From the NCBI GenBank assembly GCA_963848965.1, contig CAWKFG010000001.1:32001-96000 (forward strand): a stretch of 64,000 nucleotides of DNA, given 5' to 3'. The DNA is from an uncultured bacterium (GTDB lineage Bacteria; Babelota; Babeliae; Babelales; Babelaceae). Below are positions 1 to 64,000 of this stretch, piece by piece; position 1 is the stretch's first letter; each line of letters opens with the position of its first letter. A program made the position numbers and the translations under genes. The notes below the pieces were generated by a model. It saw only the letters and a list, made by a program, of their open reading frames with translations. It was not told where the DNA came from and ran no database searches.

Positions 1-2
1 GC

Positions 3-1367
3 ATGAAAAAACTGTTATTTCTTATAAGCATTTTCTTTCTATCTACTGTAAATGCAGGAGGAGATAATCAGTATCTTCAATTAGAAGAGCCGTTAGTAGT
101 GTTCTCTCTTGTAAAGCAAGTGATTGAAAAACGTTCTCTTGCGCTTGATAAAATTGAAGAGCATCTCAAAACTCTTATTTCTAATTATATACAGCTTTAC
201 GAGCATTTAGGAGTGCTAGAAAAGGGCAATACATATAAGGAGAGTTCGTTATCTCCACGTTTAAAAGCCCTTTTGCAGAGTGTAGGACGTCTTATGAGGG
301 TATCATTGCATATAACAGAGCATACAAAATGGAATAGCATGCTTGATATTCTTAGAGAGCAAGATCAACGTATTAAGAATATTGAAGTCTGCATGTCTGA
401 GCTTGAAGCATTACAGAATGATATTCAGCAGAGACTTAAAGAGATACATAAAAAGGGTTCAAAGGTACCAAAGCTTGTTCATAAGAACACTATAGTAGGC
501 ATTCTGCTTGCACTTTATAACGCTAAAATGGACAAGCTTATTGCTTATTACGAAGATGATACTATTCGTATATGGGATCTTAAAACAGGTCAGTGGACAT
601 TTGGTTTAGGAAGTGCTTATAAACGTATTGTTTTTGATCTTTGTACGCATGGTAACACTAGTTCTGAATATATTGTGGGGTTATCAGAGAGCATTGAGTT
701 ATGGAATGAACGTGAACGTATTTGGAGATCAGAAAAATCTTTAGGGGACTGTTGTAGAGCGCTCTGTACAAGTCCTCATAACCCTAGTTTGCTGGTCTCA
801 GGACATGGTAATGGGGCTGTACGGTTGTGGGATATTCCATCAAGGCAATATATTGAAGATGCTGTGGTACATGATGACATGGTCTTCGCTTTATGTATAA
901 CACCTAAGAACTTTTTGGTAACGAGCACTCTTAGAGGGAAAATGAAAATAAAGCGTCTCGCACAAGATACAAGAGCATATGCTCTTGATATTGGCCATGA
1001 AATAGTATCGATACATTCTGACCCTTTAAATAGTGATCAGGTCCTCGTAGTAGGTGAGGGCATAGAACTGTGGGATATAGAGGCAAGAAAACGAGTAAGT
1101 GCTTTTGGTGTAGGAAATAAAATTACGAGTTGTGCTGTTAAAGAGTTTCCTTACCTCATTGCTACTGGTCAAGAAAACGGAGTTATCAAACTATGGAATG
1201 GGGTAACTGAAAAGTGCCTTTCCCGTATTGAGGCTCATACAGGTCCTCTCATTAACCTTGCTTTTAGAGGAGAAAATCAGCTTATTTCAGCTGGTGAAGA
1301 TGGTACTATTAAGCTCTGGCAGCTAAAAGATGATGAATGGTTACTTCTTCAAGTATTAGTGCCATAA
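3..1367 (+). CDS. Secreted WD40-repeat protein with N-terminal coiled-coil region
   Basis: Signal peptide MKKLLFLISIFFLSTVNA; heptad-like stretch around aa 115-150; WD repeats (DDTIRIWDL, GAVRLWDI, IELWDI, GVIKLWN, AHTGPL...DGTIKLWQL). Confidence 0.85.
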   Translation: MKKLLFLISIFFLSTVNAGGDNQYLQLEEPLVVFSLVKQVIEKRSLALDKIEEHLKTLISNYIQLYEHLGVLEKGNTYKESSLSPRLKALLQSVGRLMRVSLHITEHTKWNSMLDILREQDQRIKNIEVCMSELEALQNDIQQRLKEIHKKGSKVPKLVHKNTIVGILLALYNAKMDKLIAYYEDDTIRIWDLKTGQWTFGLGSAYKRIVFDLCTHGNTSSEYIVGLSESIELWNERERIWRSEKSLGDCCRALCTSPHNPSLLVSGHGNGAVRLWDIPSRQYIEDAVVHDDMVFALCITPKNFLVTSTLRGKMKIKRLAQDTRAYALDIGHEIVSIHSDPLNSDQVLVVGEGIELWDIEARKRVSAFGVGNKITSCAVKEFPYLIATGQENGVIKLWNGVTEKCLSRIEAHTGPLINLAFRGENQLISAGEDGTIKLWQLKDDEWLLLQVLVP

Positions 1368-1557
1368 TTTGAGACTAAGAGCTTTCTAAGGGGCGTTTGC
1401 TTTTAGAGCTCATTTTTTTTAAAATGCCTATAAGTGAAACTCTAGCATAACGTATGAGATTTTGCTTATCTTATTATAATACTCGTTAACTCGAGGGCGT
1501 TATCCGAAAACGTGTTTGGGCTGAAATTGTTAAAGAATTAAGAATAAAGGAGGTCCC

Positions 1558-2472
1558 ATGATTAAGATAGTGCTCATGCATATGTTTAATGCGTCTACTT
1601 TTTCATTTAATAAGCTTCTTTTAAATGTACTGCCGCCATTTTTCTTGGCTGGTATAAGTGCATTAGGAGGTAGTATTCTTTTATTGAGTTCTCTCTATTA
1701 TAAAGGTACATTGGGCAGCGTGCTTAATCGTCGTATGCTCTTTGTCATTGTACCTTTAGCGCTCTGTATAACATACGCAGCAGGAATGCTTAAATTTTAT
1801 GCGCTTTCATGCTTAAGTTCATTTCATGTCGCTTTCTTTTCTGCATTAGATCCATTTTTGACAGCTCTTTTGTGTTATACACTACGAGGACAGCGATTAA
1901 CGAGCTTACAAATTATAGGCATTATACTGGCAAGCGTAGGATCATTACCTCTCTTTTTAAATAGTGCTTCACAATATACAGCTGAAGGATTGCATACAGG
2001 TTTTCCTCTTTTGCCGTTGTTAGCAGCGCTAGGATATATTATTATTAATCGGTACGGCTGGATTCGTATGACTGAAGTTGCAGCATCAGGAAACTATTCA
2101 GTATCGCAAATTGTCTCTCTTATGACCTTTATAGGTGCACTGTTTTCATTGGGTACTTCAGCAGTTACAGAACTGTATTGTACTTCATTTTCATGTCTCT
2201 TTTCTTTTTCTTTGCTAGGTATGTTAGGATATGTTATGGTAATAAGTACCCTTGTGTGTTCTCAGGCATATACAAGTTTGCTTAAAGACTATAGTGTGAC
2301 ATTTTTATCGTTGACTGAATTTTTGACACCACTTTTTGTTGCATTGTATGGATGGCTCTTTTTGCACGAAAGGGTAACATGGCATTTTTTTGTTTCTGCT
2401 CTCTTGGTTATCGTAGGTCTCTTTATTTTTTCGGTACCTACTTTATTTCATAAGAGGGTGAAAGAATATTAA
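1558..2472 (+). CDS. DMT/EamA family transporter
   Basis: About 10 hydrophobic segments, two EamA halves (PFLTALL, PLFVALYGWLFLHERV); strong RBS AAGGAGG upstream. Confidence 0.85.
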   Translation: MIKIVLMHMFNASTFSFNKLLLNVLPPFFLAGISALGGSILLLSSLYYKGTLGSVLNRRMLFVIVPLALCITYAAGMLKFYALSCLSSFHVAFFSALDPFLTALLCYTLRGQRLTSLQIIGIILASVGSLPLFLNSASQYTAEGLHTGFPLLPLLAALGYIIINRYGWIRMTEVAASGNYSVSQIVSLMTFIGALFSLGTSAVTELYCTSFSCLFSFSLLGMLGYVMVISTLVCSQAYTSLLKDYSVTFLSLTEFLTPLFVALYGWLFLHERVTWHFFVSALLVIVGLFIFSVPTLFHKRVKEY

Positions 2473-2489
2473 CAAGAAAGTTAACACAT

Positions 2490-2945
2490 ATGTATAGTAA
2501 ACCTAAAAATATTATTTTTGACTTGGGAGGAGTCCTTTTTGAGCAATTGACCCCTGCTGGTTATTATAGTGAAAAGGCTTATAAGCCGCTCCCTTCTGGT
2601 ATAGCTTTACTGCATGACTGCTATGAAAAGAAGAAAGAGGAATGCAAATTTTTTATTTGCTCAAATTGGGGTGAACGTGCTCTTGATATTTTAAAAAAGG
2701 AATATCCAGAGATTCTTGCAATTTTTCAAGGGGTTGTTACACCTACAATGGCTCAAGCAAAAAAGCCAGACCCAAAAATTTTTAAATACCTTATGAATAC
2801 CTATAATTTACAAGCTCATGAGTGTATTTTTATAGATGATCAGGAACCTAATGTAAAAACAGCTGAATTTTTAGGTATGAAAGGAATCCATGTAACAGAT
2901 TTCACGACTGTTACTGCTAAACTTAAGAAGCTGCTTTCTGTATAA
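2490..2945 (+). CDS. HAD-family hydrolase/phosphatase
   Basis: IIFDLGGVL motif I, CSN motif II, KPDPKIF, FIDD motif IV. Confidence 0.9.
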   Translation: MYSKPKNIIFDLGGVLFEQLTPAGYYSEKAYKPLPSGIALLHDCYEKKKEECKFFICSNWGERALDILKKEYPEILAIFQGVVTPTMAQAKKPDPKIFKYLMNTYNLQAHECIFIDDQEPNVKTAEFLGMKGIHVTDFTTVTAKLKKLLSV

Positions 2946-2958
2946 AAGGAGAAAAACA

Positions 2959-3969
2959 GTGCGCCTGTTAAAGATTCTTGTGGGTCTTATACTTATTCTT
3001 TCACCATCTTTGTATGGAACATCAGTAACTGGGTTGCCTTGTGTAGAGCATTATGAAGAAGTGACTGCAGTGCTGAAAAAGTACAAACGACCAGTAACGG
3101 TCCTAGAAATAGGACAAGCGTCGAGCAACTATACTTTTGCTCTTGCTAGTGAGTTTAAAACTGCCTTTTGTACATCATTAAGCTTTGAATATGCAGATTA
3201 TATAGCATCATTAGCTGCTCGCCGTGGCTCTACAAACATCTGTGTGCTTGCACCTTTTCATAAAAGTCATGCTCTGTATGATGCTCTCTTCCGACCGCAA
3301 TATCTTTCAAAGACAAATATATGCCGTGCACTCAGTCGTTGCGAGCATTTTGATATAGCCATTATTCATGATGTAGACATACTTTTCAAAAATACCGCAG
3401 AGATAATCAATGTACTTGTAAAATTGGCAGAGTTTGTTTTTTTTGAAGTACGTTCTCAAAAAGTAGCAAATCGAATAGCTAGTTCTCAAATACAGCTCGT
3501 GTGCAAATCTTGTGCGGGTGCTCTTCTTGTAAGTCATGACCTGCGTGACTCATTAGATATTGCTCGTTATACACAATGGCGTCGACGCAAGCCTCTTGAG
3601 CCAAAGTATCATATTGAAAGTTCATTTACTCAGAAACTCTTTTATAAAGAAAAGAGACAAGAAGCTGTTACCTGGGTTCCTGGTATAAATTTAATTACGT
3701 TCGTTATGTTGCGAGGGCTCTATCCTACTGATAGCATGATGAAGACCCAGCTAGCTTCACTAAAACAGAATATACCTCATCATAATGATTTAGTGCTCGG
3801 TAATATTGTTGTGCAAGGAACAAAGCTGGTTCCTATTGATTTTAATGATAAGCGGCGAGATGCTAATATGGACGATTGTATTAATGCAGCTCTTAAAGTA
3901 TTTAATAGTGATAAGACTCGTTTAAGAAATCCTGAAAAATGGATAAACGCCTATTATGATGCTCTATAA
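2959..3969 (+). CDS. Secreted protein with degenerate SAM-methyltransferase-like N-half and kinase-like C-terminus (WbdD-like architecture)
   Basis: Signal peptide; RPVTVLEIG resembles class I methyltransferase motif I; HNDLVLGNIV...IDF resembles a kinase catalytic loop and DFG-type motif. Confidence 0.55.
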   Translation: MRLLKILVGLILILSPSLYGTSVTGLPCVEHYEEVTAVLKKYKRPVTVLEIGQASSNYTFALASEFKTAFCTSLSFEYADYIASLAARRGSTNICVLAPFHKSHALYDALFRPQYLSKTNICRALSRCEHFDIAIIHDVDILFKNTAEIINVLVKLAEFVFFEVRSQKVANRIASSQIQLVCKSCAGALLVSHDLRDSLDIARYTQWRRRKPLEPKYHIESSFTQKLFYKEKRQEAVTWVPGINLITFVMLRGLYPTDSMMKTQLASLKQNIPHHNDLVLGNIVVQGTKLVPIDFNDKRRDANMDDCINAALKVFNSDKTRLRNPEKWINAYYDAL

Positions 3970-3973
3970 AGTT

Positions 3974-3995
3974 GGAGAATGCATATGCATTCTCC
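3974..3995. terminator. Perfect 22-bp palindrome, probable bidirectional terminator
   Basis: GGAGAATGCATATGCATTCTCC between convergent genes. Confidence 0.6.
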
Positions 3996-4043
3996 TCAAG
4001 TGATATGCCGCACAACCACTGTTAGAGTTAACTTTGAGTAAGA

Positions 4044-4205
4044 TTAAAGAACATCCGTGTTACACGATGACTTTTTCTGCTTTTGATGATCTTTATCGTA
4101 CTGTGCTTTTTGTTCCCATGATTCATCTTCTACATTTACAAGACTTAACAAATTTGATGAAGTACATATGATAAGAAGCACTAAAAATGTAAGTTTTATG
4201 TACAT
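4044..4205 (-). CDS. Small (53 aa) putative secreted protein, not in the ORF track
   Basis: MYIKLTFLVLLIICTSSNLLSLVNVEDESWEQKAQYDKDHQKQKKSSCNTDVL; AAAGGAAAG upstream; signal-peptide-like N-terminus. Confidence 0.5.
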   Translation of the reverse strand: MYIKLTFLVLLIICTSSNLLSLVNVEDESWEQKAQYDKDHQKQKKSSCNTDVL

Positions 4206-4404
4206 AGCTTTCCTTTTTTACTTTTTCTCCTGTTTATAACCATAACAAAGTTAAGAGCAGAAAGTAAATATTTTTTAATAGTAAATTTTATAAAACAACT
4301 AGAGGAAGCTTGCGCAATAAATTAATGATTGAATTATCTTTTTAATCTGCTATAGTAAAAGAGTAATTGGAGCTCTAGTAGCACACATTGAAGGAACTAC
4401 TCGT

Positions 4405-6267
4405 ATGATTCAACTTCGTACAATATCTTTATCATTAGGTACCCAAGAAATTTTTAAAAATCTTTCTTTAGGTATTGGTGCTGGGCAGCGTATAGGAGTT
4501 CTTGGCAGAAATGGGGCAGGTAAATCTACATTACTTAAGGCAATTGCAGGACAGATCCCTCTTGATGGTGGAGAGATAGCTTTTGAGAAGGGCAAGAAGC
4601 TTGCTTATATGCCACAAGAGATTGTGGTGCTTTCAGAAAAAACTGTTTTTGATGAAGCTTTTTCTGTTTTTGAGCAGTTTACTATTTTAAAAAGGCGTAA
4701 AGAAGAGCTTGAACAGACGTTTGATGCTTCTGGAGCCCAAGAAGCTAGTCTTGATGAATACCTTAAAGTGCAGCAAGAGCTAGGGACATTTGATTTTTCT
4801 GCAGCTCAAGCACGTACTGAAAGAATTCTTACTGGTCTTGGTTTTAAACGTTCTTTATGGCAACAACCAGTAACTGCTTTAAGTGTTGGATGGAAAATGC
4901 GCCTTGTACTTGCTAAGTTGCTGCTCGAGGAGGCAGACTTTTACCTGTTTGATGAGCCTACAAACCACTTAGATTTGGTAGCACAAGAATGGTTTTTTGA
5001 TTTTTTAAAGAATGGTCGCTTTGGTTTTTTACTCGTAACGCACGATCGGTATTATTTAGATCATGGCTGTGATGCGATAGTTGAACTTGAGCGAGGAAAA
5101 GCACTTTTCTTTCATGGTAACTATACGCAATTTAAAAGTTTTAAAGAACAGCAGCAAAAAATGGTCCATGCTGCCTATGAACGGCAGCAAAAAGAGATAG
5201 CTCGCAAACAAGAGACGATTGATCGTTTTAAAGCAAAAGCTTCAAAGGCTCGAATGGCTCAAAGTATGATCAAGCAACTTGAAAAAATTGAGCGTATCGA
5301 AATAGAGCCTGCAGCTTCTACTATTAAACTCTCGTTTCCTCCAACAGCGCGTTCAGGAATGGTAGTACTAAAACTTGAGAATATAAAACATGCTTTTGAT
5401 AATAAAGCAATTTTTGAGACAGTATCTGCAGAAATTCAGCGTGGCGAAAAAGTAGGGCTCGTAGCTCCTAATGGAACTGGTAAAACTACGCTGTTTAATC
5501 TTATTACTGGAAAATATACGCTACAAAAGGGTAAAGTATCGTTTGGCCATAATGTTTTTCATACAGTGTTTGAGCAGGATCAAATGCGTGCATTAACTGC
5601 CAATAATACTATTTATGAAGAAATACTTTCTGCTTGTCCTACTATTAGTGAATCTGTTATTAGAAGTTTTCTGGGCTCGTTTCTTTTTAGTGGAGATACT
5701 ATTGAGAAAAAGATCTCGGTGCTCAGTGGAGGAGAGCGCAATCGCGTTGCTATGGTAAAGGTTCTTTTACAAAAAGCGAATCTTCTCCTTCTTGATGAGC
5801 CTACTAACCACTTGGATCTTTATGCAAAAGAGGTCCTTTTGCAAGCACTTCAAGAGTATGATGGTACTATGCTGTTAGTATGCCATGATCATGACTTTTT
5901 AAATAAAGTAGCAACACGAATCTTAGAATTAACTCCTACAGGACTTTATAGCTATCCAGGAAACTATGAATCATATCTTGAGCAAAAGCGAAATCAAATA
6001 CCTGTACAATCACAACAAAAAGTACAGAAGGTGCAAGAAAAGCCTGTATTGCAGGGCAAAGAGCTTTTTACTCTAAGAAAAGAGGTAACTTCTCTTGAAT
6101 CAAAAATAGAGAAGCTTGAAACTGAAGTAAGCTCTCTTAATAATCTTTTTTTAGAATGTTCATATGGAACACCTGCTTATAATGATGCTATGAATAAACT
6201 ACAAACAGCTCAAAAAAGCCTTGAAGATACAATGAGACGTTGGGAAGAGCTCCAATGCAAACTCTAA
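4405..6267 (+). CDS. ABC-F family ATP-binding protein
   Basis: Two ABC domains (GRNGAGKS, LSVGW, DEPTNHLD; APNGTGKT, LSGGE, DEPTNHLD), inter-domain linker, C-terminal coiled coil, no transmembrane segments. Confidence 0.95.
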   Translation: MIQLRTISLSLGTQEIFKNLSLGIGAGQRIGVLGRNGAGKSTLLKAIAGQIPLDGGEIAFEKGKKLAYMPQEIVVLSEKTVFDEAFSVFEQFTILKRRKEELEQTFDASGAQEASLDEYLKVQQELGTFDFSAAQARTERILTGLGFKRSLWQQPVTALSVGWKMRLVLAKLLLEEADFYLFDEPTNHLDLVAQEWFFDFLKNGRFGFLLVTHDRYYLDHGCDAIVELERGKALFFHGNYTQFKSFKEQQQKMVHAAYERQQKEIARKQETIDRFKAKASKARMAQSMIKQLEKIERIEIEPAASTIKLSFPPTARSGMVVLKLENIKHAFDNKAIFETVSAEIQRGEKVGLVAPNGTGKTTLFNLITGKYTLQKGKVSFGHNVFHTVFEQDQMRALTANNTIYEEILSACPTISESVIRSFLGSFLFSGDTIEKKISVLSGGERNRVAMVKVLLQKANLLLLDEPTNHLDLYAKEVLLQALQEYDGTMLLVCHDHDFLNKVATRILELTPTGLYSYPGNYESYLEQKRNQIPVQSQQKVQKVQEKPVLQGKELFTLRKEVTSLESKIEKLETEVSSLNNLFLECSYGTPAYNDAMNKLQTAQKSLEDTMRRWEELQCKL

Positions 6268-7163
6268 ACTTTTATAGAGCTTTTTCTTGTCAGATCGTCA
6301 TAGTAGTATAACGAGAGTCCCATGACAACCATACAAAATGAAATGATATAGTTCCAGGAAATGTGTTCACCAAGAAGCATATAGCCATAGAAAGCTGCAC
6401 ATAGTGGGCTTAAAAATCCAGCAAATGCCATAAAAGTAGGGCTATAATAAGTAAGTAAATAAGCTTGTAAGTTCAAGCAGATAAAGTTACTAATAAGTAT
6501 TTGAGCTCCTACAAGAAGAAAGAACGTAAATGCATTGCCAAATAAAGGATTGGGTTCAACCGCAAGTGAAAGGCCAAATGAGAGGCCACCACCTAAGAGC
6601 ATGCTGATACCATTGGCAAGCATAGGATGACAACCACGATGTTTTACAAGTTTCTGAGTAGCAATAAGGTTGTATCCAAAAGAAGCAACTGAGCCGAGTG
6701 TGGCAAGTTCAGCAAGTGAGAAAAATGCTATGCCTCCTCGAATATTTTCAAGCGTAGAGCCTGTAAGCAATGTAGGAACCATACCAGTAAAACCTAACAG
6801 AAGTCCCATTGCTTTTTGATACGAAAGCCGCTCTTTATTAAGAAAATAAGCAAAAAGAGCAGTAAAAAAGGGCATAAGCGTAAATAAGAATGCTGCTTTT
6901 GTAGATGAAATGTATTGAAGGCCCCAAGCACGTAAGGTATAAGGAATAAAGATACCAAAAAGTGCGATTTGTGCGTAGTAATACCAGTCTTTAAATGAGA
7001 AAGAACAGTTCAATTTGCTTAAGACTATATAACTCAGTAACCCTGCGCTTCCTATAAGCATACGCAGTCCTACAATAAAAAAGGGTTTAGCATAAAAGAG
7101 AGTAACTTTACCAAGTGTGAATGTTAAACCAAAAAGGGCATAGAGTATAAAGACTAAAATCAT
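6264..7163 (-). CDS. DMT/EamA family transporter
   Basis: About 10 TM segments; EamA motifs (PFFTALFAY, PLCAAFYGYMLLGE); start re-assigned to MILVF at 7163. Confidence 0.88.
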   Translation of the reverse strand: MILVFILYALFGLTFTLGKVTLFYAKPFFIVGLRMLIGSAGLLSYIVLSKLNCSFSFKDWYYYAQIALFGIFIPYTLRAWGLQYISSTKAAFLFTLMPFFTALFAYFLNKERLSYQKAMGLLLGFTGMVPTLLTGSTLENIRGGIAFFSLAELATLGSVASFGYNLIATQKLVKHRGCHPMLANGISMLLGGGLSFGLSLAVEPNPLFGNAFTFFLLVGAQILISNFICLNLQAYLLTYYSPTFMAFAGFLSPLCAAFYGYMLLGEHISWNYIISFCMVVMGLSLYYYDDLTRKSSIKV

Positions 7164-7257
7164 AACGAAACCAATGATGTTTAAACAATGTGTAAAAGAA
7201 CAAAATGCTTTATCATAGTATAGCAAAATTCATGAAAAATATCTTTTGTTTAATTCA

Positions 7258-7286
7258 TTGACATTTAGTCCAATATATTGGAAAAT
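7258..7286 (+). promoter_or_regulatory. TA operon promoter with palindromic operator
   Basis: TTGACA at 7258-7263; perfect palindrome TCCAATATATTGGA at 7269-7282 covers the spacer and reaches the -10 region. Confidence 0.6.
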
Positions 7287-7292
7287 AAAGAT

Positions 7293-7603
7293 ATGATTAG
7301 AATTATAAGAAAAACCTATAAGCTCTATAGAAGTCTAGATTATAACGACTGGTATAATTCTCAAGACACAGCAGCAAAACAGAACGTTTGCTGAAGATAG
7401 AACTTGAGGGATATTTTGGTGACCATAAACCAGTTACTGAGTTTATTTGGGAACTTAAATGGATAAATGGTAGAAGAATTTATTATGCCTATATAGCTGA
7501 ATTAGATATATTACTTCTTCTCGGAGGAAATAAAAATGGCCAAAGCAAAGACATCACCAAAGCAAAAAACATCTTCAAAAAATATTTTAACTCTCAAACC
7601 TAA
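7293..7603 (+). pseudogene. RelE/ParE (HigB-like) addiction-module toxin, frameshifted near 7380
   Basis: MIRIIRKTYKLYRSLDYNDWYNSQDTAAKQ in one frame continues as ERLLKIELEGYFGDHK...WELKWINGRRIYY...LLLLGGNKNGQSKDI in another. Confidence 0.75.
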
Positions 7604-7880
7604 TGCTCCTGCTTTGATTCCTTATAGTCCAACTGAAGAGATATTAAAAGATGACTTGATTGGTAAGGTTATAGTAGAATGCCTAAAAAACAACGATCCC
7701 GAAGGTGTCATGGATGCTATATCGCTTTATTTGGAGACTGTAAACAAAGTTAAGGCTATAGAGCAAGCATCTATTCCTAGGTCTACTCTTTATCACAGTC
7801 TAAAGAGCAGAAATCCTACTGTGAGAACGTTAGCTAAATTGGTATCACTCGGCGCCAATGAAGCGAGAAAAGTAAAATAG
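7536..7880 (+). CDS. Addiction-module antidote (HTH, HigA-like antitoxin)
   Basis: Overlaps toxin 3' end; HTH-like IPRSTLYHSLKSRNPTVRTLAK. Confidence 0.8.
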   Translation: MAKAKTSPKQKTSSKNILTLKPNAPALIPYSPTEEILKDDLIGKVIVECLKNNDPEGVMDAISLYLETVNKVKAIEQASIPRSTLYHSLKSRNPTVRTLAKLVSLGANEARKVK

Positions 7881-7958
7881 AGCATCATAGAGAAACCGAG
7901 CGGCATCCTTGTCTTGATGGCAAATTTTTTCTAAACTACTCTCTGTCAGGAGGTAGTT

Positions 7959-9266
7959 ATGCTTTTAAAATATTTTTTGTTAAGCTGTCTCATAGTCTCT
8001 TTTTTTTTAACTCATACTGCTGCTGATTGGACTATTTTTATCTATAGTGAAGCTGAAGGTATGGCGGATGCTGCATTACAGCATCTTACTGCTTTGGCTT
8101 CTGGATATAAAGTATGTACTACTTCAAAAGTAAATGTACTTGTACAAGTACATACTTCGGGGCCTACTGCATGGCGCTATGAGATACAAGAAAAAAGTAT
8201 TCGTACTCTAGAAGAAGTTGAGATAAGTACAAACTGTGCTCGAGACTTTCAAGAAGCTCTTACCTGGGCTTTTAAGAACTATCCTGCAAAGCAGCGTGCA
8301 TTGATACTCTCTGGTCATGGCTTTGGAGTAGTAGAGCCATTATGGAATGAATCTTGCAAGCAATGGTATCATCCTTATGAAGAGAAAGAATCTAATAGTA
8401 TTCATAAAGAGCTTTTAGACATTATTGAACAACATGCAGATCATAAGTATTTTTTGCCACGTGCGGGTTTAAATACGCTTCTCACAATACAAGATCTGTC
8501 GAGTGTCTTAAAAAAAGTAGTTGAATCTGCGTGTGATGGTAAGCAGTTTGAGATTATAGGACTTGATGCTTGTGGTATGGGTATGATTGAAGTGATGTAT
8601 GCTCTTGCTCCCTATACTCGTTATTGTATAGCATCACAGGAATGTGAAAGTACACAAGGGTGGGATTATAAAGCTCTTATTGAAAGCTTTCAAAATACTT
8701 ATGAACCATATCAGAGTGCTAGGAGTATTGTCTACTCATATAAGGCCTATTATAAAAATAAAAACGCTTCTCGATTTACGCTGTCAGCAATTGATCTTTC
8801 TTCTCTATCAAAAATTAAAGAGCATATAGATTACCTTACATCGCTCCTTATATCTGTACAAGAACAATATAAAGAGCGCTTTAATGCTGTTGTACTAAAA
8901 GCGCGAAAGAGAGGGCCTAAATTTTGCTGCGCGCCTTTTTATAAAGATATTTATGCTTTTTATGAAGCTCTTGCGCAAGAATTAGAAAACTTTGAATATA
9001 CAGAAAGCATAAGTAAACTTAAGCAGGCATTAGTACAGGGTATGCTTCTTTTAGACCAAGCTATTATTGCCAGTGCTTCAAGTACTTCTTTACATACCGC
9101 TCATGGTCTTTCGCTCTACTTTCCTCTTACTTTTCATCACTCATATATAAAAACTCTTTTTGCTCAAGAAAGTCTTTGGACAGAGTTTATAAAAAACTTA
9201 CAGAGCAATTCGTTGTGTAGAGAGAGTAGTTCGGCATCGTTGGTATTGCTGGAGGGGACTACGTAG
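7959..9266 (+). CDS. Secreted clostripain-like (C11) cysteine peptidase
   Basis: Signal peptide; WTIFIY, YPAKQRALILSGHG (catalytic His), GLDACGMGMIEV (catalytic Cys), IASQE, GWDY, GLSLYFP. Confidence 0.85.
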   Translation: MLLKYFLLSCLIVSFFLTHTAADWTIFIYSEAEGMADAALQHLTALASGYKVCTTSKVNVLVQVHTSGPTAWRYEIQEKSIRTLEEVEISTNCARDFQEALTWAFKNYPAKQRALILSGHGFGVVEPLWNESCKQWYHPYEEKESNSIHKELLDIIEQHADHKYFLPRAGLNTLLTIQDLSSVLKKVVESACDGKQFEIIGLDACGMGMIEVMYALAPYTRYCIASQECESTQGWDYKALIESFQNTYEPYQSARSIVYSYKAYYKNKNASRFTLSAIDLSSLSKIKEHIDYLTSLLISVQEQYKERFNAVVLKARKRGPKFCCAPFYKDIYAFYEALAQELENFEYTESISKLKQALVQGMLLLDQAIIASASSTSLHTAHGLSLYFPLTFHHSYIKTLFAQESLWTEFIKNLQSNSLCRESSSASLVLLEGTT

Positions 9267-9830
9267 GCGATTGGCAATTGTCGCATTAAAGGTATTACGT
9301 TCCATTTGGCGAGTTTTAAAGTCTAGATCTTGACGTTGTTTAAGCATAATCATATATTCTTTTGCAGCGGCAAGACGATCTTGGCGCAAGGCTCCTCGTA
9401 CAAGTTGCGGAATCTGCTCGAGTGCTAGTGTAAAATCTCGATCACAATGCAACGTAGTTGCTGCATAAAAACGTCCGCGTGCTCGAGTTTGAGAAAATTC
9501 CCTATCCTGACAACGTTGATACTGCGTAAGAGGTATTCGTAGACGAGCTACCGTTACAACATTAAGTACTCTGCGTTCCATTTCACGAATCCTAAAATCC
9601 AAATCTTGATGCTGTTTAATCATAATCATATACTCTCGAGCAAGGCGCAGACGATCTTGAGAAATAGAGCCTTGCATTTGTCTGAGGATTCGCTCCATTT
9701 CAAGAGCATACCGTTGATCGCATGCAGTAGCAGGAGCAGCTGTACGTCCTTGCAATGCTGTAGAAGGAACAAGTTGAGCCTTACTTTGAATACACAATAA
9801 TAATGTTAGACATACTATAAGATAGTTCAT
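9198..9830 (-). CDS. Secreted hypothetical protein with two tandem ~90-aa repeats
   Basis: Start re-assigned to MNYLI (9830); signal peptide; duplicated CD...QDRL..A.EYMIM.KQ.QDLDF..R.MER...RLR.PL.QYQRC. Confidence 0.7.
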   Translation of the reverse strand: MNYLIVCLTLLLCIQSKAQLVPSTALQGRTAAPATACDQRYALEMERILRQMQGSISQDRLRLAREYMIMIKQHQDLDFRIREMERRVLNVVTVARLRIPLTQYQRCQDREFSQTRARGRFYAATTLHCDRDFTLALEQIPQLVRGALRQDRLAAAKEYMIMLKQRQDLDFKTRQMERNTFNATIANRLRSPLQQYQRCRTTLSTQRIAL

Positions 9831-9889
9831 AGGACCCCTTTCTTTTATTTTAATTTTATTATAGAAAATAATAGCAAAGAAAGGCAACA

Positions 9890-9919
9890 AAAATGGCACT
9901 CTTTAAAGAGTGCCATTTT
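9890..9919 (-). terminator. Intrinsic terminator hairpin
   Basis: Perfect 30-bp palindrome AAAATGGCACTCTTTAAAGAGTGCCATTTT just past the stop of 9930..10712. Confidence 0.75.
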
Positions 9920-9929
9920 ATACAATAAC

Positions 9930-10712
9930 TTACTGCGGGATATTGTGCTGAATTGCCATAGCAATCTCATCAAGGGTATCATGAAATGGTATTATATGAT
10001 TATTAAATAAGTCGTTCTGCTCAGCGAGTGATAGAGAAGATTCAGTTAAAATATAATTACGCATATTCATATACATATCAAAAAGATTGTTCAAATCTGT
10101 ATTAAGATCTTTAAGTACGTCTTCGTCGTGAAGAATATGTTCGGTCGTAGCTTTATTAACTTTGAAAACGAGCTCATTTATGCTTTGTTTCCAGGCTTCT
10201 AGATCTATACGAAACGATAAGCTGTCGATAATTTTCTCAAGTGATGAAGAAGGGCCTCCTAGTGCATGATGAAGTTTAGTTGGCTTTGATGTTGTTGAAG
10301 TTTCTGCTGTAATTTCATCACTATCAAGCTTGAGTTGTTCTGCTTGTTCTAAAAGAGTTTGTAACGTATTGCTTGTGTATCCTTGTTGTATATGAGAGTC
10401 TACTGAATTTTCAAACGTAGATACTTTTTCCTTGAAAGAGCTAATGGATGTGCGTAGATTTTTTATTTTTCCTGACTCATTAGCTTTATCTCTAAACTCT
10501 TTAAGCTCTTGTATCATTTCAACTGGAAAAATCGCAAAGAAAGAAGAACGGTCTAAGCGTAAAAGATCAAGTAGATCATATGAAGTAGACTGTTTTGTCC
10601 TTTTAACAGGTGTCCTCGGAGTATTATCTGTGTCTCTATCTCTTTTATGTTGTTCCATTGCATGAGCAAGAGAACAGGATAAAAACATAAGTGCTATATA
10701 CTTTTTATACAT
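9930..10712 (-). CDS. Secreted hypothetical helical protein (candidate effector)
   Basis: Signal peptide ending AHA|MEQ; basic KR-x12-KRTK motif; helical C-terminal region. Confidence 0.7.
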   Translation of the reverse strand: MYKKYIALMFLSCSLAHAMEQHKRDRDTDNTPRTPVKRTKQSTSYDLLDLLRLDRSSFFAIFPVEMIQELKEFRDKANESGKIKNLRTSISSFKEKVSTFENSVDSHIQQGYTSNTLQTLLEQAEQLKLDSDEITAETSTTSKPTKLHHALGGPSSSLEKIIDSLSFRIDLEAWKQSINELVFKVNKATTEHILHDEDVLKDLNTDLNNLFDMYMNMRNYILTESSLSLAEQNDLFNNHIIPFHDTLDEIAMAIQHNIPQ

Positions 10713-10899
10713 AGTATTCCTTAAATAGTATATTTAATTTATATAATTTTATCATAATGTACAGAAAGAAAACCTACTTTCTCTCTTATGTCTAACCAAG
10801 CAGGGGTATCTTTACTAGAAGATGTTTGCTTAATTACTCGTTTGACATTCTTAAAAAGTATGATAAAAATAAGCTTTTTCCTATGAGAGAATTATATAT

Positions 10900-11170
10900 T
10901 ATTTTTTTATATGCTTCAATAGTAGGTTTTATATTAATTAATTTTTATATGTAATATTATTGGGCAAAGGCCTCTAGAATACGCGCTTTTTAGTATACGT
11001 ACCATAAAAAAGTTCAGGTAAAAATTCAATACTTTTGTTGTTTTTTTGAGTGTGTAGCCATCAAAGAGTAACCCAAAAAGAATAAACCTGCGCAGGATTT
11101 TTATAAAAAGCGAGGTTTTGCTATACTAAGTGAAGGGGCAACCCGTTTTCTTATGGAAAAAAGCCTTTAA
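10900..11170 (+). pseudogene. Decayed GNAT acetyltransferase remnant
   Basis: 11078-11170 reads KNKPAQDFYKKRGFAILSEGATRFLMEKSL* (GNAT N..A..FY.K.GF motif); upstream fragments SIVGFI and IGQRPLEYAL are separated by stops and frameshifts; 5' boundary uncertain. Confidence 0.65.
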
Positions 11171-11184
11171 ACTGAAAGTATTAT

Positions 11185-12456
11185 ATGTCAACTGAATATG
11201 TGCTCATTGAGCAATCTCCTCCTTTACAAGGAACTGTGCCGCTTGTAGGAGCAAAAAATGCTGTTCTTGTTATTATGGCGTCGCTCATTTTGGCACCCGG
11301 TAAATCAAAATTAACCAATGTTCCTTTTTCTGATGATATTACGCAGATGATAAAGCTGCTTCATGAGCTAGGAGCACTAGTACATGCAGATGTAGGGACT
11401 AATACGTTAGAAATTGATACTTCCTATGTAGATAAACACAAAGTAAGTGCAGAGATAATGAAGAAGATGCGTGCTTCCATTTTAGTAATGGGCCCTCTTC
11501 TTGCTCGCTTTGGTAAAGCAGATATTGCCCAACCGGGAGGGTGCGTTATTGGTACTCGTCCAATAGATTATCATCTGAAAGCGTTTACAAAAATGGGTGT
11601 TTCTGTTGATGCTCAAGGTGATTTCTTAAATGTTCATACGCAAGGACTACTGCCAGCCCGTATTGTCTTAGAGTATCCAAGCGTAGGTGCTACAGAGAAT
11701 ATAATGATGGCTGCTGCTCTTGCTACCGGTAGAACACAGATTATTAATGCAGCTTTAGAGCCAGAGGTATTGGATCTTATTACAGTTCTCAAGAAAATGG
11801 GTGCTTCCATTACTATAGTACCTCCTGCAACTATTGAGATAGAAGGGGTAAAAGAATTAAAGCCTATTGAACATGCTATTATGTATGATAGACTTGAGGC
11901 TGGTGCGCTTATTCTGGCAGCTGCTATCACGGGCGGAGAGATAGCTCTTCCTCATGCTCCTGCTGAAAGTATGGATGTTTTTCTTGAGAAGCTACAAGAA
12001 ATGGGCCATGATGTAACGCGTGGGGTAGATGGCACTGGTGTCTGGTTTAAAGCAACAAGTAATCCTCATGCAGTCTCTTTTAAAACTATGCCCTATCCAG
12101 GATTCCCTACCGACTTACAGGCTCCTATGATGGCAGTGCTTTGTCTTGCTTCAGGAACAAGTGTTGTTCATGAAACTGTCTTTGAAAATAGATTACTTCA
12201 TGTGCGAGAATTGCAAAAGATGGGAGCTCAAATAACGGTTGAAGGGCATACAGCTACTATCTGCGGGGTAGATGAACTTTATGGAGCTCAGGTCATTGCT
12301 ACCGATATTCGAGCTTCATGCGCACTGGTGCTTGCAGGGCTTGTAGCTCAAGGACACACCTGTATGACAGGAGTTCATCACTTACGCCGAGGCTATCAAG
12401 GATTCATAGAGAAGCTGACTGCTTTAGGTGCTAAAATAGCTCTTAAACAGGAGTAA
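11185..12456 (+). CDS. murA: UDP-N-acetylglucosamine 1-carboxyvinyltransferase
   Basis: GAKNA, KMRASILVMGPLLAR, PGGCVIGTRPIDYH, SVGATEN, PGFPTDLQ, FENR. Confidence 0.98.
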   Translation: MSTEYVLIEQSPPLQGTVPLVGAKNAVLVIMASLILAPGKSKLTNVPFSDDITQMIKLLHELGALVHADVGTNTLEIDTSYVDKHKVSAEIMKKMRASILVMGPLLARFGKADIAQPGGCVIGTRPIDYHLKAFTKMGVSVDAQGDFLNVHTQGLLPARIVLEYPSVGATENIMMAAALATGRTQIINAALEPEVLDLITVLKKMGASITIVPPATIEIEGVKELKPIEHAIMYDRLEAGALILAAAITGGEIALPHAPAESMDVFLEKLQEMGHDVTRGVDGTGVWFKATSNPHAVSFKTMPYPGFPTDLQAPMMAVLCLASGTSVVHETVFENRLLHVRELQKMGAQITVEGHTATICGVDELYGAQVIATDIRASCALVLAGLVAQGHTCMTGVHHLRRGYQGFIEKLTALGAKIALKQE

Positions 12457-12557
12457 CACGAGGCAAAAATAGTTGTTTCTTGGTGTACTTTTTTGATTTT
12501 TAAAGTATACTATTTTTTAGTAGAATAATAGTATAAATAAATGATTAGGCCGATAAA

Positions 12558-13889
12558 ATGATAAAAAATCTTCTTTATAATGCTTTTTTGTTCGGTGCTT
12601 TTACACTATATCCAATGTATAAGCCTACTTATACGGCAGATTCTTTAAAAAATATCAGTATCCAGCAACTTGCTCAAAAGCTTGTCACTTGCGATCTCCA
12701 GAGTCTTTTAGAGAATAGTAATCTAAACCAACTTCCAGAAGGTCTTACAGAGCATCTTAAGAAAGCTCTTATAGATGATAATCTCCTTGTGTATGTAGAT
12801 GTTTTTCAAAAAGATCTGATTCCTGAAGTTAAACATATTCCTCTGCAGTATTATTGTGCTTCTGATGGAGCTGCATTTATTACAACTTCTAGCAAAGAAG
12901 ATGGGACAAGCAGCATACATATTTTTCCCTGGCCGTCATTAGAGCTGAAAATAACTTTTGACTGTCCTGAAAGTATTCTGTCATTGGTAGCCGTTCCACG
13001 CTCTGAACTCTTTTTTACTGCTCATGAAGAGAGTATACGCTTATGGAGTATAAAAGAAAAAAGGTGTATACAAGAATTTAAAAAAGAAAAGGGAGTTATT
13101 TGTGATTTAGTAACTAATGTTCAAGGAACTATGCTTCTTATGCGTTCAGTACTTGATAATTGCAATTATAGACTTATGAAACTCACTTCCTTTCCTTATA
13201 CCTTATCTGAATCTTGTACTCAAACTGAGGGAAAAACTAACCTTGACCTTGAATTAACTCCTGATGGTGAGTATGCAATTGAGTCTGAGGATGGGTATAT
13301 TTGCTTTCTTTCACTGATTACCGGTAAAGTTATAAAGATTGCGACTATAAAGGAGCATGTAAGTAGTATACATCTAAGTCCTGATGGCAGTTTTTTAATA
13401 GCTCTTTTAGGAACAACTTTACCTGCTGTCAACGGGTTTAGCCAAATAACTGACATGCAACCGTACCTGTTTGCTGTAAAAGATGGAGAAAAGATGGTCC
13501 CTGTTCATCTTACAGGGCATAATTGTATGGTAAAAGCAGTAAAAATAAGTCCTAATGGTAGGTATTTTGTTACAGGAGATGAAAAAGGTACTCTTCGTCT
13601 TTGGGATCTGTGTACGCTTGCTTCTATAGAGTTAAAAAATCATCCATTGACCTGTATAAACGATCTTCAATGGTCGCCAGATGGTAAGTTTCTCTTTGTA
13701 AAAGGAGATAAGGAAGGGACATATGTGTATAATTTTGAATCACTTATGAATACTGCAACTATAAAAGAGCTTGTCCTTATTGCAAAGTTAAAAAAATTTG
13801 GTATTCAAGTGCTCAGTAGTTCCTCCTATAGATCTATCTTTGAAAAATCTTCTTATCATGATAAACTTTCTGAGTATTTTAAGATTTGA
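12558..13889 (+). CDS. Secreted WD40-repeat protein with possible N-terminal SOCS/BC-box-like segment
   Basis: Signal peptide; GHNCMVKAVKISPNGRYFVTGDEKGTLRLWDL, WSPDGKFL, LSPDGSFL. Confidence 0.85.
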   Translation: MIKNLLYNAFLFGAFTLYPMYKPTYTADSLKNISIQQLAQKLVTCDLQSLLENSNLNQLPEGLTEHLKKALIDDNLLVYVDVFQKDLIPEVKHIPLQYYCASDGAAFITTSSKEDGTSSIHIFPWPSLELKITFDCPESILSLVAVPRSELFFTAHEESIRLWSIKEKRCIQEFKKEKGVICDLVTNVQGTMLLMRSVLDNCNYRLMKLTSFPYTLSESCTQTEGKTNLDLELTPDGEYAIESEDGYICFLSLITGKVIKIATIKEHVSSIHLSPDGSFLIALLGTTLPAVNGFSQITDMQPYLFAVKDGEKMVPVHLTGHNCMVKAVKISPNGRYFVTGDEKGTLRLWDLCTLASIELKNHPLTCINDLQWSPDGKFLFVKGDKEGTYVYNFESLMNTATIKELVLIAKLKKFGIQVLSSSSYRSIFEKSSYHDKLSEYFKI

Positions 13890-13914
13890 AAGAGCTACCC
13901 TAACAGCAGCTCTT
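13890..13914. terminator. Hairpin between convergent genes
   Basis: AAGAGCT...AGCTCTT inverted repeat. Confidence 0.45.
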
Positions 13915-13933
13915 AGATACTACGATAAGAATT

Positions 13934-14458
13934 TTATACAGCTTTTTCTATAAGAACTTTATAAGCAGGGTTTATCATTTGCATGATTTGAGTGGCTTTG
14001 CTTCTTTGTAACTCATTATCCTTTGGTTGCTTATCAGGATGAAAGCGGAATGTAAGAGCTCTATACCTTTCTAATAGAGCTTTTCTATTGAAGGCATCAT
14101 TAGGATGTAGTCCAAGAAGTGGAGCAGCAGTAGGAGCAAAATTTCTTGCAAATCCAAGCTGTTCATAAACATCTGCTCTTTCAGCTACAGGAACTTTATC
14201 ATCAAGAAGAATATGTTCATACACATTTTCCCACATACCAATGCCTTCGGCTCTTTTTTTTGGATTCTGCACAGTATAAGGTAAATGTTCTTTCTCTTGT
14301 TTGCCACCTTCTTGCTCTTGTCCTGAAGGAGTATAGCCTAGAGCAGGCTCTTCTTGAGGAGTTTCGGTAGAAACTAGCTCTTGTGGAACTGTTAACATTC
14401 CATAAAGAGGTATACTCAGAAGTACAAAACCTGCCAAAAGTACATAGTTGTTTTTCAT
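13934..14458 (-). CDS. Secreted protein with C-terminal J-domain (DnaJ-like)
   Basis: Signal peptide; YRALTFRFHPDK...MQMINPAYKVL. Confidence 0.85.
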   Translation of the reverse strand: MKNNYVLLAGFVLLSIPLYGMLTVPQELVSTETPQEEPALGYTPSGQEQEGGKQEKEHLPYTVQNPKKRAEGIGMWENVYEHILLDDKVPVAERADVYEQLGFARNFAPTAAPLLGLHPNDAFNRKALLERYRALTFRFHPDKQPKDNELQRSKATQIMQMINPAYKVLIEKAV

Positions 14459-14581
14459 GGAAAAGTCCTTTATTTTTAAATAAACTATTTTTTATTATAG
14501 TAATTTAAAAGGGCATGATTTTTCAAGAAATTTACTTATCGTGAGGAATTTCTGCAGCAGTAGTAAAAAACTATAAAGACC

Positions 14582-15418
14582 TTAGTAGCTACTTGCAAGT
14601 TCAGTAAGTTCTCGAGTAATAATACTTTGCCGTGTTTTGTTATAGTCAAGGCGCATCGCTATAAGAAGATTATCGGCATTACGTGTTGCAGAGTCCATTG
14701 AAAGGAATCTGGCAGCTTGTTCTGCAAGAAGTGACTCAAATAGAATTTCTTGTAATGTTACAGAAATCATCATTTGTTGAATAATGGCATTAAGCTCTTC
14801 TAGAGGCTGTTCAAAGATGTAATCGCTTGGTTCAGCTGCTGTAGATTCTGTAGGCTCTTTAAGAGGTAATATAAATGTTTTTTGTGGCCTTTGAACAAAG
14901 AAACTACGTGAATAATTACTGTATACAGTAACAGTAGAATAAGGTAGTGGTGCTGTGATGATAAAAGAGGTAATTGCTTGGGCTATAGAAACAAAATGAG
15001 TTGAGGTAAAAGTATTATATGATGCTAGTGCAGTAATAGAGCGTTGCTTAAGGTAATTGGTGGCATACTTGCCTACACTGATAAAGTGATGCTCTGCACT
15101 ACTAGTAATAGTGGGGTTCTCTAGTTCAAAGTATTTAAAAAGAGCAGAATTAAAAGTACCACAGAGCCCTTTTTGTGCACTTACAATGATTATAAGATGT
15201 TGAGGAGTCTCTCTAGTAGATTCTTCTTGAGTAAGAGAAACAGTAGTTCGTACCTTTTGCCAAAGTTCCTGAAAAGCATCTTTATACTTTTGCAAATGAG
15301 CTTTTTTATGTCGTAGTCGTGAATGTGTTGACATAGAAATAAGGCGCATTGCATGTGTTATCTTTTTTATTGTTTCAATAGCTTTAATGCGCTGTCGCAT
15401 AAGGACAAGTTGTGCCAT
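14582..15418 (-). CDS. atpG: ATP synthase F1 gamma subunit
   Basis: IKKITHAMRLIS, KGLCGTFN, AEQAARFLSMDSATRNA, YNKTRQSIITRELTE. Confidence 0.96.
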   Translation of the reverse strand: MAQLVLMRQRIKAIETIKKITHAMRLISMSTHSRLRHKKAHLQKYKDAFQELWQKVRTTVSLTQEESTRETPQHLIIIVSAQKGLCGTFNSALFKYFELENPTITSSAEHHFISVGKYATNYLKQRSITALASYNTFTSTHFVSIAQAITSFIITAPLPYSTVTVYSNYSRSFFVQRPQKTFILPLKEPTESTAAEPSDYIFEQPLEELNAIIQQMMISVTLQEILFESLLAEQAARFLSMDSATRNADNLLIAMRLDYNKTRQSIITRELTELASSY

Positions 15419-15432
15419 AGAATACCCTATAA

Positions 15433-15495
15433 TAGCAATGTACGTTTAAATAGTAGTATACTGAGTGTACAAAGTATCGGGCTCTTATGCAACTA
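15433..15495 (+). repeat. 63-bp direct repeat, copy 1 (left flank of TA module)
   Basis: TAGCAATGTACGTTTAAATAGTAGTATACTGAGTGTACAAAGTATCGGGCTCTTATGCAACTA; 61/63 identical to 16235-16297. Confidence 0.95.
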
Positions 15496-15915
15496 ACTAG
15501 TGAAAGGATTAATTATTTTTAACGTATTTTCAATTTCATGAAAATGATGCATATCTTCGGTAAATAATACTTCACATTGATTTTCTAAAGAGCTAGAAAT
15601 AATAAGACTATCATAATAGGAATAGCAATATTTGCCTGCTATAAAGAGAGCTTTTTGAATAGTAGAAGAAGTAATGGTTGTTACAAAAAAGTTTTCTAAA
15701 AGTTCCTTAACTACTTGAGCTACTATCTCGAGCTTAACCTTTTTCTTTCTGTGCATTACATGAATACACTCATTTAGTACTTGCGTGCTAATTATAAGCT
15801 GGTCAAAATTAGTAAACAAACGCTCAACTGCATGTTTCTTTAGAGGCTCATCCTGTGAATAGAGATAGATTATGATGTTAGAATCTATAAATATTCTATC
15901 TGGTATTGGCTTCAT
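15493..15915 (-). CDS. vapC: PIN-domain toxin (VapC-like)
   Basis: FIDSNIIIY, STQVLNE, SYYDSLII, LFTED, INPF; overlaps upstream small gene. Confidence 0.88.
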   Translation of the reverse strand: MKPIPDRIFIDSNIIIYLYSQDEPLKKHAVERLFTNFDQLIISTQVLNECIHVMHRKKKVKLEIVAQVVKELLENFFVTTITSSTIQKALFIAGKYCYSYYDSLIISSSLENQCEVLFTEDMHHFHEIENTLKIINPFTS

Positions 15916-16105
15916 CTCGGTCAAATTTGAGTCCTTTAGTTTTTATTTTTACAGCTGTAAATTTTCTCTTGCGTTGAGGTTTTGCTTTAGGTGATTCGTC
16001 TATAAGGATAATAACCCTCAATTCATTTTGTAAATTATCAAGGTATTTCTTAGGAATCTTTATAGTGCCATCTTCAACTTTGGTAGTAAATTCAATAGCG
16101 CGCAT
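15896..16105 (-). CDS. Antitoxin (VapB-like; swapped-hairpin-type N-terminus)
   Basis: 69 aa, MRAIEFTTKVEDGTIKIPK, C-terminal FDRDEAN; directly upstream of and overlapping the PIN gene; RBS AAGGAG. Confidence 0.8.
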   Translation of the reverse strand: MRAIEFTTKVEDGTIKIPKKYLDNLQNELRVIILIDESPKAKPQRKRKFTAVKIKTKGLKFDRDEANTR

Positions 16106-16142
16106 TGTAGTCTCCTTATATAGTTATTTCTTTTCTACTCTT

Positions 16143-16173
16143 ATTGTACCATATTGTTATTAGGGCAACAATA
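16143..16173 (-). promoter_or_regulatory. vapBC promoter (extended -10) with inverted-repeat operator
   Basis: Minus strand TGGTACAAT; inverted repeat TATTGTT-N8-AACAATA at 16152-16173. Confidence 0.45.
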
Positions 16174-16234
16174 ATTATACAGCTTAGGAGGTATAAATTA
16201 CACAAGAGAAATCATTAAAAAGCCGACATTTACG

Positions 16235-16297
16235 TAGCAATGTGCGTTTAAATAGTAGTATACTGAGTGTACAAAGTATCGAGCTCTTATGCAACTA
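16235..16297 (+). repeat. 63-bp direct repeat, copy 2 (right flank of TA module)
   Basis: Two mismatches relative to 15433-15495. Confidence 0.95.
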
Positions 16298-16315
16298 GTT
16301 ACTAAGAAAGAATAG

Positions 16316-16891
16316 ATGATATTATTGGTTGATGGTTATAATCTTTTAAAATATATTATCAAAAAGGACTTTGCTACAGAAAAAGAGCGTAATTGGCTAC
16401 TATCTGAGTTGACAGAGTATGCTCGAGCAAAAAAGCACTCAATTATAATTGTCTTTGATGGAGGTCCTTATGAACGGCCTACCTATACAAAAAGAGGACA
16501 AGTTGCTATTCTCTATTCAGGAACTCGCCAAAGTGCAGATGATGTAATTAAAGAGCATGTTAGTCACTATCCAGCTTCACGGCTTCTTATTGTATCATCT
16601 GATAGAGGACTCTATTCATTTGCTGCACGAGCTCGTGTTGCTACTGTAGATGTAGAGGCCTTTTATGTGTTGATGCGTGAAAAAAAGCAACCTGCATTAC
16701 GACTTGAACGGGCAAAAGGATCAGCTCAAAAGCTGCATACAGAAAAGAATAAAGAGCTTGATACTCTTATGCAAGAGGCAAGTGAAGTACTTATGTATAA
16801 AGATAATGAAGGTCAAAATCATTCTGGCAAAACGACACAAAAACTTTCAAAAGAAGAGCGTAAATTACTAAAAATTACCAAAAAGCTATGA
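16316..16891 (+). CDS. NYN-domain (YacP/Rae1-like) ribonuclease
   Basis: LVDGYNL, IVFDG, SADDVI, VSSDR. Confidence 0.85.
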   Translation: MILLVDGYNLLKYIIKKDFATEKERNWLLSELTEYARAKKHSIIIVFDGGPYERPTYTKRGQVAILYSGTRQSADDVIKEHVSHYPASRLLIVSSDRGLYSFAARARVATVDVEAFYVLMREKKQPALRLERAKGSAQKLHTEKNKELDTLMQEASEVLMYKDNEGQNHSGKTTQKLSKEERKLLKITKKL

Positions 16892-17307
16892 AGATTATCT
16901 ATTCCCTTGAAACAATAGACATACCAGTAAATGCCTTATATACACTTATGCCACAATGTGCAGTATTTACCTTTACAGGAAATTTAGGAGCGGGTAAGAC
17001 AACATTAGTACAGCATCTTTTGCGTCGTTGTGGAGTGCAAGAAGTAATTACAAGTCCAACATTTACGTATGTTAATACGTATACAAATGCTCAAGGCCAA
17101 ACATTCTACCATTTTGATCTTTATCGTATGCACTCGTTAAACGACTTTTTAGATGTAGGCTTTGATGAATATTTATATGCACCTCAAAGTTGGGCATTTA
17201 TTGAATGGCCAGAGATACTTACGCCTCTTTTAAAGCATAAGGTATGTCATAACCATATTGATTACTATGATCATCAAAGAGTGCTTGAATATACTGTTAT
17301 TAAATAG
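16888..17307 (+). CDS. tsaE: tRNA threonylcarbamoyladenosine biosynthesis ATPase
   Basis: GNLGAGKTT, ITSPTF, YHFDLYRM, FIEWPE. Confidence 0.95.
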   Translation: MKIIYSLETIDIPVNALYTLMPQCAVFTFTGNLGAGKTTLVQHLLRRCGVQEVITSPTFTYVNTYTNAQGQTFYHFDLYRMHSLNDFLDVGFDEYLYAPQSWAFIEWPEILTPLLKHKVCHNHIDYYDHQRVLEYTVIK

Positions 17308-17309
17308 CT

Positions 17310-17903
17310 TTAAAGATCTATATTTTTCCCACCTTTTTTGGCGACAACTTTAATATCACCGTATCCATTAATAGAAATTTCAGCAATAGTATCAATACCT
17401 TGTAAATTAACTTCTTTAAACGATCTACTTGTTATAATTGCAAGATCTGTTGGTGCAGCGGCTTTAACAAGGGTCATGACTTGTGGTTTGCTAAGGATAT
17501 TTCTATATTGTCCAGGTTTAAGAGGCTCTTTTTGCGCAGCTCCTTGTAATGTTTGTCGGGGGCCATAGACTGGACGATCAGTAGGGCGTATTCGTTGTGG
17601 TGGCACTGTTGGTTGTACAAATCTTCTCCCTTGTACACTTTGTCCAGCTGGTAATGTAGAAGTAGTAGACTGGATTCCTTGTGATGGAGCAGCCCCTTTT
17701 GCAGGTTCTTTAGGAGGAACAAAAGAGGGAACGTAGATGCCGTACATACCAGTAGTCTCTTTTGGAGAAAGTTTTTTCTTATCGTAAAACATAATAAAGG
17801 CAGGAGAATCTTTAAATTGATGGGTAACCAAATCTATACTTTTCAAGTACCCTTTAAGGAGTGGGGTGCAGCATAATATGAGTAAAATAAGAAATCTTTT
17901 CAT
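17310..17903 (-). CDS. Secreted hypothetical protein with Pro/Gln-rich central linker
   Basis: Signal peptide MKRFLILLILCCTPLLKG; low-complexity middle; RBS AGAGG. Confidence 0.65.
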   Translation of the reverse strand: MKRFLILLILCCTPLLKGYLKSIDLVTHQFKDSPAFIMFYDKKKLSPKETTGMYGIYVPSFVPPKEPAKGAAPSQGIQSTTSTLPAGQSVQGRRFVQPTVPPQRIRPTDRPVYGPRQTLQGAAQKEPLKPGQYRNILSKPQVMTLVKAAAPTDLAIITSRSFKEVNLQGIDTIAEISINGYGDIKVVAKKGGKNIDL

Positions 17904-18097
17904 GATAAACCTCTTTTAAATTTAATTTCATTTTTTAATAAAATAGCACGATGTGCTGAAACTTATCAATGATTTATATAAGTAATTTTGACAAATAAAT
18001 AGAAGATGAGGGTTCACTTAGAAATTAAGAATATGCTCTATAAATGAAACTTTATGTAAATTCGAGAAAGAGTAAAGCTTGTAGGTACTAGAAGATA

Positions 18098-18123
18098 AAG
18101 AGCTCTCAAATCTGAGAGCTCTT
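18098..18123 (-). terminator. Intrinsic terminator hairpin
   Basis: AAGAGCTCTCA-AATC-TGAGAGCTCTT right after the ankyrin gene stop. Confidence 0.7.
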
Positions 18124-18126
18124 ATA

Positions 18127-19032
18127 TTAAGAAAGTTCTTCAATAGAGGGAAGCAAGCGATCTTGTTGAACAAATGTTAGTGCTATGTGAGCTCCATATG
18201 TTAAAAGGAGCTGCACTATTTCGCTGTTTCCGCGTCTTATGGCATTAACCAGGGCAGATTTACCTGTGTTATTTAATAGAGTTGTATCTGCCCTATGTTG
18301 TAAAAGAATGCTAATAATCTCTTTGCGACCAACAAGTGTAGCGAGCATTAAAGCAGTAGAACCATGTTCGTTTTGAATGTTTGGAGAAGCTCCGTTAAGC
18401 AGTAAGAAACGTACTATATTCTCCTGATTGCAAAATACTGCATCCATAAGTGCTGTTGATCCTGTATTATCTTGTTTATTAACATATGCTCCTTGAGCAA
18501 TAAGTTGTGCTACAGTTTCAAACTTACCATGCCAGCAAGCGAGCATTAAAGCTGTTTGTTCGTGCTCATTTTGTTCATCTACATAAGCTCCTGCGTCAAT
18601 CAATGCCTTAATACAGTAAGCATTTCCCTGTACTGCTGCAAAATGTAATGCAGTATTGTTATTATAACCTCTTTTATGCACATCAGCTTTATTGCTTAAA
18701 AGAAAGAGAATAACAGTATAATGTCCTTGTGATGCAGCAAGCATGAGCGCAGTTTTTCCCTGCTCATCTGTTGTGTTAATATCAATATGTGGAAGAAGAA
18801 GTTGTGCTCTTTCTATATCGGCTTCTTTAACAGCCTGTAACCATTCTGCTTCAAGCATATAGGGAAGAAAATCTTGAGAGAGGGTAGAAAGAGGTTCCCC
18901 TTTGGTTTTCTTCATAAATTGTATCCGTTCTTCATCATGAAGCCTTTTTTTAGGCTGTGGCTTTTCCATACTATAAAGTACAAAACTAGCGCTTATAAAA
19001 GAGAGCGCTGTTATTATAGAAATAAATTTCAC
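18127..19032 (-). CDS. Secreted ankyrin-repeat protein (~6-7 repeats)
   Basis: Signal peptide; repeated GxTALMxA...LLxxGAxVN. Confidence 0.95.
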   Translation of the reverse strand: MKFISIITALSFISASFVLYSMEKPQPKKRLHDEERIQFMKKTKGEPLSTLSQDFLPYMLEAEWLQAVKEADIERAQLLLPHIDINTTDEQGKTALMLAASQGHYTVILFLLSNKADVHKRGYNNNTALHFAAVQGNAYCIKALIDAGAYVDEQNEHEQTALMLACWHGKFETVAQLIAQGAYVNKQDNTGSTALMDAVFCNQENIVRFLLLNGASPNIQNEHGSTALMLATLVGRKEIISILLQHRADTTLLNNTGKSALVNAIRRGNSEIVQLLLTYGAHIALTFVQQDRLLPSIEELS

Positions 19033-19202
19033 TATATTTCCTTATTATTAAACTACTATATTAATTGAATTGATTGACAAAAATATAATTAATAATACCC
19101 GTTTTTCACTAAGAAAGCAAAATAAAGAGCTTATGGTTGACTTAATAAGCAAGATGGGAGTAGAATCTTAAAAATTTAATAACCATTACAGAAGGGGTCT
19201 CA

Positions 19203-19832
19203 ATGAAAATAAAATTATTAATGACTTGCTTACTACCTGCTTATATGCTTTTTGGTTGTGATAATAAAGAGTTATATGAAGCGGTTAAGAATAGTGACCT
19301 TTATACCTTTAATACTATCTTGAATGCTGAAAAGGTTGTGCTGACACAACAAGAGAAAAGTGAGTTATTAGGATTTGCTCAAGAAATAGTTGCGAGAAGG
19401 AAAAACCAAGCAACTAGTATAACAAATGCTCTTGTTAATAGGCATACTCTTTTTGGAGCTGGCCTCTTATATACAGCTTTTGTTTGCAAAACTATGTTAT
19501 CTTCAAATTGGGTTGAGAATAACCTACGTGAGCGGTTGCAAAGAGTTAGGGGTCACTTAAAACCTCATCAAGAGGGTGACCACTACATCTTTGACATTGA
19601 GGGTGGAGATATGCGAAAAGGTGCTTTTACACCACAAAGATATGTTGATTTTACAGAAGAACAGGCATTACAAGATTTTTCTAATTTTAAAAAAAATTTA
19701 GGATTTGTACCTTGGCTTTTTGCAGGTATTGGTCTTTATCATCTTTATAAGGGTGTTATAGATACTAATGCTAAAAAACAGTATAACAACGCTTGTGCTA
19801 TTAAAATGGTTATTGAAAACTATCCAATATAA
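19203..19832 (+). CDS. Hypothetical membrane/secreted protein, paralog A of a tandem pair
   Basis: Signal peptide with possible lipobox LFG|C; two hydrophobic segments; similar to 19852..20469. Confidence 0.65.
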   Translation: MKIKLLMTCLLPAYMLFGCDNKELYEAVKNSDLYTFNTILNAEKVVLTQQEKSELLGFAQEIVARRKNQATSITNALVNRHTLFGAGLLYTAFVCKTMLSSNWVENNLRERLQRVRGHLKPHQEGDHYIFDIEGGDMRKGAFTPQRYVDFTEEQALQDFSNFKKNLGFVPWLFAGIGLYHLYKGVIDTNAKKQYNNACAIKMVIENYPI

Positions 19833-19851
19833 AAAGAATAGGTAATAAGTT

Positions 19852-20469
19852 ATGAAGATACGATTGTTATACGTTTTTACTTTTACTTTTCCTCTTTACA
19901 GTGCTATCGACCAAACTTTACGTAATGCGGTAAAAAGTACCAACTTATATGCTTTAAACAATTATTTGCTAGCAAACAGGCCTCTTATTACTCAGGTAGA
20001 AAAATACGAGCTTTTAAAGCTTGCTCAAGAGAAGATAGTAAAACATAAGGGTCTAGCAGAAAGTAAGTTTAAACCGTTTTTTAATCGTGATACCTGGTCA
20101 GGAGCTGCGCTTTTAGCAGCAGCTATTGGACTTTTGAGCTTTGTCTATTCAGATAAAGTTGAAACAGACGTACAGCAAACACTAGGTAAAGCAGAAGCAA
20201 GCTGTTTACCTACAAGCTTTTCATTAGAAGTAACAGCGCAACGAGTAAAGGAGCATTTACAGACTGCTCAAACTACACTTACTGAGCGTTTGTCAAATAT
20301 ACGAGAAAGAGCTTTTCTTGCTCAAATGCTTTTATCGGCAGTTGGCTTGTGTAATCTGTATAAAGGCATAAAGAACAAAAGAGCATGGCAACGGTATCAT
20401 CATGCTGTTGCAGTTAAAGCTGCTATTGAGCACTATACTATAGGTGATAGAGAGCTTAAAATCAGCTAG
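19852..20469 (+). CDS. Hypothetical membrane/secreted protein, paralog B of a tandem pair
   Basis: Shares AVK.S/T.LY, TQ.EK.ELL..AQE, LYKG...A...Y..A.A.K..IE.Y with the upstream gene. Confidence 0.65.
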   Translation: MKIRLLYVFTFTFPLYSAIDQTLRNAVKSTNLYALNNYLLANRPLITQVEKYELLKLAQEKIVKHKGLAESKFKPFFNRDTWSGAALLAAAIGLLSFVYSDKVETDVQQTLGKAEASCLPTSFSLEVTAQRVKEHLQTAQTTLTERLSNIRERAFLAQMLLSAVGLCNLYKGIKNKRAWQRYHHAVAVKAAIEHYTIGDRELKIS

Positions 20470-20741
20470 CATTTCATATTGTGATGCTTTTCTTCTAGAG
20501 CTTATAGTAAAAGGTTTTGTTAAGCCTCGCGATGATAGGTAAGGAGGCTTACATTGTCCATACATGTATCTGTTTTGAGTTATGTTGAATTAGTTCATTA
20601 GAGATTTTTTTATCCCATGGTTTAGAGAATTTGCCGTAATCCCTTCTTATTTATATGAAGGATGTAAGGCAAGCGTCTTCAAAACGCAAGTCAGTTGCAA
20701 AGGCTCTCTCTTAAGTTATACTGAAAACAGAGGAGAAAGCT

Positions 20742-21013
20742 ATGCCTCTATTGACTATTGTAGCAAAGATAGAAACAGATGCCCATACTGAGCGTTTGCT
20801 AAAGGGAGTATGGAGCATTGAATATACTCAAGAAGTATGTATCTCTTGGTAATGAGAGTAGTGGGCCTGTGGCTTGTCCTGTAGTCTTGCTGTCCCCGTC
20901 TTTTAACCTTGATATGCATACGATCTACGAATCTCACTAGCATCTTAATGATGCCCCTTAATTTCATTAAGGGGAGAATGTCACAAGAGAAAGTAAAGGA
21001 AGTTGGCTCTTAA
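20742..21013 (+). pseudogene. Eroded small gene of unknown function
   Basis: TTGCAA-N16-TATACT promoter and AGGAG RBS precede an ATG; ORF stops after 36 codons while plausible coding fragments continue in other frames to 21013. Confidence 0.35.
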
Positions 21014-21032
21014 GCCGGTTACCGTAAAAGAG

Positions 21033-21061
21033 TTGAAATTACGACAGAAATGCTCTATACT
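21033..21061 (+). promoter_or_regulatory. Sigma70-type promoter of tRNA-Tyr
   Basis: TTGAAA-N17-TATACT, 10 nt upstream of the tRNA. Confidence 0.7.
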
Positions 21062-21071
21062 AGTACTATAG

Positions 21072-21157
21072 GGCGAGATTCCCGAGTGGCCAAAGGGGAC
21101 GGACTGTAAATCCGTTGGCAATAGTCTTCGTAGGTTCGAATCCTACTCTCGCCACCA
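21072..21157 (+). tRNA. tRNA-Tyr (GTA)
   Basis: Cloverleaf, anticodon loop CTGTAAA, long variable arm, TTCGAATC, encoded CCA. Confidence 0.97.
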
Positions 21158-21205
21158 GAAAAACTAGCAAATAGCAAAAAAGCTGTTATACTAGAAAAAG
21201 TTTAA

Positions 21206-21281
21206 GCGGGAATAGCTCAATTGGTAGAGCGGCAGCCTTCCAAGCTGTAGGTTGCGGGTTCGAGTCCCGTTTCCCGCTCCA
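21206..21281 (+). tRNA. tRNA-Gly (TCC)
   Basis: GCGGGAA...CTTCCAA...GTTCGAGTC...TTCCCGCTCCA. Confidence 0.97.
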
Positions 21282-21288
21282 GGTTCTT

Positions 21289-21364
21289 GCTGGCGTAGCT
21301 CAGTTGGTAGAGCAACTGATTTGTAATCAGTAGGTCGCTGGTTCAAATCCAGTCGCCAGCTCCA
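21289..21364 (+). tRNA. tRNA-Thr (TGT)
   Basis: GCTGGCG...TTTGTAA...GTTCAAATC...CGCCAGCTCCA. Confidence 0.97.
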
Positions 21365-21375
21365 GATTATTCACC

Positions 21376-21404
21376 TTGTAATTTGGTTATTTTTAGGGTA
21401 TAGT
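21376..21404 (+). promoter_or_regulatory. Sigma70-type promoter for tRNA-Thr(GGT)-rpmG cluster
   Basis: TTGTAA-N17-TATAGT. Confidence 0.6.
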
Positions 21405-21418
21405 AATACTATACACGC

Positions 21419-21495
21419 GCCCACGTAGCTCAGTTGGTTAGAGCACTTCCTTGGTAAGGGAGAGGTCACCGGTTCAAATCCGGTTGTGGGCTCCA
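21419..21495 (+). tRNA. tRNA-Thr (GGT)
   Basis: GCCCACG...TTGGTAA...GTTCAAATC...TGTGGGCTCCA. Confidence 0.97.
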
Positions 21496-21514
21496 TAATT
21501 TTAAGTAGGTTATC

Positions 21515-21673
21515 ATGGCAAAAAATCGAGTTACAACTCACTTATCATGTGAGACATGTAGAGAACGCAACTATACACAAGTGCTGGCAAAAAAGCGTAC
21601 TGTTGGTTCGCTTAAATTAAGCAAATTCTGTAGTCGTTGCAGAGCTCATAGAGCGCATAAAGAAACGAAATAA
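21515..21673 (+). CDS. rpmG: 50S ribosomal protein L33 (zinc-binding form), not in the ORF track
   Basis: MAKNRVTTHLSCETCRERNYTQVLAKKRTVGSLKLSKFCSRCRAHRAHKETK; canonical position before tRNA-Trp/secE. Confidence 0.96.
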   Translation: MAKNRVTTHLSCETCRERNYTQVLAKKRTVGSLKLSKFCSRCRAHRAHKETK

Positions 21674-21682
21674 AGCTTATGG

Positions 21683-21758
21683 AGGCCAGTAGCTCTAACG
21701 GCAGAGCGGCAGACTCCAAATCTGCGGGTTGGGGGTTCGAATCCCTCCTGGCCTGCCA
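21683..21758 (+). tRNA. tRNA-Trp (CCA)
   Basis: AGGCCAG...CTCCAAA...GTTCGAATC...CTGGCCTGCCA. Confidence 0.97.
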
Positions 21759-21778
21759 AAGTAACAGGTGACAAAAAA

Positions 21779-21976
21779 ATGAAATCAATCCCACAATTTC
21801 TTAAAGAAGTTAGAATAGAATTATCACGCGTTGAATGGCCTAAAAGAGATGACTTTATAGGTGCTACAATTGTTACTCTTGTATTGGTACTCTTTTTTAC
21901 CATTTTCTTGGGAGCAGTTGATAAAGTAAACAAGTGGGTTATCTATGATAAGATTTTTAGCTCTGTTAGACGGTAA
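21779..21976 (+). CDS. secE: Preprotein translocase subunit SecE
   Basis: FLKEVRIELSRVEWP plus one TM segment; synteny. Confidence 0.95.
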   Translation: MKSIPQFLKEVRIELSRVEWPKRDDFIGATIVTLVLVLFFTIFLGAVDKVNKWVIYDKIFSSVRR

Positions 21977-21995
21977 AGCGTGAGGCTCCAAGTAC

Positions 21996-22517
21996 ATGAA
22001 AAGATGGTATGTAGTCCAGGTATTTGCTGGATACGAGAACATAGTAAAAGCTGATATAGTAAAACGTATTGAAGAAGAAGGTCTTCAAGAGCAGTTTGGA
22101 GAAGTACTTATTCCTTCTGCAAAAATGAAGCAATTTTTTGATACCACTGATGCTCTCAAAAATCAGCAGCTTTTTCCTGGATACTTGCTTGTTGAGATGG
22201 AATCAACGCCTCAAGCAATTCGCTTAGTATCAAAGACTCCTCGTGTTACACGCTTTTTAGGCGGTGCAACACCAACTCCGCTTTCACAAAGAGAGATTGA
22301 TCGTGTGCTCGCTCAAATGCGTGGCGAAGTAATGGTCTCTGGTGAAAAACCAGTGTTTGAGACAGGCAAAGAAATTGAGATAACAGAAGGTCCTTTTGCG
22401 GGCTTTGTAGGTATCATTGAAAATATGGATGAAGAAAACGAGAAACTTACTGTTATGGTAAGTATTTTCGGACGTATGACACCGGTAGAACTGAGTTTTA
22501 ACCAGGTTAAACAATAA
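21996..22517 (+). CDS. nusG: Transcription termination/antitermination factor NusG
   Basis: WYVVQVFAGYE, FPGYLLVEM, KOW motif GPFAGF, IFGRMTPVEL. Confidence 0.98.
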   Translation: MKRWYVVQVFAGYENIVKADIVKRIEEEGLQEQFGEVLIPSAKMKQFFDTTDALKNQQLFPGYLLVEMESTPQAIRLVSKTPRVTRFLGGATPTPLSQREIDRVLAQMRGEVMVSGEKPVFETGKEIEITEGPFAGFVGIIENMDEENEKLTVMVSIFGRMTPVELSFNQVKQ

Positions 22518-22532
22518 CTAAAGGAAAAAACG

Positions 22533-22958
22533 ATGGCAAAAGAAGTAAAAGCGAGACTTCGCTTACTTATACCGGGAGGCGCGGCGACGCCGGCACCACC
22601 AGTGGGTGCTGCTTTGGGACAGCAAGGGGTAAACATCATGGATTTTTGCAAGCAGTTTAACGCAAAAACTGCCGACAAAAAAGGCCAAACTATTCCTGTT
22701 GTGATCACTGTTTATACTGACAAAAAATTTGATTTTGTCATCAAAACGCCGCCGACCACCGAGTTAATTAAAAAGAAGATAAACCTTGAAAAAGGTTCAT
22801 CAAAACCGAAATCTGAAATAGCTGGTACTATTTCGATGAAGGATATTGAAGATATCGCTAAAATAAAGATGGTAGATCTTAATGCTTTAGATCTCGAGCA
22901 AGCAAAGAAAATTGTTGCTGGCAGTGCTCGAAGCATGGGTCTCCAGGTTGTCGAATAA
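22533..22958 (+). CDS. rplK: 50S ribosomal protein L11
   Basis: [27 protein letters not shown]. Confidence 0.99.
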
Positions 22959-22972
22959 GGGCGTGCACTATG

Positions 22973-23665
22973 ATGGCAAAACATGGTAAAAAATACGAAC
23001 AGGCTAAACAAGGGCTTGTTCCTGGCGAGCGATATTCTTTGCTTGATGGTGTAAAAAAAGTCAAGGATCTAGCATATGCACGCTTTGATGAGTCAGTAGA
23101 TGCTCACGTAAACGTTGGTATTGACCCTTCCAAGGGTGACCAAGTAGTACGTGGTTCTGTTGTACTTCCGCATGGTACTGGTAAAAAAATAAAAATTGCT
23201 GTTTTTGCTAAAGGTGACCATGCAGATGAAGCAAAAAAAGCAGGTGCTGATTATGTAGGCGCAGAAGATCTTATTGAAAAGATCGAAGGCGGCTTACTAG
23301 ACTTTAATTATGCTGTTGCTACACCAGATCTTATGGGTCTTGTAGGTAAAGTAGCAAAGATTCTCGGACCTCGTGGATTAGTTCCTAACAAAAAAACGGG
23401 TACCGTTACCTTTGATGTAGCAGATGTAGTATCAGATCTCAAAAAAGGACGCATATTCTTTAAAAATGATAAAAATGGTATTATCCATTTTTCATTTGGT
23501 CGCGTTTCATTTGATGCTCAAAAACTTGCAGAAAATCTTTCTGCATTCCTTCGTGCTCTTGCTGGGTCAAAACCACCTGCATCAAAAGGTAAGTTTATTC
23601 AAAAGGTGACGATTTCATCAACGATGGGTGTTGGCGTTCCTGTTAACCCAGACGAAGTCGCGTAA
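22973..23665 (+). CDS. rplA: 50S ribosomal protein L1
   Basis: [37 protein letters not shown]; the upstream ATG at 22970 is an alternative start. Confidence 0.98.
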
Positions 23666-23678
23666 AGAAAGGGCACAT

Positions 23679-24200
23679 ATGAATCGTCAAGAAAAAAAAC
23701 AAGCTGTTGAAACAGTAAAGCACGATTTTGAGACAAGCCAAGCTGCTTTCATCGTTGCAGTACAAGGTATGACCGTAGAAAGTGTACAAAAGTTACGCAA
23801 AGAGCTTAAGCAGCAAGAAGGGTCAATTAAGGTTACAAAAAATACCCTTTTAAAGCTTGCAACACAAGATATGCCAGGTCTTGAAGGACTTGCTCCTTAT
23901 TTTAAGGAGCAAATTGCGCTTGTATTTGCGCATAAAGAGCCGGTATCAGTTGCAAAGCTTATCTTTACTGCAGCTCAAGCCGATGAAAAGTTAAAACTTG
24001 TAGGCGGTGCTCTTAAATCGAAAGTAATCGATAAGAATCAAATTGAATTTTTAGCTACGTTACCTCCACGTGAGGTAGTACTTGCTCAAGCACTTGGTAC
24101 AATGAAAGCACCTATTACTGCTTATGTAAGCGTGCTTAATCAACTTATACTAAGATTCTTGTGGGTGCTGAAAGCACTAGAAAAACAAAAACAACAATAA
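23679..24200 (+). CDS. rplJ: 50S ribosomal protein L10
   Basis: MNRQEKK start, VTKNTLLKLA, LATLPPRE; synteny. Confidence 0.96.
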   Translation: MNRQEKKQAVETVKHDFETSQAAFIVAVQGMTVESVQKLRKELKQQEGSIKVTKNTLLKLATQDMPGLEGLAPYFKEQIALVFAHKEPVSVAKLIFTAAQADEKLKLVGGALKSKVIDKNQIEFLATLPPREVVLAQALGTMKAPITAYVSVLNQLILRFLWVLKALEKQKQQ

Positions 24201-24243
24201 AAACAATGATATATACTTTTATCTCAATTGATGGAGAAAAGCC

Positions 24244-24633
24244 ATGGCAAATTCACATGATCAATTAATTAATCAAATAGGAAGTATGACAGTTCTTGAG
24301 CTTGCAGAGCTTGTAAAAGCGCTTGAAGAGAAGTTTGGCGTTTCTGCAGCAGCTCCTGCAATGGCAGCGGCTCCTGCAGCTGCTGCACCAGAGGCTGGCG
24401 CTAAGAAAGAAGAAGAAAAGTCTGAATACAAGGTTGAACTTTCAGAAGGCGGTACAGATAAGATCAAAGTTATTAAGGCTTTACGTCAAGTAATTCCTAC
24501 TTTTGGTTTAACTGAAGCTAAGAAAGCAGTTGAAGAAGCTCCAACAGTTATAGCAGAAGCTGCTTCTAAAGATGATGCTAAGAAGATGAAAGAAGCTCTC
24601 GAAGCTGCTGGTGCTAAAGTTAAGCTTTCATAA
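24244..24633 (+). CDS. rplL: 50S ribosomal protein L7/L12
   Basis: [35 protein letters not shown]. Confidence 0.99.
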
Positions 24634-24699
24634 CGGTATATAAGTAGTGAAGCACTGGCAAAAAGAAATGTTTAATATAGTATTACAAGGAGCAGCTTA

Positions 24700-27600
24700 A
24701 TGTCTAGCCTTCACATGGGCAAAGAACTTATCCGTCGTTCTTTTGGAAAAATAAAAGATATTGTTCCAGTTCCTAATTTAATAGAGATTCAATCTCGGTC
24801 ATTCAATGAGTTTGCACAGCTCGATTATTTACCATCAGAGCGACTGTCTATTGGATTAGAGAAAGTATTTAAGGATGTATTTCCTATCGATTATAATGAT
24901 AGGATGTCATTAGAATATGTAAGCTATGAATTAGGTCATTGGGCATGTACGTGCGGTAAAGTGACAGGAATTGTTAATCGCTATACATGGAGCTGCTCGT
25001 CTTGTAAAAAGTCCGATGTTTCGCGCCTTAATAACAATCTTGAATGTACCTTTTGCCATAAAAATACAGCACGCTATAAAACGTGCTCTAACTGCTTGTC
25101 CAGAGTCACTGTACAGTTACCGTTGACTCTGGATGAATGCCGATCAAGTGGTCAAACATTTGCTATGCCACTTAAGGTAAAAATGCAGCTTATTACCTGG
25201 GATGTAAGTCCTGAAGGTGCTAAGATTTTACGTGATGTGAAAGAACAGGATATCTTTTTTGCAGATATTCCTGTTATGGCCGATCTTCTATGAAGAGAAA
25301 TGGTCAGTTTAAACTCGGTAATTTAGGAACATTCTTAATTAATGGCGTTGATCGTGTTATTGTAAGTCAGCTCCATCGTTCTCCGGGTGTTGTATTTTCT
25401 CAAAGCAAAAAAGTTAAAGATGCTCGGGGTAAGCCATATTATTTAGCACGTATTATTCCAATGCGTGGTTCATGGCTTGATTTTGAATTTGATAGCAATG
25501 ATTACCTGTATGTTCGTATTGATAAAAAGAAAAAGTTGCTTGTAACAACATTTTTACAAGCATTGGGGGTACCTCGAGAACAAATTATACCATTCTTCTA
25601 TCGTTTTGATACTAGTACAAGTACAGAAAGGGTGAATTCTTATCAAACAATTGATGAGAGCCTTTTAGGAATACGTCTTGAAGCTGGTATGCTTCCAGGA
25701 TACAAAGATGAAGAATCACTTGTAGCAAGAAGGCTCACAAAGGAGCTTATTGCTCGCTTATTGAACGCGGGGATTGATAGAGTACTTTTGCGTAAAGCGA
25801 GTCTTATAAATAGGATATTTGGTACCGATGTGATAGATCCTGAGACAGGAGAGGTTCTTATTGAACAAGGGACTACACTGACCGAAGAGCATTATGAGCG
25901 CCTGAAAAAGTTTCCGAGCCTTCAGTTCCATCTTATTTCATCCTCCGGATATGTATTCCAGCCAACGATTCCACTTACCTTGAACCAAGATAAAGCATAT
26001 AGTGAAGACGATGCTCTTAAAGAAGTTCATGCTAAGATATGGCCCGGTGACAGCTCGTCACTCAAAGAGATTAAGGATCGTCTAGAAGGACTTTTCTTTA
26101 ACGCTCGTTTATATGATCTGACAAAAGTTGGTCGTATCCGTATGAACCGTAAATTAGGACTTTCTATAGCAGAAGAGATAACTACGCTTACGCGTGACGA
26201 TATTTTAGCTACTATTAAGTACTTAGTGAATTTGCGTGAGCGGGGTGAAGGTGAGCTTGATGATATTGATCATCTTGGTAATCGTCGTGTTCGTCTTGTA
26301 GGAGAGCTTCTTAATAACCAAATTTATGTAGGACTGTTGCGTATTGAGCGTATTGTGCGTGAGCGCTTTAGAATTCAAGAAACGCATGGTGCTTTAATGC
26401 CACAAGATTTTCTTAATGTAAAGCCACTCAATGCAGTACTGCGAGAATTCTTTGGTACCGGTCAGCTTTCACAATTTATGGATCAGACAAATCCGCTTTC
26501 TGAGATTGCACATAAGCGTCGTCTTTCTGCTCTTGGGCCAGGCGGTGTTATGAAAGATCGTGCAACGTACGAAATTCGTGACGTACATACGTCTCACTAT
26601 GGTCGTATTTGCCCTATTGAAACACCAGAAGGTCAAACCGTAGGTTTGATTTCTTCGCTTTCTACCTATGCATTGGTAAACGATCTCGGTTTCATAGAGA
26701 CAGCATATAGACCAGTTAATCAAGGCAAAATGCTTGATGAGGTAGTGTTTTTAGATGCGTTTGAAGAAGGAGATAAGTATCTTGCACAGGCAAATGCAGT
26801 TGATCCTGAAACGCAAGCTATTAAAGAGAACCAGGTATTTGCTCGTCATGAAGGAAACTTTTTATATGCAGAAAGCAAGAAGATCAACTATATTGACCTC
26901 TCGCCAAAGCAGCTAGTATCTGTTTCTACAGCACTTATCCCGTTCTTAGAGCATGATGACGCAACTCGTGCATTAATGGGTTCAAACATGCAACGACAAG
27001 CTGTTCCGCTTATCCGTATTCAGCCACCGCTTGTTGGTACTGGTATGGAAGGAGAGATTGCGCGTGCATCAGGAGCTACTGTTATTGCAAAACATGATGG
27101 TGTTGTTGAATATGTCTGACTCAGAGAAGATTGTAGTACGTGTTGATGAAAACAACTTCAAAAATACTGAAGATTGGATTTCTCAAGGAGTAGATACCTA
27201 TCCTTTACGTAAATTCCAGCGTTCTAGTTATAGTACCTGGATTCATCAATCACCTATTGTAAAACCAGGTGATACAGTAAAAGCTGGTGATATGTTAAGT
27301 AATGGTAGTGCGGTGTATAATGGTGAGCTTGCTTTAGGTTCAAACTTATTAATAGCCTTTATGCCATGGCATGGCTACAACTTTGAGGATGCTATTGTTC
27401 TTAATAAGCGCCTTGTTGCAGATGATGCATTAACGTCTGTTCATATTGATGAGTATGTCGTAGATGCTCGCGATACAAAACTTGGACCTGAAGAGATTAC
27501 ACGTGATATTCCAAATGTAAGCGAAGCTGCGCTTATAGGTCTTGATGAAGACGGTATTGTTCGTATAGGAACTCGGGTACGACCTGGAGATATTCTTGTA

Positions 27601-29026
27601 GGTAAAGTAACGCTTAAGGGAGATATTCAATATTCTCCTGAAGAAAAGTTGCTTCGTGCTATCTTTGGTGAAAAATCCAGAGAAGTACGAGATACTTCAC
27701 TACGCGTACCGCCAGGAGTTGAAGGTACTGTTATTGACGTTAAAATATTTTCAAGAAGTGGTGTCCGTAAAGACAAGCGCTATAAAGAGGTAGTAGCTCA
27801 AGAGACGCGTAAGTTAGAATCAGATTTTGCAATGCACATTGCTGCACTTGAAAAGATGATTGCTGCTAAAATACGTCAAGAATTGCATGGTCAAGCTCCT
27901 CATGGTAAAAGTGCTAAAACGCACCTTACTAATGACAAATTTGATCAGCGCAAGTTGGAAACTCTTTCAGCTCAAGAGTTAAGTGGCTTGAGAGTCTCTG
28001 ATAAAAGTGTTAATGAGCAAATAGACTTTTTACGAGCATCACTTGAAAATCAAATTCGTATCTTAAACGGACTAAAAGAAGAGCGTATTAACCGCCTTAA
28101 AAAGGGTGATCCATTACCATCTGGTGTTATTAAGATGGTAAAAGTCTATATTGCTATGAAACGTGCTGTTTCTGTTGGTGATAAAGTTGCTGGACGCCAT
28201 GGAAATAAAGGTGTGGTTTCTATTATTGTACCTCGTGAAGATATGCCATTTATGGATGATGGTACTGCAATTGATATTGTCCTTAATCCGCTTGGTGTAC
28301 CTTCTCGTATGAACGTAGGACAAATTTTAGAAACGATTTTAGGATATAGCAGTAGAGAAATTGGTAAAGAGCTTGGCGAAAAGCTCAGGGATAGTGCGTA
28401 TAAAGAAGTGCGAAAGCAACTTGAAAAGTGGTATGGTACTGAACTGATTAATCAGTATGAAGAAAAGTATGGCCAAGAAGGAATAATGGATCTTGCAAGG
28501 TCCACCGCGCGGTACGGCGTATTCTATTCTACACCGGTGTTTGACGGAGCTGATTTTGAAAAAGATATTAAGCCACTACTACGTACTGTTGGAGCACCAG
28601 AGGCAGGCTCATTTAAGATTCGTGATGGCCGTACAGGTGATTATTTTGATCAACCAGTGACCGTAGGGTATATCTATATCATGAAATTAAATCATATGGT
28701 TGATGATAAGCTTCATGCTCGCTCTGTTGGACCATACTCATTAGTTACTCAGCAGCCGCTTGGTGGTAAAGCACAACTTGGTGGACAGCGATTTGGGGAA
28801 ATGGAAGTATGGGCACTCGAGGCACATGGCGCTGCATATACCTTACAAGAGATGTTAACGTATAAATCTGATGATGTTACCGGTAGACATAAAGTGTACG
28901 AAGCATTAGTGCGTAGTGAAGAAGTTCCAGAACCGGGTCTTCCAGAATCATTTAACGTATTAATTAAAGAGCTTCAAAGCTTAGGACTTCGTATAGATCT
29001 ATTTAAGAGTGGCAAGGAGGAAGTCA

Positions 29027-29034
<8 letters not shown>
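24700..29034 (+). CDS. rpoB: DNA-directed RNA polymerase beta subunit (split by probable sequencing indels near 25290 and 27117)
   Basis: Three consecutive ORFs carry [66 protein letters not shown] in order. Confidence 0.97.
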
Positions 29035-33079
<4,045 letters not shown>

Positions 33080-33089
<10 letters not shown>

Positions 33090-33154
33090 CTCAGCGGTAG
33101 AGCACTGCTTTGACGTAGCAGGGGCCAGCGGTTCAAATCCGCTTGCGCCTACCA
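33080..33154 (+). tRNA. tRNA-Val (GAC), overlapping the last 10 nt of rpoC
   Basis: AGGCGCA/TGCGCCT acceptor stem, CTGCT-TTGACGT-AGCAG anticodon arm, GTTCAAATC, CCA. Confidence 0.95.
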
Positions 33155-33173
33155 TTTAATAAGGAGTTTTTGC

Positions 33174-33437
33174 ATGGCAGAAACAGCAAAAAGTAAAATT
33201 ATAGCAGAGTTTAAAAAGAATGAAGGTGATACTGGCTCAGCAGAAGTGCAAATAGCGCTGCTTACAGATCGTATTCGTCAGCTCACAAAGCATTTTGGAA
33301 GTAATCCTAAGGATTTCGGCTCTAAGCGTGGTCTTCTTATATTAGTTGGACGTCGGCGCCGTTTTTTGAGATACTTAGAAGAACATAATCCAACAAAATA
33401 TAAAGAGCTTCTACAACGTTTAGAGTTACGTAAGTGA
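33174..33437 (+). CDS. rpsO: 30S ribosomal protein S15
   Basis: DTGSAEVQIALLT, KRGLLILVGRRRRFLRYL. Confidence 0.98.
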   Translation: MAETAKSKIIAEFKKNEGDTGSAEVQIALLTDRIRQLTKHFGSNPKDFGSKRGLLILVGRRRRFLRYLEEHNPTKYKELLQRLELRK

Positions 33438-33457
33438 AGTAACATAGGTTTGCATGT

Positions 33458-35536
33458 ATGGAAAGTAATTTTTTTCTACCCGATTTTAAGTATGAAGTAG
33501 TGCTTGGCAAATTTGCTCAACAGGCAGATGGGGCTGTATGGTTACAGCAGGCAGGAACTGTTGTTTTGGCAACTGTTGTATCTTCTCCTTCATCAGAATT
33601 TCCAGGATTTTTGCCGCTTACTATTGATTATCGGGAGCAGTTTGCTGCGGCAGGCAAGATTCCAGGGGGTTATTACAAAAGAGAAGGTAAATCGAGTGAT
33701 AAAGAGGTTTTAGTAGGACGTCTAATAGATAGAGCAGTACGTCCTCTTTTTCCTGTAAAGTTTTTTGATCAGATTCAGATTATTACTACTGTTTATTCTG
33801 TAGATAAAGAGCATACACCCTATACTTTAGCGCTTATAGCAAGCTCTTTAGCGTTGACAATTTCTAAAATTCCATTTTTAGGGCCGGTAGGATGTGTTGA
33901 AATTGGGCGTATTAACGGACAATGGATAGTGAATCCTACATACTCGCAGAGTTTGGTATCTGATGTAAAAATTACTGTAGCAGGTACTACAGAAGGTATC
34001 TGTATGGTTGAAGGAAATTCAAATCAGATCTCTGAGACTGAGCTTATTGATGCTCTCTTTTTGGCACATGATACTATTAAAAAGCAGGTTGCATGGCAAA
34101 AAGAGATTCAAGCGCAAGTTGGAGTACCTAAAGAAGAGATAGTTGATCAATTTAATTGGGATGAATGGCGTAAAAAAGCAGAAGACTATTTAACTCCTGA
34201 GGCAGTGAGTACGTTATACCACGTGAATAAAATTGATCGTGGTGAAGCTATGTCAGCTCTTAAACAAGGGTTCTTTGATCTTCATGCACAGCAAGCAGAA
34301 GAAGCAGCAGTTTCAAAGACATTCTTAGAATATGTTTTTGATGAAGTGCTTGAAGTAGCTCTTACTGAATATACCTTTAAAACAAGTAAGCGTATTGATC
34401 TTCGGCCGTTCGATCAAGTACGCCCTATTAAGACTGAGGTAGGGTTATTACCATTCAATCACGGTTCTGCGCTTTTTCAGCGTGGTCAAACACAAGCACT
34501 TGTGAGTGTAACGTTGGGTGGCGGACAAGATGAGCAACGTATTGAAGATATTATGGGTAATACTGTAGAAACTTCTTTTATGTTGCATTACAATTTTCCT
34601 CCTTTTTCTGTAGGGGAAGTACGCCCTATGCGTGGTCCAGGAAGGCGTGAGATTGGTCATGGCCATTTAGCAGGAGCTGCAATAAGGCAGGTACTGCCAA
34701 CAAAAGAAAGCTTTCCTTATACTATCCGTATTGTTGCTGATATGTTAGGATCTGATGGTTCTACATCTATGGCAACGGTATGTGGATCTACTATGGCTCT
34801 TATGAATGCAGGCGTTCCTATTACCAGTATGGTAAGTGGAGTCGCTATGGGGCTCTTACAAAATAAAGAGGGTAAATTCCAGGTTCTTACTGACATAGCA
34901 GGGGTAGAAGACGCTTTTGGCCTTATGGACTTTAAGGTAGCAGGAACTGATAAAGGGGTTACTGCTATACAAATGGACATTAAGCATAAGGGCGGATTAG
35001 GACGATCAGTTTTTGAAATGGCATTAGAGCAAGCGCATAAAGGACGTATCCATATTCTTAATGAGATGCGTAAGGTTATGAGTGCTCCTAATCCAAAGCT
35101 TTCAGAATTGGTCCCTCAAATTGTGACGTTAAAGATTCCGACGGATAAAATTGGTGGTGTTATTGGTTCAGGTGGTAAGACTATTAGAGAGATCATTGAG
35201 AAAACAGGAACAACTATTGATATTGAAAATGATGGTCTTGTAAAAATCTTTGGTCATCCTGGTCCTAAACTTGATCTGGCAGTTGCTTTAGTCAAAGCGC
35301 TTTCAGGTCAAATCGAGAAGGGTACAGTATATGCAGGTAAGGTAAAGCGCCTTGCAGATTTTGGCATCTTTGTTGAAATTGCGCCAGGTCTTGATGGCCT
35401 TGTGCATGTATCAGGTATGTCGAAGGAAAGGCGAGATAATTTCTCAAAGACAATGAATGTAGATCAGCCGGTAACAGTTGAAGTAGTAGATTACGATGAC
35501 AATACTGGTCGTATTCGGTTAAAATTAATAGAATAG
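33458..35536 (+). CDS. pnp: Polyribonucleotide nucleotidyltransferase (PNPase)
   Basis: FLPLTIDYRE, RREIGHG, GSTSMATVCG, MDFKVAGT, KH (VIGSGGKTI) and S1 domains. Confidence 0.98.
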   Translation: MESNFFLPDFKYEVVLGKFAQQADGAVWLQQAGTVVLATVVSSPSSEFPGFLPLTIDYREQFAAAGKIPGGYYKREGKSSDKEVLVGRLIDRAVRPLFPVKFFDQIQIITTVYSVDKEHTPYTLALIASSLALTISKIPFLGPVGCVEIGRINGQWIVNPTYSQSLVSDVKITVAGTTEGICMVEGNSNQISETELIDALFLAHDTIKKQVAWQKEIQAQVGVPKEEIVDQFNWDEWRKKAEDYLTPEAVSTLYHVNKIDRGEAMSALKQGFFDLHAQQAEEAAVSKTFLEYVFDEVLEVALTEYTFKTSKRIDLRPFDQVRPIKTEVGLLPFNHGSALFQRGQTQALVSVTLGGGQDEQRIEDIMGNTVETSFMLHYNFPPFSVGEVRPMRGPGRREIGHGHLAGAAIRQVLPTKESFPYTIRIVADMLGSDGSTSMATVCGSTMALMNAGVPITSMVSGVAMGLLQNKEGKFQVLTDIAGVEDAFGLMDFKVAGTDKGVTAIQMDIKHKGGLGRSVFEMALEQAHKGRIHILNEMRKVMSAPNPKLSELVPQIVTLKIPTDKIGGVIGSGGKTIREIIEKTGTTIDIENDGLVKIFGHPGPKLDLAVALVKALSGQIEKGTVYAGKVKRLADFGIFVEIAPGLDGLVHVSGMSKERRDNFSKTMNVDQPVTVEVVDYDDNTGRIRLKLIE

Positions 35537-35541
35537 GTACT

Positions 35542-36342
35542 ATGGCTAGTAAATTTATTCGAACAGCACAGCGATCACATGATCAGCTGCGCTCTTTACG
35601 TGTAACATATGATGTCTTTAATTATGCAGCGGGTTCTACGCTTTTTGAGATGGGCAATACAAAAGTGCTCTGCTCTGTAACGCTGCAGCAAGGAGTTCCT
35701 CACTTTTTACGTGGTAAAAAGAGTGGATGGTTAACAGCAGAGTATTCTTTGCTGCCAGCTTCAACTCCTATCAGAACGGTGCGAGAGATTACTGCAAATA
35801 AGCGTAGTGGTCGTACTATTGAGATTTCTCGTCTCATTGGTCGTGCATTACGTTCTGTGGTAAATCTTGATGTACTTGGTGAGCAGACAATTTTTATAGA
35901 TTGTGATGTATTGCAAGCAGATGGTGGAACACGAACTGCGTGTATTACAGGAGCTTACTTAGCGCTTAAGGCAGCAGAAGTGACATGGTTGCAAAAGGGG
36001 TATATAGATTGTGCTCTATTGGCAGATGAACTTGGTGCTGTTTCAGTAGGTTTTGCTCAAGATACGCCACTGTTGGACTTAGACTTTGTAGAAGATAGTG
36101 CTACAGAAGCAGATTTTAACTTTGTGCTTACCAGGTCAGGCAAGGTTATTGAAATACAAGGATCTGCAGAGCGGTATCCACTTACTTGGGAGCAATATGA
36201 TAGAATGAAATCATTGGCTCTTAAAGGAGTACAGGATCTTTTTGGATTCTACGATCGTTCAATATACAATTACTCAGGAGCTGATGAGCGTATGCATAGT
36301 GCTCATGCAGAGAAGCCTCTTTATCATTCTGCATACGAATAA
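35542..36342 (+). CDS. rph: Ribonuclease PH
   Basis: GWLTAEYSLLP, GRTIEISRLIGRALR, DVLQADGGTRTACITG, IEIQG. Confidence 0.97.
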   Translation: MASKFIRTAQRSHDQLRSLRVTYDVFNYAAGSTLFEMGNTKVLCSVTLQQGVPHFLRGKKSGWLTAEYSLLPASTPIRTVREITANKRSGRTIEISRLIGRALRSVVNLDVLGEQTIFIDCDVLQADGGTRTACITGAYLALKAAEVTWLQKGYIDCALLADELGAVSVGFAQDTPLLDLDFVEDSATEADFNFVLTRSGKVIEIQGSAERYPLTWEQYDRMKSLALKGVQDLFGFYDRSIYNYSGADERMHSAHAEKPLYHSAYE

Positions 36343-36354
36343 ATATCCACTTTT

Positions 36355-36400
36355 TTCTTAAAAATAACGATCCCTGCCATCTGGCGGGGATTTTTTATGC
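36355..36400 (+). terminator. Intrinsic terminator after rph; copy 1 of a 46-bp repeat
   Basis: ATCCCTGCCA-TC-TGGCGGGGAT followed by a T-run; 38/46 identical to 38267-38312. Confidence 0.85.
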
Positions 36401-36556
36401 TCTCAGTTGCTTGAGTTTCTCATAAATGTTCTATAGAATTTATCAGAGAGTAATGCTATGTATTGAATGAGCAAAAGAGAGGAGGTAATAGAGAGAAAGT
36501 CAAAGTGATAGTGTAGGTGTGGTATTGGAGGTAAAATGATAACTACAGGAGTTTTA

Positions 36557-38209
36557 ATGAAAAAAATAGTAAGTACTAGTGTACTGAGTATACTAGTAAG
36601 CATGTCAGCAGTATGTTTTGGAGCACCTGGTGATTTGGATACAACATTTGGTACTGGTGGAAGAGTTGTTACTCCTTTTGGTGGAGCAAATGCCCGAGCT
36701 TTTGCAGTAGCATTGCAGTTTATAAATAATCAAGTTAAAATAGTAGCGGCAGGATTTTCAGGAGATAACTTTGCTCTTGCACGATATCTGTCTGACGGGC
36801 GTTTGGATAATAGCACAAATAACCCAGTTAATCCATTTAGAAGTAATGGAAGATTTACTACTGATTTAGGCGGTAATGATCAAGCAAGAGCACTATTAAT
36901 ACAGCCTGATAATAAAATAGTAGCAGTCGGTTTTAGCGTTCAAGGTGGCAGAGGAAGATTCGCGCTTGTACGATATTTTCCTAACGGAAATGTAGATGGG
37001 TCATTCGGTAATAATGGAAGAGTTATTACTGACTTTCCTGGATTGGATGCGCGTGCTTTTGGAGCAGATTTCCGTGATGGTAAAATAGTAGTAGCAGGTG
37101 TTGCAGGAAATAGTTTTGCTCTTGCACGATATAATGATGATGGAACTTTAGATACATCGTTTAACCCTGGCGGTCAAAATTCGGCACGGCCTGGTACAGT
37201 TATTACTGATTTTGGAGTTGTTTCACAAGCAAATGCAGTAGCAATACAGTCAGATGGTAGAATAGTAGCAGCAGGTTTTGCAGGAAATAGTTTTGCTCTT
37301 GCACGGTATAATGATGATGGAACTTTAGATAACTCATTTAGCGGTGATGGAAGAGTTATTACTCCTATAGGAAGCGTTTCACAAGCAAATGCAATAGCAC
37401 TAACTGCTGATGGAATTCTTGTTGCAGGATTTTCAGGAAGTAATTTTGCTCTTGCGCGATATAATGATAATGGAAGTTTAGATAACTCATTTGGTGGTGA
37501 TGGAAGAGTTACTACTAATATTGGTGGTAATGAGCAAGCAAATGCAGTAGTAGTACAGTCAGATGGTAGAATTGTTGCTGCAGGGTTCTCTAATAGAAAT
37601 GGGACTAACGATTTTGCTCTTGTACGGTATCTATCTAATGGACGTTTGGATACTTCATTTAATCCTACAGGTCAAGGCGCGCGGCCTGGGATAGTCCTTA
37701 CGAATTTTGGTGGTAATAGTGATCGAGTACAAGCACTAACACTACTGCCTGATGGGATAGTCGCTGCTGGCTTTAGTGCTCTTACTTCAAATGGTAGAGG
37801 AAGATTTGCTCTTGCTCGTTATCTTATTGATGGAGCTGCTGCTTCTGTTGCTATTACTTCTTCAACACCGCCTAATGGTAGTACAATTTCAGGAAATACT
37901 GCGAGTTTTGAAGGAACGGCCACTGCTCACACTACTGTAACTGTTTTTGATAGTACAGATAGCGGTAATTTTACTGCATTGGGTACGGTAGAAGTTAATG
38001 AGAATAAGCAATGGAGATTCACGACGGGAAACCTTTCTCTTGGTAGAAATACTTTTGTAGCTGCTGAGACTAATAGTCAAGGACAAATAATTAGTAGTTT
38101 ATCAAATCCTGTTACTATTACTGTTGTAGAAAGAGCTCCTTGTGATAGTGCTTGGATTCAAGCTATCTTTAATAAACATTGTCGAAACTGTGAAGTTGCT
38201 ACTTCATAG
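36557..38209 (+). CDS. Secreted delta-60 repeat (beta-propeller) protein with C-terminal Ig-like domain
   Basis: Signal peptide (start MKKIV after AGGAG); ~7 repeats of A.AVAIQ.DG.IVAAG...FALARY..DG.LD.SF...G.V.T; Ig-like GTATAHTTVTVFD...W.FT..LS.G. Confidence 0.92.
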   Translation: MKKIVSTSVLSILVSMSAVCFGAPGDLDTTFGTGGRVVTPFGGANARAFAVALQFINNQVKIVAAGFSGDNFALARYLSDGRLDNSTNNPVNPFRSNGRFTTDLGGNDQARALLIQPDNKIVAVGFSVQGGRGRFALVRYFPNGNVDGSFGNNGRVITDFPGLDARAFGADFRDGKIVVAGVAGNSFALARYNDDGTLDTSFNPGGQNSARPGTVITDFGVVSQANAVAIQSDGRIVAAGFAGNSFALARYNDDGTLDNSFSGDGRVITPIGSVSQANAIALTADGILVAGFSGSNFALARYNDNGSLDNSFGGDGRVTTNIGGNEQANAVVVQSDGRIVAAGFSNRNGTNDFALVRYLSNGRLDTSFNPTGQGARPGIVLTNFGGNSDRVQALTLLPDGIVAAGFSALTSNGRGRFALARYLIDGAAASVAITSSTPPNGSTISGNTASFEGTATAHTTVTVFDSTDSGNFTALGTVEVNENKQWRFTTGNLSLGRNTFVAAETNSQGQIISSLSNPVTITVVERAPCDSAWIQAIFNKHCRNCEVATS

Positions 38210-38266
38210 AGTGCTTTAGAAGCTGTACAGAGAGAAAGTAACATACCTACAGGTAATTTTTACTTC

Positions 38267-38312
38267 TTCTTAAAAGCAATGATCCCTACCATATGGTAGG
38301 GATTTTTTTTGC
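38267..38312 (+). terminator. Intrinsic terminator; copy 2 of the 46-bp repeat
   Basis: ATCCCTACCA-TA-TGGTAGGGAT followed by a T-run. Confidence 0.85.
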
Positions 38313-38346
38313 CATGAGAATTGTTGATTTGTTTGTGGAGGCATAG

Positions 38347-39363
38347 TATCTTGAAACTTCAGGTAACTTTAGTATTCAAACTTCTGCATTAAGTAGTGGA
38401 AATCATACGATTCAAGCAGCATCTGCATCTGCACCTACATGTAGATCTGCTGGGTTGATAGTAACAGTTCCTCAAAAGCCTGCAGCTCCTACAATTACGA
38501 GTGTAACATCCGATTGTGCAGGACGAGTAACGGTACGAGGTACAGCACAACCAAGTTCTACGGTACAAGTATTTGTAGATGGGTCAACAACTCCAGCTGC
38601 TACCTCAAACGGTAACTTTGTTCTTACTACAGGACCGTTATCACCAGGTACAGACACTATTAGAGTGATTGCTACTGTTGCTGGCTGTCAGAGTGATCCG
38701 GCAACAAGAACTATAACCATAGCAGCATCTTATATACTCCCTACACCAACGCTTAACCAAGTTGTAGTTCAAAGTGGGCAACAAAGAGTAAGAGCTATTG
38801 GTCAGGCGTCAAGAAACGCTCTTGTAATAGTATTTGCAAATGGTGTCAGAATAGGGTGTGGTAGATCAAATGCGGGAGATGGTAGCTTTAATATTCAATC
38901 AAGCCCTCTTGCTCCAGGGACATATACCATAACAGTAGCACAAGCTACCGGTAATAACTGTAACAATGTAACATGTATAGGTAATCAATCAAATGGTATA
39001 CAAGTAACTATAGGTGGATCATCATTTGCTTTATTGTCAGCTCAAGTACAATCAGATGATACAGTGCTTTTAGAGGGAATAGCTGTTGCAAATTCAAGCC
39101 TTGCAGCACTTGTTGATGGACAACACAATGGTAATGGTAGTACTGCTAATGAGATTGGTAGTTTTAGCTTTATTACAGCTAAATTAGCTCATGGTACTCA
39201 TGTTGTACAAGTAGCTGAGACAAGCACACAATCACCAAGATCAACAAGAATATCAAATGCTCTTACTGTTGTTATAGGTGCACAAAATAATTGTACTAAT
39301 AACGGCTGGATTAAAGCTATTTTCGATAAATATTGTAATCTGTGTAGTGTGACAAATACTTAG
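38347..39363 (+). pseudogene. 5'-truncated bacterial Ig-like repeat surface protein
   Basis: Frame is open from 38347 in the middle of an Ig domain (SGNFSIQTSALSSGNHTIQA) with no ATG/RBS or signal peptide; three further Ig-like repeats and a C-terminal WIKAIFDKYC motif. Confidence 0.7.
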
Positions 39364-39376
39364 TTCATTTGAATCT

Positions 39377-39408
39377 TAAGAGGCGTAGTGAAAACACTAC
39401 GCCTCTTA
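39377..39408. terminator. Bidirectional terminator hairpin
   Basis: TAAGAGGCGTAGTG-AAAA-CACTACGCCTCTTA, 14-bp perfect stem between convergent genes. Confidence 0.8.
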
Positions 39409-39432
39409 GTATTTTTCTAGAGAAGCCTGATG

Positions 39433-41208
39433 TTATTCTGTAGTTGTTTTTTCTGAAAGAGCTTGTGTGTTTTTTAAAAGTTTAGCAATTTCAGGAAGAT
39501 TAAGCTCATATGCTAAGTCAAGAGCTGTTTTTCCGAGGGTATTTTGAGCAGTCTTATCTGCTCCTAATGCAAGGAGTTCTTGTATGTACTTTGTATACCT
39601 GTGCATTACTGCCAGCATTAAAGGGGTTGTCCCTTTATCGTCACAAGGGGTATTAAGAGCATGTTGTAACGTAATAGTGTCGATTAAGAATTTTTTGGCA
39701 CAAACAGCTTTGTGAGATTTCCACTCTTTTTTTTGACACTCAGAAGAGCAATACTTGAATATATGGCACCGATCACATAATAAAAGTGGTTGAGAAGTAG
39801 CTTTACAATGAGCACATGCGTTAAAGTCTAGAGTTGGTTGAACTCGCTTTAAATCTTCTATTAGAGAACCATAGTGCGTGTCTTTAAATGCGTTTTTTTT
39901 GTCCATAAAGGTTAGATACCCATTTCTGATGACGCTACTAAATATAGCTTTCTCTTGAGTATGAGGTATATTTACCCGCGCGCCTTGTTCAAGAAGTAGT
40001 GCAATAAGGTCTTGAGGAATTTTTTTAGAGAGTGCATGGAATAGAGCAGTATGACCATTGTTGTCATGCTCATTAATATCGGCCTTACAGCTTGCCATAA
40101 GATTTAAGATCGGTATAAGTATGTCAAGACTATTAGCACAGATAGCCATCATTAAAGGTGTCTTTCCATTATCGTCATGTGCTTCTGTAATAAAGGGAAA
40201 ATGTAAGAGCAGCTCTTTTTTATTTCCTTTTATTAGATTACGAGTAAGAGCAAGCTTAAAGGCAGAGGATTTTTGTAGCTTGAAGAAAAAAAGTCCGAAT
40301 GTGTAGATATCAAAGGGCGCACCATGTTCTACAAGAGTACAGATAGTTTCTTCATCTTCATAAGGAACAGCAAAATTTAAGAGCAATCCATGCTTAGGAT
40401 AGTTGGCTGTAACGTTGGCTCCTGCTTCAACGAGTGCAGTTACTACTTTGCTATATTTACCTTGTATAGCAAGATGAAGTGCAGTGTATCCTTCCTTATT
40501 TACTGCATTAATATTTTCTTTAGATGCCTTAAGAATCATTTGTACTATCTCAAGATGCCCTTGAGCAGATGCTATAATAAGTGGCGTATTACCAAGTATA
40601 TTGTAGGTTAAAGGAGTAGCGCCTTTTTCAAGTAATTCCTTAACAATTGTGATATATCCTCCATGTGAGGCATGAGATAAACATGTTTCTCCGCCATGCA
40701 AAGAAGTAGTAACATTCGCTCCTAAAGAGAGGAGTAATTGTACTATTTTTAAAAAACCCTTTTGTACGGCTATAGTTAAAGCATTATCTCTTTGAGTACA
40801 TGCTTTTTGATTTTTGAAGTTGAAGTATTTAAGTACGAGACGTACAAGTGCTTCATTGCCACGTGTTACTGCATAAATAAGAGCAGAGCCATTATCTCGA
40901 GTTTCTTCATAAACAGGTGCCTTTGCTTCTAATAGAATACGAACAACTTCTATTTTTTGATTATCAATAGCCATTATTAGAGGAGTCATACCATTCTGAG
41001 GAGACTTTGTATTTATATCTGCTCCAGCATGTAAGAGCGCTTTAACTGTTGCAACTTCTCCATTACATGCTGCTATAAGAAGTTGCAAATTTTTTGCTTC
41101 TTGCACGGAAAGTGGCCGTATGGAATGATTTTTTTCCTTTTGCATACCATATGTTATAGAAAAGAAGGAAAGAAATAGAAGTGAATAGATACAGAGATAG
41201 TTATTCAT
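39433..41208 (-). CDS. Secreted ankyrin-repeat protein with MYND zinc finger
   Basis: Start re-assigned to MNNYL (41208); signal peptide; ~10 ankyrin repeats; CAHC...CDRC...YCSSECQKKEWKSHKAVC. Confidence 0.93.
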   Translation of the reverse strand: MNNYLCIYSLLFLSFFSITYGMQKEKNHSIRPLSVQEAKNLQLLIAACNGEVATVKALLHAGADINTKSPQNGMTPLIMAIDNQKIEVVRILLEAKAPVYEETRDNGSALIYAVTRGNEALVRLVLKYFNFKNQKACTQRDNALTIAVQKGFLKIVQLLLSLGANVTTSLHGGETCLSHASHGGYITIVKELLEKGATPLTYNILGNTPLIIASAQGHLEIVQMILKASKENINAVNKEGYTALHLAIQGKYSKVVTALVEAGANVTANYPKHGLLLNFAVPYEDEETICTLVEHGAPFDIYTFGLFFFKLQKSSAFKLALTRNLIKGNKKELLLHFPFITEAHDDNGKTPLMMAICANSLDILIPILNLMASCKADINEHDNNGHTALFHALSKKIPQDLIALLLEQGARVNIPHTQEKAIFSSVIRNGYLTFMDKKNAFKDTHYGSLIEDLKRVQPTLDFNACAHCKATSQPLLLCDRCHIFKYCSSECQKKEWKSHKAVCAKKFLIDTITLQHALNTPCDDKGTTPLMLAVMHRYTKYIQELLALGADKTAQNTLGKTALDLAYELNLPEIAKLLKNTQALSEKTTTE

Positions 41209-41368
41209 AAAAAGTCCTAGGTAAAAATACAAGAAGAAGTCTATTATTTTATTTATAATAAGCATAAATATGAGTAAAAAATTGTCAAGGATCCTCTCTT
41301 TCTTGGCGTTCTTTATAATTCTACGTATACTATAAGAGATAGTAAAAACTTTTTAGAGTAGAAACACA

Positions 41369-42295
41369 ATGCATGCTCTTGATTTTATGAAATCACTTAG
41401 TGCTTCTGGCAATCCAAGTCCAGGCCCACTTACGTTTCATAGCTCTCAATTTTCTCCGTTATTTCTTTTTTGTTTTCAGTCGTATATACGGTCTTTTTTG
41501 TCGCTTACGATACTGGATGTCTATAACCAGCCTTTTGAAAGCTTAAAGGGGTTATGTGAAACAAGCTTTTTGGGAATGCAAGCATTTTATTGGTTTAAGG
41601 ATTTTCATCTTCTTGATGCACATTCAAAACGTAAGTGGTTGGAATACCTTAAACAGTATAAAGGGCCTCATACTATTTTTCTTTTTGATACAGGCAATCC
41701 AGTATTAGAAACGTTGTATACACTTCCTGAATTTGTTTCTAAAGATCTTTATAAAGAGCTCTGTATGTTCTTTTTTCCCGAGATACCTCTTGAGAAAGAG
41801 TTTCTCTTAAAACTTTTTGAAAAGAAAGAAAAATTGAGTCTTGAAGAGGCTATTATTGTAATGAATTATCAAATGGCAGTGGGCAAAAAAGTCGATGCAT
41901 TTTTTCATGACTGGTTTTCTAAGATTTTTGTACCAGAACATTCTCTTTTTACGTTAAGTCAACATCTGTTTGCGCAGCAATCAAAAGACTTTTTTTCTTT
42001 GTGGTCTCACTGTTCATCGGAGTATCCGCTTGAATTCTGGACTGCCTACTGGTCTGAACAAGTATGGCAAGGAGCTTTATTTGTGTTACGAGTTCAACAA
42101 GAGGGTATTGTAGTAGCAAAAAAGTATGCTCAACGATTGCCCTTTTCTTTTATAAATAAAGACTGGAAAAAGCATACGTATAAAAAGCTTGTTGATGCAC
42201 ATCATGCTCTTTATATGCTTGACCATACGGTAAAAAATGGAGGAGCGGACTACGGACTTGAAGTTTGGTACTACACGTTTTTGAAAAATACCTAA
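41369..42295 (+). CDS. Conserved hypothetical protein, possibly a divergent DNA polymerase III delta subunit (HolA-like)
   Basis: ~310 aa; ETSFLG after the first Rossmann-like strand, SLFTLSQHLF, C-terminal LYMLDHTVKNGG resemble HolA architecture. Confidence 0.45.
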   Translation: MHALDFMKSLSASGNPSPGPLTFHSSQFSPLFLFCFQSYIRSFLSLTILDVYNQPFESLKGLCETSFLGMQAFYWFKDFHLLDAHSKRKWLEYLKQYKGPHTIFLFDTGNPVLETLYTLPEFVSKDLYKELCMFFFPEIPLEKEFLLKLFEKKEKLSLEEAIIVMNYQMAVGKKVDAFFHDWFSKIFVPEHSLFTLSQHLFAQQSKDFFSLWSHCSSEYPLEFWTAYWSEQVWQGALFVLRVQQEGIVVAKKYAQRLPFSFINKDWKKHTYKKLVDAHHALYMLDHTVKNGGADYGLEVWYYTFLKNT

Positions 42296-42297
42296 TG

Positions 42298-43089
42298 TTA
42301 TTCGAGTTCAAGCCGGGCAAGACCTCTTACTCTACTTCTTTTAAATGCCGCATTAAAAGTCATGAGTGCTAGAGTAAGATAGAGAGCATTGAGTCCATAG
42401 CTTATAAGCAGATAATGTACAGGAACCTGTTGTGTACTTACAAAACTTCTAATTCCTTCAAAAACATACGTCATAGGCAATATTCGTGCTATTATTTGTG
42501 CCCATGGTGGTAATACTTCAAGTGGATAAAATACAGCGCTAAATGGTACAAAGAACCAGCCCATTACCCATACAAGCTTTTGAACACTTTGACCCCAATA
42601 AGCAAGACATGCTGCTGTTAAAAATCCAACAGTCCATCCTGAAAGTATAAGTGATACAAAAAAGGGGATAAGCATCCAGCCAACAGACGGAATAGCAATA
42701 CCATAGAGAAGCCATACAGCAAACATACCAAATGATACAGCTATGCAGGTATTAATAGTTCCTATAAGTAATGCAGATACAGTCCACTCAGAGAGCTTAA
42801 GCGGAGTTGCAAAAAGATTAACAATATTGCGTGCCCATAGTTCTGTAAGAAAGTTAAGAGACACATCTAGGTTTGCTCTATAGGAAGCTTGCCACATGAC
42901 AAGAGCAGTAAGGATTGCAAGTGTTGAATGTGATGTGCTTACTTGTGCAGTTTGAAGCCAATGAGCAGTAAAACCCCACACCATAATATCATAGAAGGGC
43001 CAATAGAAAAAATCTACCAAAGGATCTAGTCCTCGAAATGTAATAAGAAATGTTCGTTCAATAAGTGCTTTTATGCGATAGAATTTCAT
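42298..43089 (-). CDS. ABC-2 type transporter permease
   Basis: About 6 TM segments; LFATPL, FSAVFYPLEVLPPWAQIIARILPMTYVFEGIR. Confidence 0.92.
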   Translation of the reverse strand: MKFYRIKALIERTFLITFRGLDPLVDFFYWPFYDIMVWGFTAHWLQTAQVSTSHSTLAILTALVMWQASYRANLDVSLNFLTELWARNIVNLFATPLKLSEWTVSALLIGTINTCIAVSFGMFAVWLLYGIAIPSVGWMLIPFFVSLILSGWTVGFLTAACLAYWGQSVQKLVWVMGWFFVPFSAVFYPLEVLPPWAQIIARILPMTYVFEGIRSFVSTQQVPVHYLLISYGLNALYLTLALMTFNAAFKRSRVRGLARLELE

Positions 43090-43093
43090 ACTA

Positions 43094-44029
43094 TTACCCT
43101 CGAGAAATAGATAGGAAGTAATCTTCAAGTGTTGGCTTATCGATAGAAATCTGAGAATAAGTAATGTTTTGCTGCATAAGCTCTTTCAGAAAATCTGCAA
43201 GAGCATGTTCATCTATCTCAATTGAAAGCCATTTTTCTTCTACCTGGTAGGTAAGATTTTTTTGCTGAACATAAGCAATTGCTTGTGCTATATGCTGTGG
43301 TAGAAGAAGATGGAGATGTGCAAGTGAAACGCTTGCTGCTAGTTCTTCTGGAGTATTATTAGCAATGATAGTTCCCTTTTTCAACACAAGTACCCTATCG
43401 CATACTTCGCTTACTTCTGCCATGTTGTGCGAAGTGAAAAGAATTGAAACTCCGAATTGTTTACGTTGTTCTAAGATAAAGCGTCGTATATCTTGAGCAA
43501 TATCAGGATCAAGAGCAGCAGTAGGTTCATCAAGAAGTACAATACGCGGTGTTGTCAAGAATGCTTTTGCAAGCATAACACGTGTTGTTTCTCCTGCTGA
43601 AAGAACGCTTGCTGGTCTATCTTTTAAATGCCATACATTAAAAGCTGAAAGAAAATGTTTTATTTTTTCTTTCCGTTCTAGAGGTGTAAGGCCATAGAGT
43701 TTGCCATAAAAGTTAATGTTTTCATACACAGAAAGCCGTCCAGGAAACCGTACATAGGTGCTTGCAAATGACACATATTGGAGCACTTCAGAGCGGTGTT
43801 TCCATAAGTCTTTGCCAAAGTATTCAATGGATCCGGAAGTTGGTGTCATAGTGCTCAATAGCATTTGGATAGTGGTAGTTTTTCCAGCACCATTAGGGCC
43901 TAAAAGACCTACAATTTCACCTTTGCCAACCTCAAAAGAGATGCCTTTAACAATGGCGCTCTTTTTTGGTTTGAAGATGCCTCGTGTAAATGACTTTACT
44001 AAATTTTTTACTTTTAAGACCGTTTCCAT
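43094..44029 (-). CDS. ABC exporter ATP-binding subunit (DrrA/NodI-like)
   Basis: GPNGAGKTT, LSAGE, LLDEPT, TSHNMAEV, PTLEDYFL. Confidence 0.93.
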   Translation of the reverse strand: METVLKVKNLVKSFTRGIFKPKKSAIVKGISFEVGKGEIVGLLGPNGAGKTTTIQMLLSTMTPTSGSIEYFGKDLWKHRSEVLQYVSFASTYVRFPGRLSVYENINFYGKLYGLTPLERKEKIKHFLSAFNVWHLKDRPASVLSAGETTRVMLAKAFLTTPRIVLLDEPTAALDPDIAQDIRRFILEQRKQFGVSILFTSHNMAEVSEVCDRVLVLKKGTIIANNTPEELAASVSLAHLHLLLPQHIAQAIAYVQQKNLTYQVEEKWLSIEIDEHALADFLKELMQQNITYSQISIDKPTLEDYFLSISRG

Positions 44030-44251
44030 ACGGGGTCTTCCTTTGTTCAAATGACTATAAACTGCTCTCTTCTCCTTATAGTAAGAAGAAAGAAGCATCA
44101 CTATTATGATGAGGATTATATACTACTATAGCATATTTTAAATTTTTAAGGAAGAGCATGGTAATGCAAACATTTCTTACCGTAATGGATAGATGTATAC
44201 TTTCTTGATTTATAGCAAGAGTATATCTTATGCTGTAAAAAAGGAGGCTCT

Positions 44252-45901
44252 ATGATACTGTATTTATTTTTGGTAATTTTTAGTATAAGCGCTGTACAAG
44301 CAGAAGGAGCAAAACCTCATGTAAGTAAAGTTCCTTTTAAAAAGCTTTGTCCTCCTATTTTAGAAGCTAAAGGGACCTGTTCTGGTTGTACATTGCGGCA
44401 GTGGGCAAAGAAGATAGCTACATTGAAAGAGCGTCCTGCAGAGATATCTTCACTTCCTACCAAAGATACGTACCAGACCTCTATTTTAACACTTCAAGAG
44501 CTATTAGATTCAATTGAAACATGTGTACATACTATTGAGAATCAGTGTAAAGATACAGGTTGTTGGCTGAATAGAAAAACGCTTCAAGGAAAAGCGCCAG
44601 AAATCTTTAACATAAGGCGAGCATTCTTTCCTTTAAAAGAAGCAGGTAAAAATTTTATCTTTAAGCCTTATGCACAGCGACTTATTGTTCCGCCGGGAAG
44701 TACTGTTATCTTTTTTGGCGATCTTCATGGATCTGTTCATTCGCTTGTTCGTACGTTGCTCAAATTACATCGTGATGGCATTATATCTGATACATTTAAG
44801 ATACAATGGGCAAATACCTATATGGTATTTTTAGGAGATTATGTAGATCGTGGCATCTATGGTACAGAAGTTATTTATACTCTTATGCAGTTGAAAAATG
44901 CTAATCCTGATCATGTACTTATGGTACGTGGTAATCATGAAGAATATGGTTTAGGGCTTGCATTTGCTCGTAAATATATGAATAGAGAACCAAAAGAAGA
45001 TGCACCAAGCTTTCTTGATGAGCTTGATCGTAAATTTGGTATCTCCTGTAAAGATGAGACAATTATTTACCGCTTTTACGATATACTGCCTGTTGTACTG
45101 TATCTTGGTTGTCAAGATCAAGAGCATGTGAACTTTATCCAATGTTGCCATGGCGGTCTTGAGATAGGATATGATCCACAAAGCTTTTTACAAGCAGGTA
45201 AAACGGTGAACTATGATCTTATAGAAGTGCTTTGGCGTAAAAAACATTTTTATAGAAAGCTTACAGAACAACAACAGCATATGATTAAAAAGAATTTTGA
45301 TATTCCAACGCTCTGTAGCGATATAGTGAATCTTGTTCCTCGTGGGGCTTTTTATACAAGAACAGCTACTGGTCAGTCTTTTGGATTTGGCTTTATGTGG
45401 AATGATTTTTATACAGATCCACAAAAAGAGATAGGTCCTCGTAATTGGTCTAAAAATACGAGAATAAATACATTTGGTGGCTGGGTGTATGGTAAAGAGC
45501 TTTCTCAGGCATTGCTTTCATGGGGTAACTCAAAGACGTCAAGACTGCATGCTATTTTACGTGCTCATCAGCATAATAATGAAACGGGCGGTCCTATGCT
45601 GAATCTCCTTTGCTGTAATAAGGGGATAGTAAATGTGTGGGGCGAGAATATGGTTTATACGCTTGTTTCATCGCCAGATGCAAAACTTGAAGAGACAGGA
45701 GAACGCTGCTTTACGTATGATTCTTATTGTATGCTTACTACAGCACGCTCATTTAACGAATGGAAGTTTTCTCACTACTTTCAAGATGGCTCTGTTGCAC
45801 GAAGAAAATGGCAGAAAGTTCCTGTAAGATTCGGATCAATAGCGGCTCCTTCTATTACTAGTGCTCAAAGATCTATGCAACTTGATGCTGCTGTGCAGTA
45901 A
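44252..45901 (+). CDS. Secreted PPP-family (calcineurin-like) Ser/Thr phosphatase
   Basis: Signal peptide; GDLHG, GDYVDRG, RGNHE, CHGG, FMWND, RAHQ. Confidence 0.9.
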   Translation: MILYLFLVIFSISAVQAEGAKPHVSKVPFKKLCPPILEAKGTCSGCTLRQWAKKIATLKERPAEISSLPTKDTYQTSILTLQELLDSIETCVHTIENQCKDTGCWLNRKTLQGKAPEIFNIRRAFFPLKEAGKNFIFKPYAQRLIVPPGSTVIFFGDLHGSVHSLVRTLLKLHRDGIISDTFKIQWANTYMVFLGDYVDRGIYGTEVIYTLMQLKNANPDHVLMVRGNHEEYGLGLAFARKYMNREPKEDAPSFLDELDRKFGISCKDETIIYRFYDILPVVLYLGCQDQEHVNFIQCCHGGLEIGYDPQSFLQAGKTVNYDLIEVLWRKKHFYRKLTEQQQHMIKKNFDIPTLCSDIVNLVPRGAFYTRTATGQSFGFGFMWNDFYTDPQKEIGPRNWSKNTRINTFGGWVYGKELSQALLSWGNSKTSRLHAILRAHQHNNETGGPMLNLLCCNKGIVNVWGENMVYTLVSSPDAKLEETGERCFTYDSYCMLTTARSFNEWKFSHYFQDGSVARRKWQKVPVRFGSIAAPSITSAQRSMQLDAAVQ

Positions 45902-45912
45902 GCGTTCTTGAA

Positions 45913-46038
45913 GTGCAAGAAGAAGGAGAGAAAAAAGAGTATATTTGCAGTGAATGTGATAAGGCCTTTGCTTGTTCTGATACATTGGCACAGCATATAC
46001 GTACTCATACAAGAGAAAAGATACCAAAATTTTTATAA
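45913..46038 (+). pseudogene. Orphan single C2H2 zinc-finger ORF (41 aa), not in the ORF track
   Basis: VQEEGEKKEYICSECDKAFACSDTLAQHIRTHTREKIPKFL*; full Y-x-C-x2-C-x3-F-x5-L-x2-H-x3-H consensus plus an HTREK linker. Confidence 0.8.
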
Positions 46039-46218
46039 TATTATAAAATAATAAAAGGGCACTTTCTTGCTCGCTTTCTTTAACTATCACAACATAATTA
46101 ATCTTATTTGTATTGTATTGTTGACAAAATATAACTAATGCATAAGCTTTAGTATAATAAGATATATGTATCAATTCATACTTTAATAATAAGAATATTT
46201 TTAAAATTAAGTGAAATT

Positions 46219-47064
46219 ATGAATAAATTTATAGTGCTTATATGGTGTAGCATAATAGTTAATGTTTATGGAATGGGATACGATTTAGAAGTACAAAAAG
46301 ATGCGGTAAGTAATCAACAGCTAGGTTATATGTGCGGGTGTTGTGCTTTAAATTTTAGGGAAAAGAAAGATTTAGAATCGCATTATGCTTTGTTCCATGA
46401 AGAAGATAAAGAAAGTACAGTACAAGAGGATAGTGAGACCGAAGAAGTATATGTAACAGATACTGTCGTTGAACCTTGTGAACAACCAGACAATAATAAT
46501 GGTTCTGACCAGAATAATTTAGAGACTTCTAGAGGTACTTCATCTTTATTATTACTGGAAAGAGCGGTAACAAGATCACATAAAGCGGTTCAAGACATAC
46601 AAAAGCAAAAGAACTTTACTAGTAAAGCATGTGAAAAAAGAGTTAAAAAAGCAGTTCGAAAAAGGAAGGCTCCTAGCAAGTCTCAAAAACAGAAGGTGCG
46701 AGTTGGCGTTAATTTAACCGATAAGATAACAGCGGAAAATGTAGAGTATATAACGCTATCAAACGAGCAGGACAATGGTCAAGAGCAGGGTCTTTATTTT
46801 ATTGAAAGTGAAGAATCTTTTGCATATGAAGATTCAGATGTTGAGATTTTGACAGAGAACTTGCCACCAGAAAAGAAAAAAAAAGTATTGTTATATGAGT
46901 GTGATACATGTCAAAAAACATTTGTTGATCTGAGTAACTTAAAAGCCCACGAGCGTACTCATGAAAAACGACAGGCAGTCGCCTGTAAAGCTTGTAAAAG
47001 AACTTTTGCCGCGCAAATATATTTAGATAAGCATCGTTGTTCAAAAGTTAGTAATGTATGCTAG
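46219..47064 (+). CDS. Secreted C2H2 zinc-finger protein (candidate nuclear effector)
   Basis: Signal peptide; fingers CGCCALNFREKKDLESHYALFH, CDTCQKTFVDLSNLKAHERTH, CKACKRTFAAQIYLDKHRC; basic clusters KRVKKAVRKRK and PPEKKKKV. Confidence 0.85.
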   Translation: MNKFIVLIWCSIIVNVYGMGYDLEVQKDAVSNQQLGYMCGCCALNFREKKDLESHYALFHEEDKESTVQEDSETEEVYVTDTVVEPCEQPDNNNGSDQNNLETSRGTSSLLLLERAVTRSHKAVQDIQKQKNFTSKACEKRVKKAVRKRKAPSKSQKQKVRVGVNLTDKITAENVEYITLSNEQDNGQEQGLYFIESEESFAYEDSDVEILTENLPPEKKKKVLLYECDTCQKTFVDLSNLKAHERTHEKRQAVACKACKRTFAAQIYLDKHRCSKVSNVC

Positions 47065-47227
47065 AGAGCAATTACGAAAGAATAGCACATGAAAAGATAC
47101 TCTTACTGACGGCTTGTCCCTAGTAAGCGTATCGAATGTGACAGGGCTTTTGCTATTTCTAGCAACTTAACAAAATATAAGGTAATTTATAAGCGCTGAA
47201 AAATCGTATAGGTACCTGGAGAGAATG

Positions 47228-48550
47228 TCACTCTTGGTTAATCATTTTTTCTAGCAAATGAGCAAGATCATGGGCAATACGCTTAGTTAGTTCTTCCTCT
47301 TGATCTTCTACCATAATTCTTAATTTATTCTCTGTGCCTGAGTAACGTACTATAAGCCTTCCAGATTGCAACCGTTTACCATAGTCTGCAATAAGTTCAG
47401 AAAATGGCGATTGTTTAAGATCTTTCTTTTCTTTAACTGAGATGTTAATAATAATTTGCGGATATTTATCAAACGTTGTCATATCCCAATTGTGAGTGGC
47501 TTTAATAGTTTCAAGAAGTTTGAGTGCCACTAATATACCATCACCAGTATTAATGATATTTTTTAATATGATATGTCCAGACTGTTCGCCGCCTAAAGAA
47601 AGCTTATGTGTCTGAAGTGCTTCAAGTATATGTTTATCTCCAACGGGAGTACGAATAAGTGTTTTGCCTTGAGATTTAAGATGTATCTCTAAAGCTTGAT
47701 TAGTCATTACAGTACCTACAAGGCTTTGTAAATGACGATAATCTGGATGAGTATGTAAAAGGAAAAGGAGATCGTCACCATCCTTTAATGCGCCATGTTG
47801 ATTTACAGCAATAACACGATCGCCATCTCCATCAAATGCAAACCCAATATGAGCTTTATGAGCAACTACAGCTTCTTGTAGTTTTTGTGGGTATAAAGTG
47901 CCCGATTCTTCGTTAATATTAAGGCCTGTAGGAGTATTATGAAGCACTATGGTAGTTGCACCTAATTTTTCAAAAATACGTGGTGCTACTCCATACGTTG
48001 CACCATGAGCAACGTCAAGCACTATAGTATAGCCTTTTAAAAAGTCATCCTGAAACAAGCCTGTTACACAATTTATATAAAGGTCTTCTGCCTGAAAAAC
48101 GGGCATCTCCATACCTAGATGCGTATAGCCTTTTTTATGCTCTTTTAAGAAAAGGCTACTAATACGCTTTTCATCTTCAGATGTTAGTTTGCCTGTATGA
48201 GTGTCTATGAGTTTAATGCCATTGTCATAATAAGGATTGTGAGAAGCTGAAATTACGATACCGCAGTTATATTGAGTATGCTTGTTCATAAGATGTAGTA
48301 CAGCAGGGGTAGGTAACACATAAGCATCATGAAGCTCTATTGGATACATAAGCAGCCCTGTTTTTAAAGAAGCTTTGAGCCAAGAGCACGACTGGCGAGT
48401 ATCATGGGCAAGAAGAATGGTACAATCAGGTCCGTATTTTTCTTGAGCCCACTGTGCAATAGCAGCTCCTAATAATGGAAGTGTCTCTGCTGTAAATGGA
48501 TGCATTCCTATACGGCTACGAATACCATCGGTGCCAAAAAGCGTACTCAT
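47228..48550 (-). CDS. glmM: Phosphoglucosamine mutase
   Basis: LFGTDGIR, VISASHNPYYDNGIK, FDGDGDR, GGEQSGH, VRYSGTE. Confidence 0.96.
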   Translation of the reverse strand: MSTLFGTDGIRSRIGMHPFTAETLPLLGAAIAQWAQEKYGPDCTILLAHDTRQSCSWLKASLKTGLLMYPIELHDAYVLPTPAVLHLMNKHTQYNCGIVISASHNPYYDNGIKLIDTHTGKLTSEDEKRISSLFLKEHKKGYTHLGMEMPVFQAEDLYINCVTGLFQDDFLKGYTIVLDVAHGATYGVAPRIFEKLGATTIVLHNTPTGLNINEESGTLYPQKLQEAVVAHKAHIGFAFDGDGDRVIAVNQHGALKDGDDLLFLLHTHPDYRHLQSLVGTVMTNQALEIHLKSQGKTLIRTPVGDKHILEALQTHKLSLGGEQSGHIILKNIINTGDGILVALKLLETIKATHNWDMTTFDKYPQIIINISVKEKKDLKQSPFSELIADYGKRLQSGRLIVRYSGTENKLRIMVEDQEEELTKRIAHDLAHLLEKMINQE

Positions 48551-48559
48551 TGAAGTCCT

Positions 48560-48946
48560 CTATGCTAATGTCTCATGTATAGTAACAACTATATTGTGAG
48601 GTATATAATCATTTAATGCAAGTGCTGGAGAAACAAAAAGATGCTCATGAGACAACGTAATACTATTGGGTCCTGACTTAAGCTCTTGCGCATTAATATG
48701 AATGGCAAGGCTCTTTGTATCTATATGAGAGAGCAAAGAGCGTCTTCCTTTAAGGTGTACCCAGACATATTCAGGTCCTTCTGGTTGTTGCTGTGTAGTA
48801 ACGTTATAGAAGCATAAGGGAACTTTAAACCAGTAATTTGTAGGGAATGTTTCTCCAATAATTGACCAGAGCATATATCCTAAAATAAGTGATGTACCCT
48901 TAAGAACCACATTACTTACAAATGCTTTTTTTATACTAACGTGCAT
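48560..48946 (-). CDS. Short CdaR/YbbR-like membrane protein
   Basis: N-terminal TM segment (LKGTSLILGYMLW) and one YbbR-like beta domain; lies between the cdaA-like gene and glmM. Confidence 0.7.
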   Translation of the reverse strand: MHVSIKKAFVSNVVLKGTSLILGYMLWSIIGETFPTNYWFKVPLCFYNVTTQQQPEGPEYVWVHLKGRRSLLSHIDTKSLAIHINAQELKSGPNSITLSHEHLFVSPALALNDYIPHNIVVTIHETLA

Positions 48947-48955
48947 AGAAGCTCC

Positions 48956-49807
48956 TTACATGATTTTTTCTTGATTTTTTTCCCCTACAACAGTAACAGA
49001 AGGTTCTGTATTGCGAGTTTTAGTTCCTAAAATGTTTCTTTGTAAGATAGCAAGAAGTTGCTCTGAACTAATTTCTTCTGCAATTTTGCCCTGCATAGCA
49101 AGATTAAAGGTGCGGCTTAAAATGTTAACCTTAAAAATAATGGCATCCGTTTTTGAGGAAACAAAGATAGCATCTTGTTTCCATTTATGCAGTGCTTGTG
49201 CTTCTTGTGTGATCCACTCTTCATCAAGATTAATACGCCAAGCAGCATTGATAGCAACAAGCTTGCCTTCTTGTGTAACCCACACAAGATAATCGTTTGT
49301 ACAGAGATGCTTTTCAATAAGAATATCAAAAATGTCTTTTTTTAAGTCGGCATAAAAAAGGCAAGGTGCATACAGAATGTTTTTAAGGCTATCGTTTCTT
49401 TCTACTACTATAACCAGCTCTTTATTATTATTAAGTGCTGTAAGGCTACCGCGCATAAGTTCGTCTATCCAATGAGAAGAAAACTCTTGTGGTTTTTGAG
49501 CTTTCTTAAACATAACAAAGTTTCTTTGCAACGTTTCTTGGTGAAGTACTATAAAGAGCATAAGTGCTAATGGAGCACCAGTGAGCAAGGTAGCATGTAC
49601 TGTCGAAAGTTGAGCATAATAAGAGCCGCACAAAAGAATACAGTAGACATAAAATGAGTAGGTAAGGTTTGTTTGCGTATCTCTTTTGAGCCACGATAAA
49701 AATGAATAAATAAGAGTTGTGAAAATAAAAATTTCTCCATAATCGCGCCACGGTACTAATGAAAGCTTATGAGTAAGAGAAAAAAGAATCTCGGATATAT
49801 TAGACAT
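48956..49807 (-). CDS. CdaA/DacA-like membrane protein with degenerate diadenylate cyclase domain
   Basis: Three N-terminal TM segments ending IVLHQETLQR; LVIVVER and SSKTDAII align with DisA_N; DGA and RHR motifs absent; cdaA-cdaR-glmM synteny. Confidence 0.8.
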   Translation of the reverse strand: MSNISEILFSLTHKLSLVPWRDYGEIFIFTTLIYSFLSWLKRDTQTNLTYSFYVYCILLCGSYYAQLSTVHATLLTGAPLALMLFIVLHQETLQRNFVMFKKAQKPQEFSSHWIDELMRGSLTALNNNKELVIVVERNDSLKNILYAPCLFYADLKKDIFDILIEKHLCTNDYLVWVTQEGKLVAINAAWRINLDEEWITQEAQALHKWKQDAIFVSSKTDAIIFKVNILSRTFNLAMQGKIAEEISSEQLLAILQRNILGTKTRNTEPSVTVVGEKNQEKIM

Positions 49808-49903
49808 ACCTTCTCTCCTTGAGTAAACTATGGTATAGAACTCCAAACAAAGCGTACTAAGTTTGTACCTGCTTTGTATAGTATTAAGAGAGGTAAATAA
49901 TAA

Positions 49904-50923
<1,020 letters not shown>

Positions 50924-50931
50924 GGAGAGCT

Positions 50932-51531
50932 ATGCATAACCAGCATGAACATAGACACTATAGAAGAAAGTATATTTATCCCTTCTTTGTAGGGGCTTTC
51001 TTTCTTATGGCAGTTATTGCTGTATCACGATATTTCCTTTTTCAAGTACGTATTGCTAGCGATGAGCAAATTGCAGATCATATTAAACGGTTAGATGCTA
51101 TCTTTAAACGAATTAACGATTGCTGTAAAATTACCGGTTTTAGGCGCCAAAAAGACTATATAGACTTTTTAAATGTGGCAAAGTTTGAAGGTTCTCAAGT
51201 TGGTCCTATGAATCTTGTAAATCCAGGTCATTGGGAAGGACCTTACTTAGATCAGAACCTTTCTATTGAAGGGAAAGAGTATCAAATTGTAGGAACCAAA
51301 AAAGGGTACTATATCATTCCTGGCGATGGTGTAAAGCTTTCAAACGGACAAATTATAGGAAAAACCCTTAAAGTTACTCGTAGCACCGATGTAGAAGGAC
51401 TTATACGTGATCCAAAGGCGCTCCTTAGTAGTGACCGGCCACTCGCTGCTCGTATAGAGACAGTTCAAAATCCATTTGAAGCTCTTACTAAAGATGACTT
51501 TTTAGATGAAGAGCGAGAGCTTACCTATTAG
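50932..51531 (+). CDS. Membrane-anchored protein with GspG/pseudopilin-like features
   Basis: Basic N-terminus, single TM segment, amphipathic helix, WEGPYL (GspG has W.GPYL); no clear G|FxxxE prepilin site. Confidence 0.45.
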   Translation: MHNQHEHRHYRRKYIYPFFVGAFFLMAVIAVSRYFLFQVRIASDEQIADHIKRLDAIFKRINDCCKITGFRRQKDYIDFLNVAKFEGSQVGPMNLVNPGHWEGPYLDQNLSIEGKEYQIVGTKKGYYIIPGDGVKLSNGQIIGKTLKVTRSTDVEGLIRDPKALLSSDRPLAARIETVQNPFEALTKDDFLDEERELTY

Positions 51532-51618
51532 AATCCTATACTAGTACCTGCACGTGACAAGTAAGCAATTTTTGTGTATTATATAAGAGAAATTAAAAGT
51601 ATAATTATAGGAACTAGT

Positions 51619-52692
51619 ATGCTAAAACTCCTTGTGGGAGCAATTGTTATTTTTGCTTCATCTTTCTCTTATACCTATCTTATTAATACTGTTGGGCTTC
51701 AAGATAAGGCTCAAAAAAAGGTATTACTCTATGGAGATCTTCATCATGTTGATGAATGTATAGATTTTGCCTTTACTAAGAGGCAGGTGAGCCTCTGCAA
51801 GCGTAAGCTAGCGCGGTTAAAGAAGAAGAGGTATAAAACGGTAAAAATTTGGTATGAAGGAAGAAATAAAGATGATAAATGGGCCCAGATGAACCCTGCT
51901 TTAAAGAATGATTTATTGCCTTCACTCGATATTCTCAATGATAAAAAGAATTTTGGTCTTGCTAACATAGAAAATAGAACATTTTTAGTAGACTGTACGT
52001 TAATGGGCGCAAAGCTCTGTGCTTGTAAGCATATAGATAAAGATATTTATGGTATAAAAAATAAAATACGCTGTTTAAAACAGATGGGCTATTATCCTGA
52101 AGATACGTTAGAAGACTTAAAAGCAGAATTAGAGCGTTTAAAATTTGTAAAGTCTCTTCCTTCAGATAAAGAGCTTATTGAACGAATAACTACACAATTA
52201 CAAGAAGTAGTAACTGGTATAGAAACGAATATAAAGGACTGTGAAGCTCAAGGAACATTATCTAAAAAGCATGTACGATACTTGCGTAAAGACCTCTTGC
52301 GGTCACAAAAAATGCGTACTTCTGCTCTTGAAAAGCTTTTAAAAGTTAAGGAAGGCAAACGGAAGTTTACTCGCAAGTTGTTAGAACAGATAATTATGGC
52401 TACCTTTAATCTTTTTGATAGTAATTTTGTTTTACAGGTTGTAAGTGATTCTTCAACAAAAAAGCATGTTCTTTTTGCAGGGTGTGCACATACAGACAAT
52501 ATTGCTCGTATGCTTAAAGATATGGGCTTTAATGAGTTCTGTAGAGGAGGAAGCTCCCATGAAGACCTTATAAAAAGCCGGCTCAATATAAAAACAGAGC
52601 TTGTAGCTCCTATTCACGAGAGCGACTTTAATCTTATAATGCTTGAACAGCAGGAGAAAAGCAGTAGCCAGTCCTTAAGAAATTTGAACTAA
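51619..52692 (+). CDS. Secreted hypothetical protein, possible TraB/ChaN/EreA-like fold
   Basis: Start MLKLL; signal peptide; LYGDLH, IWYEG, LFAGCAH motifs. Confidence 0.5.
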   Translation: MLKLLVGAIVIFASSFSYTYLINTVGLQDKAQKKVLLYGDLHHVDECIDFAFTKRQVSLCKRKLARLKKKRYKTVKIWYEGRNKDDKWAQMNPALKNDLLPSLDILNDKKNFGLANIENRTFLVDCTLMGAKLCACKHIDKDIYGIKNKIRCLKQMGYYPEDTLEDLKAELERLKFVKSLPSDKELIERITTQLQEVVTGIETNIKDCEAQGTLSKKHVRYLRKDLLRSQKMRTSALEKLLKVKEGKRKFTRKLLEQIIMATFNLFDSNFVLQVVSDSSTKKHVLFAGCAHTDNIARMLKDMGFNEFCRGGSSHEDLIKSRLNIKTELVAPIHESDFNLIMLEQQEKSSSQSLRNLN

Positions 52693-52791
52693 GTAAAGCA
52701 AAAATCCTTGACTCTATGAGCACCATATAGGCAATCTTTTAAGCTCTAACTTGTGTAAGTTGTTGGAATAGTTCGTGGAGTAATATATGTT

Positions 52792-54342
52792 TTATAGAGT
52801 CCAGACGTACACTTTCTGGCAATTGACGGTAAGAGCTTCATGAGAAATTTTTTCTTGCCAGCTTTTTGTAGGGTCTCTGTCAAAAATAACAAGATGGCCT
52901 TCATGGGCGCCACATATATCTATGTATTCAGCTGTCTGCTTAAGACCATGTTTGAGCGTGTCTTCACCATATTTAATTTTAAGCTCAATAACAAATTTTT
53001 GGTCTTTCCAAGTAACAAAAAGATCTACTCGCTTTGTTCCTAATGAATATTCGCGATGTATGGTTCCTCCACCATTGATAATACGCTGAAGAAACGCCAT
53101 TAAAAGTAAATGCGGAAATGATTCTTGGTACCTTACATGTTGAGACCATACCTGAGAATTTTCTCTAAAAAATTGAGTGAAAGCACTAAGAAGCTTATTC
53201 ATGTCAAGCTTACCAAAGCTATCAAGATACCATTGGGTCTGCTGCATTACCATTTCTTGTAATACTGAAGTAAGAGTTCGTGGAATAACTTCTTGGTAAA
53301 TTGGATTAGCTATAGCAAAGGTATTTTTTTTAATAAGGCCAAGATCTCTTACATATTTAATATCATCGAGATTAAAAGTAGCGAGCTCTGGGCTACCACT
53401 TATAATGGGGTCGATGATTGTACGTACTCTCTCTTCATTGAGTTTATCGAATAAGGAATCAAGGTGGGTATCTTGTCTTAAAATAAGTACTTCTTTAGAT
53501 CGTTCAATTACTTCTTTAGTAATAGGTATCGTTCTATCAGTAATATCTCTAAAACAGGCCTGATATGCAAGGGCATTAACAAGCCATGGTTGTCCTTGCG
53601 TTAAATAGTAAGCATAGTCTATTGCTTCATCTGTAAAGATTTGTCCACTTGCTGTTGTATGCTGAAGGTAAAGATCTTTGACCTGTTCTTGAGAAAAATT
53701 AGAAAGTGTTAAAGATTCTGCTTTAATATTAAAGGGGCTACTCGCAGAAACATAAGCTCCAGACTCTTTAGACCACACTCTATAATCCCTTACATCTCTT
53801 AGACCAATAAGAAATATTGATTGAGGAAAATTATCAGGTCTTTGATTAAAACCGGCTCGTATTTGCCTGAGTACAGAAAGCAAAGAATCACCGATTAAAG
53901 AATCTATTTCGTCAATAAAGAGAACAACAGGTCTCTTTGATGTTTGTGCAAAAAAGCGTAATGCATTAAGCAGAAGGCTTAGCGTAATAGGATGAATCCT
54001 GAACATTTCTTTTAAATGATCAGGGATCTCCTGTTGTTCATGAAGTTGTGTAGCTATTGCTACAGAAAGCTCTTCAACAATAGTAATAAGGGCTTTTTCG
54101 GCATTATCTCGTGCTGCTTGAGCTGGTTCAATGTTGATGTAAAGAGCAGCATATTTATCATTACTGTTAAGGTAGTGTACAAACTCTTCAATGGCAGTAG
54201 TTTTACCACTTTGGCGTGGAGCATGAAGAACAAAATATTCTCTATCTTCAATAAGAGCACTTACATAATCCCAATCAAAACGTTTGGGAATAAAGTAATG
54301 CCGTTCTGGATCAATAGGACCTGCTATACAAAATTTTTTCAT
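52792..54342 (-). CDS. AAA-like ATPase fused to C-terminal PD-(D/E)xK nuclease-like domain
   Basis: APRQSGKTT, LFIDEID, TQGQPWLVN, REYSLGTKRVDL...VIELK...QTAEY. Confidence 0.88.
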   Translation of the reverse strand: MKKFCIAGPIDPERHYFIPKRFDWDYVSALIEDREYFVLHAPRQSGKTTAIEEFVHYLNSNDKYAALYINIEPAQAARDNAEKALITIVEELSVAIATQLHEQQEIPDHLKEMFRIHPITLSLLLNALRFFAQTSKRPVVLFIDEIDSLIGDSLLSVLRQIRAGFNQRPDNFPQSIFLIGLRDVRDYRVWSKESGAYVSASSPFNIKAESLTLSNFSQEQVKDLYLQHTTASGQIFTDEAIDYAYYLTQGQPWLVNALAYQACFRDITDRTIPITKEVIERSKEVLILRQDTHLDSLFDKLNEERVRTIIDPIISGSPELATFNLDDIKYVRDLGLIKKNTFAIANPIYQEVIPRTLTSVLQEMVMQQTQWYLDSFGKLDMNKLLSAFTQFFRENSQVWSQHVRYQESFPHLLLMAFLQRIINGGGTIHREYSLGTKRVDLFVTWKDQKFVIELKIKYGEDTLKHGLKQTAEYIDICGAHEGHLVIFDRDPTKSWQEKISHEALTVNCQKVYVWTL

Positions 54343-54460
54343 GAAGATGCTCTCAAAAGTACTATTAATTCTATTTAATTCTATATCATTTTAGATATGA
54401 TTAGCAAGGTGCCGATTTTATACAGCATGTGCTGTAGCGAGCGAGCACTATTACTTCCGC

Positions 54461-56683
54461 TTAAAGCGCAGGTTCAATAAAGCGAACATCTAACTTTTTA
54501 ATGCCTGTAATAAAGCGTGCAGTAACATAGGTAGTATCACTCTTTTTTTCTATTTTTTGAATAATACCTTTACCAAAGCTTTTATGTATAACTGATTGGT
54601 TAATATACCATTCATCTTCTGATGCGAGAGTGATTGGTTCTTGGTGAATGATCTGCTCTTGAGGTACTAATTTTTGAGAGTTGCTGATCCATTGAGAGAA
54701 ATACTGGCTAAACTCATGAGTACTCCAATGAGAGCATTCATGCCTTTGTACATGCCCGTGTGGTATCTCGTCAAGAAAACGAGAAGGACGTTGATCAGTC
54801 ATTTGACCATAAGTATAGCGGTATCTTGTATGGGTAAGCAGTAACCTCTCACGAGCTCGAGTAATACCTACATACAAAAGACGGCGTTCCTCTTCAAGTG
54901 TCTCTGGTTGATATAATGCATGGCCGCTTGGTAGAACTCCTTCTTCAATGCCGGTAAGCATAACAGTATCAAATTCAAGGCCTTTAGCTGCATGGAGTGT
55001 CATGAGTCGTACTTGATCATGATTTTCTTCTTTAGCTGCCATCTGTTCTTGTAAAAGAGCTACATCTTCAAGAAACTTTTCAAGATTTTGCTGTGTTTTC
55101 TCTTCAAAGAAGAGTATGCCATTTAGAAGTTCTTTAACGTTCTCTCTTTTTGCTTCTGCCTCTTCTTTTTCAAATGATTCACGCAAATAGCTGTAATAGT
55201 TCGTCTTTTGAATGATTGTTGTAAGTGCGTCGCTTGCTTTAGTTGCAGGTGAAATATCCTCAAACACAGAAAGAAAGTTTTTTAAGGATTCTTGCTTTGC
55301 TCGAGTAAGCTTTTGTTCTGCTAGAAGTATATGAGCAACATCAGTAAACTTAAGAAAAGGTTGTTCGTCCCAAATAGCATAAAAGAGCTCTTCAAATTTA
55401 TCTCCCAGCCCTCGCTGTGGACTATTAATAACACGAGAGAATGCAAGCCGGTCAAAAGGATTTATTATAAGGCGTAAATACGCAAGAAGATCTTTAATTT
55501 CAAGTCTATCATAGAACTGAATACCACCAATAATTTTATAGGCAATCCCATGTCTAAGCATAGCTTCTTCAAGTGCACGTGATAGAAAATGAGATCTATA
55601 GAGTATAGCGTGTGTGTGCTCAGGATATTTTTTTTGTAAATGTTTGAGAAAAAGTGCTAATGCTTCACCTTCTTGGTATCCAGAATTACAGGTCAAAAGC
55701 CTAATGCGATCATGAGCTTCGCGTTGGGACCATAAGCGTTTAGGGTTGCGGTACGAGTTATTTTTAATAATCTCATTTGCTATATGCAAAATAGGTTGTA
55801 CTGATCTATAATTTTGTTCAATAGTGATAGCAACTGTTGAAGGAAAATCTTTTCCAAAATTTATAATATTGGTAACAGTTGCTCCGCGCCAAGAGTAAAT
55901 TGACTGATCTTCATCACCAACAACACACAATGAATCAAGAGCAAATTCTTGCTGCTCGTTTTGTACGAGTGCTTTAAGCAGTGCATGTTGTACTCTATTG
56001 GTATCTTGGTACTCATCTACAAGCACATGGCGCACTTGACGCTGAAAAGCAGCTTTAAATGTCGGATGTTTTTCAAAAAGCTGGAGTGTATGAGTAAGAA
56101 GATCATCAAAGTCAAGACAATGAGCAGCTGTCTTTTGTTGCTCATAAGCAAAATAGAGATCACGAAGTAATGGATCATAACTATAAAGCTCTTGGCGTTC
56201 ATCATGAGTTACTGCTTCGTTTTTAATACGAGAAATAAACGAGATAACCTGTTTTGGTGCTATTCTTTTAGTAAAACTATATTTATGTAAAATACCACGA
56301 ATAAGCTTTTCTTGATCACTTTCGTCAAGAAGCGAAAATACGCCCATAGGAAGCAAATGAGAATTGCTTTTTAAAAGTTTAAGACAGTAGGAGTGGAAAG
56401 TACCTACATACGGCAGTCGTGAATCTTCTCCTAAAAAGTTTTGAATACGCTCTTTCATTTCCCGTGCTGCTTTATTGGTAAAAGTAAGAGCAAGCACTTC
56501 ATGAGGCTGTACTCGATGATTAAGAATAAGGTATGCCATACGAGCAGTAATTACTCGTGTTTTACCAGATCCTGCGCCAGCGCACACTAAAAGAATGCCA
56601 TCTTTAGGCGCTACAACTTCCTGTTGCTCAGGATTTAAAGAGAGCTCGAAAAAGTCATTAAATGTTTGATAGATAGTACTCAT
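54461..56683 (-). CDS. uvrD: ATP-dependent DNA helicase UvrD/PcrA
   Basis: AGAGSGKT, TFTNKAAREM, VDEYQDTN, VGDEDQSIYSWRGA, TLHAAKGLEF, EERRLLYVGITRA. Confidence 0.96.
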   Translation of the reverse strand: MSTIYQTFNDFFELSLNPEQQEVVAPKDGILLVCAGAGSGKTRVITARMAYLILNHRVQPHEVLALTFTNKAAREMKERIQNFLGEDSRLPYVGTFHSYCLKLLKSNSHLLPMGVFSLLDESDQEKLIRGILHKYSFTKRIAPKQVISFISRIKNEAVTHDERQELYSYDPLLRDLYFAYEQQKTAAHCLDFDDLLTHTLQLFEKHPTFKAAFQRQVRHVLVDEYQDTNRVQHALLKALVQNEQQEFALDSLCVVGDEDQSIYSWRGATVTNIINFGKDFPSTVAITIEQNYRSVQPILHIANEIIKNNSYRNPKRLWSQREAHDRIRLLTCNSGYQEGEALALFLKHLQKKYPEHTHAILYRSHFLSRALEEAMLRHGIAYKIIGGIQFYDRLEIKDLLAYLRLIINPFDRLAFSRVINSPQRGLGDKFEELFYAIWDEQPFLKFTDVAHILLAEQKLTRAKQESLKNFLSVFEDISPATKASDALTTIIQKTNYYSYLRESFEKEEAEAKRENVKELLNGILFFEEKTQQNLEKFLEDVALLQEQMAAKEENHDQVRLMTLHAAKGLEFDTVMLTGIEEGVLPSGHALYQPETLEEERRLLYVGITRARERLLLTHTRYRYTYGQMTDQRPSRFLDEIPHGHVQRHECSHWSTHEFSQYFSQWISNSQKLVPQEQIIHQEPITLASEDEWYINQSVIHKSFGKGIIQKIEKKSDTTYVTARFITGIKKLDVRFIEPAL

Positions 56684-56815
56684 AGTTGTTATAGTTATTG
56701 TTGAGCGTAACTCTGTCTATACTACCGTTTTTTATGATTTTTGGCAAAGAACTTTTGGCAATTAAGATTCAAAATTAAAAGAAGCAGGTTTTCAATCTTG
56801 CTTGGTGCGTAAAGG

Positions 56816-56836
56816 AGGGAGCACAATGTGCTCCCT
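56816..56836 (-). terminator. Terminator hairpin after ankyrin gene
   Basis: AGGGAGCACA-A-TGTGCTCCCT. Confidence 0.65.
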
Positions 56837-56851
56837 TTGAGTATAGTAGAG

Positions 56852-57724
56852 TTATTTTTTATCTATGTTCATAAGAAATTTGATCATGCCAAACTTGTTG
56901 TTCCCTATTGCTTGTATAAGACATTTTTGCATAAGTGCTGGCCTTATATCAGTGCTATCGCAAGGAGTATGGCTCAGAAGCATAAGGGCAATCTTTGTGT
57001 TCCCTAACTTAAATGCTAACTCAAAGCAACTAAGACCTGCTTTGTCTGTAAGGTATCCAAGATAGGGATTAAGTTGGAGTAAAGTTTTAACTACTTTCGT
57101 TTTATTGCTAAGAATCGCAAGATGTAAAGGAGTATTGCCTGCATCATCTTTTATAGAAAGCGCTATACCTTCTTGAGCAAGAGTAATGATTTCATTGCAA
57201 TTAGATGAGTTTACTGCGTTAAAAAGACGTTCTCTAAGTTGCAACCATTGAGCAATGAAAGGAATACTCCTCCTTTGTGCAGTTTCTAAAGGGCTAAGTC
57301 CAAATTTACTCCATTTGGATGACCAGTCTGCACCGTGGTTAAGTAATAAGTAAATGAGCTTTTTATTGTTATGAATAGCTGCAGCGTCTAAAGCAGACAT
57401 AGAATCTAATTGTCTTCTATAGTTAACCTGTACATAGGGCTGTAAAAGTAGAAACTCTACTACTGCTAGAGCGCGGCCTCCTGTCAGACAAGCATTAAGG
57501 AGTGCACCATGAATAGCTTTTAAGTGTTCATCATTGTGTATGTCAAGTTGTCCTAAACATTTTTGTACCTTTTCAAGATTAGCTTCAGAACCGGCAAACA
57601 TAATGAGTTCTACTAGGTTAGTAGGTTGTACTACTTCAATATATCCTGTAGTATGCATAAAGGCTGTACAAGTGCCTGCTATACTACATAGTGAAGAGAG
57701 GGCTAAGAAGATTATTTTATACAT
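56852..57724 (-). CDS. Secreted ankyrin-repeat protein
   Basis: Signal peptide; SALDAAA, GNTPLHLAI, GLSCFELA repeats. Confidence 0.9.
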   Translation of the reverse strand: MYKIIFLALSSLCSIAGTCTAFMHTTGYIEVVQPTNLVELIMFAGSEANLEKVQKCLGQLDIHNDEHLKAIHGALLNACLTGGRALAVVEFLLLQPYVQVNYRRQLDSMSALDAAAIHNNKKLIYLLLNHGADWSSKWSKFGLSPLETAQRRSIPFIAQWLQLRERLFNAVNSSNCNEIITLAQEGIALSIKDDAGNTPLHLAILSNKTKVVKTLLQLNPYLGYLTDKAGLSCFELAFKLGNTKIALMLLSHTPCDSTDIRPALMQKCLIQAIGNNKFGMIKFLMNIDKK

Positions 57725-57952
57725 AAAAGACCTTTCATTAAATAATTTAATATTACTATTTATAATAATTGTTACCCTGACTTTGTCAATAACTAATTAT
57801 TTTTGCTGTTTTTTAAATCTTTAAAAGCATACGCTTGCTTGACAAGTTGAATCATAGATTTATAATGTTAAATATCAAATACAAACTGTATAATAAATCA
57901 GAGCACTTGCGAGTAAAAATATACCAGTTTTTACTTTTCCTAAGGAGTATCT

Positions 57953-60900
57953 ATGAATCGTGCACTCTTACTTACTTTAAGTGCATTTTTTGCTTTACAT
58001 TCTTATACCTATGCTATGAAAAGGGCTCCTGAGCCTAAGATGAAAGTGGAAGCTGCTAAAAAGTCTAAAGGTGACTGGAGAGCACTTCTTATGAGCGCTG
58101 CTGCAAAAGGAAATATAAATATCTTGCAGGCGCTTGCTAGAAAGAAGATTGATTTTAACACAAAAGATGCAACTGGCTATAGCCCATTAATGCATGCAAT
58201 TATCAACGGTCATAAAGATGCCGTAGTATGGCTTGTAAAAATGAACGCAAATGTTAATGTGCAAGCAGGCGGGCTAAGTGCTTTAATGTTAGCGATAATT
58301 CATAATCATAAAGACATTATAACTTTTTTAATTGAAGCAAGGGCTCATATAAACGTTCACGATGCTATCGGTTGGACTCCTTTAGTGTATGCAGTAAGAG
58401 CAGGTCATAAAGAAGTTATTTGCTATTTATTAGCTAAAGGAGCTGATCCTCTTGTGTGTGACAGAGCAGGTTGGACACTTCTTATGCATGCAGCATTTGA
58501 AGGTCATAAAGAGATAATTGAACTACTTATTCAACAGCGCGTTGCTGTTAACATACATGATTCTGCTGGTGTCAATGCTCTTATGATTGCTGCAAAACAG
58601 GGTCGTAAAGATGCTGTTGAACGATTGCTTGTACATGGAGCCAAAAGTAATAGCCAGGATAGTGCAGGAATGACTGCTTTAATGTATGCTGTACAAGGCG
58701 ATCCATTTCAAGAAATAGATAGTGCTACAGTAGTAGAGAATTTTTATGAAGCTATGGAGGTAACAGGTGAAAAGCCTCTTATATCTGCTGAACAAAGGAC
58801 TACTCCTTTTATAAAACGAGGAGATCATGAAGCTGTTATAGAACTTCTCCTTAAATGTGGCGCTCAAGTTCAGCTACGTGATAAAAAAAGTCGTACTGCT
58901 CTTATGCTTGCAGCAGAGGCTGGCAATAAAGCTGCAATTGAACTATTGCTCTCTTATAAAGCGTCCGTGAACGATAAAGATGCAGATGGTATGACTGCTT
59001 TAAACTATGCTCAAAAAAATGGTTATGAAGAGCTAGTACGCATTCTTTTGACACATGAAAATCAAGCAGCAGAGTCGATTGATGCTGCTCAATTACTTAA
59101 AAAAATGAAAACAGAAGCTGAGCAAGGTGTTAAGAAGCTTGTTATGGGTAAGGAAAATCCACAAGCTAGGCTTAATGCTACGTTATTACTTGTGGCGCAA
59201 CAAGGAAAGATTGATGTTATAGAAGATCTACTTAATAAAAAAGCAGACATTAATGTACCTGATGATAAAGGCCGTACGCCGCTTATGCTTGCTCTTGCAG
59301 CAAATCATAAAGATGCTGTAGCTCTTCTTATAAAAAAAGGAGCAAACGTACAGCTACAAGATGTAAAAGGTAACACTTCTTTAATGTATGCTGTAGCACA
59401 ATCCAATAGAGAAACTATTAGTGCACTCCTTGAGGCAGGTGCAGATAGTAATGTGCAAAATACCTTAGGAGAAAGTGCTTTAAAGATTGCTCTTGTAAGT
59501 AAAAATAAAGATATCATAGAGATGCTCCTTAAGAAGGCTACTTTTGTTGATATTCAAGATACGAAAGGAAGAACTCCTTTAATGACTGCAGCTCAATACA
59601 ATACCCTTGATGGTATTGACCTGTTACTTCAAAAAGGCGCAGACGTAAATGCACAAGCTCAAGGTGGTATGACTCCATTATTATTTGCAGCTCAACAAGG
59701 GCATTTAGAAGCAGTAAAAAAGCTTGTAAGTGCAGGTGCTTACGTAAACGTAAAAAACTATAGAGGAGCAACAGCTCTTGTTTATGCTATGACTGGTGGA
59801 CACAAAGGGATAGTAGAATTTTTACTTACCTGTGGAGCAGACGTAAATATTATTTTTAAAGATGTGTCTACAAACGCAGAAGGTACTAGTATTCTTCGTT
59901 CTGAAGGAATTACTCCCCTTATTTATGCTTGCCAGCTTGGTAATAAAAACTTAGTAGAGCTTTTTCTTGCAAGAAGAGCCTTTGTTAATGCTCAAGATGC
60001 TCGAGGAAATACTGCACTTATAGAGGCAGTGAAGCAAGGAGATAAAGAGATTGTAGATCTTCTTCTTAAGTATAATGCTCATGTTAATGCACGCAATAAT
60101 GAAGGAAGAACGTCACTCATGTTTGCTGCAGATAAAGGACATCAAGAGATAGCGTTAACTCTTTTAGAGAAAGGTGCATTTGTTAATGCACAGGATAATG
60201 ATGGTTGTACTGCCTTGGTACGAGCAGCGAATAATGGGCATCATGCAGTAGTATATCTGTTAATATATTATAGAGCAGATATTCGTTGTGGTATTACTGC
60301 TCAAGGGGATACTGCTTTAATACTTGCAGCCAGAAATGGACACACATCTGTTGTATCGTTATTGCTTTCGTATGAAGATTCAGGAACTACCTATGTTAAC
60401 ACCTGTAATAAACAGGGAGTTGCTGCTTTAGCGTATGCTCTAGAGAAACAACACAAAGATATAGTTAAACTTTTGTTAGCAGCACATGCAGATGTTGCTG
60501 TTAAAGATGCAGCAGGAGCGACTCCCTTAACACTTGCAGTGATAAAAGGTGATGAAGAGCTTGTTAGCCTCTGTTTACAAGCAAATCCTCATAAACAGCA
60601 TAGTCTTAATATAGCGTTAATTGTAGCAGCTAGGGTAGGCAACGTTGCTCTTGCACAATGGCTTAAAGAGCAGGGTGCTCACGTTAATCACAAAGATAGT
60701 ACAGGAAGACCTTTATTAATGAGTGCAGCTTTTGCTGGTAGTTCCGGAGCAGTAACTATTCTCCTTAACTTAGAAGCTGACATAAATGCTACTGATGTTG
60801 ATGGTAATACTGCTTTAATGGTAGCCGCAGCTAAAGGGCATACAGATGTACTTGCTCTCCTTCTTAAACGTAATGCAGATGTAAAAGTTCGTAACAAAAG

Positions 60901-61189
60901 TGGTATTACTGCTCTCTTATTTGCAGCAAGCAATGGTTATAAAGAGATAGTAGAGCTTCTTTTAAATAACGGTGCAGATAGTAATGAATGTGATGATAAG
61001 GGTAATAGTGCTTTGTACCATGCAGTGAAGAAAAATCGCTTGGAAATAGCAATGCTGCTCTTTTCTCGAGGTGCTGATATGTATCATGCCAATAAAAAAG
61101 GTAATGTTGCTCTAGTGAAGGCTTTGAAAAAAGGTTATTCAGAGCTGGCAGATCTTCTTTTGCTTTGTGAAGAGCTGCCAGCAAAATAA
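57953..61189 (+). CDS. Large secreted ankyrin-repeat protein (>25 repeats)
   Basis: Signal peptide; long run of GxTxLMxAAxxGHxxxVxxLLxxGAxVN repeats. Confidence 0.96.
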   Translation: MNRALLLTLSAFFALHSYTYAMKRAPEPKMKVEAAKKSKGDWRALLMSAAAKGNINILQALARKKIDFNTKDATGYSPLMHAIINGHKDAVVWLVKMNANVNVQAGGLSALMLAIIHNHKDIITFLIEARAHINVHDAIGWTPLVYAVRAGHKEVICYLLAKGADPLVCDRAGWTLLMHAAFEGHKEIIELLIQQRVAVNIHDSAGVNALMIAAKQGRKDAVERLLVHGAKSNSQDSAGMTALMYAVQGDPFQEIDSATVVENFYEAMEVTGEKPLISAEQRTTPFIKRGDHEAVIELLLKCGAQVQLRDKKSRTALMLAAEAGNKAAIELLLSYKASVNDKDADGMTALNYAQKNGYEELVRILLTHENQAAESIDAAQLLKKMKTEAEQGVKKLVMGKENPQARLNATLLLVAQQGKIDVIEDLLNKKADINVPDDKGRTPLMLALAANHKDAVALLIKKGANVQLQDVKGNTSLMYAVAQSNRETISALLEAGADSNVQNTLGESALKIALVSKNKDIIEMLLKKATFVDIQDTKGRTPLMTAAQYNTLDGIDLLLQKGADVNAQAQGGMTPLLFAAQQGHLEAVKKLVSAGAYVNVKNYRGATALVYAMTGGHKGIVEFLLTCGADVNIIFKDVSTNAEGTSILRSEGITPLIYACQLGNKNLVELFLARRAFVNAQDARGNTALIEAVKQGDKEIVDLLLKYNAHVNARNNEGRTSLMFAADKGHQEIALTLLEKGAFVNAQDNDGCTALVRAANNGHHAVVYLLIYYRADIRCGITAQGDTALILAARNGHTSVVSLLLSYEDSGTTYVNTCNKQGVAALAYALEKQHKDIVKLLLAAHADVAVKDAAGATPLTLAVIKGDEELVSLCLQANPHKQHSLNIALIVAARVGNVALAQWLKEQGAHVNHKDSTGRPLLMSAAFAGSSGAVTILLNLEADINATDVDGNTALMVAAAKGHTDVLALLLKRNADVKVRNKSGITALLFAASNGYKEIVELLLNNGADSNECDDKGNSALYHAVKKNRLEIAMLLFSRGADMYHANKKGNVALVKALKKGYSELADLLLLCEELPAK

Positions 61190-61201
61190 TCTTGTGTTGC
61201 T

Positions 61202-63436
61202 TTAAGCTGCAGGTGCTGCTTTAGGAGGAGCTATCATATCCTTTATTTTGCATCCTGCATATATAAGGGCTGACAGAGCTATGTGAGAAACGATAGCTGA
61301 AGCAGTATGATTAACCATAGATCTAAAATCGAACAACTTAGGTTCATTCTTGCGTTCTTCTTTTTTCTCTTTTTGAATCTCATTTTTTGTTTTCTCAAGT
61401 GCTTTATGTAAATGAGTTCCTGCTACTTTATCAGCTTTATTTCTTCGTGCAATGATAACAGCTTGGTTTACCATAATTTCAAGCTCACGACCACTGACTG
61501 TATCTGTTATTGAAGAGAGTTCCTTGCAAAGGGATTCGTCTTCCATGCCCAATTTAGATAAATAGTGGCGTATAATGGTTTCACGAGCCTGTAAATCTGG
61601 TAACGGTATTTCAAGACAATAGTTTCTACACCTGCTTTTTGTAGTAGCATCGATAGCACTATAGCGATTTGTAGCACCAATAACAAATATATTAGGATCT
61701 TTCTTATCAAGTTCATTATTAAAGATTTGAAGAAGATCTGTCCGCTGTTTTTCTTTTGTTGAAGTAGCTAAAATAGCATCTATTTCATCAATAAAGATGA
61801 TAACAGGCTGTTGCAGATTGCGAGCGTCCTCAAAGATTTTGCGTAATCGCTTTACACCTTCGCCATAGTATTTATTTAAAAGTGACGATGCAACTACTTC
61901 AGTGTAAAGTCTATCTGTTTCATGTGCAATAAGTCGAGCAAGCGTAGTTTTACCAGTTCCTGGAGGGCCATAGAGAAGCATCATAGGAGGAAGGAAAGTA
62001 AGACCCATAGCACGATACGTTTGTCTGTTTTTAAGGATATCTATGATATCTTCTACTGTTTCAGGTAAAGCGCCCGCATAGTCATCGCGTGTTATCAATG
62101 ACTTTACAAAAGTTACTTCTGGAAGCTTTTTTTCATTATCTACCAATGTTTGTTGGGCATTGTGTACTGATTGTGGTATTGTAATTGCTGGTGATTCTGG
62201 CGCTTCAGATGAGTTTTTTCCAGTAAGATGGTGTAAGAGCTTTGTAGCAAATTCTTTTGTTTCTGAAGTTGTATGAGTATTAGAGTCTGCAAAAAGATAT
62301 TGTGTAGAATTCTTGCTTTTATTGACAACACAAACGAACCAGCGTGTGTTATAGTGAACAAAGAGAATAGTAATAAAGGAACATGTAGGATCTTGTAGTT
62401 TTTGTACTAAATCTTTGAGTTTATACTCAAGATGATTAGAAAAGCTGCTGTTTTCTGGCATTCCTTCAAGGTATATAATAGGTATTATATTTAAAAGGGG
62501 AGATAGTAAATCCATAGAATGAGCATCTTCTGTACGTTCGCGCTCAAGTTGAACAAGCTTTTCAACTTCTTGTTGTGTAAGCCACGTGCCAGGTGCCTCT
62601 ACTTTTTCTTTGGGATTTACTATGCGGTGTGAATAACTTCTTTTATATGCACTTTGGTGCTCAGAAATAATACGATTATCATCTTTAACGATAAAGGAGA
62701 TTAGTTGTAATGTGGGTAAAAGGTTTTTAAGGTGCTGTACATCACACAAGCTTTTATAAGAAGAAACATCTGAATATTCACTTGCGTGATTCAACTTCTG
62801 TTCTATGAGCTTGTTAAGAGTAGCTGCAATATCATCGAAGGTAAAATGGTACTGGTGGTAGTTATCTTGAGAGTATTTTTCCTTGAAAAGGAGAGCCTTT
62901 GTCTTTACAGGCCCTGTAGTGACAAGCTGGTGTGCAAGAGTTGGTAAAAGAGCGATAAAAGCTTTGCGATCTTGTTCGTTATCAATGGACTCTAAAGATA
63001 TCCATCGATCTGTACATGAAAGCTTTACTTTTTTATTACTGGCAGATGATTTAGTAACTACTGATGCTCCTGCTAAAGCAGTTAAAAGAGTATCCCTTAC
63101 AAAATCTTGGGCAAACTGTTGTCTGCGCTGCTCTACAATATACGCTTTCCATGGCGCTGTTTTTTCTCCAAAGAGCTTTTTTACAAGAGTACTGTCTGTA
63201 AGTTGAGAGCATACAGATTCCCGCTCTAGAGGTTCGCTTACAATAAGCTTGCATAAAATAAGCGCATTTTTAAGGGCATGATAACCACTATTACCTTCTC
63301 CTATTTCATCTTCATCAAAGTGACTTTTTACTTTTACAAAAAGAGGAACATGTGTCGCTTGGCTAGCAGAATAGAGCTCGGTGCTTAAGCAAGTAAGGAT
63401 AGAACATAAGGTAAAAAATAAAGCGCATTTAAACAT
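61202..63436 (-). CDS. Secreted protein with C-terminal classic AAA ATPase and N-terminal papain-like pseudo-protease region
   Basis: Signal peptide; GPPGTGKT, KYYGEG pore loop, IFIDEID, ATNR...SR; C-terminal hydrophobic segment; N-terminal GNSGYHALKNA. Confidence 0.8.
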   Translation of the reverse strand: MFKCALFFTLCSILTCLSTELYSASQATHVPLFVKVKSHFDEDEIGEGNSGYHALKNALILCKLIVSEPLERESVCSQLTDSTLVKKLFGEKTAPWKAYIVEQRRQQFAQDFVRDTLLTALAGASVVTKSSASNKKVKLSCTDRWISLESIDNEQDRKAFIALLPTLAHQLVTTGPVKTKALLFKEKYSQDNYHQYHFTFDDIAATLNKLIEQKLNHASEYSDVSSYKSLCDVQHLKNLLPTLQLISFIVKDDNRIISEHQSAYKRSYSHRIVNPKEKVEAPGTWLTQQEVEKLVQLERERTEDAHSMDLLSPLLNIIPIIYLEGMPENSSFSNHLEYKLKDLVQKLQDPTCSFITILFVHYNTRWFVCVVNKSKNSTQYLFADSNTHTTSETKEFATKLLHHLTGKNSSEAPESPAITIPQSVHNAQQTLVDNEKKLPEVTFVKSLITRDDYAGALPETVEDIIDILKNRQTYRAMGLTFLPPMMLLYGPPGTGKTTLARLIAHETDRLYTEVVASSLLNKYYGEGVKRLRKIFEDARNLQQPVIIFIDEIDAILATSTKEKQRTDLLQIFNNELDKKDPNIFVIGATNRYSAIDATTKSRCRNYCLEIPLPDLQARETIIRHYLSKLGMEDESLCKELSSITDTVSGRELEIMVNQAVIIARRNKADKVAGTHLHKALEKTKNEIQKEKKEERKNEPKLFDFRSMVNHTASAIVSHIALSALIYAGCKIKDMIAPPKAAPAA

Positions 63437-63563
63437 AAGGTATCTCTCTACTAATAATATTCTACAATGCTTTTAGTATTGCAACTTTTTATTGGCAATT
63501 CAACAGGTAGCAATTTTAGTGCTATGACGCATTTTTAAAGTCCAGGGCATCATAGCGTTACTG

Positions 63564-64000: not shown

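Follow-up and report, generated by a model that had tools for sequence, protein, structure and literature searches.

Why do seven proteins encoded in one stretch of bacterial DNA each carry a methionine exactly where the signal peptide is predicted to end? The stretch, hereafter the window, comprises 64,000 nt of contig CAWKFG010000001.1 (assembly GCA_963848965.1) from an uncultured member of the Babelaceae (Babelota), a parasite of protists. An initial annotation had drawn attention to a [YH]-[AGSP]-M junction at the predicted end of these seven signal peptides, and all seven N-termini read as it gave them.

Junctions in the window

The features are as follows; a slash marks the predicted cut, and +1 is the residue after it.

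10659..10712, minus strand: signal-peptide codons of ORF 9930..10712, MYKKYIALMFLSCSLAHA; no Pfam family; AAGGA 6 nt upstream of the ATG
10656..10658, minus strand: its Met codon, ATG, +1, SLAHA/MEQ, residue 19
12558..12614, plus strand: signal-peptide codons of the WD40 protein 12558..13889, MIKNLLYNAFLFGAFTLYP
12615..12617, plus strand: its Met codon, ATG, +1, FTLYP/MYK, residue 20
14399..14458, minus strand: signal-peptide codons of ORF 13934..14458 (weak DnaJ match), MKNNYVLLAGFVLLSIPLYG
14396..14398, minus strand: its Met codon, ATG, +1, IPLYG/MLT, residue 21
18970..19032, minus strand: signal-peptide codons of the ankyrin protein 18127..19032 (GTG start), MKFISIITALSFISASFVLYS
18967..18969, minus strand: its Met codon, ATG, +1, FVLYS/MEK, residue 22
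41146..41208, minus strand: signal-peptide codons of the ankyrin-MYND protein 39433..41265, read from the ATG at 41208, MNNYLCIYSLLFLSFFSITYG
41143..41145, minus strand: its Met codon, ATG, +1, SITYG/MQK, residue 22 from 41208
46219..46272, plus strand: signal-peptide codons of the C2H2 zinc-finger protein 46219..47064, MNKFIVLIWCSIIVNVYG
46273..46275, plus strand: its Met codon, ATG, +1, VNVYG/MGY, residue 19
57953..58015, plus strand: signal-peptide codons of the ankyrin protein 57953..61189 (1078 aa), MNRALLLTLSAFFALHSYTYA; AAGGAG upstream
58016..58018, plus strand: its Met codon, ATG, +1, SYTYA/MKR, residue 22
3..1367, plus strand: WD40 protein, counter-example, signal peptide without Met, TVNA/GGDN
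56852..57724, minus strand: ankyrin protein, near counter-example, Met at residue 23 with Phe at -1, CTAF/MHT
7959..9266, plus strand: clostripain-family peptidase, exported, without Met, THTAA/DWT

The start of the ankyrin-MYND protein is ambiguous (41265, 41232 or 41208), and from 41208 its n-region has no Lys or Arg. The WD40, ankyrin, ankyrin-MYND and C2H2 domains assigned earlier stand, but the J-domain ascribed to 13934..14458 is only a weak DnaJ match (26.3 bits against a cut-off of 27.8), and ORF 9930..10712 matched no Pfam family. The counter-examples named in the annotation (2959, 7959, 19852, 36536, 44252 and 61202, plus 3..1367 and 56852) were read correctly as well. The [YH] at -2 is present in the seven but is not particular to the Met class: Tyr at this position is general in the organism (83/297 Met junctions, as against 3.7% in the proteome) and is also found without Met (2959, SLYG/T; 19852, PLYS/A).

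Scale and cleavage context

Does the junction extend beyond the window? The 1.73 Mb genome (1390 genes) was scanned with our own crude heuristics for genes and signal peptides rather than SignalP; these also admit membrane proteins and a few cytosolic false positives (MurC, MurA, EF-Ts), and all cut sites, mature N-termini, localisations and stabilities given here are predictions from sequence. A Met junction was defined as [L/I/V/T]-x-[A/G/S] followed by Met, with a charged residue at most four positions on. It occurs in 297 of the 778 signal-peptide-like N-termini called by a relaxed heuristic, and its carriers make up 21% of genes, about one in five. In E. coli the same pipeline found it in 3 of 58. 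Met stands directly before the first charged residue in 184/778, a 13.3-fold excess over its frequency in the proteome; no other residue exceeds 1.9-fold. In a second set of 643 signal-peptide-like N-termini, Met counts at positions 19-23 were 48, 59, 56, 55 and 35 and elsewhere 4-23, while the profile of the 747 other proteins was flat. The Met falls at residues 19-23 in 228 of the 297 junction proteins.

When 316 proteins were aligned on the Met with the neighbours left unconditioned, -1 was A/S/G/T/C in 83% and -3 was L/I/T/S/V/A in 81%. Signal peptidase I sites canonically look like this, and the predicted cut accordingly falls right in front of the Met. Two doubts raised with the original observation, that cleavage might lie elsewhere and that +1 Met might be no commoner than background, are thereby answered, the latter by the 13-fold excess here. 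The leaders are of Sec type, with a basic n-region in most, a hydrophobic core and an [L/I/V/T]-[Y/F/x]-[A/G/S] c-region; after the Met comes mostly Glu, Gln or Lys, then a polar linker rich in Glu, Lys, Ser, Pro and Gln. Met-junction members occur in 128 of the 356 sequence clusters with an exported member and in 85 of 266 exported singletons, so the junction does not belong to one paralogous family. The observation is confirmed, far above chance and on a much larger scale than first seen.

Carriers and relatives

Which proteins carry the Met? The great majority are eukaryote-like scaffolds (ankyrin, C2H2 fingers, WD40, MYND, RING, LRR) and orphans; some are enzymes. The junction is present in 64/77 ankyrin, WD40, C2H2, MYND, RING, LRR and J-domain proteins and in 0/20 envelope housekeeping proteins (secretins, TamB, DsbD, DegP, Prc, M23, amidase, NamZ, solute-binding proteins and others; Fisher p=2e-12), a comparison inflated by common descent and with classes drawn once Pfam names had been seen. 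With the ankyrin family removed, the split is 16/22 against 0/20. The contrast between eukaryote-like and housekeeping proteins first proposed from the window thus holds strongly. Many probable secreted enzymes are without the Met, among them clostripain, PLD, macro and two of three DSP phosphatases. The carriers are accessory genes: of the 723 reciprocal-best-hit pairs formed with the relatives sampled, they appear in just 17. The predicted mature N-terminus of ankyrin protein 57953..61189, MKRAPEPKMKVEAAKKSKG, looks like a bipartite nuclear localisation signal; genome-wide, 9 of 23 N-termini beginning MKR run on as such a sequence, compared with 5.4% among control basic pairs.

The Met rule is patchily shared by relatives from several families of the phylum. 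Five are without it (G010, G041, G047, G069 and G076; pooled 7/174), and several families export ankyrin proteins without Met (G040 5/56, G041 1/46, G047 3/49), so the rule is not required for the lifestyle. The residue after the Met varies by lineage: Glu here, Asp in several relatives, and often Val or Ile in G048, the closest relative sampled.

Retention of the Met

Is the Met maintained? Among best-paralogue pairs below 40% identity, a Met-junction protein has a partner with the junction in 70 of 102, and a protein exported without Met has one in 17 of 105, statistics that common descent inflates; flanking residues in the Met-junction pairs are only about 18% identical. Position +2 is Asp, Glu, Asn or Gln in 184/269 (25% in the linker), a small MetAP-permissive residue in 27/269 (35%) and a bulky hydrophobic residue in 15/269 (23%).

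Why keep a methionine?

The reading we favour, to which we give a probability of roughly 40%, is that a Met rule applies across the lineage at signal peptidase I sites, but only to host-directed accessory proteins; the Met would often have begun as an old start codon and been kept since it defines the mature N-terminus of these proteins. The genome encodes one LepB, two secretins and two T2SS/T4P-type ATPases. Sec would carry the proteins over the inner membrane, the single LepB would cut them to begin Met-Glu, Met-Gln or Met-Lys, and type II machinery would take them out of the cell. Addition of an export leader upstream of an original start codon would often leave the former start as the Met, which could also arise by point change; selection would then retain it for the sake of the mature N-terminus, which would matter once the protein is exported. 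The most likely benefit would be to proteins working in the host cytosol or nucleus, whose N-terminus would keep its Met, resemble that of host proteins and not be destabilising. Envelope proteins, which would never be exposed to host N-terminal surveillance, would be free to begin with Lys, Arg, Glu or Asp.

Some observations count against this. Host NatB acetylates N-termini co-translationally, so mimicry by acetylation is doubtful for proteins that arrive already translated. N-degron safety does not call for avoiding small residues at +2, since N-terminal Ala, Ser, Thr, Gly and Val also stabilise. Met-Ile in G048 would be a Met-hydrophobic degron, and neither the many probable secreted enzymes without Met nor the ankyrin proteins that several families export without it fit well.

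Both mechanisms suggested by the initial annotation, a host-like, N-degron-safe N-terminus and a mark for a second export step, would fit the data. Under the second, which we consider rather unlikely, the exposed Met-Glu/Gln/Lys and polar linker would mark periplasmic cargo for outer-membrane passage or host entry, by type II secretion or vesicles, by analogy with PEXEL/RxLR and the Bacteroidetes acidic lipoprotein export signal. The class split, the persistence of the Met and the +2 constraint fit it equally well; an extended preference M-E-K/P-E is visible; and the Met is absent from envelope proteins that must remain periplasmic. Type II components are present, and the available text of PMC4378268 gives type II as the sole secretion system of Babela. 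Beyond the Met, however, the motif varies by lineage, so a need for the Met alone fits better than a motif read by a receptor. Nor would a sorting mark account for its absence from many likely secreted enzymes or for ankyrin proteins exported without it in other families, and type II substrates are not known to carry a linear signal.

Could the Met instead be a neutral relic, the functionless initiator of cytosolic or horizontally acquired genes upstream of which leaders were added? In DUF6829, the +1 Met of five close homologues with signal peptides aligns approximately with the start of bacterial and fungal homologues without one, and the close homologue P0003 is recorded as starting there. 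In at least this family the Met may therefore originate as a retained start codon, an origin absent from the earlier readings. A relic would readily account for the lack of the Met in ancient envelope proteins and its presence with accessory domains of cytosolic type, and signal-peptide gain through acquired N-terminal regions is documented in Enterobacterales (available text of PMC5952966). We nevertheless regard a purely neutral Met as improbable. It is kept in about 69% of the divergent paralogue pairs despite their dissimilar flanks, and +2 is Glu, Gln, Asn or Asp in 68%, whereas Glu makes up only 6% at position 2 of the genome's proteins without signal peptides. Three tandem DSP-phosphatase paralogues with a homologous leader have ATG or AAG as the +1 codon, so the Met changes within an existing leader. 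At its junction, the DUF6829 copy in this genome carries a new Met-Glu-Lys that lies 17 residues before the ancestral Met. In TrxB-like proteins, about 30 residues separate the Met from the GxGxxG motif that follows it.

Translation of the leader

Is the leader translated at all? A Shine-Dalgarno 4-mer precedes the first ATG in 204/297 and the internal Met in 17/297 (with a slightly different search span, 69% and 1.7%, with 12.7% at 7334 control internal ATGs). The signal peptide is thus translated, and the worry that the Met might be the real start falls away. Dual initiation, in which the internal ATG is a second start and each gene yields an exported and a leaderless cytosolic form, has in its favour that the Met sits just where such a leaderless form would begin; the codons after it are A-rich (GAA, CAA, AAA), as is common after true start codons, and the sequence upstream is U-rich and probably unstructured. 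It is very unlikely all the same: the organism clearly uses the Shine-Dalgarno motif that internal Mets so seldom have, Gly, Glu, Lys and Arg are not enriched at -5..-2 to encode one, true starts take Lys, Asn or Ile rather than Glu at position 2, and ankyrin, C2H2 or NLS-bearing proteins lack an evident role inside the bacterium. That the Met is the sole start of cytosolic proteins behind an untranslated AT-rich leader is scarcely credible: in-frame T-rich sequence does yield hydrophobic residues and 149/778 leaders have no basic n-region, but Shine-Dalgarno motifs stand before the first ATG, the spacing is tight, the -3/-1 pattern is canonical, every frame is open with a start codon, and independent public gene calls of homologues contain the leader (P0001, P0002, P0004-P0009).

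Comparison with known systems

A literature search found no description of a Met rule after export signals, and the rule seems undescribed. PEXEL in Plasmodium and RxLR-dEER in oomycetes are host-targeting motifs some 15-30 residues past the signal-peptide cut, PEXEL being cut by a dedicated protease. Like the Met rule, they place a short motif past a classical signal peptide on hundreds of unrelated host-directed proteins, with an acidic or polar stretch next; unlike it, they belong to eukaryotic pathogens, and here the conserved residue is +1 itself. The logos of this genome's junctions show neither an RxLxE nor an RxLR pattern. The Sec-secreted Listeria proteins LLO and ActA are reportedly degraded by the host N-end rule (work attributed to Schnupf et al. 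2007 and Moors et al. 1999). As in our favoured reading, the residue bared by signal-peptide removal can set half-life in the host cytosol; those are single proteins with destabilising N-termini, whereas here one residue is proposed to act proteome-wide.

In the Enterobacterales study a new N-terminal segment likewise turns a cytosolic protein into an exported one; its available text reports neither a retained Met nor a class-wide rule and does not contain the word methionine (PMC5952966). For Dependentiae, the available texts describe export signals on 44% of genes and a route by Sec and type II secretion (PMC4378268, PMC6561590), with signal peptides on 78% of ankyrin proteins in Chromulinavorax destructans (PMC6561590) and 79/126 in Babela massiliensis (PMC4378268). 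Signal-peptide-bearing ankyrin and orphan proteins are the same phylum-level biology as here; a Met at the cleavage site and the word methionine appear in neither available text, nor does cleavage in that of PMC4378268.

A parallel in form is the Q-rule of Bacteroidetes, under which signal peptidase I substrates carry a +1 Gln that is cyclised to pyroglutamate (PMC5837995; PMC10653852). The residue there is Gln rather than Met; according to the available text of PMC5837995, which never mentions methionine, TM6 or Dependentiae, the Q-rule covers most such substrates, periplasmic ones included, while envelope housekeeping proteins fall outside the Met rule (0/20), and glutaminyl cyclase is a dedicated modifying enzyme of a kind not known for the Met rule. 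Both are lineage-specific and set a near-invariant +1 residue at type I signal-peptide cuts, and the role proposed for the Q-rule, protection or stability of the exported protein's N-terminus (PMC5837995), is like that suggested here.

Methionine at the predicted end of signal peptides

The initial annotation had claimed that seven unrelated proteins of the window have a signal peptide ending directly before a Met. Translation of the 54 window ORFs of at least 100 aa recovered every one of these junctions, and the proteins that it had named as counter-examples do lack the Met. Its domain assignments held in Pfam for the WD40, ankyrin, MYND and C2H2 proteins, while the J-domain stayed below the cut-off.

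9930, protein without a Pfam family
12558, WD40 protein
13934, putative J-domain protein (weak DnaJ match, 26.3 bits against a cut-off of 27.8)
18127, ankyrin protein
41208, ankyrin and MYND protein (39433..41265)
46219, C2H2 zinc-finger protein
57953, ankyrin protein

How large is this signal in the genome as a whole? The assembly (1,726,235 bases in 5 contigs, about 37% G+C, with the window at G000:C1:32001-96000) yielded 1390 genes on 86% of the DNA when we called ORFs of 100 aa or more and removed overlaps greedily. Export signals are present on roughly half of the genes and one ankyrin paralogous family has 171 members, in which respects the genome matches published Dependentiae descriptions, as far as the available parts of these papers go (PMC6561590, PMC4378268). 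N-termini were called signal-peptide-like if no acidic residue preceded at least 9 uncharged residues of mean Kyte-Doolittle hydropathy of at least 1.7 and the first charged residue came by position 40-45; Lys or Arg in the n-region was obligatory in a first version of this heuristic (643 N-termini) and optional in a second, relaxed one (778). The heuristic lets in false positives, such as MurC, MurA, EF-Ts, DJ-1 and membrane transporters.

Among the 643 N-termini, Met occurs 48, 59, 56, 55 and 35 times at positions 19 to 23, against 4-23 times at the other positions from 2 to 60, a peak that is absent from the 747 remaining proteins. Without recourse to a cleavage model, Met is what precedes the first charge in 184 of the 778 N-termini, 13.3 times its proteome frequency, and every other residue there reaches at most 1.9 times. 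A Met junction, defined as Met after A, G, S, C, T or P and followed by a charge no more than four positions on, is present in 297 of the 778 (about 21% of all genes), and in 228 of these the Met lies at residues 19-23. The identical pipeline returned 3 of 58 in 200 kb of E. coli K-12. The Met signature is real, strong and class-specific. A weight matrix self-trained by EM, meant to place cleavage sites without +1, was abandoned because its sites moved into the hydrophobic core.

Type of signal peptide

Signal peptides of the Sec type combine a basic n-region with some 9-15 hydrophobic residues and a polar c-region. Lys or Arg is found in the n-region of 260 of the 297 junction proteins and is missing from 37, and sequence logos give an L/I/F-rich core and an S/T-rich c-region, the Sec-type architecture of signal peptidase I substrates. 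When 316 proteins were aligned on any Met at positions 17-27, with the neighbours left free, -1 was A, S, G, T or C in 83% and -3 was L, I, T, S, V or A in 81%.

Residues around the Met in the 316 aligned proteins (%)
-3: L 32, I 12, T 10, S 10, V 9, A 8
-2: Y 25, F 14, L 10, Q 9
-1: A 30, S 21, G 21, T 6, C 5
+2: E 43, K 10, Q 10

This context is that of canonical signal peptidase I, and the predicted cut lies directly before the Met. The genome encodes a single LepB (C1:323677-324552; TIGR02227, 117.9 bits summed), two secretins and two T2SSE-family ATPases. A lipobox has an invariant Cys at +1, a Tat signal has an RR motif in the n-region, and a class III signal, as in type IV pilins, is cut before the hydrophobic segment, between G and F/M-T-L-I-E. 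The junction is of none of these types: +1 is Met rather than the lipobox Cys, the RRx-hydrophobic pattern occurs in 3 of 297 proteins, and the Met follows the hydrophobic core instead of preceding it. Cys is at -1 in 21 of the 297, and separate lipobox-like N-termini are also present. One of them, LFG before Cys, belongs to window gene 19203-19832, which together with its neighbour 19852-20469 (type I-like leader, PLYS before Ala) encodes a pair of similar small proteins, both without a Pfam family.

Tyr is the commonest residue at -2 (83 of 297, against 3.7% in the proteome). Since it also occupies -2 in Met-less leaders (window 2959-3969, 19852-20469, 61202-63436 and others genome-wide), the '...L-Y-[G/S/A]' ending is general to the signal peptides of this organism. 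The n-region is without Lys or Arg in 149 of the 778 signal-peptide-like N-termini, for example MNNYLCIYSLLF... and MILYLFLVIFSISAVQA, with window cases at 41146-41208 and 44252-44302; the Babela paper, in the part available, calls some leaders 'somewhat atypical' (PMC4378268).

Elsewhere in the window, between 24700 and 33089, rpoB is split over three frames (24700-25293, 25290-27119 and 27031-29034, matching TIGR02013 positions 3-75, 125-682 and 681-1237) and rpoC lies in two pieces (29009-32233 and 32613-33089) with a gap of about 380 nt. These breaks may be assembly indels or genuine frame changes in essential genes.

Proteins that carry the junction

For a Pfam survey, 800 kb fetched as loci and the window (864 kb) supplied 270 exported proteins lying wholly inside a tile. 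Eight proteins longer than 1300 aa and 51 of the 55 ankyrin-cluster members, which were redundant, were set aside; scans were run in batches of 77 and 119 proteins and separately for the window, without the short ORF 45836..46174. The junction is carried by ankyrin, C2H2 zinc-finger, WD40, MYND, RING and LRR proteins, a MutS-domain-V protein, two thioredoxin-reductase-like proteins, a thioredoxin, an ADP-ribosylglycohydrolase, a DSP phosphatase, a CPT-like kinase, hydrolases, the DUF6829 protein and about 40 proteins without a family. It is lacking from the two secretins, TamB, DsbD, FtsH, two DegP-like proteases, a Prc-like S41 and two M23 peptidases, NamZ, an amidase, GH3, two solute-binding proteins, MacB and BatD. 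Some likely effectors are without it too (three MutS-V, two WD40, two DSP, PLD, macro and RPE65 proteins). Counted by class, 64 of 77 proteins with eukaryote-like domains (ankyrin 48/55, C2H2 11/11, WD40 3/7, MYND/RING/LRR/J 2/4) have it as against 0 of 20 envelope housekeeping proteins (Fisher p=2e-12), or 16 of 22 against 0 of 20 with ankyrin set aside (p=5e-7), p-values that are too strong because the classes were drawn once domain names were known and paralogues are not independent.

What is the Met for? We favour, with a probability of roughly 40%, the reading that selection maintains the N-terminus of the mature, host-directed proteins and that in many cases a start codon kept from earlier supplied it. 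That the Met is a sorting signal, marking proteins for a second export step, is the nearest alternative, possible and somewhat doubtful.

Junction proteins are accessory genes. They occur in 17 of 723 reciprocal-best-hit pairs with sampled relatives, too few for an orthologue-based selection test, and five same-family genomes searched contained no orthologue of either 9930 or 13934; conservation of the Met was therefore followed in paralogues and public homologues. Eukaryote-type C2H2 zinc-finger array genes form tandem clusters in which every gene has a signal peptide and Met junction:

C1:236931-241863 (fetched locus L070:931-5863), C2H2 cluster
C1:233097-235518 (L069:17097-19518), C2H2 cluster

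MutS domain V is found in four proteins with signal-peptide-like N-termini, two of them also with domain III and one with the Met junction; exported MutS-like ATPases are unexpected.

L078:8295-11330, MutS-V protein
L080:9305-12358, MutS-V protein
L068:1471-3528, MutS-V protein
L096:8998-10998, MutS-V protein

Two thioredoxin-reductase-like flavoproteins, one a thioredoxin fusion, and one thioredoxin have a signal-peptide-like N-terminus and the Met. Outside the cytoplasm, an enzyme that depends on NADPH would have to draw its cofactor from the host.

L066:527-1645, thioredoxin-system protein
L082:11111-12607, thioredoxin-system protein
L100:3478-4287, thioredoxin-system protein

Mature N-termini of the form Met-Lys/Arg-Lys/Arg number 23, that of 57953 (window 58016-58075) and 22 others genome-wide. 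Nine, including 57953, have a basic cluster 8-12 residues on and so resemble a bipartite NLS, against 292 of 5410 control basic pairs (5.4%). Such sequences suggest that these exported proteins are aimed at the host nucleus.

Persistence and origin of the methionine

BLASTP (E<1e-6) sorted the mature parts into 874 clusters. An exported member is present in 356 of them and a junction member in 128 of these, and exported singletons carry the junction in 85 of 266 cases. Of the 171 ankyrin-cluster members 131 are called exported, with Met in 115 (strict) or 106 (refined), counts that are too low because many of the 40 'non-exported' members show a leader and Met without a basic n-region. Few genes of different clusters resemble each other in their 5' DNA (-120..+150; 22 pairs in the set of 643 genes), which rules out recent shuffling of a promoter-plus-leader DNA cassette.

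Best paralogue with a junction, by identity to the query (junction proteins; Met-less exported proteins)
<30%: 21/33; 7/48
30-40%: 49/69; 10/57
40-50%: 32/46; 11/40
50-70%: 19/25; 4/28
>70%: 10/13; 2/11

Could the Met be a neutral relic, an old initiator without present function? When paralogue pairs of less than 40% identity are anchored on the Met, the flanks of 12 residues to either side agree at about 18% of positions. The +2 position, unconditioned, is Asp, Glu, Asn or Gln in 184 of 269 (25% in the linker, +7..+16), a small residue allowing Met removal in 27 (35% in the linker) and bulky hydrophobic in 15 (23%); Glu at position 2 of proteins of this genome without a signal peptide stands at 6%. 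The persistence among paralogues, the +2 bias and the low position-2 Glu argue that Met and its neighbour are constrained and not a mere leftover, and we regard a relic as unlikely.

An old initiator may nonetheless be where some junctions began. The DUF6829 gene (C4:442017-443435; L085:2017-3438) is absent from the 80 other genomes of the phylum that were searched. Among its closest public homologues, at 50-53% identity, five have a leader followed by Met (P0001, P0002, P0004, P0005 and P0006), P0003 has its recorded start at the Met of the same column and the leader of P0007 is Met-less; a second clade (P0008, P0009) has leader and Met too. Distant bacterial and fungal (black-yeast) homologues are leaderless and start within about 10-25 residues of the Met column. 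The alignment fits a leader having been added upstream of an old start codon in this family. The copy studied here retains the old Met inside the protein; its own junction lies 17 residues further upstream and bears a new Met-Glu-Lys. Absence from relatives and the black-yeast and other bacterial homologues indicate that the gene was probably acquired horizontally and then given a leader. In three tandem DSP-phosphatase paralogues the leader is homologous at the DNA level and +1 differs, ATG versus AAG; the Met can thus come or go inside an existing leader.

Translation of the leader

A Shine-Dalgarno core 4-mer occurs within 15 nt upstream of the first start in 204 of the 297 genes and upstream of the internal Met in 17. 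With an earlier span, -18..-4, 69% of first starts and 1.7% of internal Mets had one, compared with 12.7% among 7334 in-frame ATGs taken as controls. A second start led by a Shine-Dalgarno sequence at the internal Met is unlikely, and dual initiation, with that Met as a second start codon, seems to us improbable overall. That the Met is the sole real start and the leader an untranslated artefact of annotation is scarcely credible, given the Shine-Dalgarno sequence at the first start and the fact that homologues in other assemblies are publicly annotated with the leader included.

Occurrence in the phylum

Each of the 81 genomes searched (one order, 14 families) has a LepB homologue. We ran the same pipeline on 38-200 kb from each of 22 genomes, counts that carry noise from small samples and from effector islands versus housekeeping regions.

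Junction proteins/exported proteins in sampled relatives, by family (f) and genome (G)
f1: G048 20/77, G079 12/37, G059 5/34, G076 1/25
f2: G001 13/45, G003 9/52, G075 6/36
f3: G005 9/44, G018 6/37, G020 7/28, G027 5/47, G049 11/51
f10: G071 10/28, G041 1/46
f4: 2/19
f5: 3/49
f6: 5/56
f7: 0/21
f8: 3/44
f11: 2/28
f12: 2/22
f14: 2/33

These shares make the rule widespread yet patchy. Pooled over relatives (n=134), +2 is D 34, E 26, V 10, K 8, A 7 and Q 6; the common element is Met, and the following residue depends on lineage. An exported GNAT acetyltransferase (C4:739310-739843), a candidate N-terminal modifier, had matches in 25 of 80 genomes, all weak and generic; it was rejected as a co-distributed modifier, being missing from the rule-bearing G048, G001 and G071.

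Meaning and comparison with known systems

With no more confidence than the selected N-terminus itself, we tentatively see the exposed Met as a functional code of host-directed Dependentiae proteins, a counterpart of PEXEL/RxLR covering about 300 effectors per genome, or about a fifth of genes. Its reader would be the export machinery or host N-terminal surveillance, and the next residue would be tuned to keep the Met. Secreted Listeria proteins are reportedly subject to N-end-rule degradation by the host. If the code is real, a simple one-residue rule identifies the secreted, host-directed proteins of a whole phylum of protist parasites that is mostly uncultured. In this genome they number about 300, exported C2H2 zinc-finger arrays and NLS-like ankyrin proteins among them. 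How proteins secreted by Sec and type II systems from bacteria that have no injection system reach and survive in the eukaryotic cytosol would then become testable by simple substitutions.

PEXEL and RxLR are motifs, RxLxE/Q/D or RxLR, that lie some residues past the signal-peptide cut and that proteins need for entry into the host cell. Here, in contrast, the logos over +2..+11 give E/K/P/S/Q preferences alone and the conserved position is +1. The Met rule is apparently undescribed: in the available parts of the Dependentiae, TM6, Babela and Babeliales literature on signal peptides, effectors and cleavage sites we found no such rule, and the Chromulinavorax (PMC6561590) and Babela (PMC4378268) genome papers, in their accessible portions, report many signal-peptide-bearing ankyrin proteins without the word 'methionine'. 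Gain of signal peptides through N-terminal acquisition is described for Enterobacterales in the part seen of PMC5952966; the Met rule, if true, illustrates how cytosolic or eukaryote-derived genes become exported, via a leader upstream of the old start.

Among known systems, the Met rule comes closest to the Q-rule of Bacteroidetes, where Gln is at +1 of most signal peptidase I substrates, periplasmic ones included, and glutaminyl cyclase modifies the new N-terminus (PMC5837995, whose available text mentions neither methionine nor TM6 nor Dependentiae). Here +1 is Met, Gln before the first charge is merely 1.9-fold enriched, and envelope proteins are exempt (0 of 20). If true, the Met rule would join the Q-rule as only the second +1 rule for signal peptidase I substrates that holds across a lineage, and would be the first limited to one cargo class.

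Follow-up and report, generated by a model that had tools for sequence, protein, structure and literature searches.

Genes and features at the locus

The window analysed here, a stretch of 64,000 nucleotides from the genome of an uncultured bacterium of the Dependentiae, contains three genes whose products begin with a predicted Sec signal peptide, a methionine directly behind it and a bipartite motif resembling a nuclear localization signal (NLS), of the form KR-x10-12-K[KR]x[KR] (Table 1).

Table 1. Position of the genes, predicted leaders and motifs in the window
Feature	Position	Strand	Basis
260-aa orphan protein, predicted all-helical cargo	9930..10712	-	ORF; leader, Met junction and bipartite motif
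Orphan, predicted Sec signal peptide, residues 1-18, MYKKYIALMFLSCSLAHA	10659..10712	-	Sequence, leader statistics
Orphan, junction Met (codon after leader)	10656-10658	-	Sequence
Orphan, bipartite NLS-like motif KR-DRDTDNTPRTPV-KRTK, spacer 12	10593..10646	-	Translation
301-aa ankyrin-repeat protein, GTG start	18127..19032	-	Pfam Ank_2, E 6e-48; leader, Met junction, motif
301-aa protein, predicted signal peptide, residues 1-21, ending VLYS, then Met22	18970..19032	-	Leader statistics
301-aa protein, bipartite NLS-like motif KR-LHDEERIQFM-KKTK, spacer 10	18901..18948	-	Translation
281-aa C2H2 zinc-finger protein, context, no strict match	46219..47064	+	Pfam zf-C2H2, E 8e-7
1078-aa ankyrin-repeat protein	57953..61189	+	Pfam Ank_2, E 5e-208; leader, Met junction, motif
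1078-aa protein, predicted signal peptide, residues 1-21, ending YTYA	57953..58015	+	Leader statistics
1078-aa protein, junction Met22	58016-58018	+	ORF
1078-aa protein, bipartite NLS-like motif KR-APEPKMKVEAA-KKSK, spacer 11, from mature residue 2	58019..58069	+	Translation

In all three proteins the motif starts 1 to 7 residues past the signal-peptide/[A,S]↓Met junction, where the arrow marks the predicted cut: KR follows the junction Met by 4, 7 and 1 residues in the 260-, 301- and 1078-aa proteins, and the translations up to the first KR read SLAHA↓MEQH, FVLYS↓MEKPQPK and YTYA↓M, respectively. The first-pass annotation had reported these three motifs near the mature N-termini, and ORFs, motif coordinates and motif translations all proved exact; its description of the carriers as three unrelated proteins has to be corrected, since two of them are ankyrin-repeat proteins. 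Residues 1-80 of the 301-aa protein returned no homologue when searched. The 281-aa zinc-finger protein has a leader-Met junction of the same type (VNVYG↓MGYD) and an internal Lys/Arg-rich stretch.

Leaders, junction methionine and export machinery

The survey was extended to the whole 1.73-Mb genome, using a self-called set of 1514 ORFs; leaders were assigned by a crude hydrophobic-leader heuristic rather than by SignalP, and the ORF calls and the ankyrin regular expression are likewise heuristic. The leaders assigned in this way show the features of Sec export and type I signal peptidase (SPase I) cleavage, i.e. a basic n-region, an uncharged h-region, a small residue at -1 and a tolerated one at -3. 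About 223 ORFs combine a leader with a junction Met: leader length is mostly 18-22 residues, position -1 is occupied by A (77), G (59), S (48), C (13) or T (11), and position -3 mostly by L, S, I, T, V or A. Hence, of the "signal peptide-Met-NLS" leader proposed in the first-pass annotation, the Met junction is present, but it is by no means specific to proteins with an NLS-like motif. Its frequency reaches 23%, 13% and 13% in three of four genomes, against 3-5% at adjacent positions, a 5- to 8-fold excess. The junction reads ME, MQ, MD or MN in 166 of the 223 ORFs, and the region just past the leader is rich in E and K, MEK alone occurring 46 times. A second start codon was ruled out as the identity of the junction Met, since a Shine-Dalgarno-like motif lies upstream of 1% of junction Mets as opposed to 60% of annotated starts.

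The genome encodes SecY, SecA and one S26 signal peptidase (Peptidase_S26), together with three secretins and two T2SS/T4P ATPases; the presence of the latter two groups points to a diderm envelope. A Sec leader in a diderm bacterium reaches only the periplasm, and thus a step beyond Sec export would be needed.

Enrichment of the motif behind leaders

The placement of the motif is far beyond chance. The strict pattern starts no more than 13 residues from the hydrophobic leader in 10 of the 718 ORFs that have one, where about 0.15 are expected: five matches fall among the 223 leader-Met ORFs and five among the 495 other leader ORFs, while the interior rate predicts 0.04 and 0.10, respectively. 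Protein interiors contain six matches in 389,081 positions, and none was found in the 796 leaderless N-termini, so the pattern is not equally frequent at random positions. Composition-matched shuffles of the first 30-40 mature residues never attained the observed count (0/2000 and 0/500). The positional enrichment that the first-pass annotation had anticipated is therefore borne out, and seven of the ten matches lie outside the window, an independent replication of the three noticed there. A looser classical definition ([KR][KR]-x10-12 followed by at least three basic residues in five) is found in 11 of the 223 leader-Met ORFs, compared with 1.5 to 3.1 expected, and monopartite NLS classes are weakly enriched (7 versus 2.6 expected). 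Overall, the motif is found in about 1.5% of leader ORFs. Several matches belong to tandem paralogues, at C1 212-223 kb (212695/220490) and C1 554-559 kb (554203/555647/557620), so that independent origins number fewer than ten.

Spacing, residue choice and charge

The consensus bipartite signal bound by importin-α, of the nucleoplasmin type, is KR-x10-12-K(K/R)x(K/R), and its KR dipeptide, 10-12-residue linker and downstream K(K/R)x(K/R) cluster are all found here. When KR-xN-K[KR]x[KR] was scored behind leaders for N = 0-25, spacers of 10, 11, 12 and 13 accounted for 2, 6, 3 and 3 of 23 matches; the 11 matches with N = 10-12 give a binomial P of 1.7e-5, and the interior spacer histogram is flat. 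Replacing the first cluster by KK, RK or RR leaves 0-1 matches per spacing, KR is invariant in 17 of 17 aligned leaders, and MKR stands at the junction 14 times. The agreement with the importin-α consensus claimed in the first-pass annotation thus holds for residue choice (KR, not KK or RR), for the spacing peak at 10-13 and for the position behind the leader. The second clusters in the window are KRTK, KKTK and KKSK, and most of the 17 end in K, not R.

Linkers are more acidic (21% against 14%) and less hydrophobic (18% against 33%), and KR often precedes acidic residues, e.g. in KRLHDEER, KRDREE, KRSLEE and KREQE. Motif-bearing stretches have a net charge of +1 to +10, while the mean over 18 residues is -0.5 for leader-Met ORFs as a whole. 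Most carriers have the two minimal clusters alone; some have extended basic runs, e.g. KRKRGKSEQVKHRSKKRK. In E. coli, Sec export is hampered by positive charge early in the mature chain.

Cargo domains

The carriers comprise six ankyrin proteins, two WD40 proteins, one C2H2 zinc-finger protein and three orphans; ankyrin, WD40 and orphan cargo have no intrinsic nuclear link. A leader is present in 85 of 101 ankyrin-like ORFs, and the frequency of the motif is some 8-fold higher for ankyrin cargo, with 6 of these 85 leader-bearing ORFs as compared with 6 of 633 others. C2H2 zinc-finger proteins, a cargo of nuclear type, have leaders of the same kind: the C2H2 regular expression retrieved 18 ORFs, including the 281-aa window protein, most with leaders as judged by eye from their N-termini, and the strict motif is present in one. 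A tandem family of poly-zinc-finger proteins has [RK]K[RK]-x14-K[RK]QKK immediately ahead of the first finger. The first-pass annotation had envisaged a modular leader grafted onto different cargo: the diversity of cargo agrees with this, but at the DNA level no similarity links the 12 leader-coding regions, save for one 15-base upstream match. From these sequences, the motif would seem to be a grammar kept by convergence, with some local duplication.

Conservation of the motif

The 260-aa orphan matched no Pfam family and was not found in the 120 other Dependentiae genomes searched. A single homologue, 55% identical, was found among 5.8 billion proteins, and a search of 1.84 billion representatives gave no relative beyond the orphan's own 50%-identity cluster. 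The two leaders share 15 of 18 residues and the junction Met; K23, R24, K37, R38 and K40 are all kept, and the linker has changed at positions 25-28 and 30. Over residues 1-46, 35 positions are identical and 11 changed, five of the changes lying within the linker, a pattern that supports purifying selection on both basic clusters. The AlphaFold2 model of the orphan, a weak one built on a two-sequence alignment, is helical with a mean pLDDT of 54, and residues 20-64, including the motif region, score below 50.

Of the three relatives sampled, two have the strict motif as well. In G079 it occurs in 3 of 72 leader-Met ORFs (0.02 expected; 0/500 shuffles attain this count), and in G005 in 1 of 72 leader-Met ORFs plus 1 of 293; all five carriers are ankyrin proteins. 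The looser definition is not enriched in G005 (2/72 versus 0.6-0.8 expected), and the 588 kb sampled from G048, a member of the same family, contain neither a motif match nor an excess of junction Mets. When 201 Dependentiae genomes were searched with a leader profile, 27 best-per-genome loci were obtained, and seven of them, in two families, have the strict motif after [A/G/S]M; these 27 loci were chosen circularly by the profile, and show breadth only.

Proposed function and alternative explanations

With moderate confidence, we favour the reading that the carriers are Sec-exported, eukaryote-like effectors of an obligate protist parasite, whose mature chain is headed by a classical bipartite NLS; about a dozen such proteins would probably be sent to the host nucleus by this tag. 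The precursor would be exported by SecA/SecYEG and cleaved by type I signal peptidase behind the small -1 residue ([A/G/S]↓M), so that the mature chain would begin with a disordered segment, M-x(0-11)-KR-(10 to 13 acidic or polar residues)-K[KR]x[KR]. Candidate routes to the host cytosol are secretin-dependent secretion, outer-membrane vesicles and bacterial lysis. There, the minor pocket of host importin-α would accommodate KR and the major pocket K[KR]x[KR], importin-β would ferry the cargo across the nuclear pore, and the ankyrin, WD40, C2H2 zinc-finger or helical domain, the last without known family, may then act on nuclear targets. We infer this succession, which runs from cleavage at the junction and release into the host to binding by importin and accumulation in the nucleus; delivery to the host nucleus, already put forward in the first-pass annotation, is likewise what we infer.

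It is scarcely credible that the motif is a chance product of the Lys/Glu-rich region behind the leader, inflated by paralogy: the abundance of MEK and the tandem paralogues among the carriers speak for it, but shuffles of the same residues never attain the count, interior spacing is flat, the carriers cover at least four cargo classes with unrelated leader DNA, and the motif recurs in other genomes and is kept in a diverged homologue, so that chance is largely refuted. A basic patch with another host role, such as nucleolar retention, binding of nucleic acids or acidic phospholipids, or recognition by another host adaptor, is very improbable. Lys/Arg clusters are indeed promiscuous and some carriers have the extended runs mentioned above; charge-driven binding, however, needs neither a spacing peak nor KR specificity nor acidic, non-hydrophobic linkers, and two minimal clusters stand alone in most carriers.

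Spacing, the sharpest feature, also bears on a motif for crossing the vacuolar membrane or for trimming by a host protease (RxLR-dEER- or PEXEL-like, or a Kex2/furin dibasic site), which would not need a second K[KR]x[KR] at a fixed 10-13 residues. This explanation is decidedly unlikely, despite the acidic residues that commonly trail KR, the compatibility of KR with Kex2-type sites and a placement, about 15 residues or fewer from the signal peptide, that recalls RxLR-dEER and PEXEL; its furin version fits poorly, given that the second clusters mostly end in K. Also unlikely is a bacterial-side role, in which the motif would be an outer-membrane sorting signal or a charge determinant that blocks or reverses translocation, leaving an inner-membrane anchor with a cytoplasmic C-terminal domain. 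The motif always adjoins a hydrophobic leader, secretins and T2SS/T4P ATPases are encoded, and by the positive-inside rule, under which positive charge disfavours export of the C-terminal side, the net charge of these stretches would act against translocation. Yet this charge is partly offset by the acidic linkers, a general secretion signal would be expected on many exported proteins rather than on 10 of 718, and the eukaryote-like cargo has no obvious role in the bacterial cytoplasm; moreover, KR and a 10-13 spacing are what importin-α requires, and we know of no bacterial reader for this combination.

Beyond the nuclear reading, a wider proposal is possible though on balance doubtful: the Dependentiae may use a three-part N-terminal address grammar, made of a Sec leader, a signal-peptidase site that leaves Met, and an optional destination tag, the bipartite NLS being the first to be read. 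After cleavage, the chain would start with Met followed by an acidic or amide residue. If true, N-terminal acetylation and N-degron surveillance in the host would take the effector for a newly synthesized host protein, and leader-proximal motifs would form a readable code for the host-cell destinations of several hundred effectors.

Comparison with known systems

RxLR-dEER of oomycetes and PEXEL of Plasmodium, two host-targeting signals of eukaryotic parasites, are short motifs, located within a few tens of residues behind the signal peptide on many unrelated cargoes; they follow another sequence logic and serve translocation or processing, whereas the fixed-spacing second basic cluster described here fits importin-α. 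Anaplasma AnkA is an ankyrin-repeat nucleomodulin delivered by type IV secretion, without a Sec leader. To our knowledge, no bacterial nucleomodulin has been described with a leader-abutting bipartite NLS grammar common to a set of proteins. Both AnkA and Listeria LntA resemble the proposed effectors as bacterial proteins that enter the host nucleus; LntA is a secreted nucleomodulin (PMC3903274). Bipartite NLSs are described as two basic clusters 10-12 residues apart, of the form KR[10x]KRRK (PMC13311002); in contrast to the classical signal, the present motif is encoded by a bacterium, lies at the extreme mature N-terminus and has a tail of 13-residue linkers, or of 14 residues in the zinc-finger family.

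Within the same phylum, a signal peptide is reported for 79 of 126 ankyrin proteins of Babela massiliensis, with secretion into the amoeba as their presumed fate (PMC4378268), and in Chromulinavorax destructans signal sequences are present in 44% of CDS and 78% of ankyrin proteins (PMC6561590). The leader-ankyrin architecture is the same as in the 85 of 101 ORFs found here; the passages on signal peptides and the nucleus in these two papers mention neither an NLS, nor a nuclear destination, nor a Met at the cut site.

The closest parallel is SAP11 of the AY-WB phytoplasma, which is secreted by Sec with cleavage of its signal peptide and requires an N-terminal bipartite NLS for targeting to the plant nucleus (PMC4235307). 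It shares with the Dependentiae proteins the succession of signal peptide, NLS in the N-terminal mature region and protein-binding cargo (PMC4235307); homology is not expected with the ankyrin, WD40, C2H2 or orphan cargo found here. Phytoplasmas lack an outer membrane and live free in the host cytoplasm, so that Sec export suffices for SAP11 delivery, unlike in the diderm Dependentiae. In the latter, furthermore, the motif lies 1-12 residues from the predicted cut site, behind a +1 Met, and each genome would have it on about a dozen proteins, whose cargo is ankyrin, WD40 or C2H2.

A bipartite basic motif directly behind export leaders

Three open reading frames (ORFs) of the window carry, as the first-pass annotation had claimed and as verified by translation, a bipartite basic motif, KR-x10-12-K[KR]x[KR], behind a signal peptide. 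Their N-termini consist of a basic n-region, an uncharged hydrophobic stretch, a small residue at −1 and then a Met (junction Met); the KR pair lies 1-7 residues past this Met and is followed, after a spacer of 10-12 residues, by K[KR]x[KR]. In the literature, the nuclear localization signal (NLS) of the bipartite type likewise has two clusters 10-12 residues apart, KR[10x]KRRK (PMC13311002). The three proteins had been described as unrelated, which is true in part: the 260-aa protein matched no Pfam family, and the other two are both ankyrin-repeat proteins.

In the source genome (1.73 Mb, 37% G+C, 5 contigs), 1514 ORFs were called by a simple longest-ORF, overlap-resolving script. A leader, taken as a hydrophobic uncharged 9-mer with the first charged residue no more than 26 residues on, a crude stand-in for SignalP, is present in 718 of them. 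Over the whole genome, the strict motif starts no more than 13 residues past the end of the leader in 10/718 ORFs, seven of these matches being outside the window, and it was found at 6 of 389,081 interior positions and at 0/796 leaderless N-termini. The interior rate predicts about 0.15 matches behind leaders; when the first 30-40 mature residues were shuffled, the observed counts were reached in 0/2000 and 0/500 trials. The motif observation is confirmed and statistically robust. A looser form, [KR][KR]-x10-12 followed by at least 3 of 5 basic residues, occurs in 11 of the 223 ORFs whose leader ends in a junction Met (leader-Met ORFs), versus 1.5-3.1 expected, and monopartite NLS classes are only weakly enriched (7/718 versus 2.6 expected).

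Under table 11, rpoB and rpoC each appear as three ORFs, with breaks near 25290, 27031-27119, 32233-32284 and 32613-32655 and no obvious homopolymer at two of them. The breaks reflect either indels of the assembly or genuine splits, and in the former case some of the ORFs called elsewhere may be cut short.

Features of the window and, where a contig is named, of other parts of the source genome
Feature	Position	Strand	Remarks
WD40 protein	3-1367	+	leader-bearing; named by eye from translation
Motif KR-DRDTDNTPRTPV-KRTK	10593-10646	-	260-aa protein; translation checked
Junction Met	10656-10658	-	
WD40 protein	12558-13889	+	leader-bearing; named by eye from translation
Motif KR-LHDEERIQFM-KKTK	18901-18948	-	301-aa ankyrin protein; translation checked
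Junction Met	18967-18969	-	
rpoB	24700-29034	+	
rpoC	29009-33089	+	
610-aa protein	39433-41265	-	leader-bearing; ankyrin-like repeats and Cys/His-rich stretch, by eye
PPP-type Ser/Thr phosphatase	44252-45901	+	leader-bearing; named by eye from translation
C2H2 zinc-finger ORF	46219-47064	+	leader-Met junction
Junction Met	46273-46275	+	
Junction Met	58016-58018	+	
Motif KR-APEPKMKVEAA-KKSK	58019-58069	+	1078-aa ankyrin protein; translation checked
AAA ATPase	61202-63436	-	leader-bearing; long N-terminal extension; named by eye from translation
Tandem array of poly-C2H2 zinc-finger genes	C1:233097-241884		leader-bearing, eukaryote-type; outside window
YL(D/E)LLPQEL(R/K)QEL family	C1 578-609 kb		large paralogous family; also elsewhere
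Three secretin genes	C4:764526-775000		within ~10 kb; open frames 1153, 818, 796 aa

Spacing, residue specificity and alternative explanations

The distance between the two clusters is restricted. For spacers of 0 to 25 residues the leader counts are 1 1 0 0 0 0 0 0 1 1 2 6 3 3 0 1 1 0 0 0 1 0 1 0 0 1, with a sharp peak at 10-13, versus a flat histogram for protein interiors, and 11 of the 23 leader matches have a spacer of 10-12 (binomial P = 1.7e-5). Matches nearly vanish when KK, RK or RR is swapped in for KR as the first cluster; in the linker, Asp/Glu account for 21% of residues versus 14% in the corresponding stretch of the remaining leader proteins, and hydrophobic residues for 18% versus 33%. 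Spacing, KR specificity and linker make-up are properties required for importin-alpha recognition.

The motif might instead be a bacterial sorting or topology signal, or a translocation motif of the RxLR/PEXEL kind or a processing motif of the Kex2 type, but both proposals leave the second cluster at fixed spacing unexplained. A generic basic patch meets the same difficulty, and general basic richness does not predict the spacing, the KR specificity or the composition of the linker. Reading the motif as an NLS is the best available interpretation; it is unproven, and we hold it to be somewhat better than an even bet.

In the proposed mechanism, the precursor would be exported by Sec and cleaved, as predicted, just before the junction Met; the protein would then be released to the host, past the outer membrane and, where there is one, a vacuole, imported into the nucleus by importin-alpha/beta, and its cargo would act there. 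This predicted succession is the best-supported reading. Genes for SecY, SecA, a single S26 signal peptidase, two T2SS/T4P ATPases and a cluster of three secretins are present; so many secretins are uncommon in a genome of 1.7 Mb, and they are candidates for the outer-membrane exits of leader-bearing proteins. In E. coli, positive charge early in the mature chain hinders Sec export. The motif stretches have a net charge of +1 to +10, whereas leader-Met proteins in general average −0.5 over 18 residues, and this is a genuine tension with Sec export; a compromise may lie in the acidic linkers.

The methionine at the predicted cleavage site

In 166 of the 718 leaders (23%), the first charged residue is immediately preceded by Met; at neighbouring positions the share of Met is 2.9%, and proteome-wide it is 1.8%. 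A predicted signal-peptidase site, [A/G/S], is directly followed by Met in about 223 ORFs, and the next residue is most often E (128 of 223), then K (28), Q (27) and D (8). The use of this Met as a second start was considered and rejected: an SD-like motif is found upstream of 60% of annotated starts and 8% of the remaining internal Mets, versus 1% of junction Mets. The Met can accordingly be taken as a trait of the mature N-terminus. That such an N-terminus mimics a nascent host protein is a speculation. Among three other Dependentiae genomes, sampled stretch by stretch, the residue before the first charge is Met in 13% of cases in G079 (same family; 800 kb sampled) and G005 (another family; 800 kb), and no enrichment was seen in the 588 kb of G048 (same family). 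The available portions of the literature on Dependentiae and Babela massiliensis signal peptides, including PMC4378268 and PMC6561590, hold no description of the junction Met that we could find.

Occurrence in relatives and conservation

The strict motif occurs in 3 of 72 leader-Met ORFs in the G079 sample (expected 0.02; 0/500 shuffles) and in 1/72 plus 1/293 in that of G005, all five being ankyrin proteins; none was found in that of G048. A profile built from 17 leaders matched, at E <= 0.01, 108 of 201 genomes, many matches spanning only the signal peptide and Met, with an uneven distribution by family (f2 9/9, f8 8/8, f6 0/13). When the best locus was taken from each of these other genomes (27 loci), the strict motif was present behind [A/G/S]M in 7, in two families, with 3 more in loose form; the selection of these loci is circular, so that they show breadth and not frequency. 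At the DNA level, a degenerate pattern for M-K-R-x10-12-K-K-x-K was, phylum-wide, as common as its reversed control, and the only real ones among its 30 loci were the two already known, in the source genome and G079.

The 260-aa protein is an orphan with a single homologue (55% identity) among 5.8 billion proteins. A search of 1.84 billion representatives gave no relative beyond the 50%-identity cluster to which it belongs, and no counterpart was found in 120 other Dependentiae genomes. Its AlphaFold2 model (mean pLDDT 54) is too weak for a fold search, and its best score against a protein atlas, 0.79, lies below the lead threshold. The two homologues agree at 35 of their first 46 residues, versus an overall identity of 55%; K23, R24, K37, R38, K40 and the junction Met are invariant, and 5 of the 11 changes in these 46 residues fall in the linker. 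Conservation amounts to this one pair, because no homologues were found for the other carrier N-termini tested: for the 301-aa ankyrin protein, residues 1-80 had no match, and residues 1-300 of a WD40 carrier matched only the protein itself.

Cargo, origin of the leaders and the eukaryote-like secretome

When spacers of 10-13 are allowed, the genome has 12 carriers, whose cargo comprises six ankyrin, two WD40 and one C2H2 zinc-finger protein and three orphans. Ankyrin cargo, as defined by regular expression, bears the motif more often than other cargo (6/85 versus 6/633 leader ORFs; Fisher P = 0.0012). The annotation had proposed a module grafted onto different cargo; the variety of cargo agrees with this, but grafting is overstated, because blastn-short of the −100..+210 regions of the 12 genes, a search for a shared DNA cassette, returned a single 15-base upstream match. 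The data are consistent with a grammar maintained by convergence plus a degree of local duplication, and carriers that adjoin each other (C1 212-223 kb; C1 554-559 kb) are probably paralogues.

The genome has 72 C2H2 finger matches, in 18 ORFs picked up by a C2H2 regular expression, 15 of them with leaders when the printed N-termini were read by eye. The linkers between such zinc fingers are named "TGEKP". The genes of the tandem array have up to 12 fingers, with zf-H2C2_2 (zinc-finger double domain) matches in one member scanned, and its family has a conserved [RK]K[RK]-x14-K[RK]QKK directly before the first finger. Poly-zinc-finger proteins would have a use only inside a nucleus, which makes a nuclear destination plausible for some, at least, of the leader-bearing proteins.

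Eukaryote-like proteins with leaders abound in the window (WD40, ankyrin, C2H2, PPP-type phosphatase, AAA ATPase); the bipartite motif is absent from the two WD40 proteins, the phosphatase and the ATPase of the table. The Cys/His stretch of the 610-aa protein, C..C...C..C...C..C...H...C, resembles, by eye, a eukaryote-type MYND zinc finger. In the YL(D/E)LLPQEL(R/K)QEL family this element, whose sequence looks like an F-box (LPxEI), stands directly behind the leader-Met junction, and at two loci of G079 (L035, L111) it comes after the NLS-like motif.

Significance and comparison with known systems

The phylum Dependentiae consists of parasites of protists; it is widespread, and hardly any of its members have been cultured. 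As far as the parts available of PMC6561590 indicate, up to 44% of their genes have export signals. A putative nuclear tag that is short, readable from sequence and fixed in position yields a specific list of candidate effectors targeted to the nucleus, which in this genome comprises 12 proteins and the zinc-finger family; the prediction is checkable with small peptide-reporter fusions, for which the bacterium need not be cultured. A Sec leader can be followed immediately by a predicted eukaryotic NLS, even though the positive charge is expected to be costly for export; together with the +1 Met, this points to selection on the form in which the cleaved protein meets the host. Should this be true throughout the phylum, motifs next to leaders could be searched for further destinations in the host.

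In the accessible portions of the literature on Dependentiae (nuclear localization; signal peptide and ankyrin) and on Babela massiliensis signal peptides, the motif was not found described; as far as these searches show, Sec-dependent bacterial nucleomodulins with a eukaryotic NLS would be a type without earlier report in this phylum. The leader-bearing eukaryote-like proteins of the window agree with the leader-rich ankyrin sets of Chromulinavorax, where, in the available text, signal sequences are reported for 44% of CDS and 78% of ankyrin proteins (PMC6561590), and of Babela, where, likewise, 79 of 126 ankyrin proteins have a signal peptide (PMC4378268). The closest precedent is the phytoplasma effector SAP11, in which, according to the portion available, a Sec signal peptide is combined with an N-terminal bipartite NLS that is required for nuclear targeting (PMC4235307).
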